From: Patescibacteria group bacterium
GTDB lineage: Bacteria; Patescibacteriota; Microgenomatia; JBGSIU01
Length of the DNA stretch: 53,155 nucleotides
Assembly (NCBI GenBank): GCA_041742375.1
Contig: JBGSIU010000039.1
Coordinates: 1-53,155, forward strand
Direction of reading: 5' to 3'
Part shown: one piece after another, positions 1 to 53,155 of the stretch
How the letters are laid out: each line of letters starts with the position of its first letter
Position numbering within the stretch: the first letter of the stretch is position 1
Program-made: the position numbers and the translations under genes
Notes under the pieces: model-generated
What the model was told of the DNA's origin: nothing
The model's input: only the letters and a program-made list of their open reading frames with translations
Database searches by the model: none

Positions 1-1
1 A

Positions 2-31
2 AAAATATTTTTTTCTTTCTTAAAGATCTAG
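2..31 (+). CDS. Possible 3' end of preprotein translocase SecE (partial)
   Basis: Hydrophobic tail KIFFSFLKI* ending 8 nt before nusG; secE-nusG synteny is conserved; only 9 residues visible. Confidence 0.3.
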   Translation, partial: KIFFSFLKI

Positions 32-39
32 TTATTCTT

Positions 40-609
40 ATGGAAGAAGTGACAACTGCTACAACAACTCAAAATGACAACCAATTAAAAGCCAAGTGGT
101 ATATCGTGCACACCTACTCAGGCCACGAAAACAAGGTTAAATCGGCAATAGAACAAAGAATAGGCAATCTTAATTTAAAAGATTATATTTTTGACATTCT
201 TGTTCCGATCAGGAATAAAATCGCTATCAAAAGAGGAAAAAAGGAATCAATTACAGAGAAAATTTTCCCGGGTTATATCCTCGTGAAGATGATTCTGACT
301 GACGATTCATGGCTTGCCGTCCGAACCACGCCTGGCGTAACGGCATTTGTTGGAGTCGGTAATAAACCAACTGAAATATCCGAAGATGAAGTTAAAACAA
401 TTCAAAAATTCACCGAAGAAGCCGCCCCCCAATTTAAATCAAATTTCACCGCTGGAGAAGCAGTCAAAATTATAGACGGCCCATTTGCTGAATTTTTAGG
501 ATCAATCGAATCAATCGATGAGGAACGCGGCAAAGTTAAAGTTTTGGTTTCAATTTTTGGGCGAGAAACACCAGTGGAACTGGACTTTTTACAAATTGCG
601 AAATTATAA
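40..609 (+). CDS. nusG: Transcription termination/antitermination factor NusG
   Basis: WYIVHTYSGHE, FPGYILV, TPGVTAFVG, KOW motif GPFAEFLG, IFGRETPVEL. Confidence 0.98.
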   Translation: MEEVTTATTTQNDNQLKAKWYIVHTYSGHENKVKSAIEQRIGNLNLKDYIFDILVPIRNKIAIKRGKKESITEKIFPGYILVKMILTDDSWLAVRTTPGVTAFVGVGNKPTEISEDEVKTIQKFTEEAAPQFKSNFTAGEAVKIIDGPFAEFLGSIESIDEERGKVKVLVSIFGRETPVELDFLQIAKL

Positions 610-643
610 AAATTTATTATCTTTATAAGGTTTATAAAAACAT

Positions 644-1069
644 ATGGCTGTAAAAAAAGTTAAAACAATCATTAAATTAAATATTAAGGCGGGAGAGGCA
701 ACCCCGGCGCCTCCTATTGGTCCTGCGCTTGGCCAACATGGCGTACCGATCATGGAGTTTGTCAAGGAATATAATGCGCGGACAATGAAGCAAAAAGGGA
801 GCGTTATCCCGGTTTTAATCACTGTATATACCGATCGCACTTTCACCTTCATTACTAAACTTCCACCTGTTTCTGATTTAATCAAGAAAAAAATTAATTT
901 GGCCAAGGGCACAGGTAAGACCGGCAAGGAAACTGTTGGCCAGATAAATCACCAACAAATCGAAGAGATTGCTAAAGAAAAACTTCCTGATTTAAACACT
1001 GAAACGCTCTCGTCGGCAATTAGATCAGTCGAAGGAACCGCCCGCAGTATGGGCGTTAAAATTATATAA
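644..1069 (+). CDS. rplK: 50S ribosomal protein L11
   Basis: AGEATPAPPIGPALGQHG, GTARSMG; synteny. Confidence 0.98.
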   Translation: MAVKKVKTIIKLNIKAGEATPAPPIGPALGQHGVPIMEFVKEYNARTMKQKGSVIPVLITVYTDRTFTFITKLPPVSDLIKKKINLAKGTGKTGKETVGQINHQQIEEIAKEKLPDLNTETLSSAIRSVEGTARSMGVKII

Positions 1070-1072
1070 ATT

Positions 1073-1786
1073 ATGGCAAAAACAAAAAAACTTACTTCCG
1101 AAAAAAAGCAAGAAATTGAGCGCATCGAGTCGCTGGAATCAAAAGAAATTCCAGTTGCTGAAAAAAAAGTAAAGGCAAAAAAAACAAAAATTGTGAAAGC
1201 AGCAAGTAAAAAAAAGACCGTTCCTTCAGCGTTTGATAAAACGAAAAACTACTCTATTAAGGACGCGCTTGAAATATTAATAAAAAACAGTTCAACAAAA
1301 TTTCTAAGCTCAGTCGAACTTCATATTAACACGCTTGAGAAAGGAATTAAAGAAAATGTTTCTCTTCCATTTGGAACCGGCAAACAAATAAAAGTGGCTG
1401 TTGCAGACAATGATATTCTTAAAAAAATTGACGAAGGGATTATTGATTTTGACATACTTATTGCCGAACCATCATCGATGCCTCGCCTGGCAAAATATGC
1501 CCGAATTCTTGGCCCAAAAGGCTTAATGCCAAATCCAAAAAATGGCACGGTAACCACGGATATCAAACGGGCCATAGAACAATTTTCAAAAGGCAAAGTT
1601 CAGGTGAAAACTGAGGCTGATTTTCCAATCATTCACCAGTTAGTTGGCAAAATTAACATGAAGATTGAAGAACTTGAAGAAAATATTAAGGCCGTGATTT
1701 ATGCTGTCAAAAAGAGCCGAATCAGATCAATTTTTATTAAAACAACCATGAGCCCAAGTTTAAAACTTGATCTTGCCAAAACCTAA
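1073..1786 (+). CDS. rplA: 50S ribosomal protein L1 (N-terminal charged extension, internal deletions)
   Basis: LPFGTGK, ILGPKGLMPNPKNGTVT, TTMSP; follows rplK. Confidence 0.96.
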   Translation: MAKTKKLTSEKKQEIERIESLESKEIPVAEKKVKAKKTKIVKAASKKKTVPSAFDKTKNYSIKDALEILIKNSSTKFLSSVELHINTLEKGIKENVSLPFGTGKQIKVAVADNDILKKIDEGIIDFDILIAEPSSMPRLAKYARILGPKGLMPNPKNGTVTTDIKRAIEQFSKGKVQVKTEADFPIIHQLVGKINMKIEELEENIKAVIYAVKKSRIRSIFIKTTMSPSLKLDLAKT

Positions 1787-1818
1787 ATCTCGCCGTATAA
1801 TATAACGCGTTAGGAATT

Positions 1819-1860
1819 ATCTGAAGAAGCAGGCAAAACAGGATAAGCCCTGCGGAAGAT
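1819..1860 (+). promoter_or_regulatory. Minimal L10 leader-like autoregulatory RNA
   Basis: ATCT(1819-22)/AGAT(1857-60) and GCAGG(1829-33)/CCTGC(1849-53) stems separated by GAAGAA/GGA internal loop, immediately before rplJ ATG. Confidence 0.65.
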
Positions 1861-1864
1861 ATAT

Positions 1865-2392
1865 ATGCCAAATCAAAAAAAAATTTCCACACTGGCCGAA
1901 ATTCAGGAAAAAATTGCTTCTGCAAAAACCCTTGTTTTAACGAATTATCAAGGCCTCAAAGTTTCACAAATTCAAGAATTAAAGAAAAGCGTTAAAGCTG
2001 AAGGGGGCGAATTCACCGTCATGAAAAATACCCTTCTCAATATTGCGCTTAAAAACCTAGGATATAATTTGCCAAAGGATTTAAATATTATCGATCCGAC
2101 TGCGGTTCTTTTATCTTTTAAAGATGAAGTCTCACCTCTTAAAAAACTTACGGAGTTTGCAAAAACTTTAAATCTTCCCACGATAAAATTTGGTTTTCTT
2201 GATAAAGGATATTTGTCAGAAAGTCAGGTTCAAGAACTTTCTCAAATTCCTCCCCGCGAAATTCTATATGCTAAATTGGTATCAAGCGCAAGCGGTCCAA
2301 TTTACGGATTAGTTTATACCTTAAAAGGAAATTTAAACAAAATAGTCACCATTATTGATAAATATAAAAATAAAAAATCTGCTAATTCTTAA
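1865..2392 (+). CDS. rplJ: 50S ribosomal protein L10
   Basis: YQGLKV, VMKNTLL, LSQIPPREILYAKL; synteny. Confidence 0.95.
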   Translation: MPNQKKISTLAEIQEKIASAKTLVLTNYQGLKVSQIQELKKSVKAEGGEFTVMKNTLLNIALKNLGYNLPKDLNIIDPTAVLLSFKDEVSPLKKLTEFAKTLNLPTIKFGFLDKGYLSESQVQELSQIPPREILYAKLVSSASGPIYGLVYTLKGNLNKIVTIIDKYKNKKSANS

Positions 2393-2422
2393 TTTTATTT
2401 ACTTGTGGAGGAGGTGAATATT

Positions 2423-2803
2423 ATGTCAGATAAAATCACAAAACTCATTGATGAAGTATCACAACTATCAGTTATTGAACTTTCTGAACTTGTTCGCGCA
2501 ATGGAGGAAAAATTTGGAGTATCTAGTGCTCCGGTTGCGGTTGCCGCCGCGTCAGCACAATCTCAAAACGAATCAAAAACTGAAGAGAAAACTGCATTTG
2601 ATGTTGTCCTTAAATCCGCCGGAGCAAATAAAATTGCCGTAATTAAAGTTGTCCGAGAACTTGTACCAACTCTTGGATTAAAAGAAGCGAAAGATTTGGC
2701 TGAGGCAGGAAATAAGGAAGTATTAAGCGCTGTTAACAAGGAAAAGGCTGAAGAGGCAAAAAAGAAATTGCAAGAAGCTGGAGCAACTGTTGAATTAAAA
2801 TAA
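2423..2803 (+). CDS. rplL: 50S ribosomal protein L7/L12
   Basis: [33 protein letters not shown]; start moved to ATG 2423 behind SD GGAGGAGGTG (2407-2416). Confidence 0.97.
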
Positions 2804-2817
2804 TTAATAATTTTTGT

Positions 2818-2854
2818 AAAGAGCTCAGCAAAAATTAAGGCTGAGCTCTTTTTT
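2818..2854 (+). terminator. Rho-independent terminator after rplL
   Basis: AAAGAGCTCAGC / GCTGAGCTCTTT 12-bp stem followed by T run. Confidence 0.85.
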
Positions 2855-2921
2855 GTTGTTTTGATGGTATTCTGAGGTGATTTGATAACCTAGATAGTGT
2901 AATAATGCTCTTTGTTATCTA

Positions 2922-2951
2922 TTGACAGATTAGTAATAACTATGGTACTAA
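2922..2951 (+). promoter_or_regulatory. Candidate sigma70 promoter for HTH gene
   Basis: Perfect TTGACA at 2922, 18 nt spacer, TGn-TACTAA (imperfect -10). Confidence 0.35.
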
Positions 2952-2981
2952 ATATATAGTATTAAAAATATCAAACTGTCC

Positions 2982-3038
2982 AATTTGAATTTTGATCATT
3001 CATAAATTTTTTAAATTTCGAATTTCAAATTTCAAATT
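2982..3038. repeat. Degenerate inverted 7-mer array (AATTTCA-type)
   Basis: aatttgaattttgat ... aaatttcg aatttca aatttca aatt directly before HTH gene. Confidence 0.5.
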
Positions 3039-3043
3039 ATGTT

Positions 3044-3250
3044 ATGGCACTTGGTGACGAATGGCCAGAATTATTAACCGTTTCAGAAGTCGCAAAAATA
3101 TTGCGAGTTTCTCCTCTGACAATTAAACGCTGGGGGAAGCGGGGGAAACTCCCGGCGATTAGAATTAATTCCCGCGGCGATCGTAGATACAAAAAAGAGG
3201 CTGTTCTTTGGCTTTTAGGAGTTCAACAAACAAAAAGCCCTACAGAATAA
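3044..3250 (+). CDS. Excisionase/MerR-like helix-turn-helix DNA-binding protein
   Basis: LLTVSEVAKILRVSPLTIKRWGKRGKLPAIRINSRGDRRY. Confidence 0.85.
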   Translation: MALGDEWPELLTVSEVAKILRVSPLTIKRWGKRGKLPAIRINSRGDRRYKKEAVLWLLGVQQTKSPTE

Positions 3251-4088
3251 GAGATTTAATCTCTTCTGAAGCATCGCTGGGATCAACAATATTCAAGGAA
3301 ATTCCTGTCCCTAGTTCAAACCCAGCACGAATCATCAACCGAGGAATAATGCGAAGATACCAATTTTCAAGCGGATAAATATATAAATTGTAGGCAAATT
3401 CAGGTACGAGTGCTCCATTTTTAGCATTTGGCTTTAAAAAAATTGTTTTTAGTTTGTTTAAGATTAGTTTTAAATTGATGGCTAGCTCTTGTATTTCAGC
3501 GTTTGTGATATCTCCGAAAAAGCAGTTTTTCCTTTCGGGAGCAATCCATACTTCATACGGCCACTGGGAAAACTCGGGGCAAAAAATTGAAAAATACACA
3601 TTTTCTAAAATCAAGTTATTTTTCGGCTCCAGTTCCAAAGTATCTAATTTTATTTGATGCGGAATAACTACAAGTTGTGAATGAGGATGGATTTGGGAAG
3701 CTCCAGTAGTTTTTCCGTGATTGGTAAATATTAAAACCTGGCCAGACTTGCGATAATAATTAAACCTGTCTTTAAAAGCGGTAAGAATTTTTATATTTTG
3801 CTCAATACCTAATTCTTCAATATCTTTTAAATGATCGGTTGAGTGGATAATGACTTCGTGGGTATCGGTGATGCTATATAAATTCGGCACAACTCTAACT
3901 TCCCAACCCTGTTCATTGTCTTTTCCATTGCCCGCTCTGTATGTTTCGGGCGGTGTCATATGCTCATTACCAACACAAAAGGGACATTTTTTTTCATCCT
4001 GTTCTTTATGTTGATCAGGCCTACCGAGCCTTTTTGGAGCGATTACTACCCAGCGTTTGGTATGAATATCGGGAACGTATCTAGCCAA
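3240..4088 (-). CDS. galT: Galactose-1-phosphate uridylyltransferase-like (GalT/HIT) protein, TTG start
   Basis: WVVIAPKRLGRP, CPFC, GASQIHPHSQ (HPH nucleophile), AGFELGTG. Confidence 0.8.
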   Translation of the reverse strand: MARYVPDIHTKRWVVIAPKRLGRPDQHKEQDEKKCPFCVGNEHMTPPETYRAGNGKDNEQGWEVRVVPNLYSITDTHEVIIHSTDHLKDIEELGIEQNIKILTAFKDRFNYYRKSGQVLIFTNHGKTTGASQIHPHSQLVVIPHQIKLDTLELEPKNNLILENVYFSIFCPEFSQWPYEVWIAPERKNCFFGDITNAEIQELAINLKLILNKLKTIFLKPNAKNGALVPEFAYNLYIYPLENWYLRIIPRLMIRAGFELGTGISLNIVDPSDASEEIKSLIL

Positions 4089-4095
4089 ATAATAA

Positions 4096-4205
4096 AATAC
4101 TATCCAATACTAACTAATACTAACCAATGCCATCCAATACTAACAAAATGTTGTTAGTTAGTATTTGATAGTATTAGTTAGTATTTGATAGTATTAGTTA
4201 GTATT
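4096..4205. repeat. Inverted 10-mer tandem array (AATACTAwCy)n ... (rGwTAGTATT)n
   Basis: About five units 4096-4146 facing five complementary units 4151-4205; single arm again at 9845-9885. Confidence 0.9.
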
Positions 4206-4733
4206 TATTTCATCTCCAATTTTAATATTGTTTTTACGTATAAACCCCGCGTTGACTTCAAGTATTCGATCGACTGGTTCGCGCGACGAATAGATTCTTT
4301 GTTCATCAAGATGCGAAACATTTTCTGTGATATCAACTATCTTCTTATTATTAATCCAAAGAAAGTCAATGTCAAATCTCATGCCTTTCATCCAAAATGT
4401 GTAATAATCTGGATTGTCATAGACAAAAAGCATACCTTGATCGTCATTTAGAACGTCACGACCACCTAAACCCTTTGCTTTATCTTTATTTGTCTCGACT
4501 ATTTCAACATCTATTTTTATTTTATTATTGATAGTTAAAAAATGGACATCATTTACTTGTGGTGAATATAAATTACGCAGAAGAACAATAAAAAAAGCAA
4601 ATAATAAGGAAGAAAATGATACACAAATTAGCATTTTAAAGCGCCAGCGCCTACGAAGAATTACCCATTTTGGAGTTTTTGGATTTAAATACCATTTAAT
4701 GATGCTATTAAATGCTTTCTTCATTTTCCTCAT
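4194..4733 (-). CDS. DUF192-family protein with N-terminal membrane anchor
   Basis: KAKGLGGR, GMLFVY, FWMKGMRFDIDFLWI, ILEVNAG; start likely ATG 4733 or 4724 rather than 4811. Confidence 0.85.
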   Translation of the reverse strand: MRKMKKAFNSIIKWYLNPKTPKWVILRRRWRFKMLICVSFSSLLFAFFIVLLRNLYSPQVNDVHFLTINNKIKIDVEIVETNKDKAKGLGGRDVLNDDQGMLFVYDNPDYYTFWMKGMRFDIDFLWINNKKIVDITENVSHLDEQRIYSSREPVDRILEVNAGFIRKNNIKIGDEINTN

Positions 4734-4938
4734 CCGGAAGGTCGAAAAGAATACAAGCCAGGATCCAAGAAGCAAATATCGGCATGATAAACGTGAATCT
4801 GTCAATTTCATTTTTCACAAAAATAAATACAAGCGCGATTAAAACCAAAGCGACTAGACCGGTGTTGATCATGAATTTATATTCTTTATATATCCCCTTC
4901 CATGTGAGTTTTTTAAAATTAGGAAGTTTAATTTTCAT
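4708..4938 (-). CDS. Small two-TM hypothetical membrane protein
   Basis: Two hydrophobic segments, acidic tail, overlaps DUF192 start; ATG 4938. Confidence 0.55.
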   Translation of the reverse strand: MKIKLPNFKKLTWKGIYKEYKFMINTGLVALVLIALVFIFVKNEIDRFTFIMPIFASWILACILFDLPDEENEESI

Positions 4939-4948
4939 ATAAATATAA

Positions 4949-5024
4949 CCATTGTTCCATTGCTTCATTGTTCAATTGCTGAAAAAAAGGTTACCAGCAA
5001 TTGAGTAATCGAACAATTGAACAA
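4949..5024. repeat. Inverted 8-mer tandem array (yCATTGyT)n ... (ArCAATtG)n
   Basis: ccattgtt ccattgct tcattgtt caattgct, 15-nt spacer, agcaattg agtaatcg aacaattg aacaa. Confidence 0.85.
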
Positions 5025-5052
5025 CCTATTTGTAAGTTTATTATATCCGCAC

Positions 5053-5089
5053 AAAAAAAACAAGACCTTTGGAAACCGCAGGTCTTGTT
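5053..5089 (-). terminator. Rho-independent terminator of the 66-aa gene
   Basis: Minus strand AACAAGACCT...AGGTCTTGTT then T run. Confidence 0.8.
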
Positions 5090-5110
5090 ATATCTACTAT
5101 TTTTTCGAAT

Positions 5111-5311
5111 TTATTTCTCAACTGGAACATTTAACTTGTCATAAGCATCCTTGGAAACGAATTTTGTTAAATTTGTTCCGTTGACGTTTGCACGGACAGC
5201 ATATCTTGTTTGAACTGTACCGTTAACTGTTTTTCTGGTGTAGGTTTTTTTCTTAAGTTGTGTTTCAGCAACTTCAACTTTTTTTCTGGCTTTTACATCA
5301 TAAAATTGCAT
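5111..5311 (-). CDS. 66-aa basic protein, possible CC1/Cren7-like nucleoid protein
   Basis: Perfect SD AAGGAGGTGA (5317-5326), own terminator; MQFYDVKARKKVEV...RYAVRA...LTKFVSK; CDS confident, function inferred. Confidence 0.8.
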   Translation of the reverse strand: MQFYDVKARKKVEVAETQLKKKTYTRKTVNGTVQTRYAVRANVNGTNLTKFVSKDAYDKLNVPVEK

Positions 5312-5329
5312 ATTTTTCACCTCCTTCCA

Positions 5330-5444
5330 GAAAAATCTTAATGAGCTATTAAGCGAATTTAGATTTTTCGGAATCCGCCAAAGAATTACGCAAAGCCGCA
5401 GCAAGAATTTGCTAAGGCGCGTGCATAATTCGGGCGGATATTCC
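5330..5444 (-). ncRNA. Structured 5' leader / candidate cis-regulatory RNA
   Basis: Long interrupted hairpin 5370-5444 plus hairpin 5330-5369; a U-G pair on minus strand is a C-A mismatch on plus. Confidence 0.55.
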
Positions 5445-5473
5445 TTTTAAAATTTTTAGCCTTAATTACACTC

Positions 5474-5502
5474 AAAATAACATTATTCTAGCGTGTTTGC
5501 AA
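5474..5502 (-). promoter_or_regulatory. Candidate sigma70 promoter for leader plus 66-aa gene
   Basis: TTGCAA-17 nt-TATTTT with TGn extension. Confidence 0.45.
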
Positions 5503-5553
5503 GAGGTAAAAAAATATAGGCTGAAATATTTACACTCAAAATATGTATTCTAT

Positions 5554-7107
5554 TTATTCAACTTTGCGGTATTGAAGCGCTTCGTATACATTATTTTTTT
5601 GAATCTTTTCATTATTTTTTAAATCGGCAATCGTTCGTGCTAGTTTTAAAATTCTAAAATAACTACGGGCGGAAAGAGACATTTTAACGACTGCTTGTTT
5701 TAGCATCTCTTGAGTTTCCTCATCAAGCTGACAATATTTTTTTATTTCGGCTGACCTCATTTCTGAATTGCTAATTAAACCCGTTCCCCTAAACCTGACA
5801 GCTTGAATATCGCGTGCTTTTTGAACTCTTGCTTGAATAATTTCACTTTTTTCCTCTGTGCAATCCTGATCAGTTAATTTGTCATATTTTACCCGTGGCA
5901 CTTCAATATGAATATCTATTCTATCCCAAATCGGACCAGAAATATGTTTTCTATAATTAACAATTTGTGTCGGCGTGCATGAACATCTTTTTTCCGGATC
6001 GCCGTAAAAACCGCAGGCGCATGGATTTTGGCTGGTGATCAAAAGGAATTTTGCCGGAAACGTGATTGACATAGTGGCACGAGAAATTGTCACAATTCCA
6101 TCCTCAATCGGAGCACGCAGCGCTTCAATGCAGCTCTTGGGAAATTGAGGGAATTCATCCAAAAATAAAACTCCACGGTGAGCCAAACTTATTTCTCCCG
6201 GATGAGGATGGCTGCCGCCGCCAATTAAACCGATGGCAGAAATCGTGTGGTGAGGGGCACGAAATTGGCGGGTGGAGACAAGTGGCTTGTCTTTTGACAA
6301 AAGGCCGCAAATGCTAAAAATTTTGGAAACCTCAAGTGCTTCGCGCAAGGTTAAACGAGGGAGAATGGAAACAAATGCCCGCGAAAGCATGGTTTTTCCG
6401 GCGCCCGGTGTGCCGCTTAACGCAATATTGTGGCTTCCCGCCGCAGCAATTTCGAGCGCCCGCTTAGCAAATTCCTGTCCTCTTATTTCAGAAAAATCTG
6501 TCTCGAAAGTTTGGGCGCTGGCAAGCGAATCGACCGAAATATCGTCCAACGGCTTAATTTCTTCAATGTGGTTTAAGTGCAAAACTAACTCTTTTAAAGA
6601 ATTAACAGAGTATACATTAATGCGGCGGTCGGAATGGGTTTTATTATAAAGCGAGCAAATAATGTTGGCTTCATAGGCATTATCGCGAGCAACATAAATC
6701 TCGGAAATTTTTTCTTTTTTGACTAAAAATAACATTGCAAGAACTCCTGAAACATTTTTGACTTCGCCGGTTAAAGAAAGTTCGCCGATAAAAACTTTAT
6801 CCAAATAATCGCCATCTTTCAAGCTTCCGCCGGCTTTTAAAACGCCGATTGCAATTGCCAAATCAAAAGAAGTGCCATCTTTTGGCAAGTCAGAAGGCGC
6901 GAGGTTTACAACAATTTTTTCATTGGGAAATTCGCTTCCTGAATTGCGGACCGCGCTTTTCACGCGTTCCCGAGCTTCTTCAACGCTTTTATCAGCCAGT
7001 CCAACAATCGAAAAAGAGGGCAGTCCGCGGCCCGGCAGATCAACCTCAACCTCAATTAAAACACTATCGAGTCCAATTACGGTCGATGTTAACGTTTTCG
7101 CAAACAT
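5554..7107 (-). CDS. comM: YifB/ComM Mg-chelatase-like AAA+ ATPase
   Basis: VNLAPSDLPK, GTPGAGKT Walker A, FRAPHH, GEISLAHRGVLFLDEF, LSARSY. Confidence 0.95.
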   Translation of the reverse strand: MFAKTLTSTVIGLDSVLIEVEVDLPGRGLPSFSIVGLADKSVEEARERVKSAVRNSGSEFPNEKIVVNLAPSDLPKDGTSFDLAIAIGVLKAGGSLKDGDYLDKVFIGELSLTGEVKNVSGVLAMLFLVKKEKISEIYVARDNAYEANIICSLYNKTHSDRRINVYSVNSLKELVLHLNHIEEIKPLDDISVDSLASAQTFETDFSEIRGQEFAKRALEIAAAGSHNIALSGTPGAGKTMLSRAFVSILPRLTLREALEVSKIFSICGLLSKDKPLVSTRQFRAPHHTISAIGLIGGGSHPHPGEISLAHRGVLFLDEFPQFPKSCIEALRAPIEDGIVTISRATMSITFPAKFLLITSQNPCACGFYGDPEKRCSCTPTQIVNYRKHISGPIWDRIDIHIEVPRVKYDKLTDQDCTEEKSEIIQARVQKARDIQAVRFRGTGLISNSEMRSAEIKKYCQLDEETQEMLKQAVVKMSLSARSYFRILKLARTIADLKNNEKIQKNNVYEALQYRKVE

Positions 7108-7114
7108 ACTTATA

Positions 7115-7149
7115 TAAATTACGAATTACGAATTAAAAATTACGAATTA
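7115..7149. repeat. 7-mer array (AATTACG)n, left arm of four-helix-bundle element
   Basis: aaattacg aattacg aattaaa aattacg aatta; complementary to 7472-7520. Confidence 0.9.
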
Positions 7150-7470
7150 TTTATTTTTTTAGTCGTTGTTTGAATTTTACCCAGTATCCTAATTATTTCT
7201 TCAATATCTGAAATTTGAGTCACGTAGCAATCTTATCCAGTAACGAGCTTCTCTTGCTTCTTTATAGGCAATTGCAATTTTGACTAAAAAATCATTTCTT
7301 GAACAACCACCAATAGCTTCCTCCACGTTTGCACCAATCGATGTTCCGCAACGCAATATTTGCTTTGATAACACAAATTCTTTTTTATCTTTAGATAAAT
7401 AGATATACAGCTTGATGATTCTAATTGAAAAATCATATGTCTTTGTCTGAATAATATTATCAGTTTTCAT
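7140..7470 (-). pseudogene. Four-helix-bundle protein (23S rRNA IVP / Avd-like family), frameshifted
   Basis: KTYDFSIRII, LSKQILRCGTSIGANVEEA, IAYKEAREARYW; last helix SDIEEIIRILGKIQTTTK lies in another frame (7211-7140) after LRDSN. Confidence 0.85.
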
Positions 7471-7471
7471 A

Positions 7472-7520
7472 TTGCTTTTTTGGTTTTTTATTCGTAATTC
7501 GTAATTTTTAATTTTTAATT
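7472..7520. repeat. 7-mer array, right arm of four-helix-bundle element
   Basis: ttcgtaa ttcgtaa tttttaa tttttaa tt; overlaps tsaD stop. Confidence 0.9.
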
Positions 7521-8668
7521 GGGTCATCGATTTCCCAATTTGGCAACCTGTCAACCTTATTTATATCACGAACAAATTCGTTTCGTTTGGCTTTGTAAAA
7601 ACCGGCAAGCGCAATCATGGCCGCGTTGTCGCTGTTATATTTTTTTTCAGGGAAATAAGCCGGAATTCCAAATTTTTTAGCCGTTTGTCGAATCATTTTG
7701 CGAATCGCCAAATTGTTCATCACTCCCCCACCACATAAAATAAAATTGGCAGGCCCGCCTGCCAGCGCTTTGCCGCAGGCAATGCGGGCAGGGTAGTCCG
7801 TCAAGCATTTTTCCAGTTTGCGGCGAATTGAATCGATTAAAACAAATTGAAAAGAAGCGCAAAAGTCAGAAATAAATTGTTTGTCTTTAACACCAGAATA
7901 GTTTCGCAAAAAATACATCGCGGCGGTTTTTAAACCGGAGAAGCTAAAATTATAATCATGGCTTTTTAACATAGGAATTGGCAATTGATAAATCGGTTCC
8001 CCATCTTTGGCTAGTTGCTCCACAATTTCACCACCGGGATACCCAAGTTCCAGCATTTTGGCAACTTTATCAAACGCCTCCCCCGCCGCATCATCCAGCG
8101 TGTCCCCCAAGATCTCATACTTTCCAATTGCATTTACTTTCACAATCTGTGTATGCCCGCCAGAAATTAAAACCCCAACCCCTGGAAAATTTAAATTTTC
8201 AATATTTGCTATATCTTCCTTATTTTTGATTTTTGATTTTTGATTTTTGATTTTGCTTTCAGCTTTGATAAAAGCTGAAAGCAAATGTCCTTCCATGTGA
8301 TTAACTGCGATAAATTTCTTATTAAATTTCTCACAAATTTCTTTTGCCTTTCTAATTCCCACTTCAAGCGCAATCGCAAGCCCCGGCCCAACCGTTACGG
8401 CGACTGCGTCAATATCGTTTAATGTAATTTTTCCAAATTTTTGATTTTTGATTTTTGATTTTTGATTTTTTTTGATACGGTTGAATGCAATATTTATAAC
8501 ATTATCGATGTTTTGCTCGTGGTTAATTCTCGCTAAGCTTGGCACTACTCCTCCCCATTTTTTGTGAACTTCAATTTGAGAATAAACCACGCTGGAAAGA
8601 ATGTGGTCATCGCGACTCACCGCCGCTGATGTTTCATCACAAGAAGTATCAATTGCTAAGATTAGCAT
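7508..8668 (-). CDS. tsaD: tRNA t6A threonylcarbamoyltransferase TsaD with three repeat-derived insertions
   Basis: IDTSCDET, GPGL, NHMEGH, SGGHT, DDAAGEAFDK, FSFSGLKT, DNAAMIA. Confidence 0.96.
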   Translation of the reverse strand: MLILAIDTSCDETSAAVSRDDHILSSVVYSQIEVHKKWGGVVPSLARINHEQNIDNVINIAFNRIKKNQKSKIKNQKFGKITLNDIDAVAVTVGPGLAIALEVGIRKAKEICEKFNKKFIAVNHMEGHLLSAFIKAESKIKNQKSKIKNKEDIANIENLNFPGVGVLISGGHTQIVKVNAIGKYEILGDTLDDAAGEAFDKVAKMLELGYPGGEIVEQLAKDGEPIYQLPIPMLKSHDYNFSFSGLKTAAMYFLRNYSGVKDKQFISDFCASFQFVLIDSIRRKLEKCLTDYPARIACGKALAGGPANFILCGGGVMNNLAIRKMIRQTAKKFGIPAYFPEKKYNSDNAAMIALAGFYKAKRNEFVRDINKVDRLPNWEIDDPIKN

Positions 8669-9813
8669 AGTATTTTTCTTTTATTTTCTCCTATTGTTTC
8701 TATTTTCACCCAAATTACTTTCACGTCTTTTCTTTTTTCAATTTTTTTCAAAATCCCAAAAACCTTTTCTCCCCATTCAATTGCAATGACATTACCAGAA
8801 GAAATCATTTTTTCAAAACCAATATCAAGCAGCTCTTTTTCGCTTTCCATTCTCCATGTATCAATATGAAATAAAATACGACGAGTACTGTCATTCCCGC
8901 GAAAGCGGGAATCCAGACTTCTGGTTCTCTGGGTCCTCGCCTGCGCGGGGATGACAGATGGGGCGAGGTATTCACTGCATAAAATAAAGGTTGGCGATTT
9001 TATATTGTTTTTTATTCCCAACCCTCGTGCAATCCCCTTCACAAACTGCGTTTTCCCAGCTCCCAGATCACCCTGTAAAGCAATAATTAAACAATTTGGT
9101 TTTTTATTCGTAATTCGTAATTCGTAATTTTTAATTAGTAATTCGCCAATCTTGATAGTTTCCTCCACAGAATTTGAAACATATGTTTTTGTATTCAAAA
9201 TATCAAAGATAAATTCTCCTTGTCTCAAAATTTTTGGTTCATTTAATGTTGTGTCAACAATTGTTGAAGGCGCGCGGTGTGGCAAAACCCCAGCATCAAT
9301 AATTAAATCAATTAATTCTTTTTTTGCCAGCGAAATTCTATCTAGAATATCAGCCTGCACATCATATGGTGTCTTCCCATTAGAAACATTAGCAGAGGTC
9401 GATGTAATCGGTTTCCCAAACTTCTTAATGATTTTTAAAATTAAACCGTAGTCAGGATAGCGAATCCCAAGAGTCCCTGTGTCAGATTCCAAATTGGAAT
9501 CAACCTTGTGTTTTCCTTGTGCGACAATCGTGATTGGTCCTGGCAAAAAATTGTTAAATAAATTTTCAGCAGCGGGGCTCAGATCGGCATATTTCTTCAC
9601 CATCGTGATATCACTCACCGCGACCGATATCGGTTTTCCGCGCCGGTCACCTTTATATTTAATTAACTTCTCGACCGCTTTGGCGTTCGTTGCGTCAACC
9701 CCAATTCCATAGCAAGTTTCAGTTGGATAAATCACCACGCCACCATTTTTTAGCACTTTTATTGCTATGTTTATTATCTTTTTTTTCGAAATATCTACGC
9801 TTACTATTTCCAT
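8662..9813 (-). CDS. Fusion of TsaC/Sua5 threonylcarbamoyl-AMP synthase and TsaE ATPase
   Basis: N-half YPTETCYG, KGDR, PGPIT, TSTSANVS; C-half GDLGAGKT, KSPTF, HIDTWR, IEW. Confidence 0.92.
   Translation of the reverse strand: MEIVSVDISKKKIINIAIKVLKNGGVVIYPTETCYGIGVDATNAKAVEKLIKYKGDRRGKPISVAVSDITMVKKYADLSPAAENLFNNFLPGPITIVAQGKHKVDSNLESDTGTLGIRYPDYGLILKIIKKFGKPITSTSANVSNGKTPYDVQADILDRISLAKKELIDLIIDAGVLPHRAPSTIVDTTLNEPKILRQGEFIFDILNTKTYVSNSVEETIKIGELLIKNYELRITNKKPNCLIIALQGDLGAGKTQFVKGIARGLGIKNNIKSPTFILCSEYLAPSVIPAQARTQRTRSLDSRFRGNDSTRRILFHIDTWRMESEKELLDIGFEKMISSGNVIAIEWGEKVFGILKKIEKRKDVKVIWVKIETIGENKRKILC
8888..8957. repeat. RS3/REP-like bipartite palindrome inserted in frame in the TsaE domain
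   Basis: CTGTCATTCCCGCGAAAGCGGGAATCCAG facing CTGGGTCCTCGCCTGCGCGGGGATGACAG; first 29 nt identical to 41538-41566. Confidence 0.9.
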
Positions 9814-9844
9814 GCCTTTATTTTACTATTTTTTGTTTATTATT

Positions 9845-9885
9845 TGTTAGTATTGGATAGTATTTGATAGTATTAGTTAGTATTT
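9845..9885. repeat. Single arm of 10-mer array at glmS stop
   Basis: tgttagtatt ggatagtatt tgatagtatt agttagtatt. Confidence 0.85.
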
Positions 9886-11656
9886 ATTTCACCGTCACGC
9901 TTTTTGCGAGGTTGCGGGGCTTGTCCGGATCATTTCCAAGTTCCATCGTTAAATAATAAGCCAAAAGTTGTCCCACAACAATATTTGGAATAATCGTTGC
10001 TTCTTTGGCATCGTCAACTCGCAAATAATAATCAAAAACTTCATGGGGTTTGTGCGAGATGCCAATAACAAATCCTCCTCTTGCTTTCATTTCCATCGCT
10101 CCCGCCAAATTTGCACCATATGTTTCATCTTTCGGCAAAAATGCAATGCAGGGAGTTCTTTTTGTCACAAGAGCTAATGGTCCATGCTTGAGTTCTCCGG
10201 CCGCCATCCCTTCCGCGTGTATATATGAAAGTTCTTTAATTTTTATCGCGGTTTCTAAACTTGTCGGATATGAAAGGCCGCGGCCGATAACATAAATGTG
10301 TTCGCTTTTTTTAAGGATACTTGCCAATTTTTTAATGGAATTAATATTTTTTGGTGTAATAATTTTCTCAACAGATTTTACGGCTTGAAAAAGCACAAGT
10401 TGGCCATCCCTTATCCTCCCAATCATGGCATATGCCAAAAGTATCAGGTGGGCAAGCTGGCCGGTCACAGCTTTGGTCGATGCAACGGCTTTTTCAGGGC
10501 CAGCACCGATTAACATTTTGTAATCCGCCAGACGATACAAGGTTGATCCCAAAACATTCACTAGCGCAAAAATTTTCGCGCCTTTTTCTTTTGCCTTTTT
10601 CACAGATTCAATAATATCCATTGTTTCACCTGATTGAGAAATCGCAATGACAAAACTTTTGGAATTTAAAAAATCAAGATGATATCCAAATTCACTCCCG
10701 ATCGCAAAATTAATGTGGCGCTTGGCAATTTTTGAAAATAAATAACTGCCAGCCATTGCCACATACGAAGCGCTGCCGCAGCCTAAAAAATAACTGCCGC
10801 GCGATTTTTTGATTGTCTCGCTTAATTTTTCAGCGTCTTTGACTGAATTTTCCGCAATATTCGCAATCACCTTTGGTTGTTCCCATATCTCTTTTGTCAT
10901 ATAATCCGGAAACTTGCCTTTTTCGACTTGCTTTACGTCCCAAGTTAATTCTTGCGGAATAATTTTTATTTTTTTACCGCTTATGACATTTTTAATTTTC
11001 ACATCATCCCCTTCAATGATTGCCATTTGATCATCTTCCAGAAAAAACACTTGCCGGGTGTATGGAATTAAAGCGGCAACATCGCTTGCAACAAAATTTT
11101 CGTGGTTTCCAAAACCAATAATGAGGGGTGAACCATTTCTCGCAACGACAAATTTTTTTTCGTAAGCGCAAATTGCAATAATCGCATTAAGCCCTTTTAG
11201 ATCGTTAAATGCCATTCTCACTGACTTTGCAAAAGAGTTTTTCTTGCCGTATTCTTCAATTAAGTGCGAAATAATTTCCGTGTCTGTTTCCGAAATAAAT
11301 TTGTGTTTTTTTTGGAGAAGCTTTTTTTTAATTTCCTCATAGTTTTCAACAATTCCGTTTTGAACAACTGCGATTTTCTTGGTGCAATCCAAATGCGGGT
11401 GAGCATTAACGTCTATCACGCCTCCATGAGTAGCCCAGCGTGTGTGGCCAAAAGCAAGAGAACCTTTGGGCATTTCATCAACCTTTGCATCTTTAATTTT
11501 TCCGGCCTTTTTTTTGACAATGATTCTTTCTTGATTCTCCGCAAGAACTGCCACCCCCCAACTGTCATAACCGCGATATTCCAGAGACTTTAGGCCTTCT
11601 AAAACGATCTTTGCCGAATTAGACCTGTGGCCAACAATCCCAAAAATTCCACACAT
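9884..11656 (-). CDS. glmS: Glutamine-fructose-6-phosphate transaminase
   Basis: MCGIFG, EYRGYDS, GHTRWATHG, SQSGET, ELKHGP, PRNLAKSVTV. Confidence 0.98.
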   Translation of the reverse strand: MCGIFGIVGHRSNSAKIVLEGLKSLEYRGYDSWGVAVLAENQERIIVKKKAGKIKDAKVDEMPKGSLAFGHTRWATHGGVIDVNAHPHLDCTKKIAVVQNGIVENYEEIKKKLLQKKHKFISETDTEIISHLIEEYGKKNSFAKSVRMAFNDLKGLNAIIAICAYEKKFVVARNGSPLIIGFGNHENFVASDVAALIPYTRQVFFLEDDQMAIIEGDDVKIKNVISGKKIKIIPQELTWDVKQVEKGKFPDYMTKEIWEQPKVIANIAENSVKDAEKLSETIKKSRGSYFLGCGSASYVAMAGSYLFSKIAKRHINFAIGSEFGYHLDFLNSKSFVIAISQSGETMDIIESVKKAKEKGAKIFALVNVLGSTLYRLADYKMLIGAGPEKAVASTKAVTGQLAHLILLAYAMIGRIRDGQLVLFQAVKSVEKIITPKNINSIKKLASILKKSEHIYVIGRGLSYPTSLETAIKIKELSYIHAEGMAAGELKHGPLALVTKRTPCIAFLPKDETYGANLAGAMEMKARGGFVIGISHKPHEVFDYYLRVDDAKEATIIPNIVVGQLLAYYLTMELGNDPDKPRNLAKSVTVK

Positions 11657-11661
11657 AAATT

Positions 11662-12663
11662 TTATTTGTTAATTAAATCAATTAAAACTCTTGCAAGCTT
11701 ATCAGAGTCGTGCCTGATCAAACTTCTTTTTAATTTATCGGCTGGATTTCGATCTGCAATGTTATTATTTAAAAAATCATTTCTAATCACTCTAAAATAC
11801 GAGTTTCCCAAATTATCAATCACCGGTTTATCTTTTTCTTTTTCATAATAATTAATAATTTTTTTTGGAATCGACGCTTTGTTGACCAAAACATAATCTA
11901 GAGATCGGCTAAGATACTCCTCATATGCCTTTATATGATCGCTTGCTTTAAAACCGTAAGTTTGCCCCCATTTAGTCATTAAATTCATAATATAAATTTT
12001 TTTCGCTTTTGATTTCTGAATCTCGCCTGCCACTCCGCCAATTACAACATTTGCGAGAATTGATGTGTAAATATCACCTGGGGAAAAAATAATATAATCT
12101 GCAAGTTTTATTTCCGCAAGCGCTTTAGGATTAGATTTCACTTTTGGTTTAGTATATAGTTTTATAATTTGTAATTTTCCATCATGGTTCTTTGGTTCAT
12201 CGATCTCGTGTTCTCCTTTTTTAACGCTTCCATCTTCATATTCAGCTACAAGCTCACATTTTTCATAAGACACGGGGATTATTTTCCCCCTAATCCTTAA
12301 AATTTCCTGCGTTTTCTCAATAGCTGCCTGTTGAGATTTCATAATGTCAGATAGCGCCGCCATAAATAAATTACCAAAATGGTGGCCTTTTATTCCTTCG
12401 CCCTGAGTAAAGCGATAATTAAAAAGCTTGCGCAAGGCGGAATTTTTTGAAGTTTCCGGAGAAAGAGCCACGAGACATTGTTTAATATCGCTCGTTGGCA
12501 AAAGACCAAATTCGTCAATGAGCTTTTTATTCGATCCGCCAGAATCGGTCATGTCAACGATTACCGAAATGTCAATTTCTTTATAATATTTTTTAAGACC
12601 GGATAACACGACAAAATTTCCCGTGCCTCCCCCAATAATAACTATTTTCTTTTTATTATTCAT
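11662..12663 (-). CDS. yvcK: YvcK/GlmR (CofD-like) UDP-sugar-binding protein
   Basis: IGGGTG, DSGGS, GHHFGNL, PGDIYTS, RHD. Confidence 0.88.
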   Translation of the reverse strand: MNNKKKIVIIGGGTGNFVVLSGLKKYYKEIDISVIVDMTDSGGSNKKLIDEFGLLPTSDIKQCLVALSPETSKNSALRKLFNYRFTQGEGIKGHHFGNLFMAALSDIMKSQQAAIEKTQEILRIRGKIIPVSYEKCELVAEYEDGSVKKGEHEIDEPKNHDGKLQIIKLYTKPKVKSNPKALAEIKLADYIIFSPGDIYTSILANVVIGGVAGEIQKSKAKKIYIMNLMTKWGQTYGFKASDHIKAYEEYLSRSLDYVLVNKASIPKKIINYYEKEKDKPVIDNLGNSYFRVIRNDFLNNNIADRNPADKLKRSLIRHDSDKLARVLIDLINK

Positions 12664-12674
12664 AATTTTTAATT

Positions 12675-13304
12675 CTACATCAATAAGGGAAGTAGTCCAT
12701 TTAATGAATCAATCGACTCTTTTATTTTGTATTCATCTTTTTTAATTGCGTATGGCCCTCTATTTATATGAATTGCCCTTACTCCATTTTCCAACAATTT
12801 TTCAATATAATCCGGTTTATCATCAAGCACAATAATATTATTTTTAATATCTTGAATTTTGTCAAAAATTTCTTCCCGTTTATTTTTAAAGATAAAAATA
12901 TATTTATCATTAAAGTATTTTTTTATGTTCTCAACCTTTTTTAACTGGAAAATTGGCTGGCCATCAGATTGAATGCCCAAAATATATTTATTTTTTAGTG
13001 TATCTAACACCTCCTTCGTTTCCTTATATAAAGCCTTATCAACTGGATAATATTTCAAGAACATGTCAATCAGTTTTTTATTAAGATCTGCCTTATTAAA
13101 TCTTTCCGCAACCTCCTTTGCATAATAATAAATATCAAAAATGCCAAATTGCTTTGCGCTTTGCGCAATAATGTCCTCAACCATATAATCAATGTCATAA
13201 ACTGTTTTATTAACCAACATTGCTAAATAATTGCGCCCAAAATTCCTTAGAAAATCGCGGTCCGAAAGTGTATAATCAATATCAAATAAAATAATTTTGT
13301 TCAT
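12675..13304 (-). CDS. HAD-superfamily hydrolase
   Basis: LFDIDYTL motif I, SDG motif II, LDDK motif IV. Confidence 0.8.
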   Translation of the reverse strand: MNKIILFDIDYTLSDRDFLRNFGRNYLAMLVNKTVYDIDYMVEDIIAQSAKQFGIFDIYYYAKEVAERFNKADLNKKLIDMFLKYYPVDKALYKETKEVLDTLKNKYILGIQSDGQPIFQLKKVENIKKYFNDKYIFIFKNKREEIFDKIQDIKNNIIVLDDKPDYIEKLLENGVRAIHINRGPYAIKKDEYKIKESIDSLNGLLPLLM

Positions 13305-13736
13305 ATGGGAAAAGTCAATATTAAGAAGGCAAAAATTTCAGACATACAAGACATTTTAGCACTTAGCGCGCTTTTCGGGACACTAAAAATCAGTTTCGCC
13401 AAAGCACAAAAAACTTTTGAAAAATTTATTAGTTCTGGCTTTTTCACTCAGTTTATAGCCGAAAAAGAAGGGAAAATTGTGGGCATGATCGCCGTTATGT
13501 TTATGCCCGGATTTAGAGATGAGGAGAAATTAATTGGTTATCTACAGAGATTAGTCGTCTCATCTGACTATAGGCGGCAGGGAATCAGCACAGCTCTCGT
13601 TAAACATGCGGTGAAATTTTGTGAGAATAAATGCTATAAGGTTATTCTTCACTCCCAAAACGATGAGGCAATAAAAATATACGAGAAAATTGGTTTTAAA
13701 AAACACTCCACTCTTCTCCAGCTTGATTTTAATTAG
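13305..13736 (+). CDS. GNAT acetyltransferase, GNA1-like (putative glucosamine-phosphate N-acetyltransferase)
   Basis: LVVSSDYRRQGIS acetyl-CoA motif, CYKVIL, YEKIGF. Confidence 0.8.
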   Translation: MGKVNIKKAKISDIQDILALSALFGTLKISFAKAQKTFEKFISSGFFTQFIAEKEGKIVGMIAVMFMPGFRDEEKLIGYLQRLVVSSDYRRQGISTALVKHAVKFCENKCYKVILHSQNDEAIKIYEKIGFKKHSTLLQLDFN

Positions 13737-14475
13737 TTAGTATTCTTTTATTTGCTTCCTTCAACTCTTGTGGCGTATTTACTCCATGAAAATATTTATT
13801 TGGGATACAGAAGGCAAAAACTGGCAATCCTTGATCAACGGTGATTTTCAAAATATCTGTTATGTAAAATTCATCGCTCACTGGATTTTTCTGAATTTTG
13901 CTGATGTTTTTTTCTAAAAACTTGCGGTCAAAAATCCAGCAGCCCATATTTATTTCATGAATTTTCCTTTGTTCCTCGCTCGCGTTTTTTTCTTCAACAA
14001 TTTCGATTGCGTGATTTTTTTGGCGCGGTGAGCGGATAATTCGACCTAAACCTGTTGGATCATCAACTTGTGTTGTCATTAAAGAAACTTTATATCCCCG
14101 CTTGCTTTGAGCTTCTAAAAATTTTAATAAAATATTATCTGTATAAAATGCCGAATCGTCCCCTTGAACTAGTAAAATTTTTGTAAATTTTACAGGTAGA
14201 AAAGTAAGTGCGACTAAAACAGCGTGGCCGTTACCCAATTGTTCTTTTTGATTAACATAATTGACGCGATCGCCCAAAACTTGCATTACAGATTCTTTGG
14301 CAAAACCAACCACGCAGAATAAATTTCTAAATCCCTGATTTACTAAATTTTCATAACTTCTCAGGATAAGCGGTTTTCCCGCAATATCAGACACAACTTT
14401 ATTTTTATCCGTGCTTTTCATCCGCGTGCCACGTCCAGCTGCAAGAACTATTACTGCAATATCATCTAAAATCAT
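13729..14475 (-). CDS. GlmU-like GlcNAc-1-P uridyltransferase (N-terminal domain only)
   Basis: LAAGRGTRMKS, QKEQLGNGHA, GDD, GLGRIIR, IVEEK, EINMG, EFYITD, GVNT; no hexapeptide domain. Confidence 0.9.
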   Translation of the reverse strand: MILDDIAVIVLAAGRGTRMKSTDKNKVVSDIAGKPLILRSYENLVNQGFRNLFCVVGFAKESVMQVLGDRVNYVNQKEQLGNGHAVLVALTFLPVKFTKILLVQGDDSAFYTDNILLKFLEAQSKRGYKVSLMTTQVDDPTGLGRIIRSPRQKNHAIEIVEEKNASEEQRKIHEINMGCWIFDRKFLEKNISKIQKNPVSDEFYITDILKITVDQGLPVFAFCIPNKYFHGVNTPQELKEANKRILTN

Positions 14476-14506
14476 AATAATAAAGCATTACTATAAATTA
14501 CGTAAC

Positions 14507-15832
14507 TTAAATAATATTCCGTTTTATTCTGGCTCCCAAACTAGACAACCTTTCTTCTAATTTTTCGTAACCGCGCTCTAACTGGCCAATATTATATATC
14601 ACGCTTTTTTTCTTTTCGGGCACAGAAAGTGCGGCAATTAAAACTGCGGCGCCGGCGCGGATATTCATCATCTGAAGAACTGCTTCATGTAATTTCGTTG
14701 GCCCGGAAACTAAAGCCGCATGCCAAAATTCGGGCTGATTATCTTCCCAATTAAAATTGTAATATGTCTCAGGATCATCAACTTTCGGATTAAACAGTTT
14801 AATTTTCGCCCCCATTTTTATAAGTTCTGACACATAACGAAATTTATCTTCAAAAACCGTTTCATGGATCACTGATTTTCCAATCATTTGGGTTGCCAAA
14901 ACTGTCCATAACGGCTGCCAATCAGTCATAAAACCCGGATGAGGCGAAGTTGCAACATCAGTCGCTTGATAATTGCCGTGCCCAATAAAACGAATACCTC
15001 TATCTAATTTTTCCCATTTTGCACCAATATCATCAAGTTTTTTTAAAAACGCAGAAATATTTTGTTCCTCTGCATTTTCGATCACAATATCTCCACCTGT
15101 TATTAAGGCCGCCACCGCAAAAGTTATAACTTCATTTCTGTCCGGCATAACTTCATAGTCCACTCCTTTTAAACCGTTTACTCCTTGAATCTCAATTATT
15201 CTATTTTTTTGTCTTGTTATTTTCGCCCCCATTAAATTCAGCATTTTTATTAAATCATCAATTTCTGGTTCTTCTGCCGCATTTTTTAAAACAGTTTTTC
15301 CGTTGGCCAAAACTGCGGCCAAAATAAGTGATTCTGTCCCCGTATGAGTAATTTTTGGAAATTTATATTCCGCTCCTTTTAATTTTTTCGCCTCAGCAAC
15401 AAAATAGCCGTCTTTATATTCAATTTTTGCCCCTAATTTTTTTAATCCCTCGATGTGGCGGTCAATTGGTCTTGCTCCCAGCCGGCACCCTCCCGGATTA
15501 GGAACGACGGCGCGGCCAAATCGCGCCAACAGCGGGCCAATTACCATGGTTGATGTTCGGATAACTCCTCCCATTTCAAGAGGAATTTGAAAATTATTAA
15601 TATGTTTTCCTTCTGCTTCAAAACAGTGATTATCAAAATTGACCTGAGCCCCAAGAATTTCTACTGCCTTCGCCGTATTTTCTACCGAAGAGATATGGGG
15701 CACATTGCGGCAAACAATTTTTTCATCAGTCAGGAGTGATGCCAAAATCACCTTCATGGCCACGTTTTTAGCCCCGCTCACTCTCACTTTTCCCTTAAGC
15801 CGATTGCCGCCGTAGACGGTTAGACTATCCAA
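14507..15832 (-). CDS. murA: UDP-GlcNAc 1-carboxyvinyltransferase, TTG start
   Basis: SGAKN, GPLLARFG, PGGCRLGARPIDRH, NAAEEPE, PHPGFMTD, LERGYE. Confidence 0.96.
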   Translation of the reverse strand: MDSLTVYGGNRLKGKVRVSGAKNVAMKVILASLLTDEKIVCRNVPHISSVENTAKAVEILGAQVNFDNHCFEAEGKHINNFQIPLEMGGVIRTSTMVIGPLLARFGRAVVPNPGGCRLGARPIDRHIEGLKKLGAKIEYKDGYFVAEAKKLKGAEYKFPKITHTGTESLILAAVLANGKTVLKNAAEEPEIDDLIKMLNLMGAKITRQKNRIIEIQGVNGLKGVDYEVMPDRNEVITFAVAALITGGDIVIENAEEQNISAFLKKLDDIGAKWEKLDRGIRFIGHGNYQATDVATSPHPGFMTDWQPLWTVLATQMIGKSVIHETVFEDKFRYVSELIKMGAKIKLFNPKVDDPETYYNFNWEDNQPEFWHAALVSGPTKLHEAVLQMMNIRAGAAVLIAALSVPEKKKSVIYNIGQLERGYEKLEERLSSLGARIKRNII

Positions 15833-15837
15833 CCGAT

Positions 15838-15943
15838 AAAATCAAAATGCAAAAATAAAAGATTAAAAATACAAATCAAAATTAAAAAATATTCTTAATT
15901 TTTAATCTGTCATTTTGATTTTTGATATTTAATTTTTAATTTA
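15838..15943. repeat. Inverted 7-mer array between murB and murA
   Basis: (AAATCAA)-like arm facing (TTTTGAT)-like arm with short spacer. Confidence 0.85.
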
Positions 15944-16842
15944 AGCTATCACAATTTCTTCTTTTAGTTCTACATCGAATTTCTCTTTTACCTTTTGTTT
16001 GCAAAGGTTAATTAAATGAATGATGTCGCGTGCGGTTGCGCCACCTGTATTTACAATAAAATTTGCGTGTCTTTCGCTGATTTTTGCACCCCCAAATTTT
16101 ACGCCTTTAAGTCCTGCTTTGTCAATCAGTTTTCCCGCAGGCCCTTTTTCCGTGTTTTGAAACACGCATCCAGCCGTGTGCCCTCCGTAATCCTGTGTCT
16201 TTCGTCGGTAATCTCTAATCCATTTGCTACGATGATCTAGATCATCGTAGCACGCATGTTTAAGTTTAAAAACAACGGACAACAAAATATCTCCTGTGTT
16301 TTTTAATTCTGAATTGTCATAGGCAAAGCAAAAATAATCACGGTCAACATCCTCTTCTTTTTTGTTTTTATGTTAAATATTTTTGCGCCGATAACTTTTT
16401 CTCCCAGAAGCAACACTTCGCCTTTTTCATTTTTTGTGTGGGCATTAATAAAAACTGATCCACCAACCGTTCCCGGATGCCCGGCAAAATACTCAAGACC
16501 TCCATATCCTTTCTCAACACATTTGTTCACCAACAGATTCATGCTCACACCACTCTCCGCCTCTACCACGACTTCGTTTTTTTCTATTTGGAACTTTGAA
16601 TTTGAAGCTTGGAACTTAATTGCGTTTGTTTCATTCTTAATCACAACCCCATCAAATCCTTCGTCGCGAAAAAGCACATTCGCTCCGCCGCCAAGGATAA
16701 AATACTTTAAATCATGAGAAAAAGCATGATTTAGAGCTTCTATCATTTCTTCCCGAGTTTTTACCACAACAAAAAACTTGGCCTGCCCACCAATTTTAAA
16801 TGTTGTAAATTTTGCCAAAGAAATATTATTTTGAATTTTCAT
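15941..16842 (-). CDS. murB: UDP-N-acetylenolpyruvoylglucosamine reductase split by a -1 frameshift near 16357-16363
   Basis: N part TTFKIGG, LGGGANVL, GLEYFAGHPGTVGG; C part TAGCVFQN, AGKLID, SERHANFIVN, LKEE; -1 shift at A_AAA_AAG gives 300 aa. Confidence 0.9.
16225..16252. repeat. Perfect 28-bp palindrome inside murB
   Basis: TGCTACGATGATCT|AGATCATCGTAGCA; sister copy 30007-30034. Confidence 0.9.
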
Positions 16843-18092
16843 ATTTTTTGCGTTAGCGTTTGATAATATTTTTTGCTTATTTTATTCACATTTCCTGCAC
16901 CCATGAATACAACAACACTGTTTTTTTCAACATTATTTATTAAATAATCCACCACCTCATTAAAGCTTGCATATTGTACATTATCTTTTTTTATTTCCCC
17001 AACTAAATCTCTTGATGTCGCCGTCGGTTTCCCGCGCTCGCGCGATTCAAATGTGTCTGTGTAGATTGCTAAATCTGCTCCATCAGCACAGGTGAGAAAA
17101 TCTTCAAAAAGATACTTCATCCTTGAATAGGTGTGCGGTTCAATCACGCAAATTAATTTTTCTTTTGGAAATTTATCTCTAAATGCTCTCAAAGTTTCGC
17201 GGATTGCTGTCGGATGATGGGCATAATCATCAAAAATTTTTACACCTTTCACTTCGCCAATCAAATCTTGCCGTCTTTTCATCCCTTTAAAATTTTGAAT
17301 AGCAGGAATGATTTTTTCTTTTTCAATTTTCAGCTTTTCGCAAATTTTCAACACTCCCGCCGCATTTTTCACATTTTGTTCTCCAAAAATCTGCATATCT
17401 TTAAAGACTAATCGATTTTCGTTAATAAAATCATTGTCAATTTTAACGATATTTATGTTCTTAGCAATGGGACAATTAAGCAATTGAGTAATCCCTTTAT
17501 TATCAGTGTTCACGATTAATTTACCTTCTGCCTTCATTCCATTAATAAACCTCACAAAGCTTTCATACATTTTTTCCACTTTCCCATCAAAAAACTCCGG
17601 ATGGTCTAATTCAATATTATTCAGCAAAATAATATCCGCATGAATATTCAAAAAATTATTATAAAATTCGTCAGCCTCGCAAACAAAATAATTTGATTTG
17701 CCAACACGATAGTTTTTTCCCCAATTTTTAACAATTCCCCCAACTTCAACCCAAGGATCAAATCCAAGCTGCTCAAGCATAAAACCAAGAAGCCCTGTGG
17801 TTGTCGTCTTTCCATGCGTGCCGGCAATTGCAATCGTAAAATAATCTTTAAATAAAATTTTCCCCATAAATTCCTGCCAGGTTATAATGGGAATTTTTTT
17901 ATCCTTTGCCGCCAAAATTTCCGGATGATTATTGTTGGTATAAAAAACAGAAGGGGTCACGCAAAGAAGATCAATATTATTAATGTGGGATGCCACATGT
18001 CCGCCATTCTCTTCGTCACAACCTGAAACTTCATAGCCTTTAGCTTTTGCAAGTCCTGCTACAGCTGAAGCACCAGATCCTGATATGCCCAT
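16839..18092 (-). CDS. murC: UDP-MurNAc-L-alanine ligase (start uncertain)
   Basis: (KVHF)MGISGSG, AGTHGKTTTT, EADE, NIELDH, DDYAHHP, PHTYSR, MGAG. Confidence 0.9.
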   Translation of the reverse strand: MGISGSGASAVAGLAKAKGYEVSGCDEENGGHVASHINNIDLLCVTPSVFYTNNNHPEILAAKDKKIPIITWQEFMGKILFKDYFTIAIAGTHGKTTTTGLLGFMLEQLGFDPWVEVGGIVKNWGKNYRVGKSNYFVCEADEFYNNFLNIHADIILLNNIELDHPEFFDGKVEKMYESFVRFINGMKAEGKLIVNTDNKGITQLLNCPIAKNINIVKIDNDFINENRLVFKDMQIFGEQNVKNAAGVLKICEKLKIEKEKIIPAIQNFKGMKRRQDLIGEVKGVKIFDDYAHHPTAIRETLRAFRDKFPKEKLICVIEPHTYSRMKYLFEDFLTCADGADLAIYTDTFESRERGKPTATSRDLVGEIKKDNVQYASFNEVVDYLINNVEKNSVVVFMGAGNVNKISKKYYQTLTQKI

Positions 18093-18104
18093 GAAATGAA
18101 CTTT

Positions 18105-18256
18105 ATGAAAATTAGAAATGTAAATCTCAAAATGAAAAGTGAGCCTCCTTCGCTAAAGCTACGGAAGGCCAAAGCAATTTAAGAAAACTGCTTGCCGGCC
18201 GTAGCCTGAAAGGCGAAGGCTGGTCATTTTAAATTTTGATTTTTAAATTTTGCATT
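18105..18256. repeat. Composite element: inverted 7-mer arms enclosing an inverted pair of GC-rich palindromes
   Basis: Arms 18105-18140 and 18225-18256; inner GCCTCCTTCGCTAAAGCTACGGAAGGC (18143-69) and GCCGGCCGTAGCCTGAAAGGCGAAGGCTGG (18194-18223). Confidence 0.8.
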
Positions 18257-19533
18257 ATTTCGCGGAGCGAATTTTGGTCGCTCCACTCAATCTCATGCCC
18301 CACGTTTAAACTGGTTTGATGCCCAACCCCTGTTGCCACAATAACATCGCCTTGTTTTGCCATTTTTACGCCCATTTCAAGTGCTTTTTGCCTGTCCGGT
18401 TCAAGAAAATATGTGCAGCCAAATTTTTTGTCTGTTTTGTTAATTCCTTCTTCAATCATGGAAATTATTCTTTGAGGGTTTTCGCCATATGTATCTTCGG
18501 TTGTAATTATTGAAACATCTGCCATTTTCCCGGAAATTTCTCCCATTAAAGGTCTTTTTTCTTTATCTCGTTTACCCGTTGCCCCAAAAACATGAATAAT
18601 TTTCGATTTTGGAAATTCTTCACGTAAAGTTTTTAAAACTTGTTCAATCGCATTTGGCGTATGGGCAAAATCCACAAAAACATGAAGATTGCGATCATTT
18701 TTAATCATTTCTAACCTTCCTTTTATTCCTTTAAATTCCTCTATGCCTTTTTTAATTTTTTCCATTTTTACCCCGAGCAAAATACACGCAGCGGACGCTG
18801 CTAAAATATTTTCTATATTAAACCTTCCGAGTAAATTATGTTGAATCGTTACTCTTTCTTCTCTCTGTTTGAAATTAGGTATCAGATTAAAAAAACCATG
18901 TTTTATGTCAGATGCTCGTGTATATCCACCATTTATTCCGTAAGTGGAAATAATACGAGATTTAAATTCATCATTCTTTAAAAAAGAATCCCAAAATGTT
19001 TTTTCAACCCCAGATAGTTCGAAATCATGAAATTTCGCCGGTATGACAACAATATGACACTTCTTAAGAAAGGAAAGTTTTGTTACGATATATTCATTCA
19101 TTGTTTTATGATAATCAAGATGCTCGCGCGTGATATTTGTTAAAACTCCCACTTCAAATGGAATTCCCCAAATTCTATTTTGATCAATTCCATGGGATGC
19201 AACTTCGAGAACTGCATATTTGCAACCCGCGTCAACCATTTTTTTCAAGCATTTTTGCAACGTGAAAGATGAAGGAGTCGTTGTGTGCAATCCTGTGCTA
19301 AAGTCTTCATCATTAATCTTGCCGCCGATTGTGGAAATCACGCCAACTTTTTCGCCCGATGCACGAAGAATATGGTAAATCAAATTACAAACCGTGCTTT
19401 TTCCATCTGTGCCTGTGACCCCGATGCAAATCAAATCTTTGCCTGGAAAACCATAAATAAAATTTGCTATCATTGCCTGAAATAAATGGTAGATGTTTTT
19501 AAATTTTTGAAGCATTCCTCTCAATTTTATCAT
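18229..19533 (-). CDS. murE: UDP-MurNAc-tripeptide synthetase (MurE-like)
   Basis: GVTGTDGKST, HTTTP, EVASHG, TNITREHLDYH, DFAHTP, RDKEKRPLMG; ATG 19533 overlaps PBP stop (ATGA). Confidence 0.9.
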   Translation of the reverse strand: MIKLRGMLQKFKNIYHLFQAMIANFIYGFPGKDLICIGVTGTDGKSTVCNLIYHILRASGEKVGVISTIGGKINDEDFSTGLHTTTPSSFTLQKCLKKMVDAGCKYAVLEVASHGIDQNRIWGIPFEVGVLTNITREHLDYHKTMNEYIVTKLSFLKKCHIVVIPAKFHDFELSGVEKTFWDSFLKNDEFKSRIISTYGINGGYTRASDIKHGFFNLIPNFKQREERVTIQHNLLGRFNIENILAASAACILLGVKMEKIKKGIEEFKGIKGRLEMIKNDRNLHVFVDFAHTPNAIEQVLKTLREEFPKSKIIHVFGATGKRDKEKRPLMGEISGKMADVSIITTEDTYGENPQRIISMIEEGINKTDKKFGCTYFLEPDRQKALEMGVKMAKQGDVIVATGVGHQTSLNVGHEIEWSDQNSLREIMQNLKIKI

Positions 19534-21281
19534 TTTGACGGTGGAATATTGTAATAGATAAATAAATCGTTCAAAATATTGAAAAAGATCGGACCGGCCG
19601 TGTTTGCACCCCATGGATCAGCTTGCGGTTCATCAAGTTTTACGAATAAAATAAATTTTGGATCATTTGCCGGCGCAAATCCGATCACGCTACCAATCGT
19701 TTTTGTTTTTTCATATTTACCTCCGATCGCAATTTGCGCAGTTCCTGATTTTGCGGCAATCTCATAATTTTTTAACTGAGGTGTAAAAGTATCACGGGCA
19801 AAATGAAGCGGGCTTTTCTCAACAACATTAGTCAGCATTTCTTTTATTACCTGAGCTGTTTTGTCAGAATATACATTTTCATTGAAAATCGGCTCAACGA
19901 CATCTTTCTTGTCATCGCCTGTAAAAATAATCGCTAAGTGAGGAGCTGATGTTTTTCCCATAATTAACGCGCTATATGCTTTTACCATTTGAATTGAAGT
20001 CACGGAAATCCCCTGGCCAAAAGTCATTGTTGCCTGATCAATTTCATAAATATTTTCTGGTTTTTTAACAAAACCTTGCACCTCTCCCTCCAAATCAATA
20101 TTAGTTTTTTCGCCAAACCCAAGTTTTTTAAAATATTTAAGGATTTTTTCTTTGCCTAATAGTTCACCAATATATGTCATTCCCGTGTTGTCAGATCGTT
20201 CTAATACTTGTTGCATTGTTAAGCTTGGTAAATATTGATCGTCAAAAGTACGAACTGTGTAGCCGCTCAACGCGCGGGGGCCTGCGCATTTTGGACATTT
20301 TGTTTGCGGCGTGATTAATTTTTCATTAATTGCCGCCGCCGCAACGAGCGGTTTCATAATCGATCCCGGTTCATATTCGTCGGAAATTGAGGAATTTTTT
20401 TTAAATTCGTCTCTGAATAAATAGTAATTATTAGGATCAAAATTGGGTTCGTTTGCCATCGCCATCACTTCCCCGCGCGCCGGATCATAAAGAATCGCGC
20501 TTCCTGATTTTGCTTGATATTTTTTAATTCCCCAGTGAAGCCATTTCTCGACGATTTTTTGCGCGCCGCGGTCAAGAGAAGTTGTAATATTCCGACCGTT
20601 TATCGAATCTTTTTTTTCATAAATATTTAAAAGAATCGGCCTACCAAGCGGATCTTTCTCATAAATTCGGTATCCGTCGATTCCTTTTAGCTCTAGATCA
20701 TAATAACCTTCAAGTCCATAAAAACCTTTTTGATTGTCATTTTCGTTTCTACCCAAAAAGCCTAGAACATGCGCCGACATTGAACTTTCTGGATATTTTC
20801 TTAAATTTTCCGTCGTAAAAAACAGGCTTGCAAAATTTAGCTTTTCAATTGCCTGCCGGCTTTTATCTGTCAACTTTTTGTATATCACGCCTGCTTTTAT
20901 TTTATTATTTCCAAATAGCCCGTTAATATATTTCGTAATTACTTTTTTCCTTTGATTTAATTTTTCAGATTCCTCCGCTTTAAGCGGTGAAAAAACCTGT
21001 TTATCAACCGCGAGAATATCAACAAGAGAAGGGATTATTTTTGAATAATTTTTGTTAAATTTTGTGTCAAGATTTTTATCAAAATTTAAAACATAGCCGA
21101 TTTTGTTTTCCGAAAGAGGAAATCCGTCGCGCGAAAAAATTTCACCACGCGATGCGGGAATCAACACTGTTCCTTCTCTTTGAAGCTCTCCTCTTGTTTG
21201 AAATTTCGCGCCTTCAACTATCTGAAGATAAAAAATGCGGGCGGCTACAATACCAAAATAAAAAATAAATAAGTCGCGCAC
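19530..21281 (-). CDS. ftsI: Class B penicillin-binding protein (FtsI/PBP2-like); 5' end uncertain
   Basis: RGEIFSRDG, GLEGYYD, EPGSIMK (SxxK), SDN, KSGTAQ. Confidence 0.88.
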   Translation of the reverse strand: MRDLFIFYFGIVAARIFYLQIVEGAKFQTRGELQREGTVLIPASRGEIFSRDGFPLSENKIGYVLNFDKNLDTKFNKNYSKIIPSLVDILAVDKQVFSPLKAEESEKLNQRKKVITKYINGLFGNNKIKAGVIYKKLTDKSRQAIEKLNFASLFFTTENLRKYPESSMSAHVLGFLGRNENDNQKGFYGLEGYYDLELKGIDGYRIYEKDPLGRPILLNIYEKKDSINGRNITTSLDRGAQKIVEKWLHWGIKKYQAKSGSAILYDPARGEVMAMANEPNFDPNNYYLFRDEFKKNSSISDEYEPGSIMKPLVAAAAINEKLITPQTKCPKCAGPRALSGYTVRTFDDQYLPSLTMQQVLERSDNTGMTYIGELLGKEKILKYFKKLGFGEKTNIDLEGEVQGFVKKPENIYEIDQATMTFGQGISVTSIQMVKAYSALIMGKTSAPHLAIIFTGDDKKDVVEPIFNENVYSDKTAQVIKEMLTNVVEKSPLHFARDTFTPQLKNYEIAAKSGTAQIAIGGKYEKTKTIGSVIGFAPANDPKFILFVKLDEPQADPWGANTAGPIFFNILNDLFIYYNIPPSK

Positions 21282-21331
21282 GAATTTCGCTCATTATTTG
21301 TTATGATCTAAATTTTTTTCAACGAATTTTA

Positions 21332-21601
21332 TCATTTCGTTTTTGTCGAACTATATATAAAATTTTCTGCGCGAATAAAACCAAGTTTTTTTGCCTTAAT
21401 TTCTATATTTGACAGCGAACTATTCTCCGCAATTTCCGATTTAATTTTTTGAATATTTTGCGTGGATATTCGATACTCTATGTCTATCTTATCAGCCTCA
21501 ACTGCAATTTGGCGATAAAGAAAAGAAAAGTAGAGCTGGATGACAATCAGGGCAACGATTAATACGATATAACCTAAATTGCTGAGCAGCATTTTTTTCA
21601 T
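21332..21601 (-). CDS. ftsL: FtsL-like cell division protein
   Basis: One TM, coiled coil, IEIKAKKLGF; between rsmH and PBP. Confidence 0.7.
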   Translation of the reverse strand: MKKMLLSNLGYIVLIVALIVIQLYFSFLYRQIAVEADKIDIEYRISTQNIQKIKSEIAENSSLSNIEIKAKKLGFIRAENFIYSSTKTK

Positions 21602-22554
21602 ATTTTTTCGAACACTCTCATTTTAGCGCTTCTTGCGCGTGTATTCTTTTCTATTTCATTTTCTTGCGGCGAGATCGGTTTTTCAGTTAAAACCCGTCCC
21701 AGTTTTTGCGTTTGCCAATCTTTAAACTGGTTTTTGACAATTCGATCTTCAAGAGAATGGAAAGAAATTACAACAATCCGACCATTGCTTTTTAATACGC
21801 TTAACGCTTCAATTAAACCTTGTCTCAAACTTCCGAGTTCATCATTAATCTGAATTCGTAGAGCTTGAAAAACTTTCGTGGCACTACCCCCCACCTTTCG
21901 GCAAATATCTGATAACTGACGGCAAGAACGAATTTCCTGTCTTTTTCTTGTTTTTACGATTTCAACCGCGACGTTCCATGCTTTTTCTTCTTCGCCGTAA
22001 TCACGAAAAATTTTATAAAGTTCTTTTTTTGATAAAATTTTAATTAAGTCGCTTGCCTTAACCTCTAAATCCTTATCCATTCTCATGTCAAGTTCGGCAT
22101 CCGAATCAAATGAAAATCCCCGTGCTTTATCTTCCAACTGATGGCTGGAAACGCCCAAATCAAAAAGTATACCCGCCGCGTCCGTAAATCCCGTCTCCTT
22201 CGCAATCTCTTCGATATTCGCAAAATTACCTTTTACAATTTTCCAATTTTCTTTTATTTTTATTATTCTATATTTGAAATTTGCTTTTTGATCATTATTT
22301 TGAAAATTGAACTTTGAAATTTGAAATTTCGCCGCAACCGCGGCAATTGCCTCTTCATCCTGATCAATGCTTAACACTTTTCCGCCCAACTCCGCAATCC
22401 GCCCGCTATGCCCTCCTCCTCCCAGCGTGCAATCAATATATTTTTCTCCACTTTTAACATTCAAATAATCAATTGACTCTTTTAGAAGTACAGGCGTGTG
22501 GAAGGATAAAATATTTTCTGTCTTAAACAATTTAACAATATAACAATTTAACAA
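21598..22554 (-). CDS. rsmH: 16S rRNA C1402 N4-methyltransferase; TTG start at 22554 or 22530
   Basis: HTPVLL, DCTLGGGGHS, DLGVSSHQL, LDMRMD, FQALRI, ISFHSLEDR, RSAKMR. Confidence 0.96.
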   Translation of the reverse strand: MLNCYIVKLFKTENILSFHTPVLLKESIDYLNVKSGEKYIDCTLGGGGHSGRIAELGGKVLSIDQDEEAIAAVAAKFQISKFNFQNNDQKANFKYRIIKIKENWKIVKGNFANIEEIAKETGFTDAAGILFDLGVSSHQLEDKARGFSFDSDAELDMRMDKDLEVKASDLIKILSKKELYKIFRDYGEEEKAWNVAVEIVKTRKRQEIRSCRQLSDICRKVGGSATKVFQALRIQINDELGSLRQGLIEALSVLKSNGRIVVISFHSLEDRIVKNQFKDWQTQKLGRVLTEKPISPQENEIEKNTRARSAKMRVFEKI

Positions 22555-22557
22555 TAG
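22523..22557. repeat. Single arm of 8-mer array (TAACAATw) at rsmH start
   Basis: ttaaacaa tttaacaa tataacaa tttaacaa tag. Confidence 0.8.
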
Positions 22558-23061
22558 TTATACTTTGTATTTTTCTTTAAACGCCCCTAATTCTCCATTT
22601 TCAAAATAAAATTTGTAAGTTCCTTCAATTTCGGAAACTTTGTAAAAAACACACTTTCCTCCAGCGGAGCAGGAAAAAAGCCCAAGCTCATTGCAATTTT
22701 TCGTCATCGGCTTATATTCATCTTTTTTAACCTCAATCGGCATCGTTGACCCATTTCCTTGAACCGAACCTTTATTTTCATCAACATAAGTGAACGTATA
22801 TTCGAATTGTTTGATTTTAGCCGATTGCATTCCTTTAATTGAAAACCTAATCGCGTTATGACCTGGTTTTTCACAAGAATCAGCGACTTTAAAATTAACT
22901 ATCACTCCATCCGGCAATTTTTTAAGCTCAGTAAATTTCAATCCATTCTCGTCAGTAACGGAATCTCCCAAACCAAAAATAGATTTCAGCTTTTGATAGC
23001 CAAAATAAGAACCTCCTGCAAGAACTAGTAAAATTGCTATGATAATCGCTACCTTTCTCAT
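22558..23061 (-). CDS. Membrane-anchored/secreted hypothetical protein with four Cys
   Basis: N-terminal signal/TM then beta-rich domain with FSCSAGGKC. Confidence 0.75.
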   Translation of the reverse strand: MRKVAIIIAILLVLAGGSYFGYQKLKSIFGLGDSVTDENGLKFTELKKLPDGVIVNFKVADSCEKPGHNAIRFSIKGMQSAKIKQFEYTFTYVDENKGSVQGNGSTMPIEVKKDEYKPMTKNCNELGLFSCSAGGKCVFYKVSEIEGTYKFYFENGELGAFKEKYKV

Positions 23062-23070
23062 GAATGAAAA

Positions 23071-23140
23071 ACCATTGTTCCATTATTCAATTGTTCCATC
23101 CGCCTTGGGCGGATGAAACAATGAAGCAATGAGGCAATCG
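23071..23140. repeat. Inverted 8-mer array with central CATCCGCCTTGGGCGGATG hairpin
   Basis: 34 nt (23090-23123) identical to 24480-24513. Confidence 0.9.
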
Positions 23141-23142
23141 TC

Positions 23143-24450
23143 CTATTTAAATTTATCTTCAAAATATGATTTTAATTCTGTAATATTTATGCGAATTTGC
23201 TTCATAGTGTCTCTGTCGCGCACGGTCACGCTTTTATCCTCAAGTGACTGAAAATCAACTGTCACACAAAAAGGCGTACCAATCTCATCATGCCGGCGGT
23301 ATCTTTTTCCGATATTGCTATTATCGTCGTACATTATTTGAAAGTCCATTTTTAAATCTTGAAAAATCTTTTTTGCCACATCAACAATGTCTGGTTTATT
23401 AACCGATAAGGGAAAAACTGCAATTTTAATCGGAGCAATTTTACGATTAAGCTTTAAAACAACACGCGCTTCTTTTCCATCAACAGCTTCTTCTTGATAG
23501 GCATCAAATAATAAAAATAAAAATGTGCGGTCAACTCCGCCTGAGGTTTCAACAATGTTAGGAATAAATTTTTTACCGGTCATATCCGTATATGTGAAAT
23601 CATGGCCGGAAAATTCTCCATGGCGGCGCAAATCCCAGTCGCCGCGCCAGTGGATGCCTTCCCACTCGTACCAACCAAAAGGCGCCTGATATTCGATGTC
23701 AACTGCTTGATGGGCATAATGGGCAAGCTCATCTTTTGCATGTGGGCGCAAATGTAAATGTTCTTTAACATTAACCAAACTTTTATACCATGCAAAACGT
23801 TTTTCCTTCCACTTTTCAAAAAAGAATTCTATTCTGTCGGGACTACAAAACCATTGAAGATCCCATTGTTCAAATTCGCGCATGCGAGTTAGGAATTTTT
23901 CCGGCGTGATTTCGTTCCGAAAAGCTTTCCCGATCTGAGCAATCCCAAAAGGAATTTTCGGATGCATTGAGCTTAAAACATTGTCATAATCAAGATAAAT
24001 ATTCTGGCATGCTTCACCGCGAAGATAACTGACGCGTTTTTCGCTTTCGACCACGCCAAGGGATGTTTCCACCATTAAATTAAATTTGCGGGGAGGTGTA
24101 AAACCACCACCGCATGTCGGGCAAGTTTTTCCAACTTTATCCGCTCTAAATCTTTTTTGGCAGCTTTTACAATCAACTAGTAAATCAAAAAATGAAGAGG
24201 TATGCCCTGAAGCATCCCAAACTTTTGGATGAGTGATAATTGACCCGTCAATTCCAAAAATGTCCTCATTTTCCTGAAGCATAAATCTCCACCATAAATT
24301 TTTAATGTTAATTTTCATTAAGTTTCCCAATGGTCCGTAGTCATAAAATCCACGAATGCCACCGTATATTTCGGAGTTTTGGAAAACAAAACCGCGGCGC
24401 TTGCATAACGAAACGATCTTTTCTAGTTTACCTGTATCGTTAATTCCCAC
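23143..24450 (-). CDS. glyS: Glycine-tRNA ligase, alpha2 (eukaryote/archaea-like) type, GTG start
   Basis: CKRRGF, YDYGPLG, GKAFRNEITP, REFEQ, ELAHYA, IGKRYRRHDEIGTPFC. Confidence 0.96.
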   Translation of the reverse strand: MGINDTGKLEKIVSLCKRRGFVFQNSEIYGGIRGFYDYGPLGNLMKINIKNLWWRFMLQENEDIFGIDGSIITHPKVWDASGHTSSFFDLLVDCKSCQKRFRADKVGKTCPTCGGGFTPPRKFNLMVETSLGVVESEKRVSYLRGEACQNIYLDYDNVLSSMHPKIPFGIAQIGKAFRNEITPEKFLTRMREFEQWDLQWFCSPDRIEFFFEKWKEKRFAWYKSLVNVKEHLHLRPHAKDELAHYAHQAVDIEYQAPFGWYEWEGIHWRGDWDLRRHGEFSGHDFTYTDMTGKKFIPNIVETSGGVDRTFLFLLFDAYQEEAVDGKEARVVLKLNRKIAPIKIAVFPLSVNKPDIVDVAKKIFQDLKMDFQIMYDDNSNIGKRYRRHDEIGTPFCVTVDFQSLEDKSVTVRDRDTMKQIRINITELKSYFEDKFK

Positions 24451-24462
24451 TTATCTTCAGCA

Positions 24463-24530
24463 AATTGCTCCATTGTTCGATTGTTCCATCCGCCTTGGGC
24501 GGATGAAACAATGTAGCAATGAAGCAATCA
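24463..24530. repeat. Inverted 8-mer array with central hairpin (second copy)
   Basis: Same architecture as 23071-23140; starts at recO stop. Confidence 0.9.
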
Positions 24531-25046
24531 TCCCATCATTTTTTTACTACTAATCTTCCTCTCAATTAAATTTTCAATAAAATTTTCAACGTCAAAATTC
24601 GTGTTTTTTCTCGCATTATCAATAAAGCCTAAATGAACAAGGATTTCTTTTAATATATCATTAAGATTTTTTTCATTTTTAATAAAGTTCGTAAACATTT
24701 CATAAATTTTACGCTCTGGTACTTTTTCTGGAACCAACCTGTCAATTACTTCCGCTAAGTAGTATATTTTTCCTAATTTTTCAAAGCCAACTTCATTCTG
24801 TGGGAAAAAATCGATAATTTCAGTTTCTGCAATAATATCAAGCGCTTTTCCGCGGGCAATATATAATAGGCTTCTATTAAAAAGTTCTAAATTCCCCTTT
24901 TTTCGTGATGTTAGTTTTCTAATTCCTTTGGCGAGCACGGCTACCTTTCCGTGCTCTCTTGTGAAAACCGTCAAAATTTTATCGGCTTCCCCGTAATTAA
25001 TTCTTTTTATGATTATTCCCTCTGTTTTGTATGTACGCGAAGCCAT
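24528..25046 (-). CDS. recO: DNA repair protein RecO (short, no Zn finger)
   Basis: TEGIIIK, YGEADKILTVFTREHGK, AKGIRK. Confidence 0.9.
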   Translation of the reverse strand: MASRTYKTEGIIIKRINYGEADKILTVFTREHGKVAVLAKGIRKLTSRKKGNLELFNRSLLYIARGKALDIIAETEIIDFFPQNEVGFEKLGKIYYLAEVIDRLVPEKVPERKIYEMFTNFIKNEKNLNDILKEILVHLGFIDNARKNTNFDVENFIENLIERKISSKKMMG

Positions 25047-25049
25047 TGT

Positions 25050-26948
25050 TCAAAGTTTTACTCTCACTTCTTCATCTTTTATTAAATCTAAAAATTGAAC
25101 TTTGCCGTTTATTGAGATCGTCTCGCGCACTTTATCAAACCCCGGCTGTTTTTGAATTAATAAAACATATTCCTTGTCAAAGGCGATGGGAACATCATAT
25201 GTGAATTCAAGGGAAGCTTGATGTTCAGGATACATTGTGAAAAATCCCTCAAAGACTGTTTTTCCGAGCTCGTCATACTGTTTAACTTTTGTTTCTGAAC
25301 CGCGAGTTTCTTTTTCATTTAGTTTTGAGCCTTTGGGAACATAAACACGAACCACGCTCCGGTATAAACTGTTTAAACACAAAACTGTTTTTTGCTCCAA
25401 ATTACAATTTGATGGCGGATAAGGATTATTATATTTAATTACAAGATTATGTTTAACCATATCTTTCTCAACTTCAATCTTCTGTTCTATAGTCTGTGTA
25501 ATAAACATGTTTGATTTTGCGCCTCCCAAATTTGTATCGTTCACATGAAGATAATCTGCGTTAGTTTCCTGGATGCGGCCTGCCCAATTCAGGCTTTCAA
25601 TTCCACGCGCTGCATCCTTATCAAATAAATAAACCAATACGTGTTTTTGGCTTAGCATGTCAAGAGTGGTTTGAAAAATTGGCCCCCAGTATTCTTTGGG
25701 AGATGCTGATAAAACTTTTTTCATCATTTCGAACATCAAGCGGCCAATAATATCTTTCCTACCTTCCTTCACATAATCAAATTGGGTTGTAGACATTTCT
25801 TCAAGAGCATAGACAACTTGAGGACAATCGCATTTTGGCTCGTTATCTGTTGTGAATTTGACGCCATAAACCTCAACCGGTCCAATTATTTTTAAAATAT
25901 TGACTAAAAAGTGAGTGTCTAGTGCAATTATTCCGGTAATTTCTTTTTTATCATCCCGCTTGTAAAGTTCGTAGAACTTATTCATTGAAACTTTAAAATC
26001 TGGGGATAAATTTGTGTCGCGCGCATTCCAATAATAAATATTTTTCAAGTATTTTGTAACCATTTCCGGCGGTTTTTCCCGGCTATTAATTCGCTTATCA
26101 AGTTCATAAATATCTTCTGATTTTTCAACCTCAATTTTGCCTGATTTAGTTTTAAAAACAGCGTATGCCGTGATGAAACCCCCGGTTGATCTTATCTCTT
26201 TGTCATTTTGAAAAAGAACGAGATAACGAACTTCTTTTGGTTCACCAAGAAGACGCGGCAAAATTTTAATCGCCGGCGCCGCTTCTTTAAGCGACAAAAC
26301 TCCACCTTTTAGTAAAGCTTTAACTTGGGTTAATTTATCTTTGATTGCAATCCCCTTAATCTTAAAAGCGTATCTTCCGGGATCTATTGGTTCAATTTCT
26401 TTCTCGGCTAATTCCATTTTTGCTAAAACCTTATCAAAGTTGGGAATAATCTTTTCTAGTGTTTGAACGGCTTTTTGAATTCTCTCTTCTGCTGATCCCA
26501 TAACAAAACTTCCCTGTCCTTTTAAGCCTAACACGTCAGCATAGGGGACAATTGATTCAATAAGCAGTTGGCCTGATTCAGCAGAATATGCACTGGCATT
26601 CAAAATTCTTTCCCCATCCGACACATAACTCCCCAAAAGGGGAATATATTTCATCCAAAGAAGTTTTTGATATGCAGTTTTTGTTTCGGCAAGACGCTGT
26701 CTAGTTATTATTATTTCAGAAGACGCTTTTGCTACATCTTGTTTTTTAAGATATTCATACATTAGTCGAGCACTCTGCGTCGTTACCATCGCTTTTGAGT
26801 AGAAATTTTTCGCGGGCAAAAAAACCGCAAAAATTCCAGTAAATCCAATAATAATAAAAAATATTAAAATTGGTAAAAAAATCTTCCAGTGGAATCGTCT
26901 TCTATTTTGCAATAAGTTATTCAAGATTAATTTAAAACAAAAATTCAA
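25050..26948 (-). CDS. DUF4012-like membrane-anchored protein; TTG start uncertain
   Basis: YLVLFQNDKEIRSTGGF, RDTNLSPDF, NLGGAKSN, QKQPG. Confidence 0.8.
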   Translation of the reverse strand: MNFCFKLILNNLLQNRRRFHWKIFLPILIFFIIIGFTGIFAVFLPAKNFYSKAMVTTQSARLMYEYLKKQDVAKASSEIIITRQRLAETKTAYQKLLWMKYIPLLGSYVSDGERILNASAYSAESGQLLIESIVPYADVLGLKGQGSFVMGSAEERIQKAVQTLEKIIPNFDKVLAKMELAEKEIEPIDPGRYAFKIKGIAIKDKLTQVKALLKGGVLSLKEAAPAIKILPRLLGEPKEVRYLVLFQNDKEIRSTGGFITAYAVFKTKSGKIEVEKSEDIYELDKRINSREKPPEMVTKYLKNIYYWNARDTNLSPDFKVSMNKFYELYKRDDKKEITGIIALDTHFLVNILKIIGPVEVYGVKFTTDNEPKCDCPQVVYALEEMSTTQFDYVKEGRKDIIGRLMFEMMKKVLSASPKEYWGPIFQTTLDMLSQKHVLVYLFDKDAARGIESLNWAGRIQETNADYLHVNDTNLGGAKSNMFITQTIEQKIEVEKDMVKHNLVIKYNNPYPPSNCNLEQKTVLCLNSLYRSVVRVYVPKGSKLNEKETRGSETKVKQYDELGKTVFEGFFTMYPEHQASLEFTYDVPIAFDKEYVLLIQKQPGFDKVRETISINGKVQFLDLIKDEEVRVKL

Positions 26949-26990
26949 GCTTCAAAATTTTGATTTTTGATTTTTGATTTTTGATTTTTA
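26942..26990. repeat. 7-mer array (TTTTTGA)4 with short facing arm
   Basis: aattcaagcttcaaaa ttttga tttttga tttttga tttttga ttttta. Confidence 0.8.
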
Positions 26991-26998
26991 CATCACAT

Positions 26999-27649
26999 TT
27001 ACATTGCTCCTTTTCCGACAATCATCGCCCAAGGAGTGAGTAGCATAATATAAATATCATACCAAATACTCCTTTTTCTTGCATACTGCGCATCCATTTG
27101 AATTCTTTTATCAAAATCAACCTCACTTCTGCCTGAAACCTGCCATACTCCGGTTAATCCGGGCTTCACAATCAACATTTCTTTGACAAGCTCATTTGTT
27201 CCTGGAAATTCTTGCTGTTGATGATCAAGTTCATCCGGATAATAGGCTCTCGGTCCCACAAGGCTCATTTCCCCTTTCAAAACATTAATAAGCTGGGGAA
27301 TCTCGTCAAGCGAGTGTTTGCGAATAAATCCACCTATTTTTGTAACTCGGGGATCAGCTTTTAATTTATAGCTGTTTTTTTTATATTCTGCCAAAAGTTT
27401 GGCAAACTTTGGATCACGGCGAAGCAGTTCGTGCGCATTGACGATCATACTTCTAAATTTATACATTTTAAACTGCTTGCCGTCTTTTCCCACTCTTTTT
27501 GGCGTGTCGGCAAAAATCGGCCCCGGAGAATCAAACTTAATCGCACAAGCGATAATAAGCGATAATGGCAAAAAAAATATAATAAGGATTATCGATCCTA
27601 AAATGTCAATCAAGCGTTTGAGAAAAAAGTACAAAAAACCATTGCTCAA
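26999..27649 (-). CDS. Polyprenyl-phosphate phosphoglycosyl transferase (WcaJ/WbaP C-terminal family), TTG start
   Basis: KRLIDI, YKFRSM, DPRVT, SLDEIPQL, MSLVGPR, KPGLTGVWQVSGR. Confidence 0.93.
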   Translation of the reverse strand: MSNGFLYFFLKRLIDILGSIILIIFFLPLSLIIACAIKFDSPGPIFADTPKRVGKDGKQFKMYKFRSMIVNAHELLRRDPKFAKLLAEYKKNSYKLKADPRVTKIGGFIRKHSLDEIPQLINVLKGEMSLVGPRAYYPDELDHQQQEFPGTNELVKEMLIVKPGLTGVWQVSGRSEVDFDKRIQMDAQYARKRSIWYDIYIMLLTPWAMIVGKGAM

Positions 27650-27706
27650 TTGCTCTGTTGCTCAATCCGCCCATGGCGGATGGAGCAATGGAACAATGGA
27701 ACAATT
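27639..27706. repeat. Inverted 8-mer array with central ATCCGCCCATGGCGGAT hairpin
   Basis: Third copy with hairpin; loop differs, stem kept. Confidence 0.9.
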
Positions 27707-28778
27707 ATAGGTACTCTTCTTTTCCCTCACTCTTTAGTTTTTCCACAACTTTTTTAACTTCCTGCGATTTAAATTTGGAGCAAACTAAAAGCGCATCTGG
27801 CGTGTCAACAATCACTAAATTTTCGCATCCGATTGTTGCCACAATTTTATTTTTGTTAAGTTCATAAATTAAGCAGTCGATTGAACCAATGTCATAATTT
27901 TCTCCTTTCACGACTAATGCTCTCCCATTTTCGGCAAGTTCATCCTTTAACACGCTCCACAATCCAACATCGCTAAATCCCAAATCTGCTGGAATCTCAA
28001 CAATTTTTCCACTCTCTAGCTTCTCATAGATTGCAAAATCAACTGACATTTTGGGAATTGTGTTATATTCTTTCGCAATATAATCTTTCTTTCCTTTGTG
28101 AACCAAAATTTCTTGAAGCGTTTGATAGACTTCCGGAGCATGCTGTTTATATAAATTCAACATAAGCGTTGATTTAAAAACCTTAAACCCTGTGTGCCAC
28201 AAAAAGCGATAGTTTCTGACAAATTGTTTAGCTTTTTGCAAATCAGGCTTTTCAATTTGGCGAACAAACTGAAAAACTGAAAAACCATCAACCTCTTTAA
28301 GCATTTTACCCATTTCCATATAGCCTAAGCTTACATTTGGGAATGTTGGCCGCGCATCAATATTAACAATCACATCCTCATTTTGAACAATTTTTTCACC
28401 AGCTTTAAGAGCTCTAAGCAGCTCTTCTTCATTGCGAATATAATGATCTGACCACATGGAGCCGATAATACATCCGGGGAATTTTTCGTGAAGAATGGAA
28501 ACGGCGTATCCAACGCAAGCTAAAGTGTCTCTTTTATCTGGTTCTAAAATAAAATTTTCCTTTGGAATTTCAGGAGCTTCCGATTGAATGTTTTTCGCAT
28601 ACTCCTCTGCAGTCGAAATATAAATATCCTTGACAGGATAACCTTTAATAATTCTTTCAATTGTTTGGCGAAAAAGAGTTTTTTCTCCAATTAACGGTTG
28701 AAATTGCTTTGGGTATTTATCACGGCTCATTGGCCACATCCGCGTACCTGACCCACCACAGAAAATAATGATTTTCAT
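27705..28778 (-). CDS. manC: Mannose-1-phosphate guanylyltransferase-like nucleotidyltransferase
   Basis: GGSGTRMWPMSR..PKQF, EPDKRDT, SDH, EKP, SVDFAIYEK, SDVG, IVDTPDALLV. Confidence 0.85.
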   Translation of the reverse strand: MKIIIFCGGSGTRMWPMSRDKYPKQFQPLIGEKTLFRQTIERIIKGYPVKDIYISTAEEYAKNIQSEAPEIPKENFILEPDKRDTLACVGYAVSILHEKFPGCIIGSMWSDHYIRNEEELLRALKAGEKIVQNEDVIVNIDARPTFPNVSLGYMEMGKMLKEVDGFSVFQFVRQIEKPDLQKAKQFVRNYRFLWHTGFKVFKSTLMLNLYKQHAPEVYQTLQEILVHKGKKDYIAKEYNTIPKMSVDFAIYEKLESGKIVEIPADLGFSDVGLWSVLKDELAENGRALVVKGENYDIGSIDCLIYELNKNKIVATIGCENLVIVDTPDALLVCSKFKSQEVKKVVEKLKSEGKEEYL

Positions 28779-28783
28779 AATTT

Positions 28784-28896
28784 TCAGAACACTCGGAAGA
28801 CTCTAAAACATCAGACAAAATCAGAAATTCAGAAAATCTGATTATCTGACATTTTTGGTTTTCTAAAATTCTGACCTTCCGAGTTTTCCGAGTTTT
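28784..28896. repeat. Inverted 8/9-mer array (TCrGAArAC-like)
   Basis: tcagaacac tcggaagac tctaaaaca tcagacaaaa tcagaaat tcagaaaa facing tctga.. ttccgag ttttccgag. Confidence 0.8.
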
Positions 28897-29996
28897 CAAA
28901 CATCAACAATATTTATTAATTTATTCTTAAATCTCTCCTTGTTAAATCTTTTTAAATTTTCATCAAAATCTATCTTTCGATATTTTTCTTTTTTGAAATC
29001 TAACACAATCTTCTTCAATTCCTCCTTGTCTTTAAACACTTCCCCCGTTTTACCAATTATAAGTGTTTCCTTCGTCCCGCCACGCTTGTTGCATATAACC
29101 GGTTTATAAAAAGCCTGAGCCTCGAGCGATGTTAAGCCAAAATCCTCAATCCCTGGATAAATCAAAGCTACGCATTCATTATACAGCTTACTAAGCTCAT
29201 TATCGCTCACTTGCCCTTTAAATATTATATTATCTTTTGCCTTTTTTTTCAGTCGAGCTTCGTTCACCCCGGTACCAACAATAATCAGAGATTTATCAAG
29301 ATCATTAAAAACGCGAATTGCCATATCGATTTGTTTATATGGAACCAGGCGGGAAACGATCAGAAAGTATTTTTCTGCTTTTTTCCTAATTTCCCCGCGT
29401 TCCCCAATTTCCCTTATTCCTCTCTTTTCTTCAAAACTCACGGGCGGATACACCACAGTGCTTTTTCTTCTATAATACTTCCAAATTCTTAATTTTACTT
29501 CTTCTGAAATTGCAATAAATTTGTCAATCTTTTGTGCCACTTCAAAATCTTTCATCCTCATTAAAGGTGCAAATATTAATAAAAACATTTTTGCAATTTT
29601 ATCAAAAGCTCCAAATCCGGGGGTTTTTAAGTAATCAAAATAACCACTCCATAGATATCTTGTTGGAGTCAGGCAATAATTAATATGAATGTTTTCTGAC
29701 GAAACTTTAATATATTTTGCTTCCGCAGATGAAACACTTAAAACAACATCATATTCGTTAAAATTAAAGCCAGAGAAAGCAGCTGGCATTAAATTCGGTA
29801 AGATTTCGTGCGGTAAGAATTTAAACCATTGTAAAAATGAAGTTTTCACTTGGAATTTCTTTGCCCAAGGCGCTTTTTCTAAATCACAAATAGAGGTGTA
29901 AAGAGGCGCATCTGGCCAAATTTCGTGTAATATTTCCAACACTCGTTCTGCTCCGCCAATTTTATTTACCCTGTCATAAATTATTCCAATCTTCAT
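28896..29996 (-). CDS. GT4 glycosyltransferase (WbaZ-like mannosyltransferase)
   Basis: GGAERVL, YCLTPTRYLW, SRLVPYK, EDFGLTSLEAQA. Confidence 0.9.
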   Translation of the reverse strand: MKIGIIYDRVNKIGGAERVLEILHEIWPDAPLYTSICDLEKAPWAKKFQVKTSFLQWFKFLPHEILPNLMPAAFSGFNFNEYDVVLSVSSAEAKYIKVSSENIHINYCLTPTRYLWSGYFDYLKTPGFGAFDKIAKMFLLIFAPLMRMKDFEVAQKIDKFIAISEEVKLRIWKYYRRKSTVVYPPVSFEEKRGIREIGERGEIRKKAEKYFLIVSRLVPYKQIDMAIRVFNDLDKSLIIVGTGVNEARLKKKAKDNIIFKGQVSDNELSKLYNECVALIYPGIEDFGLTSLEAQAFYKPVICNKRGGTKETLIIGKTGEVFKDKEELKKIVLDFKKEKYRKIDFDENLKRFNKERFKNKLINIVDV

Positions 29997-31156
29997 GTAG
30001 CTCTCTTGCTATCATGATCTAGATCATGATAGCAGACAGTGTTATAAATATTAAGTATTTCAGCGCCCATTTTTTCCCATGAATAGTTAGACGCTTGAAC
30101 CATACCGCTTAAAATCATTTTTTGTCTCAATTCTTCATTTTCTAAAAGCTTCATAATTTTATTTTTCAGGTCAACTGCGTTTTTGGGATTAAAAAAAATA
30201 GCGGCATCACCGTATATTTCATGAAAAACCGGAATGTCTGACGCAACCACTGGACAACCCAAATTCATGGCTTCAACCCCCGGAATACCAAAACCCTCAG
30301 AAAGGGATGGGAAAACAAGACAGGTGGCATTTTGATAGTATTCTCTCAATTTTGCATTTGGAATCAAACCGGTAAAATCAATTTTTGTTTCTAAATTTAG
30401 GCTTTGGATAAACTTAAACAGCTTTTGGTAAAAAAAATCAAATCCCGAAACAATCACCAGCTTAATATTCTTAAACTCTTTTTCTTTAGCTAACTCTTCA
30501 TATGCTAAAACCAACGTCTCTAAATTTTTATGAGGGTGAAGATTACCAACGTATAAAATATATTGTTTTTTTTGTAGAGACGCATCATGATGCGCCTCTA
30601 CATGGGAATCACACTCAAGCTCGCCCCCGTTGTAAACGACAATTATCTTTTCTTCATCTATTCCGTACATTTTCGCTATCTCATTTTTAACCGTGTCGGA
30701 CACTGTTAAGATTTTTTCAGCGCGCTTCACTGCAAACCAAATCGTTAAATAATAAAATAATTTTTTTGCCCAATACAATAATTTCGGCAAGGATGTCGCC
30801 TTTCCTGTTTTAAATTTATTAATTGTAAGGTCGTGAATTGTCACAATAAAACGGCCTAAGTAAAAAATCGGGGCGTTAAAATACGGGAAATGAACGATAT
30901 CAATTTTATTTTTATATAGAATATAGGGGATAATAATCTGTTCTCTCACACTATGCCATTTGGCAGAAGTAGATATGATTTTTAAATTTGCCGGGTATTT
31001 TGTAAAAAGTTTTGTGTCCGTTTTATAAACAATCAAAAAATATTCTTTATCTTTTTCTTGAAAAGCATGTTTTTCTAGTTCTGATAATATTGCTCTGATA
31101 TAACGTCCAACCCCAGTTTGACTGTAAAGCCTGCAATCAATGCAAATTTTTTTCAT
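29993..31156 (-). CDS. GT4 glycosyltransferase
   Basis: GVGRY, TIHDL, HKN, PSLSEGFGIPGVEAM. Confidence 0.92.
   Translation of the reverse strand: MKKICIDCRLYSQTGVGRYIRAILSELEKHAFQEKDKEYFLIVYKTDTKLFTKYPANLKIISTSAKWHSVREQIIIPYILYKNKIDIVHFPYFNAPIFYLGRFIVTIHDLTINKFKTGKATSLPKLLYWAKKLFYYLTIWFAVKRAEKILTVSDTVKNEIAKMYGIDEEKIIVVYNGGELECDSHVEAHHDASLQKKQYILYVGNLHPHKNLETLVLAYEELAKEKEFKNIKLVIVSGFDFFYQKLFKFIQSLNLETKIDFTGLIPNAKLREYYQNATCLVFPSLSEGFGIPGVEAMNLGCPVVASDIPVFHEIYGDAAIFFNPKNAVDLKNKIMKLLENEELRQKMILSGMVQASNYSWEKMGAEILNIYNTVCYHDLDHDSKRAT
30007..30034. repeat. Perfect 28-bp palindrome in GT4 3' end
   Basis: TGCTATCATGATCT|AGATCATGATAGCA. Confidence 0.9.
30573..30602. repeat. GTAG-type REP-like palindrome in frame in GT4
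   Basis: TGTAGAGACGCATCATGATGCGCCTCTACA, one mismatch; encodes VEAHHDASLQ. Confidence 0.8.
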
Positions 31157-31166
31157 TATAAAACGG

Positions 31167-32048
31167 TTAGCCGAATAATTTTAATAAATTTAACACTGTA
31201 AAATTAATAATTCCAGGATATTTTTTCAAATAATGTTTTTCGTAAAAAATCCTCATTGTCAACCAAAAATACTTTTGTGTTTGTTTCTGCAATGTGGAGC
31301 TCTGTGCTTCTCTGCCACTCTGCTTTTTATAATGAATTATCTCAAACTGTGGGTTATACCAAATTGAAAAACCCGATTGCTTAACTCGGTAACACCAGTC
31401 TAAATCTTCGCCGTACATAAAGTAATCTTCATCAAGAAGCCCTACTCGATGAATTACATTGCGGCGAATCATGAAAAACGCCCCGGAAATCGCATCCACT
31501 TCATGAATTAATTTTAAATCCTTATAATACTGGTGATAACCGGAGAATAATTTAATTTTCGGGAAAAGCTTTTCTAAACCAGTAAAATAGCAAAACGCAT
31601 TCCATGGTGTCGGGAACCCCCGATGGCAAGCGGGATCCATTTTCCCATTTTCCAGCAGGATCCTACACGTTACCACTCCCATATTTTTTCCCAAATTTCC
31701 CTTAACTCCCCCGTCTCCAATAAATCTGAGCATTCCCTGAATCGTTCCTTCTTTTACTTCTGTATCCGAATTAAGAAGCAACACGTAATCGCCTCCGGCA
31801 ATTTTTATCCCCTGATTATTCGCCCTCGCAAAACCAAGATTATCTTTATTTTGAATAAATTTTCCATAATTTTGAATTTTAAATTTTGAATTTTGAATTT
31901 TATCAGACCCATTATCAACAACAATAATTTCATATTCTTGGTTTTCTAACTCTTGACTGCAATATTTAAAAAGGCTGCCAAGGCACTTTTCTAACAGTTC
32001 CCGTGTATTGTAATTAACGATGATGATTGAAAGTACACAATAAAGCAT
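31167..32048 (-). CDS. GT2 glycosyltransferase (WbbL-like)
   Basis: LSIIIVNYN, VVDNGS, NLGFARANN, LLNSD, GAFF, FMYGEDLDWC; ATG 32048. Confidence 0.92.
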   Translation of the reverse strand: MLYCVLSIIIVNYNTRELLEKCLGSLFKYCSQELENQEYEIIVVDNGSDKIQNSKFKIQNYGKFIQNKDNLGFARANNQGIKIAGGDYVLLLNSDTEVKEGTIQGMLRFIGDGGVKGNLGKNMGVVTCRILLENGKMDPACHRGFPTPWNAFCYFTGLEKLFPKIKLFSGYHQYYKDLKLIHEVDAISGAFFMIRRNVIHRVGLLDEDYFMYGEDLDWCYRVKQSGFSIWYNPQFEIIHYKKQSGREAQSSTLQKQTQKYFWLTMRIFYEKHYLKKYPGIINFTVLNLLKLFG

Positions 32049-32169
32049 TATATCCAAAAACTGGCAAATGTCCGCATATTGTCATCTCTTCTTGATTGAC
32101 GATGACCTTATTAACACATTGCCAAAGAATTTCTTCCTTCGTAAAAATTATATCAGTTTTTCGAGCCAT
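32014..32169 (-). pseudogene. Putative C-terminal remnant of a site-specific recombinase
   Basis: 51-aa ORF KEEILWQCVNKVIVNQEEMTICGHLPV reading across the island boundary; resemblance to serine recombinase tails is from memory only. Confidence 0.4.
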
Positions 32170-32269
32170 TAATTCGCAGCTCAGCATTTTACTTTTTGCC
32201 GTTTTTTATACGCCTCTATAACGTGTTATGAAGAATCTGTGCCATAAGTTTCCGTAAAATTGTCCGATT

Positions 32270-33205
32270 TCATTTAAGAAAATATATATAGGCTATAAAA
32301 AGACAAAGCAGAAATACTCCCATATATTTTGGAATATTTTTTCCTTTGCTTACGATAACCACTGCAGTGAATAACAATGTAGCTATTGTAAGCATAAATA
32401 TTTCATAAACAGTCATTATTTTCCAGGAGGAAAAAAATAACAAGATTCCGCCGATGAGCGCTAAATTGTAAATATTGCTTCCGATAATGTTTCCAATCGT
32501 GATTTTTTCTTCATGATTTTTTTGGCTAAATATTGTTGTCATCAGTTCGGGTATTGAGGTTGCAATCGCCGTGATAGATAAACCAAGTAAAGTTGTCGAC
32601 AAACCCAAAAGCGAGGATAATTTCTCAATCGAAGAAACGGTGACAATACCGCCGAGAACAATACCAACAAGGACAAAGAACAACTTGCCTATGTCAATCC
32701 GTTGGAAACTCGCTGTTCCCATTCTCTTATATGATTGGCCATCTTCGTGGTTTCTTCCATTAATTCCCCAAACATATTGTTCTAGTGTAATAAGTATTGC
32801 AACAAATAATAAGATAATGCCTCCCGTCCTGCTTGATAACCCGGAAAAATATAAGAACAAGAATAATCCCGTTATTCCAACCATTATGTACGCATTGCGT
32901 TGGGTTTTTGTGGTACCTACTCGAAGTTTTCCCGTCAAAATGCCTACCGCAAAAACCAAAAACACATTTACAATGTTTGAACCAATAATATTTCCCATCG
33001 CCAAACCTGCATCATTGTTGGCTATTGCAACAACGGAAACAACAAATTCCGGAAGAGATGTTCCGATAGACACAACCGTAAGTCCGATAACTAACGAAGA
33101 CATTTTTAAAGATGTTGAGATGCGTTCTGCCAATTTTATAAAAAATTGTGTTGACAGAAGAAGCAATATTATGCCAAAAGTAAACAAGAGAAGAGCTGTT
33201 AACAT
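32270..33205 (-). CDS. Ca2+/Na+ antiporter (YrbG/CaCA family)
   Basis: Two alpha repeats GTSLPE...GNIIGSN and ATSIPE...GNIIGSN; about 10 TM. Confidence 0.92.
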   Translation of the reverse strand: MLTALLLFTFGIILLLLSTQFFIKLAERISTSLKMSSLVIGLTVVSIGTSLPEFVVSVVAIANNDAGLAMGNIIGSNIVNVFLVFAVGILTGKLRVGTTKTQRNAYIMVGITGLFLFLYFSGLSSRTGGIILLFVAILITLEQYVWGINGRNHEDGQSYKRMGTASFQRIDIGKLFFVLVGIVLGGIVTVSSIEKLSSLLGLSTTLLGLSITAIATSIPELMTTIFSQKNHEEKITIGNIIGSNIYNLALIGGILLFFSSWKIMTVYEIFMLTIATLLFTAVVIVSKGKNIPKYMGVFLLCLFIAYIYFLK

Positions 33206-33365
33206 AATATATAGTATAATATATATTGTTAGAACATACACTCCTTTGAAAAAATATCTTCGTATTGCAACGGGGCATGTCTTCTAGTTCGTACTATTCT
33301 ATCGCTTTCAATTTTAGCTTAGAAATGATATAATTCCCTTGTTAATATGAGCTGTCCTGAAGATA

Positions 33366-34514
33366 ATGAAAATCCTAACCAATGTCCGTTTTTACCACCT
33401 TGCGGGAATTTCCCAGGCTGTACAGTCTTTTTTGTCATCCTTCGAGAGACAAGACCGGGATAAAATCATTGGCGTTAATCTTACCGACACCTCAGAAATA
33501 AATTATTCTCGCATAAAGAAAAATAGTAATAATTGCCATATTATCTCCAAACAAATCCAATTTCCAAATATGAATCAAATCATTCAAAATTGCCGCACAA
33601 CGAGCGACTTGGAGAAAAATTATAAAGAAATAATTGATACATATAGAGCTGTCATGAAAAATGAAAAACCAGATGCCGTCTTGATTAACGGCACCTATTT
33701 TTTGCCGTGGTGCCTTTACCAAGCAAGCCTTTCATTTAGAACCAAAAGAATTTTGCATTATCACGGTATCCTCACTAAAGAAATCTGCCATTGGAAAAAA
33801 GAAAATCGGTTTATTTTTGAACAAATGGAGAAAACTTTTGATGATAAAAAACTGTTTTATATCTTTCCTTCTCTTTTTGCTAAAAAAACCGTGGAGGACG
33901 AGGTTTTTAAACATAAAATTAAATCTAACTTTGCAGTTATGCCAAACCCCATTTTTTTCAAACCAATTTTACGCGACGCAAAAAGAGAGATTAAACGAAG
34001 AGATAAAAGGAATGTTGGTTCGGTAACGAGATGGACAGCGATTAAAAATCCGCTTTTTTTAAGAAAGATTGCTAAGCATGATTTAAAGCAGGGTGATAAA
34101 TTCGATTTTCATGTGATCACCGATTTATCCGACAAATCACGCTTAAGAAAGAAGCTCAACTGTCTTTTAAATTTTCAGTCCTCAATGAATCATGCGGCTT
34201 TAAAAAAATACTATGATAGTATGGATTTAATCATTAGTCCTTCGCATTTTGAAACATACGGCAATGTCGCTCAGGAGGCACTTGTTCATGGAACACCAGC
34301 ATTAGTAAGCTCAAACATGGGAGTGGCAGAAACTTTTAATAAATTCGGGCTTGACCGCTATGTGATTGATTTTAATTCCACGTCCAATGTGTACAAACAA
34401 ATTAAAGAAATATCTCACGAAAAAATTGATTATGGATTGCGCCGTCTGATGGCCGCTGAACTTTCTCCTGATATAATTCACGGAAAGATATTGTCTACTA
34501 TTAAATCCTTTTAA
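33366..34514 (+). CDS. Divergent GT4 glycosyltransferase (island cargo)
   Basis: PSHFETYGNVAQEA EX7E motif. Confidence 0.85.
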   Translation: MKILTNVRFYHLAGISQAVQSFLSSFERQDRDKIIGVNLTDTSEINYSRIKKNSNNCHIISKQIQFPNMNQIIQNCRTTSDLEKNYKEIIDTYRAVMKNEKPDAVLINGTYFLPWCLYQASLSFRTKRILHYHGILTKEICHWKKENRFIFEQMEKTFDDKKLFYIFPSLFAKKTVEDEVFKHKIKSNFAVMPNPIFFKPILRDAKREIKRRDKRNVGSVTRWTAIKNPLFLRKIAKHDLKQGDKFDFHVITDLSDKSRLRKKLNCLLNFQSSMNHAALKKYYDSMDLIISPSHFETYGNVAQEALVHGTPALVSSNMGVAETFNKFGLDRYVIDFNSTSNVYKQIKEISHEKIDYGLRRLMAAELSPDIIHGKILSTIKSF

Positions 34515-35719
34515 CTGTGAAACCGGTTTATGTCCACCTCCTTACGATTGAAAGAGTTATAGATATCATTTAGTTTTGCGGCAATGCGCCGCCAATTATA
34601 TTTCTCTTCGATAATTTTCTTTGCGTTATTAACAACCTTGTCACCGTAATTTTTATCTTTTAGAATTTTTGCAGTCAGTTCTGCTAATTCTTCGGGAGTT
34701 TCGCCAATAAATGCGTGTTTCTCGTGGGCAACATTTAAGCCTTCAACTCCAAGAGAGGTTGAAACAACCGGAGTGCCGCTTGCCATCGCCTCAAGGATTT
34801 TATATCTTGTTCCGCCTCCAGACAACATTGGGGCAAGAAGAACGTCGGAGGCGGCAAATGCCAGTTTAATGTCATCAATTTCTTCCACTTGAACATTGTC
34901 GGATTGCATTTGAAGAATCTCAGATGAAGGATTTTTCCCAACAATCCAAAGATTGGCTTGTGGGCATTTTTCTTTAATTAGGGGCCAAACCTTATCACGT
35001 AAAAAAATAACCGCTTCCTTATTTTGAATCCATTTGAAATTGCCAACAAAAAGAACGGTTTTTTTTGGCGACATTTCTTTGACGATTCGAAAAAATTTCT
35101 CCGTGTCAACACCGTTAGGAACCACATCAATATTTAATTTAGGGATCTCATTATGCATTGTTTCTTTATCGGCCTCACTCATCGTGACCACTTTATCCGC
35201 CACCCGCCAATAATGTTTTTCCCACTTTTTAATTTTTTTAACATCAATCGCGAGTAATTTTTTTAGCGGCCAAAATTTAATGCTCGACACAAAACTTTGA
35301 TAAACCTTATATTCTATTGTTTGTTCAACTAAAAGGCGCGGAATCGTTATTTCCGGGATATTGCTCATAACATAAAATGTTTCCGCGTGAATTAAATCGA
35401 ATTTTTCTTTTTTCAAAATTGACGAAATTGTTTCCTGGACTTGGTTTGAAAGATACATGGTCATTAAAGCCGGATATGAGGTGAAGCCTGCTTTAAGAAT
35501 ATTTGTTGGAGAAAACGGCTTCAGTTTTTTAAAAGTATAAATTCCGCGACAAAACTTTTTTAATTCGGGAATATATTCTTTTTCGCTATCTTCCCGAATA
35601 AAGGATATTAAAGTGATATCGTGCTGATCTTTTAAATTTTTGAGAAGATTATATGTTCGGATTTGCCCGCCGGAAACAAGGGGAAACGGTAAGTAGGGAG
35701 TAATCATCAGCACTCGCAC
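34511..35719 (-). CDS. GT4 glycosyltransferase, GTG start
   Basis: PFPLVSGGQIR, VPNGVD, GGGTRYKILEAMASG. Confidence 0.92.
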   Translation of the reverse strand: MRVLMITPYLPFPLVSGGQIRTYNLLKNLKDQHDITLISFIREDSEKEYIPELKKFCRGIYTFKKLKPFSPTNILKAGFTSYPALMTMYLSNQVQETISSILKKEKFDLIHAETFYVMSNIPEITIPRLLVEQTIEYKVYQSFVSSIKFWPLKKLLAIDVKKIKKWEKHYWRVADKVVTMSEADKETMHNEIPKLNIDVVPNGVDTEKFFRIVKEMSPKKTVLFVGNFKWIQNKEAVIFLRDKVWPLIKEKCPQANLWIVGKNPSSEILQMQSDNVQVEEIDDIKLAFAASDVLLAPMLSGGGTRYKILEAMASGTPVVSTSLGVEGLNVAHEKHAFIGETPEELAELTAKILKDKNYGDKVVNNAKKIIEEKYNWRRIAAKLNDIYNSFNRKEVDINRFHS

Positions 35720-35727
35720 GGCTCGTT

Positions 35728-35821
35728 AAATTCAAAATTCAAAGTTCAAAATTAAAAATTATGGTATTTTTTTTAAATTTTTATTTGTGTTTTTGATTTT
35801 TGATATTTGATTTTTGATTTA
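35728..35821. repeat. Inverted 7-mer array
   Basis: aaattca aaattca aagttca aaattaa facing ttttgat-type arm; right arm is exact reverse complement of 37230-37272. Confidence 0.9.
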
Positions 35822-37243
35822 TATTTGGCATTTCAGCTCCACAATCACAAATTTCTCATTTTTATATATCACATTGCATTCCTCCATTATGCGCTTAGTT
35901 GGCTCATCGAAATTTGTTGACACATAATGCGTTGCTCCCAGTTTAATTTGTGGCATGACATTACTCGTATTATAAAGCAGTGGCCAACCGGCACGGTTCG
36001 TTTGGTATAAAAATGCCGTATCTCCGCCATAAGGCGCAATCACTTTCGCGTCTTTTGGCGTGATTTTATCAACTCTGCGGCCGGCTTCAACAATTTCTGG
36101 ATGATTAACGTTAAAAAAGCCTTGAACTTCATACCAAGAAAGGGCAAAGGATAAAAAAACGAAAAAGGCTGTAATTGTCAGGCGAACATATTTTTCCCAA
36201 CCGTTACCGTTTTCCCTAATAATTTTTTCTAATCCCAATCCGCACAAAATTGCCACTGTCGGCAAAATTAAAATCTGGTAATAATCGTGCCTCACATTTC
36301 CTGTTGCAAAAATAATTAAATATAAGAGGGATGACAACCCAAGTATTTCAAAGATATAATTCTTATTTTTTTTGAATAATATTCCGATTGTCAAAAAAAT
36401 AATTCCCCAATATCCCAAAATTAATTTCCCAATTCGCTCGCCAAAGAGCCATCTAAACCAGGCGCCTTTCAAGCGAATCCCATCGCCGTTTAACAGCCAA
36501 GAAGAGGCAGGAATCCCTTCGGGAAAGCGCTGAATATAAAAACGCCACAATAACAGAGGTAAAAAAGAAAAACTAAAAGCGAAAAGCGAGATGGAAAATG
36601 ATAAATTTTTATTTTTTACGTTGTGAAATATTATGTAGATAATTGGTAACCCGAAGAAGATTGCCGTAGGCTTAATTAATAATGCAATCGCGAAAAAAAT
36701 TGTCGAAATAATTAAATTTTTACGTGACATAAAATACAGGCTTCCCATGGCAAACATCACTGCGGTTGGGTCTGGTAATAAAACACGGCCGTAAAAAATG
36801 AAAAACGGCAAAAAACCATAAAAAAGCGCGGCAAAAATTCCAGACAATTCATCTGCATATTTTTTCGTGAACAGATAAATAAAAAGCATCGTTAGAATTG
36901 AAGAAAAAATTGTGATCAATCTTCCCCATATTTCAAGTTTAAACGCCGGAAAACTTAGGTAAGACAATGCCACAATTGCGTTGTAAATTGGAAATTCCAC
37001 CATCCGTAATCCTTGAGGATTTTCTTTGCCTGAAGCTACATTTGATAAATCATCATACTGAGGTTTTAGAAGATTAATGCCGTTTTTAACAAAATTCCGC
37101 GATACGGCAATTGTATCAGCCTGGCGCCAAGAATGCCAATCGGCCACAGGGTTATCAATTTTGTAGAGGCGGACTATAAATGCGCCCAAAAATAATATTA
37201 TTAAGAATAATTTTTTAATGATCAGAACCAAATCAAAAATCAA
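35819..37243 (-). CDS. GT-C (ArnT/PMT-like) integral membrane glycosyltransferase; no ATG near 5' end
   Basis: DWHSWRQADT, EFPIYN, multi-TM, RHDYYQ. Confidence 0.85.
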   Translation of the reverse strand: MIFDLVLIIKKLFLIILFLGAFIVRLYKIDNPVADWHSWRQADTIAVSRNFVKNGINLLKPQYDDLSNVASGKENPQGLRMVEFPIYNAIVALSYLSFPAFKLEIWGRLITIFSSILTMLFIYLFTKKYADELSGIFAALFYGFLPFFIFYGRVLLPDPTAVMFAMGSLYFMSRKNLIISTIFFAIALLIKPTAIFFGLPIIYIIFHNVKNKNLSFSISLFAFSFSFLPLLLWRFYIQRFPEGIPASSWLLNGDGIRLKGAWFRWLFGERIGKLILGYWGIIFLTIGILFKKNKNYIFEILGLSSLLYLIIFATGNVRHDYYQILILPTVAILCGLGLEKIIRENGNGWEKYVRLTITAFFVFLSFALSWYEVQGFFNVNHPEIVEAGRRVDKITPKDAKVIAPYGGDTAFLYQTNRAGWPLLYNTSNVMPQIKLGATHYVSTNFDEPTKRIMEECNVIYKNEKFVIVELKCQI

Positions 37244-37350
37244 ATATCAAAAATCAAAAACACAAATAAAAAACGAAAAATACTCATTTCTCATCATTTT
37301 TAATTTTTAATCTGTATTTTTGAATTTTGATTTTCGAGTTTTGATTTTTA
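37230..37350. repeat. Inverted 7-mer array
   Basis: (AAATCAA)4-cacaaataaaaa ... tttttaatctgta-(TTTTGAw)4. Confidence 0.9.
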
Positions 37351-38946
37351 TTAGTCTTTACCAAGCGCTATTAATTTAAGCGTTATTCCCGTCATTGCCC
37401 AATAAATAAACGCCACTTTGGATGCCTCAAAAACATCAATATAGCTGGCGTTTACTAATAATCCAAAGGTTCCGGCAATATATGCGGAAAGAAATGCAAA
37501 TTTAAAATCAATTTCTAATTTCTTAAGCTTCCTTCCCACCAAATACAAGCAGTAGAAAATAATTCCGAAAAATGATAAGAGTCCTAAAAGTCCTGTTTCG
37601 CCCAGCGCGCGCAAATAATCATTATCAGTTGATTCAGCCTCGGTAAACTGAGACACGCTTTCTTTTGTTAAAGTTGAATAACCTGTTCCAAGCAAAGGGT
37701 TAGTTTTAAAAGCTTTTAAGGCACGCGGCCAAAGCGCATCCAACCGAATTGCTGCCGATAAACCAACATTAAATGCTGCAGGAGAATAACCCCGTGGAAC
37801 CGCTGAATATGACGCAATTTTCTTCCCAAATTTATCAGTCGTATACGTGATAATTACTCTTTCCGGAATATCTTTTTCAACATCGGGTGGCAATTCTTTA
37901 CTCTCCGACGTTCCCGATGCCCCTTTATTAACAACCTTCGGTGGAACATCGCTTTCAACCGCAATAAGTGAAAGTTCCTGTTCAAGCGTTAAATGTTTTG
38001 GAACGTCTATTTTTACAGGCTGTTTAGCAAAACTAATAAGCGCCCATATTTGCTTTACTCCCATAATCTGTGCAAACCTTTCGTTAAGCTCGCCGAAAGA
38101 CAGCATAATAAAAAACGATAAATATATCATAAAAACGCTTCTCGTAATGATCCAAACCAAATTCCTTTTTTTAACTGACCAAATAATAATAAGAATAATC
38201 AACGCAACAATATATGAAATAAAAGAAGTTCTGGACGCGGTTAGAACCAATAGAAAAATTGAAGAAATGAAAATTATTAGAGAAAAGGCTTTTAGGATTA
38301 TATTTTTAATAAAAAGAAAGATTGAACCTGAGAAGACCAACGCCATCACAAGATATGCTGCCAAATCATAGTGCCCGCCAAAAGTCGAAACAACGCGTGC
38401 ATGTTCAGTTAAAACTAACCGCCATCCCTTTGAAAATTCGCGATTCATGGTGGAATACACTGGCCACTGAAGATATTTTTGACCAAAACCATAGATATTA
38501 ATCCCGAAAAGTGCGACAAAAAACACAATCAAAGCAATTTTAATTTGAGTTTTATTCTTAATTGATAAATAAAAAATATAAAACACGGAAAAATATTCAA
38601 TTCTGCGCATCCAATGAATCAACATTTTTCCCGAATGAAGGGGTTCCCAAAAAACTGTTTTTGTGATAATGAGCGCTGAAAGCATTGAGAAGAACCCAAT
38701 AGCTAGGTAATAAATGATCGGTCTATCAAGTGGAGTCCTGGCATTTTTAAATTTTGTTTTTAGATTTGTGAAAAAAATCAAAAGAACGGCAAACAGAATT
38801 AAAAAATCTTCAATACGCACGCGCACAATATAGCCTGGAATTAAATCAAAAAGAGGAAGCTTTGGATACAGAGGAACAAACAAAAGCAAAAAACAGCTGT
38901 AAATAAAGGTCAAATTGTCTCTAAACTTTAGAGTAAGCTTTTTCAT
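37351..38946 (-). CDS. O-antigen ligase/polymerase-like membrane protein
   Basis: RVVSTFGG, LTASRTS, NPLLGTG, TDNDYLRALGETG. Confidence 0.8.
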   Translation of the reverse strand: MKKLTLKFRDNLTFIYSCFLLLFVPLYPKLPLFDLIPGYIVRVRIEDFLILFAVLLIFFTNLKTKFKNARTPLDRPIIYYLAIGFFSMLSALIITKTVFWEPLHSGKMLIHWMRRIEYFSVFYIFYLSIKNKTQIKIALIVFFVALFGINIYGFGQKYLQWPVYSTMNREFSKGWRLVLTEHARVVSTFGGHYDLAAYLVMALVFSGSIFLFIKNIILKAFSLIIFISSIFLLVLTASRTSFISYIVALIILIIIWSVKKRNLVWIITRSVFMIYLSFFIMLSFGELNERFAQIMGVKQIWALISFAKQPVKIDVPKHLTLEQELSLIAVESDVPPKVVNKGASGTSESKELPPDVEKDIPERVIITYTTDKFGKKIASYSAVPRGYSPAAFNVGLSAAIRLDALWPRALKAFKTNPLLGTGYSTLTKESVSQFTEAESTDNDYLRALGETGLLGLLSFFGIIFYCLYLVGRKLKKLEIDFKFAFLSAYIAGTFGLLVNASYIDVFEASKVAFIYWAMTGITLKLIALGKD

Positions 38947-39808
38947 AATTTTTCAATCGTGAATTGCCAATCAAGCTAAAAATAATTATTCTTAAGATAA
39001 TCGAGATTCTAATTATCGCATTTAAAATATAGTTTTTCCATTTTACTTCATGTTTTTGAAAAAAATATTTAAGCGCTCTATATTCTCCGATAATTGCGCT
39101 GTCTGAACTCTCAGCGCTTCCCATGCCATAATGAACAATCGATGGCGTTGAAAAATATCCAATCTTATATCCTTTTTCGCGTACTCTGCGGCAAAATTCC
39201 ATCTCTTCGCCATACATAAATATTTTCTCATCAAGCAATCCGACTTTTTCAAACACATCGCGCTTAGCCAAAAAGAAAGCGCCAATAACCCAATCTACTT
39301 GATGATTATTGTTAAAAAAACTTAAGTTCGAAATCTGATACGGTTTAACAATATCTCGAATAATAGGTAAATCGTCAAGAAAAAATGCCCAAAAAAACAA
39401 ATTTAATAAAGTTGGGCCAAACCCGGCGGCTTGTTGATTTCTACCATTCGGGCTTTGAATATTAATTGTTAAAATGTCTGCCTTTTTAAGATAATTGATT
39501 GCTTTTTCCAGCGTTTTATCAAAAATAATTTTGGTATCGGAATTTAACAACAAAATTGATTTTCCTTTTGCCGCTTTTATTCCTTGATTGTTAGCTTTCG
39601 CATATCCAACATTTCTAGAATTTTGAATAATTCTGACGCGTTGAAATTTTCTTTTAATATTCTCTACGCTATTGTCTGTTGAATTATTATCAATCAGAAT
39701 TATCTCAAAATTAATTTTATGGGTATGATTGAATATTGATTCTAAACAATCAATCGTCAAATTTTTTGTGTTGTAATTAACAATAACAACGCTTAAATCA
39801 ATTCCCAT
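38921..39808 (-). CDS. GT2 glycosyltransferase
   Basis: DLSVVIVNYN, DNNSTD, LLNSD, FMYGEE; ATG 39808. Confidence 0.92.
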   Translation of the reverse strand: MGIDLSVVIVNYNTKNLTIDCLESIFNHTHKINFEIILIDNNSTDNSVENIKRKFQRVRIIQNSRNVGYAKANNQGIKAAKGKSILLLNSDTKIIFDKTLEKAINYLKKADILTINIQSPNGRNQQAAGFGPTLLNLFFWAFFLDDLPIIRDIVKPYQISNLSFFNNNHQVDWVIGAFFLAKRDVFEKVGLLDEKIFMYGEEMEFCRRVREKGYKIGYFSTPSIVHYGMGSAESSDSAIIGEYRALKYFFQKHEVKWKNYILNAIIRISIILRIIIFSLIGNSRLKNYEKAYSKV

Positions 39809-39815
39809 ATGAAAT

Positions 39816-40409
39816 TTACTGAAAAAGCTTAAATCGCCCGAGTTTATAATGAAGGTCTTTAGCTCTTCGCTCGCCAATCTCGCGAGCGGGGACACCTCCG
39901 TAGATCTTATATTCGGGAATATCGCGGCTGACAACTGCTCCAGCTGCAACAGCCGCTCCTTGGCCAATTTTTACGCCGGGAAGAATTATTGCGCGCGGAC
40001 CGATAAAAACATGATCCTCAATTATAACCGGCGCTGTTATGGGTTTAAAATCAACAGAGTTAATATCATGCTCGCTATTATAAATTAAAACTTGTGAGGC
40101 AATGTCAACATTGTTGCCAATTAATAATTTATCGCGGCCGTCAAGAAAACAATGATCTCCAATAATTGTTCCGTCCCCTATCTTGATTTTTTTTGGATCA
40201 TAAAACCTTACCCAACAGTGAATTGTTGAACTGCGCCCGATTTTTATTCCCGCCAGCCTGTAAAAAAAACGGCGCACGACATGAAGAGGAATACTCCCGA
40301 TAAAATTAAGAAGCATTAACTCGAAGTCCAAAAAATAGCTAAGTAATCTCGTCCAACTTTTTTTTATCACTTCACTGTTCGTTAACTGTTTTCCGTTTTT
40401 ATCAACCAT
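39816..40409 (-). CDS. Hexapeptide-repeat sugar O-acetyltransferase
   Basis: IKIGDGTIIG, VIIEDHVFIG, ILPGVKIG, GGVPA. Confidence 0.92.
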   Translation of the reverse strand: MVDKNGKQLTNSEVIKKSWTRLLSYFLDFELMLLNFIGSIPLHVVRRFFYRLAGIKIGRSSTIHCWVRFYDPKKIKIGDGTIIGDHCFLDGRDKLLIGNNVDIASQVLIYNSEHDINSVDFKPITAPVIIEDHVFIGPRAIILPGVKIGQGAAVAAGAVVSRDIPEYKIYGGVPAREIGERRAKDLHYKLGRFKLFQ

Positions 40410-40417
40410 ATTTATAA

Positions 40418-41527
40418 TTATACTACTGCTGACTCAATGGTTGCCAACACATTTCTTGCGCATATTTCCCAAGTGAATTTTTTAACATTTTCAAGGCCTT
40501 TTTGCCTAATTTTTTCCCGCAGATCCTTTGCGGTTAAAAGATCATTAATTTTTTCTTGCATTTCGACTTCGTTTTCCGGATTAAAATAAACAGCTGCCTC
40601 ACCACCAACTTCAGGAACACTGCTTACGCGGCTTGCGGCAACCGGCACACCGCAAGCTTGTGCTTCAAGCACTGGAATGCCGAAACCCTCATAAAGCGAA
40701 GCTAAAATATATATTTTCGCATTTTTAAGGAGATAAAAAGCTTCGGCATCGCTTATATATCCAGTAAAAATCACATCTTTTTCTAACTTCAAATCTTTTA
40801 CTGTTTTGAAGATTGGTTCATACAGCCACCCTTTTTTCCCAATAATTACAAGTTTTTCTTTTATCCCATCTTTTTTTAATTTCGCAAAAACTCTGATTAA
40901 TCTTTCATAATTTTTTCTCGGCTGCAATGTCCCAATTGCGATCAAGTATTCCCCCTTAATTTTATATTTTTCCCTAATTTCCCCGATCTCTCCTATTTCC
41001 CTGATTCCCCCGATTTTCTGGTAACCCGGATAGCAAACCTTCACATCTTCAGGTTTTTTATCATAATATTTAATCACATCGCATTTTGTCGACTCACTAA
41101 TCACGACTACTTTTTGTGCTTTTTTAACTGAATATTTTGTCCAGTTTGTTAACTGCCATAAATCATTTTTTTTGAAATACTGTGGATAAAGGAGATAGGA
41201 AACATCCATCACGGAAACAACCGAAGGTATCGGGCAAAATCTTGGTGCATAGTGAGTGGGTGTGAAAAAAACATCAAGTTTCTCGCGGTTTAAAATTAAA
41301 TTAAAAGGCAAGGCAATTTGCGTTGATAATTTTCTCGGCCAAATATATTTATAGCACCAACCTGCCCTCTCAAAAGGTAAAGTGCTCTTCGTTGGAGAGG
41401 TTAAATAAAGAAAATACTGATTTTTTTTGTCAATTTTTTCAAGCTGACAAATAACATTCAGAGCAAACTGCCCGATTCCTACCGGACTCTCCACATTTGC
41501 CTCATCAGCATTAATTCCGATTCGCAT
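40418..41527 (-). CDS. GT4 glycosyltransferase
   Basis: GTLQPRKN, SLYEGFGIPVLEAQ; SD GGAGGAGG. Confidence 0.92.
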   Translation of the reverse strand: MRIGINADEANVESPVGIGQFALNVICQLEKIDKKNQYFLYLTSPTKSTLPFERAGWCYKYIWPRKLSTQIALPFNLILNREKLDVFFTPTHYAPRFCPIPSVVSVMDVSYLLYPQYFKKNDLWQLTNWTKYSVKKAQKVVVISESTKCDVIKYYDKKPEDVKVCYPGYQKIGGIREIGEIGEIREKYKIKGEYLIAIGTLQPRKNYERLIRVFAKLKKDGIKEKLVIIGKKGWLYEPIFKTVKDLKLEKDVIFTGYISDAEAFYLLKNAKIYILASLYEGFGIPVLEAQACGVPVAASRVSSVPEVGGEAAVYFNPENEVEMQEKINDLLTAKDLREKIRQKGLENVKKFTWEICARNVLATIESAVV

Positions 41528-41537
41528 CCCCCTCCTC

Positions 41538-41607
41538 CTGTCATTCCCGCGAAAGCGGGAATCCAGTTATTTTTAATAACCGAATTCTTTCTTTCGTCAG
41601 AATAACG
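41538..41607. repeat. RS3/REP-like element, intergenic copy
   Basis: 29 nt identical to 8888-8916 plus degenerate facing half 41582-41607. Confidence 0.85.
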
Positions 41608-41611
41608 AAAA

Positions 41612-42739
41612 CTATGTGGTAATTATTTTCTTATAAATATTTTTCGTTCCCCTTGCACACTTTTCCCAACTAAACTTTTTTGCCTGCTCGTGACCTTTTT
41701 TAATATATTCCTGTCTTAATTCATTCGATTCTATAAATCTGCCCGCGGCGGCGGCTATCTCTTGAACATTTTGAGGGTTGACATAAACTACCGCCGCCCC
41801 CCCAATCTCTGGTAAACTCGAAATGTTCGAGGTAACAACTGGGCATCCAAGATTCATTGCCTCTAAAACTGGCAGTCCAAAACCTTCGTAAAGCGATGGG
41901 TAAACTAAACAGATTGCATTTACATATAATCTAACTAGATCTTTCCTTTTCACATATCCCATTTTTTTTATTCTGGATTCGTAGGTCCGGAAATTTACAG
42001 ATTCATCTTCTTTTCCCCAGCCATATTTACCAACAATCATCAGCTGAAGCCTAGAATATTTTTTTGCCAAAAGAGTAAAGGCTTCGATAGCTTTTGATAT
42101 ATTTTTCCGTGGCTCACGCGTTCCAACGAACAAAACATAATCACCGTATTGATTTTTTGTCGCCACTTCGCAAGCTACACTTTCATCTTTTCCATTATAA
42201 ACAACGTATGCTTGTTGCTCATTGAGCTTACAATGTCTTATCAAATCATTCCTACTATTTTCGCTCACGGTTAAAACTGTAATTTTTTCCCGTCTAATTT
42301 TTTCCAGTACGATCTTGAAATTGTATACTATACTTGCAATGTGCGTTTCCGGATATAAAATTGGCGTAATGTCATGAATTGTCACAACCCGCGGACAATC
42401 AGACGGCGGGATTAAATAATCCCAGCAGTGAAAAACATCAACTCTTCCAATCAACCATTCGATTTTAATCAGATTAAACCTATTCCAAACAATCTGCCAA
42501 AATGCCGGCGGCAAAGGTAAACCCACAATCCGTATTTTGTCATTGCGAGGAGCCGAAGGCGACGCGGCAATCTCGGTAATTTTATTCCGTATTTTTCCGT
42601 ATCCTCTTAAAGTTGAGTAAAACAAAACAAAGTCGTCTTCTGGGTTTTGCGCCAGCAAATGCTTAACCAGTTGTTTCGTGTACTGCCCGATTCCTGTCCC
42701 TTCATACAAGATCGGCGTGACGTCAATTCCAATTTTCAT
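41612..42739 (-). CDS. GT4 glycosyltransferase
   Basis: TIHD, GTREPRKN, PSLYEGFGLPVLEAM. Confidence 0.92.
   Translation of the reverse strand: MKIGIDVTPILYEGTGIGQYTKQLVKHLLAQNPEDDFVLFYSTLRGYGKIRNKITEIAASPSAPRNDKIRIVGLPLPPAFWQIVWNRFNLIKIEWLIGRVDVFHCWDYLIPPSDCPRVVTIHDITPILYPETHIASIVYNFKIVLEKIRREKITVLTVSENSRNDLIRHCKLNEQQAYVVYNGKDESVACEVATKNQYGDYVLFVGTREPRKNISKAIEAFTLLAKKYSRLQLMIVGKYGWGKEDESVNFRTYESRIKKMGYVKRKDLVRLYVNAICLVYPSLYEGFGLPVLEAMNLGCPVVTSNISSLPEIGGAAVVYVNPQNVQEIAAAAGRFIESNELRQEYIKKGHEQAKKFSWEKCARGTKNIYKKIITT
42538..42574. repeat. GTCATTGCGAG-type palindromic element in frame in GT4
   Basis: TGTCATTGCGAGGAGCCGAAGGCGACGCGGCAATCTC; encodes EIAASPSAPRND; GC-rich within an AT-rich gene. Confidence 0.75.
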
Positions 42740-42749
42740 ATCGCAATAT

Positions 42750-42776
42750 TGTCATTCCTGCGAAGGCAGGAATCTA
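42750..42776. repeat. RS3/REP-like element, variant copy
   Basis: TGTCATTCCTGCGAAGGCAGGAATCTA with compensatory CCTG/CAGG. Confidence 0.85.
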
Positions 42777-42788
42777 ATCCATCTATTC

Positions 42789-43448
42789 TTATAAAATATT
42801 CTTAATTTCATTTAGTGAATCAACCGCTTTCCAAGCAACTTTTTTTAAATTCTCATCAAAACAATGCACGGCAATTCCATGTTTTGTTGCCTTAAAAACT
42901 TCAATATCGTTTTCGCTGTCGCCGACAAAAACAACTTCATTAATATTTATTTTTAATCTATTTATTAAATCATTCAGTTGTTCCAGCTTCACTCCCCCTT
43001 GTTTATCGCGATAATTGATTTTTTGCAAAACTCCAGCCCTATTAAATTCTAAACTAGAATTTGAATAATAACCATCTGCTCCAATTTTTTTCGCAATTTG
43101 TTCAACATAGAGGTCGATTGCACCCGAAATAAGGTGAATATGACAGTTTTTCTTTTTAAGATATGCGATTAATCCTCTCGCTTCCTGTCTTAACTTAACC
43201 TCTAAAAAAATCTTGACGATTTTTCTTTTGGTCGCATTGCCGCCATCTTGATACATTTTTGTTAATTGCCTTTCTCCTTCTATGAAGGAAATCTTACCAA
43301 CCTTGGCCGCATGAAAAATATCCATGTGTCTTTGCGCTGAACACCCCAAACCTTCAGTTAAAATGAGCCATGACACTCCGTCAACTAATGTTCCATCAAT
43401 ATCAAAACAAACCAGTTTTATTATGTCATTTTTCTGATAAACTTTCAT
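42789..43448 (-). CDS. HAD-IB (phosphoserine phosphatase-like) hydrolase
   Basis: FDIDGTL, ISG, K, VGDSEND. Confidence 0.88.
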   Translation of the reverse strand: MKVYQKNDIIKLVCFDIDGTLVDGVSWLILTEGLGCSAQRHMDIFHAAKVGKISFIEGERQLTKMYQDGGNATKRKIVKIFLEVKLRQEARGLIAYLKKKNCHIHLISGAIDLYVEQIAKKIGADGYYSNSSLEFNRAGVLQKINYRDKQGGVKLEQLNDLINRLKININEVVFVGDSENDIEVFKATKHGIAVHCFDENLKKVAWKAVDSLNEIKNIL

Positions 43449-43501
43449 TATTACAGGTTTACTTTAATGATTTAAATCATTAAAGTATTTACGCAAAAAG
43501 A

Positions 43502-44230
43502 CTATTTTATTTTAACGAAAATTATCTTTCTATAGGTTAGTTGATTGTTAAACAACCTAAGTATCGGAATAAAAAACAGCATGATTTTACGAAAGAAAAA
43601 ATCAACAAAAAAATTTTTTGTCATCCAGCCTTGCATTAAAAATTTTCGCAATCTTAAATTTAAATTATCGATTTCCCTTATCTCTCCCTTAATTCCTTTA
43701 TCTCCCATAAATCCCTTAATCCATTTAATCACCTCTTCAACCTTTGGCAATCCATATTTTAAATGATCTTGGAAAAACTTTTCTGCGCAATCTAGACATT
43801 TTCTTTTTTTGAATTCTTCATAGAGTTCGCGGTCTTGTTTTTCTGCCTCTATTCCTTCAGGGAAGGCGATAATCAGTTCATTTTTTGCTACTCTTAACCA
43901 TTCTTTAATCGCTTTTTTACGTTTTTCTTGTGGAATATGTTCAAGAACGTCACTTGCTATGACAAAGTCAAAAGATTTATCAGCAAAAGGCAAATTTAGC
44001 GCATCCGCCACGACTTGTTTCAAAATAGAACATTCTTTTCCAGAAAAATCGCGGTCGGCTCCAACAACTTCACGATTTAAATATGGCGCAATCCCTATCG
44101 CTCCCGACCCAATCTCAAGAATCAAGTTTTTATTCGTAAATTCTTTTTCAATCTCTTCCACAATCGGCAAATACCTCAAAGCTACCTTTGGATGCCAATA
44201 TTTAATAATGTTTATTAATTTACTAAACAT
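43502..44230 (-). CDS. Class I SAM-dependent methyltransferase
   Basis: ILEIGSG, DALNLPFADKSFD, DVLEHI. Confidence 0.9.
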   Translation of the reverse strand: MFSKLINIIKYWHPKVALRYLPIVEEIEKEFTNKNLILEIGSGAIGIAPYLNREVVGADRDFSGKECSILKQVVADALNLPFADKSFDFVIASDVLEHIPQEKRKKAIKEWLRVAKNELIIAFPEGIEAEKQDRELYEEFKKRKCLDCAEKFFQDHLKYGLPKVEEVIKWIKGFMGDKGIKGEIREIDNLNLRLRKFLMQGWMTKNFFVDFFFRKIMLFFIPILRLFNNQLTYRKIIFVKIK

Positions 44231-44240
44231 AATAATTTAT

Positions 44241-44248
44241 ATTATAAT
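44241..44248. promoter_or_regulatory. Bidirectional -10 element ATTATAAT between divergent genes
   Basis: TATAAT on both strands in a 25-nt gap; plus copy ends 7 nt before ATG 44256. Confidence 0.5.
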
Positions 44249-44255
44249 CGTCTTT

Positions 44256-45269
44256 ATGACAAAAAACATTTTTATTACTGGCGGAGTTGGATTTATTGGC
44301 ATAAACGTGGCTAAATACTATCTTAAAAAGGGATTTAATGTTAAGGTATATGATTCGCTTTTTCGCCCTGGTGTTGAAAAAAATTTAGAAATTTTAAAAA
44401 GTGAAAAACATAATAATCTAAAAGTCGTTAAAGCTGATATCCGCGATTTTGAAACTCTAAAAAACGAAGTTTCGGGAAGCGATGTCGTTTTTCATTTTGC
44501 CGGCCAAACTGCTGTCACAACATCAGTTGTTAACCCTCGCGCAGATTTTGAAGCAAATGCACTTGGCACTTTTAATGTTTGCGAGGCGGTCCGCCAAGCC
44601 GCACCACGCGCAACTCTCGGATATTCTTCAACAAATAAAGTTTATGGCGCAATTCCGGCTTCCCAAAGCCGTGAAGATAAAAAAAGATATACGCCGACAA
44701 ATTTTGAAAATGGTTTTCCCGAAAGCCTACCTCTTGATTTTTATTCTCCTTATGGTTGCTCTAAAGGAACCGGTGATCAATATGTCCGTGATTATCACCG
44801 GATTTATGGGATTAATTCTTTTGTTTTTAGGCAATCCTGCATTTACGGCACCTATCAACTTGGTGTTGAAGACCAAGGATGGCTGGCACATTTTATTTTG
44901 ATGGCAATAAATAATAAAACACTAACGATTTATGGAGACGGCAAACAAGTGAGGGATGTGCTTTTTATTGATGACTTGGTTGATGCTTATGATAAAGCAA
45001 TTAATAAAATAGACGAAATAAGGGGCGAAATATTTAACATTGGCGGAGGCAGAACAAATACCATTTCCCTTCTTGAACTTGTTGACGAAATAGAAAAACT
45101 TAATGGCAAAAAATTTGATTTGAAATTTGCCGATTGGCGGCCCGGAGATCAAAAAATTTATATTTCTGATATTTCCAAATCAAAAAAACTGTTAAATTGG
45201 GAACCAAAAATTAACACAAAAATCGGAATTAAAAAACTTTTCGATTGGCTAAAATATAAAAAAATATGA
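44256..45269 (+). CDS. NAD-dependent epimerase, CDP-paratose 2-epimerase (RfbE)-like
   Basis: ITGGVGFIG, QTAVTTS, SSTNKVYG, SPYGCSKG, FRQSCIYG, EDQGW, WRPGDQ; true start 44256. Confidence 0.88.
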   Translation: MTKNIFITGGVGFIGINVAKYYLKKGFNVKVYDSLFRPGVEKNLEILKSEKHNNLKVVKADIRDFETLKNEVSGSDVVFHFAGQTAVTTSVVNPRADFEANALGTFNVCEAVRQAAPRATLGYSSTNKVYGAIPASQSREDKKRYTPTNFENGFPESLPLDFYSPYGCSKGTGDQYVRDYHRIYGINSFVFRQSCIYGTYQLGVEDQGWLAHFILMAINNKTLTIYGDGKQVRDVLFIDDLVDAYDKAINKIDEIRGEIFNIGGGRTNTISLLELVDEIEKLNGKKFDLKFADWRPGDQKIYISDISKSKKLLNWEPKINTKIGIKKLFDWLKYKKI

Positions 45270-46387
45270 TAAGTAAAGTTCTTGTGACAGGCGGCGCCGG
45301 TTTTATTGGATCACATTTGGTCGATAAATTTGTAAGAGAAGGACTCGATGTTGTTGTACTTGATAATTTACTTGAACAAATTCATCCTCAGCGAAAGCTG
45401 CCTGATTATTTTAATAAAAAAGCGAAGTTTCTGTTTGGCGATGTTGAAAACCAGAAGGATTGGGAAAAAGCTTTAAAAGACGTGACGGCAGTTTTCCATT
45501 ACGCGGCCGCCGTCGGCGTGGGGCAATCAATGTATGAAATTGCCCACTATGTGAAATCAAACTCATATGGCACCTCTCTGCTTCTTGATTATCTTGTCAA
45601 TCAAAAACACCAAGTTAAAAAAGTGGTTATTGCCGCTTCCATGAGCTCATATGGCGAAGGCGCTTATATTTGTTCAAAATGCGGCCGGGTGCGCCCTGGC
45701 TTGCGGCCAAATTCCCAAATGGAAAAAAAAGATTGGGAACCACACTGTCCCACGTGTAATTCCTACCCTGAAATGACACCTATAAATGAAAATGATTTTA
45801 CCGAAGCCAACAGTATTTACGCCATCTCTAAAAAAAATCAGGAAGACATGGTTTTAAATATTTGCTCAACTTACGAAATTCCCGCCGTGGCGTTTCGTTA
45901 TTTTAACGCCTATGGCCCGCGCCAAAGCATTTCAAATCCCTATAACGGCGTGGCGGCAATTTTCATCTCTCAATTAAAAAACAATACGGCTCCGATTATT
46001 TTTGAAGACGGGAATCAAACGCGAGATTTTATCTCTGTTTATGATATTGCTGAAATTAATTATAAAGTTTTATCAACCGACAAAGCCGATTATCAATTTT
46101 TTAATGTAGGAACCGGTAATCCTTTGAAAATTATGGATGTGGCAGAAATGATTTCCGAACTTATGGATAAAAATATTGAGGCAAAAATCACATACAATTT
46201 TCGCAAAAAAGATGTCCGCCATTGTTTTGCTGACATGACTAAAATCAAAAAGGTCTTAAACTGGCAGCCAAAAGTAAAGTTTGAAAACGGCATCAAAGAA
46301 GTCATTGAGTGGTCAAAAAATGAAAAAGCGGTTAATCTCACGCCTCTTGCAACGCAAAAATTAAAAGAAAAAGGGTTAATAAAATGA
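45266..46387 (+). CDS. NAD-dependent epimerase/dehydratase with CxxC...CxxC insert
   Basis: VTGGAGFIG, AVGVGQSMY, CSKC, CPTC, YAISK, RYFNAYGP. Confidence 0.9.
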   Translation: MISKVLVTGGAGFIGSHLVDKFVREGLDVVVLDNLLEQIHPQRKLPDYFNKKAKFLFGDVENQKDWEKALKDVTAVFHYAAAVGVGQSMYEIAHYVKSNSYGTSLLLDYLVNQKHQVKKVVIAASMSSYGEGAYICSKCGRVRPGLRPNSQMEKKDWEPHCPTCNSYPEMTPINENDFTEANSIYAISKKNQEDMVLNICSTYEIPAVAFRYFNAYGPRQSISNPYNGVAAIFISQLKNNTAPIIFEDGNQTRDFISVYDIAEINYKVLSTDKADYQFFNVGTGNPLKIMDVAEMISELMDKNIEAKITYNFRKKDVRHCFADMTKIKKVLNWQPKVKFENGIKEVIEWSKNEKAVNLTPLATQKLKEKGLIK

Positions 46388-46450
46388 ATTTAGAATTAAG
46401 AATTTAGAATTAAGAATTTAATTTAAAATTTTAAATTTAAAATTTAAAAT
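46384..46450. repeat. 7-mer arrays (GAATTwA)n then (AAATTTw)n
   Basis: Fills the whole epimerase-GT2 gap. Confidence 0.85.
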
Positions 46451-47190
46451 TGAGCCTATCTCTCACCATCCTCGTCCCCTGCCACAACGAAGAAGAAGCA
46501 ATCACATATACGCTTGCCGAAATTTATGCCAATCTGCATTATGACAACTTCCAAATCATCATCGTCGACGATCACTGCACCGATCAAACAATAAAAACTG
46601 TTAATGAATTTGTCGCCAAACGCAAAGTTAATAATCTAAAAATTATTGCCAACAAAAGAAAGGGCTGTTTTGCCAACGCACTTCTCACCGGATTTGAAAA
46701 CTTTAATACTGATCTCGTGGTTCCAATGATGGGCGACTTATGCGACAAAGTGGAAACGATTCCGAAAATGATCGCAAAAATTAACGAGGGCTATGACATT
46801 GTCTGCGCAAGCCGCTACGTGAAAGACGGCCGCAAAATTAATTCACCGCAACCGCAGGGATTTTTTTCGTGGTTAGTCTGCGTCTCTCTTAAAATTTTAT
46901 GCAGGTTGCCGACATGGGATGTTTCTAATGCCTACAAAATGTATCGGCGCGAAGTCATTAAAAAGATACTACCCGCGCTTGAAGGCAATTCGGGAACCGA
47001 TTTTTCGATGCAGGTTTTTTTGAAGGCTCATTTTGCCGGTTTTAAAACCGCCGAAGTCCCAACCACATGGACCGGAAGAATTTATGGCAAAGCCAAATTC
47101 GATCCGATAAAATTAACTCCGAAATATGGACGGTGGTATCTTTACGCCCTACAGCAAACCCACACGCCGCATTTCATACACAAATCCTAA
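46450..47190 (+). CDS. GT2, polyprenol-phosphate-sugar synthase (DPM1-like), TTG start
   Basis: LVPCHNEE, VDDHCTD, MGD, DIVCASRY..DG, EVPT. Confidence 0.85.
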   Translation: MSLSLTILVPCHNEEEAITYTLAEIYANLHYDNFQIIIVDDHCTDQTIKTVNEFVAKRKVNNLKIIANKRKGCFANALLTGFENFNTDLVVPMMGDLCDKVETIPKMIAKINEGYDIVCASRYVKDGRKINSPQPQGFFSWLVCVSLKILCRLPTWDVSNAYKMYRREVIKKILPALEGNSGTDFSMQVFLKAHFAGFKTAEVPTTWTGRIYGKAKFDPIKLTPKYGRWYLYALQQTHTPHFIHKS

Positions 47191-48546
47191 ATTATTAAAT
47201 TCATAAAAATTCGTAGTTTTAAATCGTCTCGCTTCTAGATATTTCCGCACTAAACAATTGGAATCTGTCACATCGGCAAAATATTCAAACAAATAGATTT
47301 GTTTTTTTCCGATGAGTGCTGGCGCAAGATAAACGCTGAGATCTTCCGCGTTTGCCATTGCCGGTATGGCCCCGACCGCATCAACTCCATTCTTTTCATA
47401 CCATTGCCACGGAGCAAAAGAGCCGCCGAATTCGAACACAACCAGTGCTTGTTTTTTGTTTATTGTATTCTTGTTGATGAAATCCACGGCTCCCCGCCAA
47501 TCCTCTTTCTGATTTTTAGGGAAATAATTTTGCATAAAAATTCCAAAAAAAGATATTATGGTAAAAATATATATCAAATGTTTATCTTTAAATTTTTCAA
47601 TAAACCAAGCCATGCTTATTAATATAAAAGGCAAAATAAAAATTAATCTGGGTGGGTTATTAATTGGAACAAAAAAAGACACCATCCAAGCGGAAAAAAG
47701 AGGAACAAACACCATCACGGTTAAAAATATAGTTTCTTTGCTTTTTATTAAATAATTTTTGAGCAAGATATAGCTAGTTGTTAAAACCACGACGGCCGCG
47801 TAAAAAATCATTAAAAAATTTCCGGAAACGGCGATTTTCCCGGCGGTGAATTTAAAAATTGTTAATGGAATTGCAATCAAGAAATTTGGCGATGACAGAT
47901 TTTTCCATTCGGGCAAAGCGATTGTCAAAAGAAAAGCCGTTTTTACCTGAAGCAAAAACTCGGGAATAAAAAATAAAAATGCAACGACGAGAAGAATTTG
48001 GGATTTGAAAAATTTAGCAAGATCTTCATTGTCTTTCCGCAGAAACAAATAAATAAATTCCGAAAAAATCACAAATATATACATATAGTTTGTGAAAAAA
48101 CCCAACACGTTGACAATCATGTATTTTTCCCATTTTTTTTCATATAACATTTCTGCCGAAAGAAGCGCGATCAAAACCAAGAGACTATAGCTTCTTAACT
48201 CCTGAGAATACCATACTGCAAACGGCGAAATCGCGAGGAGAAATGCGGAAATTCTGGCGATTTTTTCTCCAAAAATTTTCCGACAAAATGAATAAATCAC
48301 CCAGACGCTTAAAGCTCCAAAGCAAACCGGTAAAAGACGCATAAAAACTTCATCGTTTGAAATCCTCATCCAGAAATGGAGAAGGCTATGAAAAAGAGGC
48401 GGGTGAAAGTCTGCATTTTGTGTCCAAAGATCACGAACACTGCTTTGACTCATCAAGGCCTGTGCCGCCTCGTCGAGCCAGAGAGATTGATTGATACCAA
48501 TAAGTCTAACTATAAAAGCTAATAAGACGATTAAGAAAATTGTCAT
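47149..48546 (-). CDS. GT-C (PMT/GT39-like) membrane glycosyltransferase
   Basis: SLWLDEA, DFHPPLF, SQELRSY, KEDWR. Confidence 0.88.
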   Translation of the reverse strand: MTIFLIVLLAFIVRLIGINQSLWLDEAAQALMSQSSVRDLWTQNADFHPPLFHSLLHFWMRISNDEVFMRLLPVCFGALSVWVIYSFCRKIFGEKIARISAFLLAISPFAVWYSQELRSYSLLVLIALLSAEMLYEKKWEKYMIVNVLGFFTNYMYIFVIFSEFIYLFLRKDNEDLAKFFKSQILLVVAFLFFIPEFLLQVKTAFLLTIALPEWKNLSSPNFLIAIPLTIFKFTAGKIAVSGNFLMIFYAAVVVLTTSYILLKNYLIKSKETIFLTVMVFVPLFSAWMVSFFVPINNPPRLIFILPFILISMAWFIEKFKDKHLIYIFTIISFFGIFMQNYFPKNQKEDWRGAVDFINKNTINKKQALVVFEFGGSFAPWQWYEKNGVDAVGAIPAMANAEDLSVYLAPALIGKKQIYLFEYFADVTDSNCLVRKYLEARRFKTTNFYEFNNLGFVYEMRRVGLL

Positions 48547-48551
48547 AACAA

Positions 48552-49391
48552 TTACTTGTTTTTATTTTTGCCTATCATCGATCCAAATATCGACATCATG
48601 ACTGCCGCATCATATATAATCTGAAACCCAACATATTCGATATCTTTCACTTTGATTGCAATCCCCGCTCCTTTTATTATCGAAGAAATTAAATTAAATT
48701 TCAAAAAGGATTTGAGTTTCCGAATAAAATTTCCTGAGATAAATTCGTTTTTTCCAATCCAACGCGCTTGTTTCCACATCTCGGAATACGTACCCGGATT
48801 ATAGTGGTAATATTTTGCACCCTTGCAGGGGATTGATTGATATCCTAGTTTTCTTGATAAAGTCCAATCGTCAGTATATCCAATATTATCAAATCCATGC
48901 ACTCTGTCAAACTCAGTTTTTATGATTGCCCGAAAAACCGGCGCAGTTTTTTCGTATTCCTTCCCGATCATTTTGTTGGAGAAAATACCACGGTTATACT
49001 GCCAATAACGCGCGATTTTGTTCTCCCAATTGGCAACATATTCTTCTTTGGAAAATGTACCCTTTGCCCCGCCTTCGATTATTGGAATAACAAGATTATT
49101 TAAGAAGTCTTCTTGGAAAACCATATCGGCGTCAACAAAAACTAAAATGTCGCCTCCGGCACACGTGGCGCCTAAGTTCCTCGCGTGTCCCGGACCCAAA
49201 TGATTTTGTTTGAGAAGAATGATTTTTTCTTGACTTGAAAAATTATTTAAAATTTGTCGGGTTTGATCGGTTGAACCATCATCGACCACAATCAGTTCAA
49301 AATTGGGATAATTTTGCACGAAAAGGCTATCAAGACACTGTTTGATGTATTTTTCCTCATCGTAAGACGGAATAATTACGGAAATTTTCAT
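48552..49391 (-). CDS. GT2 glycosyltransferase
   Basis: ISVIIP, VDDGSTD, ARNLG, FVDAD. Confidence 0.92.
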   Translation of the reverse strand: MKISVIIPSYDEEKYIKQCLDSLFVQNYPNFELIVVDDGSTDQTRQILNNFSSQEKIILLKQNHLGPGHARNLGATCAGGDILVFVDADMVFQEDFLNNLVIPIIEGGAKGTFSKEEYVANWENKIARYWQYNRGIFSNKMIGKEYEKTAPVFRAIIKTEFDRVHGFDNIGYTDDWTLSRKLGYQSIPCKGAKYYHYNPGTYSEMWKQARWIGKNEFISGNFIRKLKSFLKFNLISSIIKGAGIAIKVKDIEYVGFQIIYDAAVMMSIFGSMIGKNKNK

Positions 49392-49460
49392 ATTTGCCTA
49401 ATTAATGCTACCACATCTTTCATGATAGATAATAATAGATAATATAATTAGAATATTATC

Positions 49461-49880
49461 ATGCGTAATAAATTTTTAACGTTTTTGCTCATTTTGCTGT
49501 CTCTCGGAAACATATTTTCATTTACTAAAATGGGTGCAAATTCCGTACTTTGGGACCTGTCATTGAAAAATCCTTTTCCCCCAAAAATTTCTTCAAGTCC
49601 AATTTCGATTTTGGAAAAGAGATTTGAAAAAGCAAAGCAATATTTGCCAAAATCAGGTGAAATCGGGTATCAAACCGATCACGAGCTTGACTGGTTTCCC
49701 GGCCAAGAAGAACAAGTTTATCGGTATTATCTGGCACAGTATTCTCTTGTTCCCCTGATTTTAAATACAAAAAAAAAGAATGGCTTAATCATTTTAGATT
49801 ACTTTCAAAAAAAAGAACTTCCGGATAATTATCGACTTATCAAAAAGTTTAGTAATGGAATTTTCATCGTCAAAAAATGA
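49461..49880 (+). CDS. Membrane-anchored hypothetical protein
   Basis: N-terminal TM; ATGA overlap with downstream GT-C. Confidence 0.7.
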   Translation: MRNKFLTFLLILLSLGNIFSFTKMGANSVLWDLSLKNPFPPKISSSPISILEKRFEKAKQYLPKSGEIGYQTDHELDWFPGQEEQVYRYYLAQYSLVPLILNTKKKNGLIILDYFQKKELPDNYRLIKKFSNGIFIVKK

Positions 49881-51181
49881 TCATTAATATCGTCGCTATT
49901 TTAAATATCTTTCTGATTGGACATATGGTTTTCACGTTTGCCGAAAGAAAAAACAAATCTTTCCCCCTTCCTTTAAATATCATTTATTCTTTTATGCTTG
50001 GCGTAGGAATTACCACGCTTTCTTATTTTCTTTTCTTAATTACGTTCGGACGATATAACATTTTATATTTGTATTGCGAAACTTCGTTTTCGATCGTCGG
50101 CGGTTTTTTAATTTTTCGAAAAATACGAAAGAACCATGTCTCGCTCTTTAAACCTAATTATCAAGTGATTATTTTTTCTTTTCTTGCATTCGTCGTCTCG
50201 ATTTTTTTGGTCATTTTTTGTTTGTATCATCCCCACGGAGAAGGCGATTCCATCACTATTTGGAACTTACGGGCAAGGTTTTTATTTTTGGGAGGGGCAA
50301 ATTGGCGAAACGCTTTCACCGATCTGCTCAAATATTCTCACACAAACTATCCTCCTTTTCTACCACTTGCCATTTCAAGATTTTGGTACATCACGGGCAA
50401 TGATTCTCTTTTTTTCCCGATGGGAATTGCATTATTTTCCACCATTGCCTCTCCCTTCGTCTTGTTTTTTTCTCTTGATTTTTTTTCGAATAAATTTAAA
50501 GCGTTAACCGCATCGCTCGTCCTGCTTGGAACCTCGGCTTTTTTAACTCAGGGGGCAAGTCAGTTTGCCGACATTCCGCTTTCACTTATTCTCCTCCTGA
50601 TTTTTGTCCTCGCAAAATTTTATAATTTTAATAATACAAGAATGATATATATCATGGGATTTCTATCGGCGCTGCTTGCTTTTACCAAAAACGAAGGCGT
50701 GCTGATATTTTTGATATTTTCCATCGTTTTTCTTATTAAGAAAACAAGAAAAGAAAGGATTGCATATTTTTTTGGGGCATTACCGGTTCTCTTGGCACTT
50801 TTATATTTCAAGCTTTTTCTTGCACCGCCGGACGACATTTTTGCAGAACAAACTACAAGCATGCTTCTGCAAAAATTAACAAATTTTCAGAGACACAAAA
50901 TAATTATTTTATTTTTTGGGAAGAATATTTTCTTTTTTGGAGATTGGAAAATTAATCCCTTTATTATTCTTATCCCATTTTTGTTTTTACAATTTAAAAA
51001 AACCGTGTCTTTGAATTCGTTTCGAATAAGGGGGTTCTTAATTTTGTTGTTAATTTTAGTGTTTGAATATCTTGTGTATCAAATTTCTCCTTATGATATT
51101 CTGTGGCATTTGAAATTTTCTTTTAACCGTCTCCTGCTCCAACTTTGGCCAAGTTTTCTATTCTTATCTTTTCTCGGCTAA
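49877..51181 (+). CDS. GT-C-like multi-TM glycosyltransferase
   Basis: GDSITIWNLRA, HTNYPP, ADIPL, TKNEG. Confidence 0.75.
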   Translation: MIINIVAILNIFLIGHMVFTFAERKNKSFPLPLNIIYSFMLGVGITTLSYFLFLITFGRYNILYLYCETSFSIVGGFLIFRKIRKNHVSLFKPNYQVIIFSFLAFVVSIFLVIFCLYHPHGEGDSITIWNLRARFLFLGGANWRNAFTDLLKYSHTNYPPFLPLAISRFWYITGNDSLFFPMGIALFSTIASPFVLFFSLDFFSNKFKALTASLVLLGTSAFLTQGASQFADIPLSLILLLIFVLAKFYNFNNTRMIYIMGFLSALLAFTKNEGVLIFLIFSIVFLIKKTRKERIAYFFGALPVLLALLYFKLFLAPPDDIFAEQTTSMLLQKLTNFQRHKIIILFFGKNIFFFGDWKINPFIILIPFLFLQFKKTVSLNSFRIRGFLILLLILVFEYLVYQISPYDILWHLKFSFNRLLLQLWPSFLFLSFLG

Positions 51182-52207
51182 ATTTTTAAACAGTTGGTAA
51201 TATTTTTCTCCGATTTTTTCCCAGGAAAATTTTTCCGCTTGAAGGCACGGTTTATCGCCCCAATTTAAAATAGATGCTTTTATCAGCACTGTTTTATATT
51301 CTTCGACGTTTATGGGATCGACAAAAAGTCCCGCCTCGCCAACAATTTCTCGACGCTTTGGATCATCGGTGGCCACCACCGGCAATCCACACGCCATCGC
51401 TTCAATATACACGTTACCAAAAGCCTCCTGTCTTCCCGAAACCAAAGTAAACACATTTGAGCCGCGATACCATTTTGGCAAATCTATATAATTAACTTTT
51501 TGCATCAAGAATCTTTCTCCAAGCTTTTCTTTTCCCAACTCTTCTAAACCTGTCTTTTCCACACCATCTCCCAAAACAACCAAACTGCCTTTACTCAACT
51601 CACCTACTGCACAAATTGTTTTGTCAATATTTTTATATGAATCAAACGCGGCCACACAAAGAAAAATTGGTCTTTGTAAATCAAGCGTAATTTTTTCTCC
51701 GTCTTTGGAAAAAAAAGCACCGTCAACTCCATTTGGAATTTTAACAATTTTTATATTAGGATTTATCCTTTTTGCCCAATCTTCCTGTTCTTTTGTCAGC
51801 GCCACAAATACATTTGGATTCCCATACACTAAATTAAACCTGTCATCGTAACCCATTCCTGCTTCACCAATAATCACTATCTTATAACCTAGAAGTCGAC
51901 GAAAAAAACGGATGATCCCCGATTGCCAACCGCCATTGGCGGGAATCACAATGCTCGGTTTCTCTTTTTTTATTGTCCGTAAACATTTACAAGTAAAAAT
52001 CAAAACCTGCAGCGAATATGCATCAAGGTAAAATTTATGTAAAAGACGGGATATTCTCGTCGGGACAGAAACGCAGGGCGTTGACGAATCTGCGATGATT
52101 TTAAATTCAACGCCCCTCTTTTCCATTTCTTTTTTTAATCCATCAAGGAAACTTTCCAAACCACGGCTTACTTTACTTTGATTAATGTTTAAGACAAGGA
52201 TTTTCAT
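51164..52207 (-). CDS. GT4 glycosyltransferase
   Basis: IPNGVD, EAFGNVYIEAMACG; ATG 52207. Confidence 0.9.
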   Translation of the reverse strand: MKILVLNINQSKVSRGLESFLDGLKKEMEKRGVEFKIIADSSTPCVSVPTRISRLLHKFYLDAYSLQVLIFTCKCLRTIKKEKPSIVIPANGGWQSGIIRFFRRLLGYKIVIIGEAGMGYDDRFNLVYGNPNVFVALTKEQEDWAKRINPNIKIVKIPNGVDGAFFSKDGEKITLDLQRPIFLCVAAFDSYKNIDKTICAVGELSKGSLVVLGDGVEKTGLEELGKEKLGERFLMQKVNYIDLPKWYRGSNVFTLVSGRQEAFGNVYIEAMACGLPVVATDDPKRREIVGEAGLFVDPINVEEYKTVLIKASILNWGDKPCLQAEKFSWEKIGEKYYQLFKNLAEKR

Positions 52208-53155
52208 ACACTTTAATTTTATCAACTGTTGCCATATATTTAAATTGCAGATCGGTTAATTTATATCTGGACAACACAATCTCTCCTTTTATCCGGCAGA
52301 GATATTTTGCAACCGGTTGGGCGCCTTTTTCCTGATACGGCGGGTATATAATCGCATGTCCTTTAAAATCCGGATAACCACCGGCTTTTTTTAACATTTC
52401 AATATATTCATTGTCCTGCCAAGCGCTTGACCCGGCCACAAGTTCCAGATTATATTCGGCAACGAAATATTGCGTTAAGAAACTCTCAGTGGTGTAAATT
52501 TTTTTACCGGGATATTTGCTTTCCAGATATTCGTAAATCGGTGAATATTTTTGGTCGCCGTAAATGTTTTTTGAAGCAAGTTTTAATGCGTCGATGGCAA
52601 AATATTCAGCGGCAATCGCAAACACAATCAAAATTACCAATATTTTTCTTTGTATTTTCGAAATGCCATATGCAAAAAAGATGGCGAGAATAAAAAAAGC
52701 GAGAATCCAAAATCTTGATGTCACACGAACAAAAGCGGTAACAGGCAATAGCTGAAAAAAAGCAAAAAATGGGGTTTTAAAATTGACGGTAATTAAAGCT
52801 AGAAGGACAAGCGAGACAATCAACGTCTTTTTGTATGCAAATTTGCTTTTTATGATTCCAAAAATGCCGACAATGAAAAAAACAGGTCCGATAAAAAGCA
52901 TTTGCTCTTGATCGATTAATAAAAGATTTTTATACGGGAAAAAAACGCATGCAAAAAGATTTTTAAAACTCCAGAGCGGCAAAATATCGGTTTTTAAAAG
53001 TTCACTGCGGTTTACATGAGAGGAGATTTCCACCATGGGTACAAAATGAAATGCATTCAAAACGAAAAAGACGAGAGTTGATACCCAAAAAAATTTCATT
53101 ATTTCAATCCAGTTTGAATTTTTGCGGGCAAAGATAAATATCAGAAAATAAATAA
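52182..53155 (-). CDS. Multi-TM membrane protein, YfhO/GT-C-like (5' end outside window)
   Basis: Frame open to window edge; E...FIG, FVRVTSRF motif, TM-rich. Confidence 0.65.
   Translation of the reverse strand, partial: IYFLIFIFARKNSNWIEIMKFFWVSTLVFFVLNAFHFVPMVEISSHVNRSELLKTDILPLWSFKNLFACVFFPYKNLLLIDQEQMLFIGPVFFIVGIFGIIKSKFAYKKTLIVSLVLLALITVNFKTPFFAFFQLLPVTAFVRVTSRFWILAFFILAIFFAYGISKIQRKILVILIVFAIAAEYFAIDALKLASKNIYGDQKYSPIYEYLESKYPGKKIYTTESFLTQYFVAEYNLELVAGSSAWQDNEYIEMLKKAGGYPDFKGHAIIYPPYQEKGAQPVAKYLCRIKGEIVLSRYKLTDLQFKYMATVDKIKVYENPCLKH

Follow-up and report, generated by a model that had tools for sequence, protein, structure and literature searches.

The window, as the whole analysed stretch of 53,155 nt is called here, contains ten genes that had been named in a preliminary description as lacking an ATG start directly behind oligomer arrays. 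All ten were checked against the sequence and against NCBIfam profile anchors. The features at these genes, together with three controls in which a repeat is followed by an ATG start, are listed below by position in the window and strand, with the evidence (TRF row, sequence check, or fold with its z value) in brackets.

4086..4088, minus strand: start codon TTG of galT, the sole canonical start before profile-aligned residue 10; the next ATG lies 43 codons downstream
4089..4206, minus strand: galT hairpin of two inverted 10-mer arrays, 4096-4144 and 4154-4206 (TRF; fold -39.8 kcal/mol, z -9.5)
7108..7200, minus strand: control, heptamer array (7117-7149) followed by an ATG start (7105-7107) (TRF)
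15830..15832, minus strand: start codon TTG of murA at the ancestral Met position, aligned to profile position 1
15833..15942, minus strand: AT-rich hairpin upstream of murA with heptamer-type arrays (TRF; fold z -3.7)
18093..18228, minus strand: G+C-richer hairpin upstream of murC, followed by an array-like tail (fold z -4.7)
22526..22556, minus strand: 8-mer array overlapping the rsmH start, TTG 22554 or TTG 22530 (TRF, sequence check)
23062..23142, minus strand: control, hairpin of the 8-mer family followed by an ATG start (23059-23061) (fold z -6.0)
24451..24528, minus strand: hairpin upstream of glyS, built of 8-mer arrays and G+C-rich in its core (TRF; fold -39.9 kcal/mol, z -8.5)
26949..26998, minus strand: heptamer array (26958-26989) upstream of the DUF4012 gene (TRF)
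27641..27705, minus strand: 8-mer-array hairpin at the sugar-transferase gene (TRF; fold z -5.8)
28779..28897, minus strand: control, repeat hairpin followed by the ATG start of a manC-like gene (28776-28778) (fold z -5.6)
35720..35820, minus strand: heptamer-array hairpin upstream of the GT4 gene (TRF; fold z -2.1)
37230..37352, minus strand: heptamer-array hairpin at the GT-C gene (TRF; fold z -4.9)
46386..46452, plus strand: heptamer array ending at the GT2 start codon TTG (46450-46452) (TRF; fold z -3.1)

About ten array-preceded genes of the window had been said to lack an ATG start, and this was largely borne out: the non-ATG start was solid in seven of the ten, murC was as described, and two were ambiguous. 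The galT hairpin occupies the gap between galT and the upstream gene, whose stop lies at 4194. At murA, the 18 informative orthologues start at or near the aligned position with ATG in 16 cases, GTG in two and TTG in none. The murC ATG at 18092 corresponds to profile position 5, and the frame upstream of it is still open and encodes K-V-H-F, ahead of which ATT codons were present and no ATG, GTG or TTG was found. In rsmH the next ATG lies at +148 codons. The glyS start, GTG 24448-24450 (24450), has an in-frame stop directly 5' of it, and the next ATG is at +44. Two of the TTG candidates of the sugar transferase (27649 and 27634) lie within the 3' arm of its hairpin and a third (27613) about 28 nt downstream of the hairpin, with the next ATG at +49 or more. 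The GT-C start, TTG 37241-37243, likewise lies within a hairpin 3' arm and is followed by the next in-frame ATG 80 codons downstream; TTG 46450 is the sole candidate start of GT2, whose next in-frame ATG is 92 codons downstream. For the DUF4012 gene, TTG 26948 is plausible but ambiguous, a coding-score caller favouring ATG 26789, and for GT4 the start is either GTG 35719 or ATG 35707, four codons downstream.

An automatic count over 4088-46452 gave 13 genes behind TRF arrays (TTG six, GTG two, ATG five) and four genes behind a hairpin only (ATG three, GTG one, the latter a weak call). ATG had been described as near-universal in array-free genes, and it was found in 21 of the 24 genes without array or hairpin. 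The three non-ATG calls among these 24 were weak or spurious, and concerned a fragment of a split murB, a PBP gene with an indel variant, and an antiporter in which the ATG at +12 fits the profile.

Across the whole genome (1.13 Mb), a custom gene caller gave 1077 genes whose 5' end is complete. A non-ATG call was considered strong if at least 15 coding codons preceded the next ATG. Among the 173 array-preceded genes, 85 started with ATG, 67 had a strong non-ATG call and 21 a weak one; the corresponding numbers for the other 904 genes were 748, 73 and 83. The association noticed in the window was thereby upheld genome-wide (Fisher test of strong non-ATG versus ATG by upstream array, odds ratio 8.1, p = 1.5e-23). 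The preliminary description had treated TTG and GTG alike, and in this it must be corrected, as the enrichment was in TTG only. Strong TTG calls were made in 60/173 array-preceded genes and 37/904 others (odds ratio outside the window 13.6, p = 3e-26). Strong GTG calls were made in 7/173 and 36/904, respectively, and outside the window no enrichment of GTG behind arrays was detected (odds ratio 1.55, p = 0.29). For genes with a coding score of at least 50, the TTG odds ratio was 14.7 (p = 1e-22). Spacer length was ruled out as a confounder, since the association persisted within length bins (61-100 nt, for example, 25/46 with an array against 6/98 without). The TTG excess spanned 7-, 8- and 10-mer arrays of many different unit sequences. 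Divergent genes, for which no ORF of the same strand lies upstream, shared it, with five strong TTG starts to 11 ATG starts behind arrays and three to 128 elsewhere (p = 4e-4). About half of the starts directly behind AT-rich repeat hairpins are TTG instead of ATG. The association of TTG starts with upstream arrays is real and is peculiar to the lineage of this hot-spring Patescibacteria genome.

An artefact of start calling or assembly is hardly credible as an explanation. The gene caller was home-made, two of the ten window cases are ambiguous, and contigs assembled independently from what is probably the source run end at arrays. Against this, the starts were anchored by profiles and orthologue alignments, the definition of a strong call demands a coding stretch ahead of the next ATG, and the independent contigs agreed with the window letter for letter over 20000-29999, start codons included.

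With respect to distribution, 359 of the 699 TRF rows lay mostly within the intergenic 10.6% of the genome. In spacers of at least 40 nt, arrays were present in 163/418 tandem, 14/33 convergent and 17/82 divergent cases. The units are mostly 7, 8 or 10 bases long, and unit families are shared across many contigs; no Rfam model reached its gathering score at any point of the window. Inverted repeats were found with a custom aligner, as top-level domains of minimum-energy folds did not discriminate. Folds of the window repeat hairpins had z values of -2.1 to -9.5. The hairpins span the gap from stop to start, with a median distance of -3 to -1 nt from the stop to the 5' foot and of 4 nt from the 3' foot to the start, and in 84 of 170 cases the stop codon was inside or overlapped the following array. 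Shine-Dalgarno cores were found upstream of less than 10% of genes, and of only 1/60 array-TTG genes.

Hairpins so placed could be intrinsic terminators or protectors of 3' ends, in which case a U-rich tail would enter the start and TTG would lengthen the U tract. This is a quite improbable account of the TTG excess. The distribution is indeed biased to gene 3' ends, convergent spacers included, and in the 8-mer family clear T runs come after a core stem rich in G+C. The mean T count at positions -8 to -1 was highest in array-TTG genes (3.88, compared with 3.34 in array-ATG and 2.81 in array-free ATG genes). The difference is small, however, and at least six T in this interval were found in 10/60 TTG and 10/76 ATG genes; moreover, the stems are without an RNA-level signature, and relatives with start-abutting hairpins keep ATG.

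In the ribosomal-protein operon, TTG stands exactly at the position at which approximately 100 relatives carry ATG, which indicates in-place A-to-T changes. At the modal orthologue start, the array-preceded genes of this operon have TTG in six cases, GTG in one and ATT in one; ATG was found there in 8/9 array-free genes. The median gap at well-anchored junctions of array-free relatives was 0.5-7.5 nt. Taken together, the ancestral ATG and the presence of arrays in formerly tiny gaps indicate that AUG was replaced in place in a lineage having gained arrays. The evolutionary part of the preliminary reading is supported by the ancestral ATG at the aligned position in murA and the ribosomal-protein operon. 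No genome in the set was closer than about 70% SecY identity and the best metagenome contig had 69%; at this distance from the nearest relative, the order of array and TTG is not datable. Capture of TTG as part of a mobile element was considered and rejected as a general explanation. It fits some heptamer copies, in which TTG lies inside the 3' arm, and is insufficient because TTG occurs in place at ancestral Met positions and behind many unit families.

The causal direction could also be reversed, the repeats having settled or persisted at pre-existing TTG starts, for example because these were an insertion target or because insertion there was less harmful. In keeping with this, an array precedes 60/97 strong TTG genes as compared with 85/833 ATG genes, and Y1-transposase-like genes, a type of gene that mobilises REP-type elements, occur in the genome (PF01797, four weak or partial matches; matches were also obtained in 23 of the 31 genomes searched). 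It is nevertheless assigned only a slight probability: ATG occupies these positions in about 100 relatives, so that TTG would have had to arise earlier many times independently, and an excess over many unrelated unit families speaks against a single target sequence.

Orthologue comparison gave no support to translational control by the arrays. At 119 related loci, 90 orthologues were array-preceded, and 86 of these had ATG, one TTG and one GTG, two being ambiguous. Among array-bearing relatives with Shine-Dalgarno cores in 0-6% of genes, the start was ATG in 14/15 and TTG in 1/15, and loss of the Shine-Dalgarno motif was accordingly rejected as a sufficient cause. As array-rich relatives keep ATG, including those with few Shine-Dalgarno motifs, a lineage-specific factor is needed, which counts against the explanation by drift preferred below. 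The array load was 40 TRF rows in 19.9 kb of the ribosomal-protein operon, versus at most 19 in 39 genome loci.

The arrays had further been proposed to be an undescribed layer of translational control, a proposal that was unsupported in every test run. On the transcribed strand of the stems of 78 hairpins, no excess of G·U over A·C was found (167 versus 189, p = 0.27). Hairpin geometry (stop to foot and foot to start) and stem score were the same in TTG and ATG genes. In minimum-energy folds the start codon was paired in 36/60 TTG versus 19/76 ATG genes. An unbiased mirror test, in which the first base of the start was compared with the mirrored base at the 5' foot, gave complementarity no greater than chance, the mirrored base being A in 15/34 TTG and 20/43 ATG genes. 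Mutation templated by the palindrome (quasi-palindrome mutation), or selection for start pairing, was rejected on the basis of this chance-level complementarity. The start codon likewise showed no preferred pairing with the upstream stop codon.

Bacterial re-initiation tolerates starts other than AUG, and rice tungro bacilliform virus has a non-AUG start in such a setting. It could be supposed that translation is coupled across the hairpin, with the ribosome terminating at its 5' foot and restarting on the other side. Since a ribosome that re-initiates can do without AUG and without a Shine-Dalgarno motif, UUG would be neutral at such sites, and the arrays would alter translation initiation in the way the preliminary description proposed. 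The stop-to-start reach of the hairpins, the scarcity of Shine-Dalgarno cores, the tolerance of TTG by six genes of the ribosomal-protein operon, and a first base that looks neutral only behind arrays are all consistent with this mechanism, and an analogy exists in plant pararetroviruses, for which shunting over a stable stem-loop after a short ORF is described in the available part of PMC2241666. It remains an unlikely explanation, if a serious one. Divergent genes behind arrays show an equal excess, arrays are equally common in convergent spacers, relatives of the same architecture keep ATG, G·U is not in excess of A·C in the stems, and TTG and ATG genes are identical in geometry. The more specific idea that the stop-to-start hairpins are a bacterial counterpart of ribosome shunting, in which handover by the hairpin or a hairpin-binding factor would make AUG unneeded, is rather unlikely. 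Bacterial coupling and re-initiation and pararetrovirus shunting (PMC2241666, as far as available) resemble the present case in having the end of an ORF and the downstream start at opposite feet of a stem-loop; here, by comparison, no test expected to reveal such a mechanism was positive.

The TTG pattern resembles a side effect of invading repeats more than a novel system of control. The explanation tentatively preferred, as plausible though far from assured, is that palindromic tandem repeats of REP/MITE type filled tiny gaps and that, in this lineage, the start's first base now follows local composition by drift. The arrays would be DNA-level elements in many unit families, which came to fill formerly tiny gaps and now extend from the stop of one gene to a few bases from the start of the next. 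Abutting an AT-rich repeat, the first base of the start would then behave as an unconstrained site that need only stay a usable initiator, and roughly as many TTG as ATG starts, with few GTG, would be the expected consequence. The cause may be sought in a turnover of repeats where genes meet, together with a preference for AUG over UUG that in this lineage is under weak or relaxed selection, and not in a dedicated control system. Also in favour of this explanation are the TTG specificity, the distribution of the arrays, the lack of an RNA signature in the stems, the equal geometry of TTG and ATG genes, the variety of periods and units, the in-place change, the tiny ancestral gaps and the array load.

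Two observations bear on this drift of the first base. First, it matches local base composition: behind arrays it was A in.491, T in.445 and G in.064 (n = 173), and composition at -10 to -1 was A.429, T.470 and G.101 (chi-square p = 0.12). Under a strict definition that admits only tandem pairs with a hairpin, 19 A, 33 T and 6 G were observed, versus 24.9, 27.3 and 5.9 expected (p = 0.27). Second, adjacent stop codons shift in parallel towards TAA, which accounts for 77% of stops with an array following (n = 170) versus 61% otherwise (n = 906, p = 2e-4). The repeat period was continued by the first base in 0.60 of TTG and 0.45 of ATG genes, both near the composition-only expectation; a repeat phase running into the start is thus only weakly indicated, and an array-raised mutation rate at the border is putative. 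A point against the explanation is that highly expressed ribosomal-protein genes carry TTG, which would hardly be expected of a slightly deleterious change that is no more than tolerated.

Similar repeats are known from other bacteria. REP, BIME, REPIN and MITE-like elements are, as here, dispersed intergenic hairpin-forming families that are common at gene 3' ends and evolve at the DNA level. REP/REPIN-type repeats go with a RAYT (Y1 transposase) gene; Y1-transposase-like genes are present in this class of bacteria, in this genome as weak or partial matches, and their connection with the arrays is putative. A further mark of the REP/REPIN type is a conserved tag, GTAG or CGTC, at one end (PMC3733652). 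The present elements differ in that their arms are tandem arrays of 7-10-base units, with many different units, and in that they fill the whole stop-to-start gap. The available parts of the REP-type repeat literature found (including PMC3116915 and PMC3733652) do not report a link with start codons. The GGGAATC arrays of Xanthomonas, according to the part of PMC4692102 available, share two convergent heptamer arrays, possible stem-loops and an intergenic location, often within 0-50 bp of gene ends; unlike the present repeats they are G-rich and quadruplex-capable, with one unit sequence per genome, and start codons are not mentioned in that part of the account. The TAACTGA repeats of marine Beggiatoaceae (PMC4679880, main text) are heptamer arrays that end a few bases before the start, as here, at genes with hardly any Shine-Dalgarno motif, ribosomal-protein operons included, and a post-transcriptional regulator was proposed by the authors, similar to the reading of the preliminary description. 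They differ in being direct repeats of a single unit in one orientation, without hairpins. TTG, GTG and ATG are absent from that main text, and start codons may be listed in its supplementary tables.

Few bacterial signals are as conserved as the start codons of ribosomal-protein genes, and in this genome at least six genes of one such operon have TTG in place of the ATG of about 100 relatives, each behind a repeat hairpin. If this is due to drift, it shows how strongly selfish repeats between genes can alter gene borders when a genome is reduced and makes little use of Shine-Dalgarno motifs, and annotators should be aware that TTG starts are frequent in genes behind such repeats. If it is functional, an initiation mode with AUG dispensable would exist, with a natural set of about 60 genes for its study, and under shunting even ribosomal-protein genes would run on UUG.

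The translation apparatus encoded in the genome was also inspected. A 16S rRNA gene for a check of the anti-Shine-Dalgarno sequence was absent from the assembly. A special initiator tRNA was rejected as a cause, the tRNA set being ordinary, with two tRNA-Met(CAT) and one long-arm tRNA-Leu(CAA), as was loss of IF3, since infC is present. The homologue of S1 has diverged and contains an insert.

The assembly comprises 1.13 Mb in 65 contigs. The window (contig C39) has a G+C content of 37%, uses the standard bacterial code with TAA as the main stop codon, and encodes cell wall and glycosyltransferase functions. Almost every window gap longer than about 50 nt is occupied by a pair of tandem arrays in inverted orientation, built from units of 7, 8 or 10 bases, and these pairs form long hairpins, ten folded examples of which gave z scores of -2.1 to -9.5 against shuffled sequences. 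An Rfam search over the entire window matched no families. Genome-wide, arrays were found in 14 of 33 convergent, 163 of 418 tandem and, less often, 17 of 82 divergent gaps and, because convergent gaps are as array-rich as tandem ones, are not start-specific. The 8-mer-family hairpins at 23062-23142, 24451-24528 and 27641-27705 have in common a core stem that is G+C-rich, perfectly paired and about 7-8 bp long, closed by a loop of 3-5 bases and flanked by 8-mer arrays and often then by a T run, giving a terminator-like look. A distinct G+C-rich palindromic repeat with a core of about 20 bases (window 41528-41611 and 42740-42788; also contigs C33, C28 and C42) recurs 5' of ATG-start genes; in the window, position 41527 carries a clear Shine-Dalgarno motif.

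Ten array-preceded genes had been listed in the preliminary description as lacking an ATG at the expected position, and these were compared with sequence and NCBIfam profile anchors. Seven have solid non-ATG starts:

4088, TTG, galT
15832, TTG, murA
22554/22530, TTG, rsmH
24450, GTG, glyS
27649-27613, TTG, sugar transferase
37243, TTG, GT-C glycosyltransferase
46450, TTG, GT2 glycosyltransferase

No in-frame ATG occurs for 25 to 148 codons downstream of these starts, and the codons sit at the expected N-terminus wherever a full-length profile was available. murC was as described: ATG 18092 corresponds to profile position 5, the conserved K-V-H-F strand lies in frame upstream, and no ATG, GTG or TTG precedes it; the only candidate start codons there are ATT, which we infer to be the likely murC start. 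The other two genes were ambiguous, GT4 having an ATG four codons past GTG 35719 and DUF4012 an ATG (26789) favored by a purpose-built gene caller. An automatic tally over 4088-46452 gave six TTG, two GTG and five ATG starts behind arrays called by TRF, three ATG and one weakly called GTG where there was a hairpin but no TRF array, and ATG in 21 of 24 genes with neither, the other three calls being weak or spurious.

For the genome-wide test, ORFs were scored by dicodon log-odds using the purpose-built caller, with start choice blind to codon type. A gene was considered array-preceded if a TRF array lay within -70 to +10 of its start (173 of the 1077 genes whose 5' end was complete), and a non-ATG start was considered strong if at least 15 coding codons preceded the next ATG. 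Behind arrays there were 67 strong non-ATG, 85 ATG and 21 weak non-ATG starts, versus 73, 748 and 83, respectively, among the 904 other genes, so that the association proposed from the window holds across the genome (odds ratio 8.1, p 1.5e-23). Gap length was ruled out as the explanation, since in gaps of 61-100 nt the proportions were 25/46 with an array and 6/98 without. The excess is one of TTG (strong TTG in 60/173 array-preceded versus 37/904 other genes) and does not extend to GTG (7/173 versus 36/904); with the window's contig excluded, the odds ratios were 13.6 for TTG (p 3e-26) and 1.55 for GTG (p 0.29). The TTG effect peaks in genes that have a TRF array together with a strong inverted repeat (46/97, versus 14/76 for array alone, 10/94 for hairpin alone and 27/810 for neither), and it is present in periods 7, 8 and 10 and across many unit sequences.

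Comparison with orthologues bore out the suggestion that these codons replace an ancestral ATG in place. For murA, the aligned or adjacent position was ATG in 16 of 18 informative class-level orthologues, GTG in two and TTG in none. The ribosomal-protein operon on contig C64, which has arrays in most gaps and many TTG starts, was compared with 39 related genomes and 80 metagenome contigs. At positions where ATG is modal among the orthologues, TTG is found here in rpsC, rplF, secY, the second adk-like gene, rpsM and rpsD, GTG in rplN, and ATT in adk, every one of which is array-preceded; array-free operon genes have ATG at the modal position in eight of nine cases, and the ninth has ATG one codon upstream. 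Median gaps between matched neighbors were 0.5-7.5 nt in array-free relatives versus 53-139 nt here. The adk-like genes form a tandem pair within the operon (C64 27401-28727), and in the first the ATT is aligned to the orthologues' ATG while the frame continues into the array.

The one sequencing run found to contain this DNA is a hot-springs metagenome, probably the source of the deposited assembly. Contigs assembled independently from it showed no differing letters against window 20000-29999, and they end at arrays yet span start codons. In the start region of the PBP/FtsI-like gene, an independent contig carries 11 extra bases at 21255 within a short AAAATAA repeat, an insert that would join the reading frame to an ATG lying 13 bases 5' of the called GTG 21281. 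murB (minus strand, 15941-16842) is split into two ORFs, 16303-16842 matching profile positions 15-148 and 15941-16285 positions 186-297; the cause is a frameshift, a disrupted gene or misassembly.

Among relatives, 90 array-preceded orthologues had 86 ATG, one TTG, one GTG and two ambiguous starts, and among the 33 whose array was combined with a strong hairpin there were 32 ATG, no TTG and one ambiguous start. Like for like within the operon, non-ATG starts behind arrays numbered 9/11 here versus 2/88 in relatives (p 1.7e-9). ATG is also kept behind arrays in relatives with almost no Shine-Dalgarno cores. The operon here has an array load of 40 qualifying TRF rows over 19.9 kb, versus at most 19 in any of the 39 genome loci. 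The TTG effect is thus peculiar to this lineage among the relatives compared, all of them distant; because of that distance (best SecY identity about 70%), the order of events is not datable.

It had further been proposed that the arrays alter how translation starts, and every test aimed at a loosening of the need for AUG in this setting was negative. Transcribed-strand G·U mispairs in stems were not in excess over A·C (167 versus 189 in 78 hairpins, p 0.27), and hence gave no sign of maintained RNA structure. TTG was paired more often than ATG in minimum-energy folds, which reflects only the ease with which TTG pairs with A-rich DNA. With the hairpin confined to sequence 5' of the start and then mirrored outwards, the facing base was A in 15/34 TTG and 20/43 ATG genes, a complementarity no higher than chance. 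Nor did the start pair preferentially with the stop codon of the gene before it. Among tandem pairs separated by a strong hairpin, TTG (33), ATG (19) and GTG (6) genes were alike in gap length, in stem score and in the distances from stop to foot and from foot to start, and divergent genes behind arrays, with no same-strand upstream ORF, had the same TTG excess (p 4e-4). Shine-Dalgarno cores lie 5' of fewer than 10% of genes genome-wide, and the 16S rRNA gene is absent from the assembly. The S1 homologue (C6 9479-10588) aligned to its profile as two segments separated by a gap, scoring far below most relatives.

The first start base behind arrays (A.491, T.445, G.064) did not differ from local A/T/G composition (.429,.470,.101; p 0.12). 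TAA accounted for 77% of stop codons followed by an array versus 61% otherwise (p 2e-4), and 84 of 170 stop codons lay inside or overlapped the array. On the whole of this evidence, the arrays act like interspersed palindromic repeats that evolve at the DNA level. At their borders the adjoining codons assume the AT-rich make-up of the surrounding sequence within the limits set by function: stops tend to TAA, and starts have A or T ahead of TG. That the need for AUG is relaxed in this particular context, for instance through re-initiation across the hairpin, retains an appreciable probability, because the tolerance of UUG even in ribosomal-protein genes and the lack of the effect in array-rich relatives are both unexplained.

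A full-text literature search found no paper tying intergenic repeats to TTG start usage. The nearest described cases are the TAACTGA heptamer repeats immediately 5' of start codons in Beggiatoaceae (PMC4679880, the main text of which makes no mention of TTG, GTG or ATG) and the inverted arrays of GGGAATC heptamers in Xanthomonas (PMC4692102). ORFs of about 220-260 aa resembling Y1 transposases (RAYT), the enzyme type that mobilizes REP elements, are multi-copy in the related genomes G016, G019 and G029 (13, 10 and 19 matches), two of which also contain the most array-rich operon loci (L025 and L029); this could be a RAYT/REP-type relationship.

What the first reader, a model, noticed from the sequence alone, without database searches (positions are those of the whole stretch)
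7115..7520. Four-helix-bundle gene enclosed by inverted 7-mer arrays: candidate loaded form of a mobile hairpin element
Seen: the gene sits between tsaD and comM, bracketed by (AATTACG)n arms that are reverse complements, so the mRNA can fold into a stem with the ORF in its loop. Established: this family was first found in 23S rRNA intervening sequences, which are stem-bracketed and excised, and is structurally related to the nucleic-acid-binding DGR accessory protein Avd. Inference: arm-gene-arm is the complete unit, and the many gene-less arm pairs and lone arms here are its derivatives. No transposase or RT is present, so the mechanism of spread is unexplained.
Basis: partly seen in the sequence, partly recalled or inferred. 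Interest (0 to 1): 0.85.

Follow-up and report, generated by a model that had tools for sequence, protein, structure and literature searches.

The report
Hairpin-bracketed four-helix-bundle gene cassette
A small, now broken, four-helix-bundle gene wedged between two housekeeping genes is enclosed by mirror-image arrays of a 7-base repeat, the same layout that this gene family shows in ribosomal-RNA intervening sequences and in operons of several bacterial phyla.

Summary
A PF05635/TIGR02436 four-helix-bundle (4HB) gene lies on the minus strand (ATG 7470) between tsaD and a comM-like gene. It is abutted by inverted heptamer arrays at 7484-7520 and 7113-7149, which pair over 27 nt at 93%. The copy is frameshifted.

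The layout is typical of the family, not a chance event. In this genome, 5 of 9 scored paralogues pass a gapped flank-pairing test, plus the window copy when its true boundaries are used. Only 25 of 1054 other ORFs pass. Across 172 loci from Patescibacteria-type genomes, 89 exceed the 95th percentile of mismatched arm pairs. The same layout appears in an Azospirillum 23S rRNA intervening sequence and in 5 to 6 of 7 other plasmid loci viewed.

The proteins are under purifying selection (median dN/dS 0.16) and point the same way as both neighbours in 113 loci against 10. Related genomes show occupied, empty, replaced and decayed sites: arm-remnant-arm and lone arms. So arms and gene form one unit, and some gene-less hairpins derive from it.

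I read it as an IVS-type cassette outside rRNA whose stem is probably cut by RNase III. That cut, and how the cassette spreads, are not shown. No near-identical copies, transposase or reverse transcriptase were found.

The parts
7484..7520 (-). Upstream (5') arm of the cassette in gene sense: a degenerate heptamer array (CGAATTA / AAAATTA units). It overlaps the tsaD stop codon at 7508-7510.
   Evidence: TRF period 7, 5.3 copies. Inverted partner of 7113-7149. Pairs with it in the RNA fold.
7201..7470 (-). Four-helix-bundle ORF in frame 0 (89 aa, ATG 7470, premature TGA 7201-7203). It covers helices 1-3 of the PF05635/TIGR02436 fold.
   Evidence: Pfam PF05635 E 9e-20, profile 2-84/106. TIGR02436 E 1e-21. 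Translation.
7140..7232 (-). +1-frame remainder of the same gene, encoding the last helix. Its TAA stop (7140-7142) lies inside the downstream arm. A frameshift must therefore lie between 7204 and 7232.
   Evidence: Translations. An independent contig of run X1 covers 7121-7519 with 0 differences, probably from the same sample.
7113..7149 (-). Downstream (3') arm: the heptamer array (AATTACG on the + strand). It ends 5 nt before the ATG of the comM-like gene (7107).
   Evidence: TRF period 7, 4.7 copies. Inverted repeat 27 nt at 93%.
7508..8668 (-). tsaD, the upstream neighbour, in the same direction. Its last codons and stop lie in the 5' arm. It also carries two in-frame (ATTTTTG)n arrays at 8222-8254 and 8437-8470, read as KSKIKNQ repeats.
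   Evidence: ORF and translation. Pfam TsaD in two stretches. TRF 100% arrays.
5554..7107 (-). comM-like Mg-chelatase-family ATPase gene, the downstream neighbour, in the same direction.
   Evidence: Pfam Mg_chelatase, ChlI, Mg_chelatase_C.
9106..9145 (-). Lone array of the same unit (ATTCGTA on the + strand) in frame inside the sua5-tsaE fusion gene, read as KNYELRITNKK.
   Evidence: TRF period 7, 5.7 copies. ORF translation. One of 12 places with (AATTACG)>=2 in the genome.
4096..4206 (.). Gene-less arm pair with period 10 (AATACTAACC family, 11 copies in the genome) and a 14-nt loop.
   Evidence: TRF. Hairpin census and family listing.
37230..37352 (.). Gene-less arm pair (AAATCAA)n / (TTGATTT)n with a 14-nt loop. 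It shares 43 nt with the arm pair at 35728-35820 on the other side of a glycosyltransferase-like gene.
   Evidence: TRF..

Best explanation
This is a decaying copy of an IVS-type cassette. The cassette is a promoterless PF05635/TIGR02436 four-helix-bundle gene whose start and stop codons are abutted by inverted heptamer arrays. It has lodged in the tsaD-comM spacer of a host operon.

Shown:
- The arm-ORF-arm layout is the usual architecture of this protein family. It appears in the one 23S rRNA intervening sequence examined here and in spacers next to protein-coding genes.
- The arms pair into a stem with a median of 33 nt and the ORF in the loop.
- The gene usually points the same way as its neighbours.
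- The protein is under purifying selection.
- At a given site the cassette can be present, absent, replaced by a different gene-plus-arms, or reduced to arm-remnant-arm or to a lone arm.

Inferred:
- As in rRNA, where RNase III cuts the IVS stem (published work), the stem in the operon transcript is cut by the host RNase III. This genome has the gene.
- That cut would let the cassette ride on host transcription without breaking its neighbours.
- The heptamer arms often carry stop codons in all three frames, so the cassette is insulated from upstream translation. Here tsaD ends inside the arm.

Unknown: how a cassette reaches a new site. The candidates I favour are recombination through arms that share a unit with resident hairpins, or insertion at hairpin loops. 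In this window a frameshift has killed the gene, so the locus is on its way to becoming a gene-less hairpin.
For: Architecture at this locus.

Paralogues. There are 10 PF05635 matches in the genome. A gapped flank-pairing score above 17 is reached by 5 of 9 scored 4HB ORFs, and the window copy scores 23 with its true boundaries. Only 25 of 1054 other ORFs reach it (Fisher p 1.5e-6). The ungapped version gives 4HB scores of 22, 20, 20, 17, 16, 16, 8, 8, 8 against a 95th percentile of 11 for the others.

Class-wide.
- PF05635 is found in 134 of 201 genomes of the class.
- For 99 loci, RNA duplex energy between the 70-nt flanks has a median of -27.9 kcal for true pairs and -17.3 for mismatched pairs (Mann-Whitney p 3e-24).
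- For 172 loci, 89 exceed the 95th and 38 the 99th percentile of mismatched pairs. The median paired arm is 33 nt.
- A strict periodicity test finds 36 of 99 upstream arms (30 of them period 7) and 43 of 99 downstream arms (30 period 7), against 3 of 495 shuffles. Arrays end a median of 6.5 nt before the ATG and start 5 nt after the stop.
- 128 of 172 loci have a recurrent heptamer.

Other phyla. Of 8 plasmid loci viewed, 5 have clear inverted heptamer arms: Nostoc edaphicum, Geminocystis, Anabaena 90, Riemerella and Azospirillum. One is partial (Aulosira), one has direct arrays (Pseudanabaena) and one has none (Calothrix). The Azospirillum locus lies inside LSU rRNA (RF02541).

Literature, passages read. 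The Coxiella 23S IVS has 2-3 tandem heptamers just before the S23p ORF and a 28-bp terminal stem that RNase III cuts in vitro (PMC4990558).

RNase III (PF14622) is present in this genome.

Co-orientation. Both neighbours point the same way as the 4HB gene in 113 loci and the opposite way in 10, out of 164 with both neighbours called.

Selection. dN/dS has a median of 0.16 and a maximum of 0.25 in 17 pairs with related flanks and unsaturated dS.

Gain, loss and replacement.

Arms follow the gene. At unrelated sites, arm 6-mer similarity rises from 0.020 (below 50% protein identity) to 0.056 (70-80%), Spearman 0.23 over non-independent pairs.
Against: - No RNA data exist for this organism, so neither cleavage nor expression is shown (no RNA run listed).
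- The test that could have tied the stem to the sense RNA failed. Among aligned arm mismatches, G.U (110) is not commoner than A.C (95), p 0.33. The sense duplex is more stable than the antisense one in only 63 of 99 loci (p 0.012). A DNA-level or protein-binding role for the arms is therefore equally open.
- No sign of recent movement. Paralogues here are at most 65% identical. Only 1 of 14577 pairs at unrelated sites exceeds 80% identity. No RVT_1 reverse transcriptase was found in the 97%-complete genome.
- About half of the 172 loci do not exceed the mismatched-pair 95th percentile. That null is inflated by unit classes shared between loci, and one locus (L103 = L147) is in the set twice.
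- Three long-form paralogues here do not fit the simple layout.
- The Pseudanabaena cassette has direct arrays, not inverted ones.
- The stop-codon idea is weak. All three frames are stopped in 58 of 99 upstream arms read in sense and in 40 of 99 read in antisense, with no proper null.
Confidence: 0.6

Rival explanations
1. The arms are chiefly a binding site for the cassette's own protein. The 4HB pentamer grips the periodic stem, as RNA or as extruded DNA, much as the related Avd pentamer grips an RNA stem-loop in diversity-generating retroelements. The protein would then regulate or protect its own transcript, or act on all hairpins in the genome that share its unit. RNase III would be secondary.
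For: - PF05635 is related to Avd: the Avd model NF033474 gives a weak hit to a canonical member (24 bits), and PMC10053308 says the same (passage read).
- The solved relative XCC0516 (2GSC) has five chains in the entry and is described as a homopentameric toroid (PMC4990558 passage).
- In the DGR cryo-EM preprint 10.1101/2023.10.23.563531, all five Avd protomers contact an 11-bp stem-loop through flipped-out bases (passages read).
- Arm unit class and protein clade co-vary weakly even at unrelated sites.
- Units of 4HB arms recur in gene-less hairpins of the same genome, for example AATTACG at 12 places.
- The mismatch spectrum shows no preference for the sense RNA.
Against: - No binding data exist.
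- The largest hairpin families of this genome (AAATCAA, AATACTAACC, AGTCAGT) have no intact 4HB gene with matching arms.
- A 33-bp stem is about three times the length of the stem Avd holds.
- The co-variation could simply reflect shared descent.
Confidence: 0.2
2. It is a DNA transposon of foldback type. The inverted arrays are internally repetitive terminal repeats acted on in trans by a host or unlinked enzyme, or the element inserts at extruded hairpin loops. The 4HB protein would be its accessory factor.
For: - Presence/absence and replacement at orthologous sites.
- The family occurs in very different contexts: an rRNA helix, cas operons, the nrd operon and the tsa operon.
- Hairpins are nested inside the loops of other hairpins at C15:29448-29620 and C64:25883-26030.
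- rRNA insertions of CPR bacteria sit at the tops or bases of stem-loops (10.1101/2024.02.27.582315, passage read).
- The mismatch spectrum does not favour RNA.
Against: - No transposase or reverse transcriptase is next to any cassette viewed, and there is no RVT_1 in the genome.
- No target-site duplication could be made out at the one clean empty/occupied pair (G178 against G137).
- No near-identical copies exist.
- The strong co-orientation with neighbours (113 to 10) points to a dependence on transcription.
Confidence: 0.15
3. There is nothing specific here. This genome is full of intergenic heptamer hairpins that act as general punctuation, and the 4HB gene merely lies between two of them.
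For: - The genome holds 60 gene-less inverted array pairs. Of the 54 with both neighbouring genes called, 50 lie between co-oriented genes.
- Some ordinary genes are flanked by matching hairpins and score higher than the 4HB genes: 35819-37243, an rpsH-like ORF on C64, and C26:8191-8757.
Against: - In those cases each spacer holds a complete hairpin. At 4HB genes the two arms of one hairpin are split by the ORF.
- Enrichment is 5 of 9 against 25 of 1054.
- Each locus has its own unit, matched between its two sides.
- The layout recurs in cyanobacteria, Bacteroidota and an alphaproteobacterial rRNA gene.
Confidence: 0.04
4. It is a relic of a diversity-generating retroelement: an Avd gene left behind after loss of the reverse transcriptase and the template/variable repeats.
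For: Family kinship with Avd.
Against: - The Avd equivalog model scores 24 bits against a cut-off of 80 for a canonical member, and gives no hit for the window protein.
- No RVT_1 is found in the genome.
- 134 of 201 genomes of the class carry up to 16 copies each, far more than DGRs would explain.
- The arms are heptamer arrays, not TR/VR repeats.
Confidence: 0.01

Closest known systems
23S rRNA intervening sequences that carry an S23p/PF05635 ORF (Leptospira, Coxiella, Brucella; here also Azospirillum lipoferum plasmid AZO_p2)
   Same: - The protein family is the same.
- The ORF is enclosed by terminal inverted repeats that form a stem.
- Heptamer repeats abut the ORF: GACAGAT repeats in Coxiella (PMC4990558, passages read) and GGACAGA-type inverted arrays in the Azospirillum IVS.
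- The distribution is sporadic, with mostly vertical descent.
   Different: - This cassette sits between protein-coding genes of an operon, not in helix 25 or 45 of 23S rRNA (Rfam finds nothing at the locus).
- RNase III cutting is untested here.
- The published Coxiella work reports that its ORF is decaying and probably untranslated. Across the loci compared here the protein is under purifying selection, although this particular copy is broken.
Avd, the accessory protein of diversity-generating retroelements
   Same: It is a related four-helix-bundle fold that forms a positively charged pentamer. Avd binds an RNA stem-loop with all five protomers (10.1101/2023.10.23.563531, passages read).
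   Different: - There is no reverse transcriptase and no template/variable repeats.
- The Avd model is far below its cut-off.
- Here the structured nucleic acid is a long stem of heptamer repeats around the protein's own gene.
Heptamer simple-sequence repeats of cyanobacteria and xanthomonads (STRR-type repeats; GGGGAYT in Nostoc; 70-75 convergent GGGAATC pairs in Xanthomonas, PMC4692102)
   Same: They are intergenic heptamer arrays, often in inverted pairs, of unknown function. They vary in length between close relatives but stay at the same sites. Nostoc, Anabaena and Geminocystis 4HB genes are flanked by G-rich heptamers of this type.
   Different: The passages of that paper returned by my term searches do not link the arrays to PF05635 genes, and 'xcc0516' and 'rRNA' do not occur in its text. 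I could not test whether Xanthomonas XCC0516 itself has such arms. The label STRR is recalled, not taken from a call.
REP/REPIN and MITE-type intergenic hairpin repeats
   Same: They are abundant short palindromic elements in spacers between co-oriented genes. Gene-less forms far outnumber any protein-coding form.
   Different: REPINs have conserved sequences and a RAYT transposase. Here the copies share only a unit vocabulary, their loops and flanks are not conserved, and the associated protein has no known catalytic domain.
Integron gene cassettes
   Same: They are single promoterless ORFs that depend on host or platform transcription and are bounded by imperfect inverted repeats that fold as hairpins. 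Cassettes can be exchanged at one site.
   Different: There is no integrase, no attC consensus and no array of cassettes, and the arms lie on both sides of the ORF. Not tested further.

Membership tests
PF05635 / TIGR02436 four-helix-bundle protein | Match to the family profile above the curated cut-off | tested here: met
   PF05635: 71.3 bits against a cut-off of 33.8. TIGR02436: 77.2 bits against 24.
PF05635 / TIGR02436 four-helix-bundle protein | Full-length four-helix domain in one reading frame | tested here: not met
   The match stops at profile position 84 of 106. The last helix is in the +1 frame. This copy is a pseudogene or a frameshifted allele.
23S rRNA intervening sequence (IVS) | Inserted in a helix of the 23S rRNA gene | tested here: not met
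   Rfam at gathering threshold finds no RNA family in window 5710-8961 (L002). The cassette lies between tsaD and a comM-like gene.
23S rRNA intervening sequence (IVS) | Terminal inverted repeats that form a stem enclosing the element | tested here: met
   27 nt at 93% complementarity. The arms pair in the MFE and centroid folds.
23S rRNA intervening sequence (IVS) | Excised from the transcript by RNase III without religation | not testable with these tools
   An RNase III gene is present. No RNA run was listed for this sequence.
23S rRNA intervening sequence (IVS) | Optional ORF of the S23p family inside the stem | tested here: met
   The same layout occurs in a true IVS.
Diversity-generating retroelement (Avd) | Avd equivalog model above its cut-off | tested here: not met
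   NF033474 gives no hit for the window protein and 24 bits against a cut-off of 80 for a canonical relative.
Diversity-generating retroelement (Avd) | Reverse transcriptase gene in the element | tested here: not met
   PF00078 was not found in the whole genome, which is 97% complete.
MITE / transposon | Several near-identical copies at different sites | tested here: not met
   Paralogues are at most 65% identical in the conserved core. Only 1 of 14577 pairs at unrelated sites is above 80%. Hairpin family members share units but not loops or flanks.
MITE / transposon | Target-site duplication at the insertion | tested here: inconclusive
   One clean empty/occupied pair was compared (G178 against G137). 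No clear duplication could be made out.
Anti-phage defence systems (PADLOC) | Match to a defence protein model | tested here: not met
   0 families for three members, the window protein among them.

The most novel reading that the evidence does not exclude
PF05635 cassettes are a single, very old and so far undescribed class of genetic element found across bacteria. Each is a four-helix-bundle pentamer gene that travels with inverted heptamer arrays as its ends. The rRNA 'intervening sequences' are just the copies that landed in rRNA helices. The enigmatic intergenic heptamer arrays and paired heptamer hairpins of cyanobacteria, xanthomonads and CPR bacteria would be largely its footprints. 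The pentamer would recognise the periodic stem (five protomers; the median paired arm is about five units) and take part in making, moving or maintaining the arrays.
Probability: 0.3. Interest if true: 0.9.

Novelty: new variant of a known kind. Interest (0 to 1): 0.75.

Why it matters
Intervening sequences in 23S rRNA have been known for more than 30 years, but their origin, their ORF's function and their way of spreading remain unexplained. Heptamer repeat arrays in bacterial genomes have also been catalogued repeatedly without a known function.

This locus, and the roughly 190 related loci compared here, tie the two together. The same gene family is bracketed by inverted heptamer arrays whether it sits in rRNA or between ordinary genes. 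Gene-less hairpins and lone arrays can be seen arising from it.

That makes both questions testable in tractable hosts such as Anabaena and Nostoc. It would also explain why this family keeps turning up as 'CRISPR-associated' in surveys, since it wedges into cas operons and carries short repeat arrays. Finally, it shows that tiny CPR genomes keep up to 16 such cassettes under purifying selection, which calls for a function.

Tried and rejected
1. Empty tsaD-comM junction. The held relatives are only class-level. Of 31 genomes searched, G000 included, 25 have the comM-like gene. In the 21 upstream regions examined, tblastn found neither tsaD nor a 4HB gene. A metagenome scan with the protein found no relative. 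The allowed second scan, with alignment A3, gave 80 loci with at best 56% identity. One of the 80 has a 4HB gene next to comM and none has tsaD. The test is not possible for this locus.

2. Excision or circular forms. Only assembled contigs were available. The 'joints' that skip 334-352 nt at the arms have short sides (21-33 nt) and foreign letters between them, and they occur in runs that hold almost none of the locus. I read them as other short-loop AATTACG hairpins in those metagenomes, not as excision. No RNA holder was listed.

3. An RNA-sense signature (G.U against A.C) came out negative.

4. Stops in three frames as the reason for period 7: only a weak trend.

5. Protein-arm co-variation is weak (Spearman 0.23 on non-independent pairs). 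I did not build a tree-based test.

6. Remnants in gene-less hairpins. An HMM built from 172 proteins, run against the six frames of the genome, found one clear remnant (C3:6895-7053, E 0.0024) and one weak hit (C7:7317-7436, E 0.22). I did not check the weak hit for flanking arrays.

7. Defence-system and DGR membership were rejected.

8. Literature. I found no paper linking PF05635 genes outside rRNA to flanking heptamer arrays in searches. Supplements were closed and might bear on the CRISPR-association claims of PMC3936711 and PMC10910872. I saw only the returned passages of every paper cited. Ralph and McClelland 1993 and Lin et al. 2006 are known to me only through citations in PMC4990558.

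Full report
WHAT IS THERE. The window is a whole 53-kb contig of a 1.13-Mb, 37.6% G+C genome in 65 contigs. Four genes lie head to tail on the minus strand: a sua5-tsaE fusion (8662-9813), tsaD (7508-8668), a short ORF, and a comM-like Mg-chelatase-family ATPase gene (5554-7107).

The short ORF (ATG 7470) matches PF05635 '23S rRNA-intervening sequence protein' (E 9e-20) and TIGR02436 'four helix bundle protein' (E 1e-21). The match ends at profile position 84 of 106. Frame 0 stops at TGA 7201-7203. The last helix is readable only in the +1 frame, which stays open from 7232 to a TAA at 7140-7142. A separately assembled 399-nt contig of run X1 covers 7121-7519 without a difference, though that run is probably the source sample. 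This copy is therefore a frameshifted pseudogene.

THE ARMS.
- Tandem Repeats Finder reports period-7 arrays at 7117-7149 (AATTACG, 4.7 copies) and 7484-7520 (5.3 copies).
- They are inverted: 7113-7139 pairs with 7484-7510 over 27 nt at 93%.
- In a fold of the sense RNA the arms pair around the whole ORF, in the minimum-energy and the centroid structures (z -2.83; 0 of 100 shuffles fold as well).
- The upstream arm contains the tsaD stop codon.
- The ancestral stop of the 4HB gene lies in the downstream arm, which ends 5 nt before the comM-like ATG.

IS IT CHANCE? The genome is full of short-period arrays. TRF gives 1689 rows, 459 of them period 7, against 432 and 51 in a first-order Markov shuffle. 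A specific test was therefore needed.
- The genome has 10 PF05635 matches. By eye, most are flanked by inverted arrays, each with its own unit.
- I called 1090 non-overlapping ORFs and scored the complementarity of their two flanks.
- Ungapped, over the 1044 ORFs with 130-nt flanks: the nine 4HB ORFs scored 22, 20, 20, 17, 16, 16, 8, 8, 8, against a 95th percentile of 11 for the rest.
- Gapped, over the 1063 ORFs with 75-nt flanks: 5 of 9 4HB ORFs score above 17, against 25 of 1054 others (Fisher p 1.5e-6). The window copy scores 23 once its true boundaries are used. My ORF call had run through the upstream arm.
- The non-4HB genes with high scores are mostly ordinary genes that lie between two complete hairpins of the same family, which is a different geometry.

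THE LAYOUT BELONGS TO THE FAMILY. PF05635 occurs in 134 of 201 sampled genomes of the class, with up to 16 matches per genome of about 1 Mb.
- Loci used. I took the 30 loci the tool returned, fetched the next 60 listed matches and added the 10 own copies. Of these 100, 99 had usable flanks.
- Duplex energy. Between the 70 nt before the ATG and the 70 nt after the stop, the median is -27.9 kcal/mol. For upstream flanks paired with other loci's downstream flanks it is -17.3 (p 3e-24). 38 of 99 fall below the 5th percentile of that null.
- Periodicity. A strict test finds 36 of 99 upstream and 43 of 99 downstream arms, mostly period 7, against 3 of 495 shuffles. Arrays end a median of 6.5 nt before the ATG and begin 5 nt after the stop.
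- Named genomes. A scan with an alignment of eight canonical members returned 80 loci, nearly all labelled Patescibacteria/CPR lineages, plus one Kiritimatiellales. By eye, nearly all show the same arms, often running into the first and last codons.
- Pooled. After filtering 180 loci to 172, 89 exceed the 95th and 38 the 99th percentile of mismatched pairs. The median paired arm is 33 nt. 128 of 172 have a recurrent heptamer.
- Units. They are diverse but fall into classes. The window's unit, read as CGAATTA, belongs by eye to a common xGAATTA class.
- Caveats. The loci are the best-scoring matches, they are related to one another, one locus is present twice (L103 = L147), and the null is inflated by shared unit classes.

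OUTSIDE THE CPR, AND IN rRNA. A tblastn search of plasmids found 28 records, mostly cyanobacterial. I viewed 8.
- Clear inverted heptamer arms: Nostoc edaphicum (GGGAGTA/TACTCCC, between nrdB and nrdA), Geminocystis, Anabaena sp. 90 (GGTGACA/TGTCACC, between cas6 and cas4), Riemerella anatipestifer and Azospirillum lipoferum.
- Other outcomes: a short match in Aulosira, long direct arrays in Pseudanabaena (also cas6-4HB-cas4), and nothing in Calothrix PCC 7716.
- The Azospirillum locus lies inside LSU rRNA (RF02541, model positions 868-1655), so it is a classical 23S IVS with the same arms.
- The Coxiella IVS paper describes 2-3 tandem GACAGAT heptamers just before the S23p ORF, a 28-bp terminal stem and in-vitro cutting in that stem by RNase III (PMC4990558, passages read).
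The cassette in this window is thus the non-rRNA form of the same thing.

HOW IT BEHAVES OVER TIME.
(a) Selection. In 17 locus pairs with related flanks and unsaturated dS, dN/dS has a median of 0.16 and a maximum of 0.25.

(b) Orientation. Both neighbours run the same way as the 4HB gene in 113 loci and the opposite way in 10, out of 164 with both neighbours called. This argues that the gene lives on host transcription.

(c) Presence and absence.
- At a galE|metK junction, G114, G144 and G129 carry a cassette. G077 has a 46-nt spacer. G053 has a 76-nt spacer that keeps a lone-arm remnant.
- Between recR-like and ybaB-like genes, G137 is occupied. G178 has a clean 16-nt spacer and G066 is empty. 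G152 keeps a lone-arm remnant of the same unit. G087 and G165 hold other inserts.

(d) Decay. G003 has arm, about 60 nt of the 3' end of the ORF, and arm, where G063 has the full cassette. In this genome, C3:6893-7100 holds a C-terminal 4HB fragment between AAATCAA/TTGATTT arrays.

(e) Replacement. G002 and G062, of one genus, have flanks that are 74-76% identical. Their cassettes at that site share 42% core protein identity, and their arms are unrelated.

(f) Arms follow the gene, weakly. At sites with unrelated flanks, arm 6-mer similarity rises from 0.020 to 0.056 with protein identity (Spearman 0.23, pairs not independent). At related sites the arms stay alike only above about 70% protein identity, so arms evolve faster than the protein.

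(g) No recent movement. Only 1 of 14577 unrelated-site pairs exceeds 80% identity. The six canonical paralogues compared here are 28-65% identical.

THE GENE-LESS HAIRPINS.
- This genome has 60 inverted array pairs with loops under 100 nt: 44 of period 7 and 11 of period 10.
- Of the 54 with both neighbours called, 50 lie between co-oriented genes. The baseline is 788 of 1025 adjacent gene pairs.
- They fall into multi-copy families (AATACTAACC, 11 copies; AGTCAGT, 6; GAATCTG, 4; AAATCAA and others). Members share a vocabulary of unit variants but not loops or flanks. Two are nested inside the loops of others.
- By eye, the GTAGTCx and GAATCTx classes are classes that flank 4HB genes in other genomes.
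- (AATTACG)>=2 arrays occur at 12 places on 9 contigs. One is a short-loop hairpin at C15:24744-24812, and one lies in frame inside sua5-tsaE in this window.
- In the metagenomes that hold the window, summed contig depth over the arm is about 4700, against about 10 for the gene.
Some gene-less forms are therefore demonstrably derived from cassettes. That all or most are is not shown.

MECHANISM. I commit to the IVS reading. The arms form a stem that the host RNase III (present) cuts, as it does in rRNA. The cassette can then sit inside a transcription unit at little cost and be expressed from it.

This step is inferred, and the evidence does not single out RNA. G.U mismatches (110) do not outnumber A.C (95) in aligned arms (p 0.33). 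The sense duplex is the more stable one in only 63 of 99 loci.

A live alternative, which could also hold alongside the first, is that the pentameric protein binds its own periodic stem. The related Avd pentamer holds an 11-bp RNA stem-loop with all five protomers (10.1101/2023.10.23.563531, passages read). The solved relative XCC0516 is a pentameric toroid (PMC4990558).

How cassettes reach new sites is unknown. No RVT_1 reverse transcriptase was found in the genome, no defence-family match exists, and I saw no clear target duplication. Recombination through arms that share a unit with resident hairpins, or insertion at hairpin loops, would fit the nesting and the rRNA helix-tip locations. 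Both are speculation.

VERDICT. It is unproven in its reach: that most hairpins are derivatives, and that the element is currently mobile.

The general link between this protein family and inverted heptamer arrays, in and out of rRNA, did not turn up in the papers I could search. I rate the finding a new variant of a known kind, with high interest.

Noticed in passing
window 8222-8254 and 8437-8470: Two perfect (ATTTTTG)n arrays lie in the same orientation inside tsaD. Both are read in frame as KSKIKNQ-type peptide inserts. Pfam matches TsaD in two stretches, which suggests lineage-specific insertions. On the coding strand the unit (CAAAAAT) has no stop in any phase. On the other strand it contains TGA, which would explain why both arrays have the same orientation.
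   Followed up: partly
window 8805-8975 (inside the sua5-tsaE ORF 8662-9813); also G000 C16:1000-1332: A G+C-rich palindromic element, read on one strand as '..WIPAFAGMT..' and on the other as '..LDSRFRGND..', sits in frame in the linker of the sua5-tsaE fusion. Inverted copies of the same element flank a 110-aa GIY-YIG gene on contig C16 (Pfam PF01541, E 5.5e-16).
   Followed up: partly
G000 C10:1518-1970, C33:2302-2754, C63:7152-7646, C7:20448-20873: A second family of hairpin-bracketed small genes. These are 141-164-aa Trp-repressor-like proteins (PF01371, E 2.6e-11 for the C10 copy). Each has a copy of a locus-specific 25-40-nt perfect palindrome on both sides.
   Followed up: partly
window 23143-24450 with 23113-23138, 24464-24489 and 24503-24528: A glycyl-tRNA-synthetase-like gene is flanked on both sides by the same 8-mer-array hairpin. 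The arms are ATTGTTCC / ATGAAGCA units around a GC-rich core 'CCGCCTTGGGCGG'.
   Followed up: no
G000 C15:29448-29620 and C64:25883-26030: Hairpin within hairpin. A GTAGTCx heptamer hairpin, or an AT-rich one, sits in the loop of an AATACTAACC 10-mer hairpin. Loops seem to be the places where new elements survive or insert.
   Followed up: no
L040 (G085) and L067 (G019): In two genomes the 4HB gene lies inside what looks like an intein-bearing gene. The flanks read '..TTGNHPYL..' before it and '..WVKV.YLSPGDSIA..' after it, which is the place where inteins usually carry a homing endonuclease. Heptamer arrays lie only downstream.
   Followed up: no
L220 (Pseudanabaena galeata plasmid), L225 (Anabaena sp. 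90 plasmid): 4HB cassettes sit between cas6 and cas4. The Pseudanabaena copy has 15 and 10 direct heptamer units on its two sides. This may be why PF05635 is listed as CRISPR-associated in two surveys (PMC3936711, PMC10910872).
   Followed up: partly
G000 C59:8738-9289 and C59:15710-16471: Long-form PF05635 paralogues (183-254 aa) in which 9- or 10-mer arrays (ATAAGACTT; TTCCTTTAAA) lie upstream and again inside the ORF, so that part of an arm is translated.
   Followed up: no
window 7117-7163 in runs X1, X3, X4: Summed contig depth over the AATTACG arm is 2400-4700, against about 10 for the adjacent gene. Arrays of this very unit are therefore extremely abundant in these hot-spring metagenomes, well beyond this organism.
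   Followed up: no

What the first reader, a model, noticed from the sequence alone, without database searches (positions are those of the whole stretch)
32025..34554. Cryptic 2.5 kb island inserted in a GT4/GT2 gene overlap, repairing both genes
CTTTCAATC (minus) occurs at both ends. Joining the copies gives the GT4 tail LNDIYNSFNHHR* and, in the overlapping frame from ATG 34569, the GT2 start MISITLSIIIVNYNT, a normal coupled junction. The island supplies a new GT4 tail and a new GT2 start (MLYCVLSIII). Its cargo (Ca/Na antiporter, oppositely oriented GT4) lacks the host repeat inserts. Inference: site-specific integration targeting the conserved LSI motif of a glycosyltransferase gene.
Basis: partly seen in the sequence, partly recalled or inferred. 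Interest (0 to 1): 0.75.

Follow-up and report, generated by a model that had tools for sequence, protein, structure and literature searches.

The report
Gene pair inserted into glycosyltransferase overlap
In a tiny uncultured (Microgenomates-type) bacterium, two unrelated genes were spliced exactly into the spot where two neighbouring sugar-transferase genes overlap in its relatives, leaving a 9-letter duplicate as a scar; it is a neat, datable one-off rearrangement and not a new kind of mobile element.

Summary
CTTTCAATC occurs twice in the window, at 34546-34554 and 32025-32033 (minus strand). Joining the copies gives a GT4 tail ...NDIYNSFNHHR* and an overlapping GT2 start ...LSIIIVNYNT. 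The segment between (2512 nt: a Na+/Ca2+ exchanger and an oppositely oriented GT4 gene) is a true lineage-specific insertion. In 148 of 170 related loci GT4a is followed directly by GT2. None carries either cargo gene. Six of the eight closest GT4a homologues (66-76% identity) end ...IYESF[N/D/H]xxR*. Ten of ten closest GT2 homologues start M[N/S]LSII..., which is the predicted empty junction. The island holds no recombinase, has no terminal inverted repeats, has no second copy, and recurs at no other GT2 5' end. Its two genes are not linked anywhere else. I read it as a one-off illegitimate insertion with a 9-bp duplication. One complication is unresolved. The first codons of "island" DNA (RKEV, AAGGAGGTG) resemble the canonical GT4a tail of the window's sister lineage. 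The repeat may therefore be two homologous copies of the LSI codons, brought together by recombination between junction alleles, rather than a target-site duplication. Interest is modest.

The parts
34511..35719 (-). GT4a, family-4 glycosyltransferase. This is the longest ORF; the collection's gene call for this window starts 4 codons later, by the 398-aa protein P0001. Homology to relatives ends at Tyr387.
   Evidence: Pfam Glyco_trans_1_4, Glycos_transf_1 and Glyco_transf_4. Homologues at 66-76% identity.
34555..34569 (-). Vestige of the old GT2 5' end inside the GT4a tail codons (NDIYN). In the closest relatives the GT2 start ATG lies in the Tyr-Glu codons here. The window reads ATA at that place and keeps an in-frame ATG at 34569.
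34546..34554 (-). Left copy of CTTTCAATC. It encodes S-F-N of the GT4a tail and is the former L-S-I codons of GT2.
34511..34545 (-). New GT4a tail (R)KEVDINRFHS* read from inserted DNA. It contains AAGGAGGTG (34535-34543) and the palindrome AAACCGGTTT (34520-34529). Its stop overlaps the stop of the convergent GT4isl gene (TTAA).
   Evidence: Resemblance to canonical GT4a tails has an empirical p of 0.043.
33366..34514 (+). Cargo gene 1 (GT4isl): GT4-type glycosyltransferase on the strand opposite to the cluster.
   Evidence: Pfam Glycos_transf_1 and GT4-conflict. Orthologues at 38-45% in 6 of 300 class genomes. Best non-self protein 54%.
33242..33365 (.). Divergent intergenic region between the two cargo genes. 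It presumably holds promoters for both; this is inferred. It contains an inverted 8-mer CTTTCAAT at 33305-33312 (+).
32270..33241 (-). Cargo gene 2 (NaCa): Na+/Ca2+ exchanger family membrane protein, on the same strand as the cluster. The likely true start is near Met13.
   Evidence: Pfam PF01699, two repeats. Homologues in 40 of 300 class genomes, best 65%; similarity stops at the ORF ends.
32049..32269 (-). Spacer of inserted DNA downstream of NaCa. It holds a 57-codon ORF (32014-32187) without homologues and a promoter-like site (32047-32074). No remnant of GT4a or of a recombinase was found.
32034..32048 (-). New GT2 head: ATG plus four codons (MLYCV) supplied by inserted DNA, with no Shine-Dalgarno sequence upstream. 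The closest relatives have MN or MS here.
32025..32033 (-). Right copy of CTTTCAATC: the L-S-I codons, which are the first conserved codons of GT2.
31167..32024 (-). Rest of GT2 (family-2 glycosyltransferase), intact.
   Evidence: Pfam Glycos_transf_2. Homologues at 60-69% over 97% of the length.

Best explanation
This is a single, lineage-specific insertion of about 2.5 kb into a junction of a glycosylation gene cluster. The cluster (GT2b, O-antigen-ligase-like, PMT_2, GT4a, GT2, GT4b, GT4c, nucleotidyltransferase) is conserved across the whole class of this Patescibacteria/Microgenomates genome. In the closest relatives GT4a and GT2 overlap by 29 nt: the GT4a tail ...IYESFNHHR* is read from the same bases as GT2 MNLSIIIVN. 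In the window, 2512 nt now sit inside that overlap. They carry a Na+/Ca2+ exchanger gene and an oppositely oriented GT4 gene. Nine bases of the overlap (CTTTCAATC) are present on both sides. Each flanking gene keeps one copy. GT4a keeps its S-F-N codons and reads on for 11 codons into the insert, to a stop that overlaps the stop of the convergent cargo gene. GT2 keeps its L-S-I codons and takes a new ATG plus four codons from the insert. I infer that the event was illegitimate (recombinase-independent) recombination that duplicated 9 bp of target. It could have worked by fill-in of a staggered break or by a single crossover of a circularised fragment at a 9-bp microhomology. I do not think it was the movement of a self-mobile, site-specific element. 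Consequences, all inferred: translational coupling of GT4a and GT2 is lost. Transcription of the upstream half now runs into a convergent gene. GT2, GT4b, GT4c and the nucleotidyltransferase are probably transcribed from the exchanger's promoter or from a promoter-like site in the spacer.
For: Shown: GT4a is followed directly by GT2 in 8 of 10 loci from class genomes, 70 of 80 metagenome loci and 70 of 80 species-representative loci. The rest are contig ends (13) or lack GT2 (9). None of the 170 loci has a hit to either cargo gene. Of the eight full-length closest GT4a homologues (66-76%), six end IYESF[N/D/H]xxR*. All ten closest GT2 homologues start M[N/S]LSII... (P0128 as called carries three extra residues in front). 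Each of the six tails is codon-compatible with an overlapping MNLSIIIV in the +1 frame; a canonical tail used as control is not. L019 holds the same 20-nt junction. Homology to relatives stops at Tyr387 on the left and starts at the L-S-I codons on the right. Against a mobile element: only Na_Ca_ex and GT4 domains are found in the island, it has no terminal inverted repeats, and it has no second copy of any part in the genome. The genome has 0 DDE_Tnp_1 matches. Its one IS256-like gene has unrelated ends. Its four Phage_integrase genes lie on other contigs. Orthologues of the two cargo genes sit in unrelated contexts and are never adjacent. Unrelated genes such as enolase, IspG and NUDIX interrupt the neighbouring GT4b/GT4c junction in 13 of 29 related loci, so such interruptions of this cluster are common.
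Against: The first island-encoded codons (R-K-E-V-D; AAGGAGGTG, only 9 copies in the genome) look like the canonical GT4a tail (IY[KQR]EVG) of most relatives. In the tree built without the tail, the window's GT4a is sister to P0003, whose tail is canonical (REVGGEK) (support 96/89; both halves of the gene agree). It does not fall inside the clade of six with the deep overlap. The simple model therefore needs either a second origin of the deep overlap or exchange of junction alleles. That the canonical P0008 sits beside or inside the deep-overlap clade shows that such switches happen. The resemblance itself is weak statistically (10 of 12 bases; 4.3% of random genome positions do as well). A 9-mer repeat alone is not rare. 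No DNA of the close relatives could be read, so their junctions are inferred from proteins. A 286-aa gene call of the cargo GT4, 100% identical to the window's, is listed on a 2211-nt contig; whether that contig spans the left joint was not examined. The donor and the enzyme are unknown.
Confidence: 0.58

Rival explanations
1. Recombination between two junction alleles (homology-facilitated illegitimate recombination). The two cargo genes were first inserted, harmlessly, between the stop of GT4a and the start of GT2 in a related lineage with the canonical junction (tail IY-RKEVD...*, own GT2 start). That whole block was later joined to a deep-overlap allele. On the left the join used the 3-5-nt microhomology ATC(GT) at the end of the 9-mer. 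On the right it used ordinary homology inside GT2. On this reading the 9-mer 'repeat' is two homologous copies of the conserved L-S-I codons, not a target-site duplication.
For: It explains the canonical-looking, in-frame RKEV/AAGGAGGTG right after the left 9-mer. It explains the sister relation to the canonical-tail lineage P0003. It explains why the repeat coincides exactly with the first conserved GT2 codons; CTTTCAAT(C) is a frequent codon choice for L-S-I in relatives. Tail type does not follow the gene tree (P0008), so junction alleles seem to be exchanged or remade. Duplicated L-S-I segments occur at this junction in L071, L069 and L043. Joins at 3-10 bp next to a homologous anchor are documented (PMC6382021, passages read).
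Against: It needs two rare events and a donor lineage that was not found. The best non-self homologue of the cargo GT4 is 54% identical, and it does not share a contig length with any listed GT4a or GT2 relative. The GT4a sequence right up to IY is P0003-like, whereas the recipient in this model should be of the deep-overlap type. The resemblance to canonical tails has p about 0.04. No relative has a GT2 head like MLYCV.
Confidence: 0.24
2. One reading: a cryptic site-specific integrative element that targets the CTTTCAATC / L-S-I motif at the 5' end of GT2 genes, with the 9-mer as att core.
For: There are perfect 9-bp direct repeats exactly at both borders. The empty site is confirmed in relatives. 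Four tyrosine-recombinase genes exist elsewhere in the genome and could in principle act in trans.
Against: The island has no recombinase gene, no inverted repeats or hairpin ends, and no second copy. None of the 148 related loci with a readable GT4a/GT2 junction has an insertion larger than about 200 nt there. The cargo genes are unlinked elsewhere. The other GT2 paralogues of the genome were not inspected one by one, but no island sequence recurs.
Confidence: 0.05
3. The left 9-mer is a chance match or a small local duplication. The true borders lie 17-26 nt further in, so that the canonical tail and its Shine-Dalgarno sequence are native and the ATG at 32048 is the native GT2 start. The join would then have only a 4-7-nt microhomology (GTGGACATAA at 34528-34537 versus TTGGATATAA at 32048-32057).
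For: AAGGAGGTG is usually a real ribosome-binding site where it occurs in this genome. Joined to the ATG at 32048 it would stand 7 nt upstream of it. The imperfect 10-mer repeat is read directly from the sequence.
Against: The left flank from IY through S-F-N matches the deep-overlap tail of six close relatives residue for residue, and those tails are imposed by the overlapping GT2 codons; that is hard to get by chance. Among the 85 relatives tabulated, where a canonical [EQK][VL]G motif is present it follows the Tyr directly; none has five residues in between. One register of this join would fuse GT4a and GT2 in frame.
Confidence: 0.08
4. Assembly chimera: the 2.5-kb piece was joined in wrongly by the assembler.
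For: Only one public run holds the stretch, and it may be the source sample.
Against: A 9-bp repeat is far below assembler word sizes. Both flanking genes have changed ends that fit a real, selected insertion. Composition matches the genome.
Confidence: 0.02

Closest known systems
Short-homology (microhomology) illegitimate recombination, including homology-facilitated illegitimate recombination in transformable bacteria (de Vries & Wackernagel 2002; Meier & Wackernagel 2003; cited from passages of PMC6382021)
   Same: Foreign or displaced DNA is joined at a few identical bases (3-10 bp in that paper's account). No element-encoded recombinase is involved, the events are one-off, and survivors are those that keep genes intact.
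   Different: Here the same 9 bases flank the insert on both sides. That fits a single crossover of a circle, or a filled-in staggered break, better than two independent joints. The donor, the anchor homology and natural competence of this organism are unknown.
Target-site duplications of DDE transposons (9 bp for IS4/Tn5/Tn10-type and 8-9 bp for IS256-type elements; recalled, not from a call)
   Same: A perfect 9-bp direct repeat of target sequence sits at both borders of the inserted DNA.
   Different: There is no transposase, no terminal inverted repeats and no other copies. The genome has no DDE_Tnp_1 gene, and the ends of its one IS256-like element are unrelated.
Integrative islands with a short att core (tyrosine or serine recombinase elements)
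   Same: Direct repeats equal to the target core lie at both ends, and joining them restores the empty site.
   Different: No integrase lies in or beside the island. The target is a protein-gene overlap, not a tRNA or another usual site. The site is occupied in none of the relatives examined.
Variable gene content in polysaccharide / O-antigen-type gene clusters
   Same: A conserved glycosyltransferase cluster is interrupted at gene junctions by lineage-specific genes. 13 of 29 related loci carry unrelated genes at the GT4b/GT4c junction.
   Different: Here the interruption falls inside a coding overlap, and its two borders can be read to the base.

Membership tests
DDE transposon / insertion sequence | Element-encoded transposase | tested here: not met
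   Pfam finds only Na_Ca_ex and GT4 domains in the island ORFs and none in the 57-aa ORF. A GT4a profile search of the six frames of the spacers found no GT4a remnant; no recombinase profile was run on them.
DDE transposon / insertion sequence | Terminal inverted repeats next to the duplication | tested here: not met
   None of the 25 longest inverted pairs shown (of 126 found) pairs the two island ends. There is no likeness to the 21-nt ends of the genome's IS256-like element beyond a 10-mer that occurs 13 times in the genome.
DDE transposon / insertion sequence | Target-site duplication of fixed length | tested here: met
   A perfect 9-bp direct repeat lies at both borders.
DDE transposon / insertion sequence | Several copies in the genome or in relatives | tested here: not met
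   blastn of the island against the whole genome gives only the self hit plus short chance matches. No cargo hit was found in 170 related loci.
Site-specific integrative element (tyrosine/serine recombinase) | Integrase gene inside or next to the element | tested here: not met
   The four Phage_integrase matches of the genome lie on contigs C57, C14, C41 and C46.
Site-specific integrative element (tyrosine/serine recombinase) | Identical core at both ends that restores an attB found empty in relatives | tested here: met
Site-specific integrative element (tyrosine/serine recombinase) | Recurrent occupation of the same site in other genomes | tested here: not met
   0 of 148 loci with a readable GT4a/GT2 junction have inserted genes there.
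Microhomology-mediated illegitimate recombination / HFIR | Short identity (about 3-10 bp or a little more) at the novel joint | tested here: met
   9 bp are shared by both joints; alternatively ATC(GT) at the left joint.
Microhomology-mediated illegitimate recombination / HFIR | Identified donor sequence, and for HFIR a homologous anchor on one side | not testable with these tools
   No donor was found. The closest cargo homologues are 54% (GT4isl) and 65% (NaCa) identical, with unrelated flanks.
Na+/Ca2+ exchanger family (Pfam PF01699) | Two Na_Ca_ex repeats in a polytopic membrane protein | tested here: met
   E 4.7e-45, two matched stretches.
GT4 glycosyltransferases (GT4a and cargo GT4) | Glycos_transf_1 / Glyco_trans_1_4 C-terminal domain with a GT4 N-terminal domain | tested here: met
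   For the cargo gene the N-terminal domain is below the cut-off (20.1 bits versus 28.5).
GT2 glycosyltransferases | Glycos_transf_2 domain starting at the conserved LSIIIVNYN strand | tested here: met
   E 2.1e-22, residues 10-151.

The most novel reading that the evidence does not exclude
The GT4a/GT2 junction of this Microgenomates glycosylation cluster is a recombination site. Alternative junction alleles (deep overlap versus canonical tail) and cargo genes are exchanged there between lineages at the conserved CTTTCAATC / L-S-I codons, by a trans-acting or host-encoded activity that leaves no gene in the cargo. This would be a cassette-like insertion site without integron or integrase hallmarks.
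Probability: 0.06. Interest if true: 0.7.

Novelty: new member of a known kind. Interest (0 to 1): 0.3.

Why it matters
Gene order in the small, dense genomes of candidate-phyla-radiation bacteria changes often, but the molecular joints are rarely visible. Here the event can be read to the base. An insertion fell into a coding overlap and both genes survived, because nine bases were duplicated and the insert happened to supply a stop and a start. The case gives a concrete example, and a testable footprint, for how conserved glycosylation clusters in these organisms acquire unrelated genes. It does not reveal a new mobile element or a new enzyme. The exchanger and the extra GT4 are ordinary members of their families.

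Tried and rejected
(1) Looking for the empty junction in reads.

(2) Close relatives of the cargo GT4 in species-representative genomes. The scan found none.

(3) DNA of the 66-81% relatives. It is in neither the metagenome scan (best 55%) nor the genome scan (best 54%). Their junctions were therefore inferred from proteins. The cluster look-up for P0011, P0003 and P0241 could not be made.

(4) A decayed copy of the GT4a 3' end or of the junction in the island's spacers. A profile search found nothing. A DNA profile of the junction aligns the left flank only to Tyr387 and the right flank only from the L-S-I codons, so it cannot separate the rival reconstructions.

(5) Direct repeats at the borders of the 12 examined insertions at the GT4b/GT4c junction of relatives. 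None exceeded the cross-locus null.

(6) A link to the genome's IS256-like element. Rejected.

(7) The CCTCC motif downstream of the closest class orthologue of the cargo GT4 (L028). It lies in a coding sequence and is irrelevant.

(8) An ancestral home of the exchanger gene. Flanking genes of its G032 homologue map about 750 nt apart on contig C19 of this genome. With only one distant relative, I did not build on this.

(9) Mosaic structure of GT4a. Both halves place the window beside P0003.

(10) Compositional foreignness. None was found.

(11) Rfam. Nothing relevant was found in 27000-40000.


Full report
**1. What is in the window**

The window is contig C39 of a 1.13-Mb, 65-contig genome, 97% complete. 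Its nearest held genomes are only 'same class'. Homologous proteins are named Candidatus Gottesmanbacteria, Beckwithbacteria or Microgenomates by their sources, so this is a Patescibacteria (CPR) genome.

On the minus strand lies a glycosylation cluster:
- GT2b, 38921-39967
- an O-antigen-ligase-like membrane protein, 37351-38946
- PMT_2, 35819-37243
- GT4a, 34511-35719
- GT2, 31167-32057
- GT4b, 29993-31156
- GT4c, 28896-29996
- a nucleotidyltransferase, 27705-28778

Between GT4a and GT2 lie two genes. One is a GT4-type gene on the plus strand (33366-34514, 'GT4isl'). The other is a Na+/Ca2+ exchanger on the minus strand (32270-33241, 'NaCa').

**2. The observation**

CTTTCAATC occurs twice in the window, at 34546-34554 and 32025-32033, both on the minus strand. 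As a bare repeat this means little. 1.28 copies are expected and 38 of 100 shuffles reach two. Unrelated pairs of junction windows share a 9-mer in roughly one case in ten.

Its position is what counts:
- The left copy begins 4 nt after the last conserved GT4a codon (Tyr387).
- The right copy is the first conserved codon triplet of GT2 (L-S-I).
- Joining the copies gives GT4a ...AKLNDIYNSFNHHR* and, from ATG 34569, GT2 MISITLSIIIVNYNT, with a 35-nt overlap.

**3. It is an insertion**

The cluster order is conserved far beyond this genome.
- GT4a is followed at once by GT2 in 8 of 10 loci taken from class genomes. One lacks GT2 and one is a contig end.
- The same holds in 70 of 80 metagenome loci. 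Nine are contig ends and one lacks GT2.
- It also holds in 70 of 80 loci from species-representative genomes. Seven lack GT2 and three are contig ends.
- The three sets overlap in part and their members are kin, so these are not 170 independent cases.
- No locus has a hit to NaCa or GT4isl.
- In all 8 inspected class loci the two genes overlap by 4-29 nt or more.

The insertion is therefore derived and, so far, unique to this lineage.

**4. The empty site in close relatives**

The large protein collection holds closer relatives than any DNA collection I could scan.

Eight full-length GT4a homologues have 66-76% identity.
- Six end ...IYESFNHYR*, ESFDHHR*, ESFNNYR*, ESFNHNR*, ESFDNNR* or ESFHNHR*.
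- Two (P0003, P0008) end with the tail that is usual in the class (REVGGEK*, TKVGAKE*).

Of the ten closest GT2 homologues (60-69%), nine carry MNLSII... (P0128 as called has three extra residues, MRF, in front) and one starts MSLSII.... Three of them share their contig length with a deep-overlap GT4a (4040, 5488 and 1,028,424 nt).

A script shows that each of the six tails can be encoded together with MNLSIIIV in the +1 frame, with the start ATG inside the Tyr-Glu codons. Only nine DNA solutions exist for each. The canonical tail used as control allows only a trivial 4-nt overlap.

In these relatives the tail S-F-N-H-H-R-stop is therefore nothing but the L-S-I-I-I-V-N codons of GT2 read one base off. 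A distant relative (L019) even has the same 20 nt.

One correction is needed. The ancestral GT2 start was most likely the ATG in the Tyr-Glu codons. The window reads ATA there (Asn in place of Glu). This fits a start codon that became free to decay once GT2 was moved away.

**5. What the insert is not**

- Its ORFs carry only Na_Ca_ex and GT4 domains. The 57-codon ORF in the spacer has no family and no homologue in any locus or in the genome.
- No inverted repeats pair its ends.
- No part of it recurs in the genome.
- The genome has no DDE_Tnp_1 gene.
- It has four Phage_integrase genes, all on other contigs.
- It has one IS256-like gene, whose 21-nt ends are unrelated to the island ends.
- GT4isl has orthologues (38-45%) in 6 of 300 class genomes, each in a different context and never near NaCa, GT4a or GT2. 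Its best non-self protein is 54% identical.
- NaCa has homologues in 40 of 300 class genomes, best 65%. DNA similarity ends at the ORF borders and the neighbours are unrelated.
- Composition is ordinary. The tetranucleotide distance is at the 57th percentile of 801 genome windows, and GC is 0.351 against 0.376 +/- 0.027.
- The lack of 'host repeats' in the cargo carries no weight, because those repeats are sparse.
- In relatives the next junction of the same cluster (GT4b/GT4c) is interrupted in 13 of 29 loci. The inserted genes are quite unrelated: enolase, IspG, NUDIX with NDK and a methyltransferase, an AAA ATPase, an inositol monophosphatase and others.

Interruptions of this cluster by stray genes are thus common. 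This one is special only in falling inside a coding overlap and in showing its joints.

**6. How it most likely happened**

Shown:
- 2512 nt are present between two copies of 9 nt that exist once in the relatives' junction.
- Both flanking genes are full length against relatives.
- GT4a now reads 11 new codons, to a stop that overlaps the stop of the convergent GT4isl.
- GT2 now starts at an ATG, four codons before L-S-I, with no ribosome-binding site.

Inferred: a single illegitimate recombination that duplicated nine target bases. It could have been fill-in of a staggered break around a captured fragment, or a single crossover of a circularised fragment at a 9-bp microhomology. It would have survived because the insert happened to give an in-frame stop and an in-frame start.

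Transcription of GT2 and the genes behind it from the exchanger's promoter, or from the promoter-like site at 32047-32074, is a guess.

**7. The complication**

Right after the left 9-mer the 'island' reads (C)GT AAG GAG GTG GAC, that is R-K-E-V-D. Most relatives end GT4a with IY-[KQR]-E-V-G. Two distant ones even carry the same ten bases. AAGGAGGTG occurs only nine times in the genome, mostly before start codons.

In a tree made without the tail, the window's GT4a is sister to P0003, the lineage with tail REVGGEK (96/89). The six deep-overlap proteins form their own clade (99/92). Both halves of the gene agree.

The left flank thus carries, in tandem, a deep-overlap remnant (IY-N-SFN) and something like a canonical tail. 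Two readings remain.
- (a) The resemblance is chance. An empirical test gives 4.3% of random genome positions an equal match to some relative's tail. The deep overlap then arose or was acquired in this lineage too. Tail type does not follow the tree in any case (P0008).
- (b) The cargo first sat behind a canonical tail in a related lineage. The whole block was then joined to a deep-overlap allele at the ATC at the end of the 9-mer, with ordinary homology in GT2 on the other side. This is homology-facilitated illegitimate recombination, documented with 3-10-bp joints (PMC6382021, passages). The repeat is then two homologous copies of the L-S-I codons and not a target duplication.

I put (a) at about 0.58 and (b) at about 0.24.

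A third reconstruction, with the borders 17-26 nt further in, fits the ribosome-binding site. It cannot explain why the tail matches the deep-overlap relatives (about 0.08).

A site-specific element gets about 0.05, and an assembly artefact about 0.02.

**8. Comparison with what is known**

The footprint equals a transposon's 9-bp target duplication, or the core repeats of an integrative island. The defining parts of both are absent (see the membership table): a recombinase, defined ends and recurrence. It works like short-homology illegitimate recombination. Membership there cannot be proven without the donor.

**9. Limits**

- No DNA of the close relatives could be read.
- The lists of homologues are cut at 120 rows.
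- The counts of loci include kin and some duplicates between collections.

**10. Verdict**

The mobile-element interpretation is not supported. This is an ordinary class of event, a new instance of a known kind, with an unusually legible scar and an unresolved twist in its history.

Noticed in passing
window 30573-30602 (inside GT4b, 29993-31156, minus): A 30-nt near-perfect palindrome sits in frame in GT4b, in a stretch of about 20 residues (window GT4b residues 178-198, around ...HVEAHHDASLQ...) that falls between the two aligned parts in relative L014. Copies of 82-96% identity lie on contigs C41, C42, C57 and C10. This is a small palindromic repeat that can sit inside coding sequence.
   Followed up: partly
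window 35728-35826, 37230-37327, 15839-15943, 8190-8470, 26951-26990; inside GT2 at 31851-31900: A low-complexity inverted repeat, (TCAAAAA)n ... (TTTTGAA)n, hairpin-like and mostly intergenic. It gives 113 blastn hits in the genome. Stretches of 30-50 nt at 85-97% identity occur in many other genomes of the class. One arm lies in frame in GT2 (KIQNSKFKIQN), and close GT2 relatives have a similar SSKFKVQSS stretch.
   Followed up: partly
related loci L044, L048, L050, L051, L058, L065, L073, L083, L087, L088, L094, L095 (GT4b/GT4c junction): In 13 of 29 related loci the GT4b/GT4c junction carries 0.7-3.2 kb of unrelated genes (enolase, IspG/GcpE, NUDIX with NDK and a methyltransferase, AAA_14/DUF4143, ACPS with PHP, inositol monophosphatase, PMT and others). 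No border repeats exceed the null.
   Followed up: partly
related loci L071, L069, L043 (GT4a/GT2 junction): These junctions are 69-85 nt long and carry a second, diverged copy of the GT2 L-S-I start segment upstream of the real one. Together with the deep-overlap and canonical tails, which do not follow the GT4a tree, this shows that the junction is remade repeatedly.
   Followed up: partly
window 33305-33312 (+), between the two cargo genes: An inverted 8-mer CTTTCAAT, that is 8 of the 9 bases of the border repeat on the other strand, lies about 55 nt upstream of the cargo GT4 start. The chance of such an 8-mer in this 124-nt spacer is about 1%. No role was found.
   Followed up: no
window 34520-34529: A perfect 10-nt palindrome AAACCGGTTT lies 6 nt after the cargo GT4 stop, inside the new GT4a tail codons.
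   Followed up: no
genome contig C31:8026-9054 (not in the window): The only transposase-like gene found: an IS256-type (Transposase_mut, 39.7 bits) ORF of 343 codons, flanked by 21-nt inverted repeats (20 of 21 identical) at C31:7947 and C31:9080. It is single copy.
   Followed up: partly
window 38921-39967 (GT2b): The longest ORF of GT2b has about 55 extra N-terminal codons before the conserved LSVVIVNYN. Relatives align only from residue 52-58, so the real start is probably the internal Met (..HMGID-LSV..).
   Followed up: no
genome contig C19:4379-7370 (not in the window): The two genes that flank the exchanger homologue in genome G032 have their homologues only about 750 nt apart here. 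This could be a former home of the exchanger gene, but it rests on one distant relative only.
   Followed up: no
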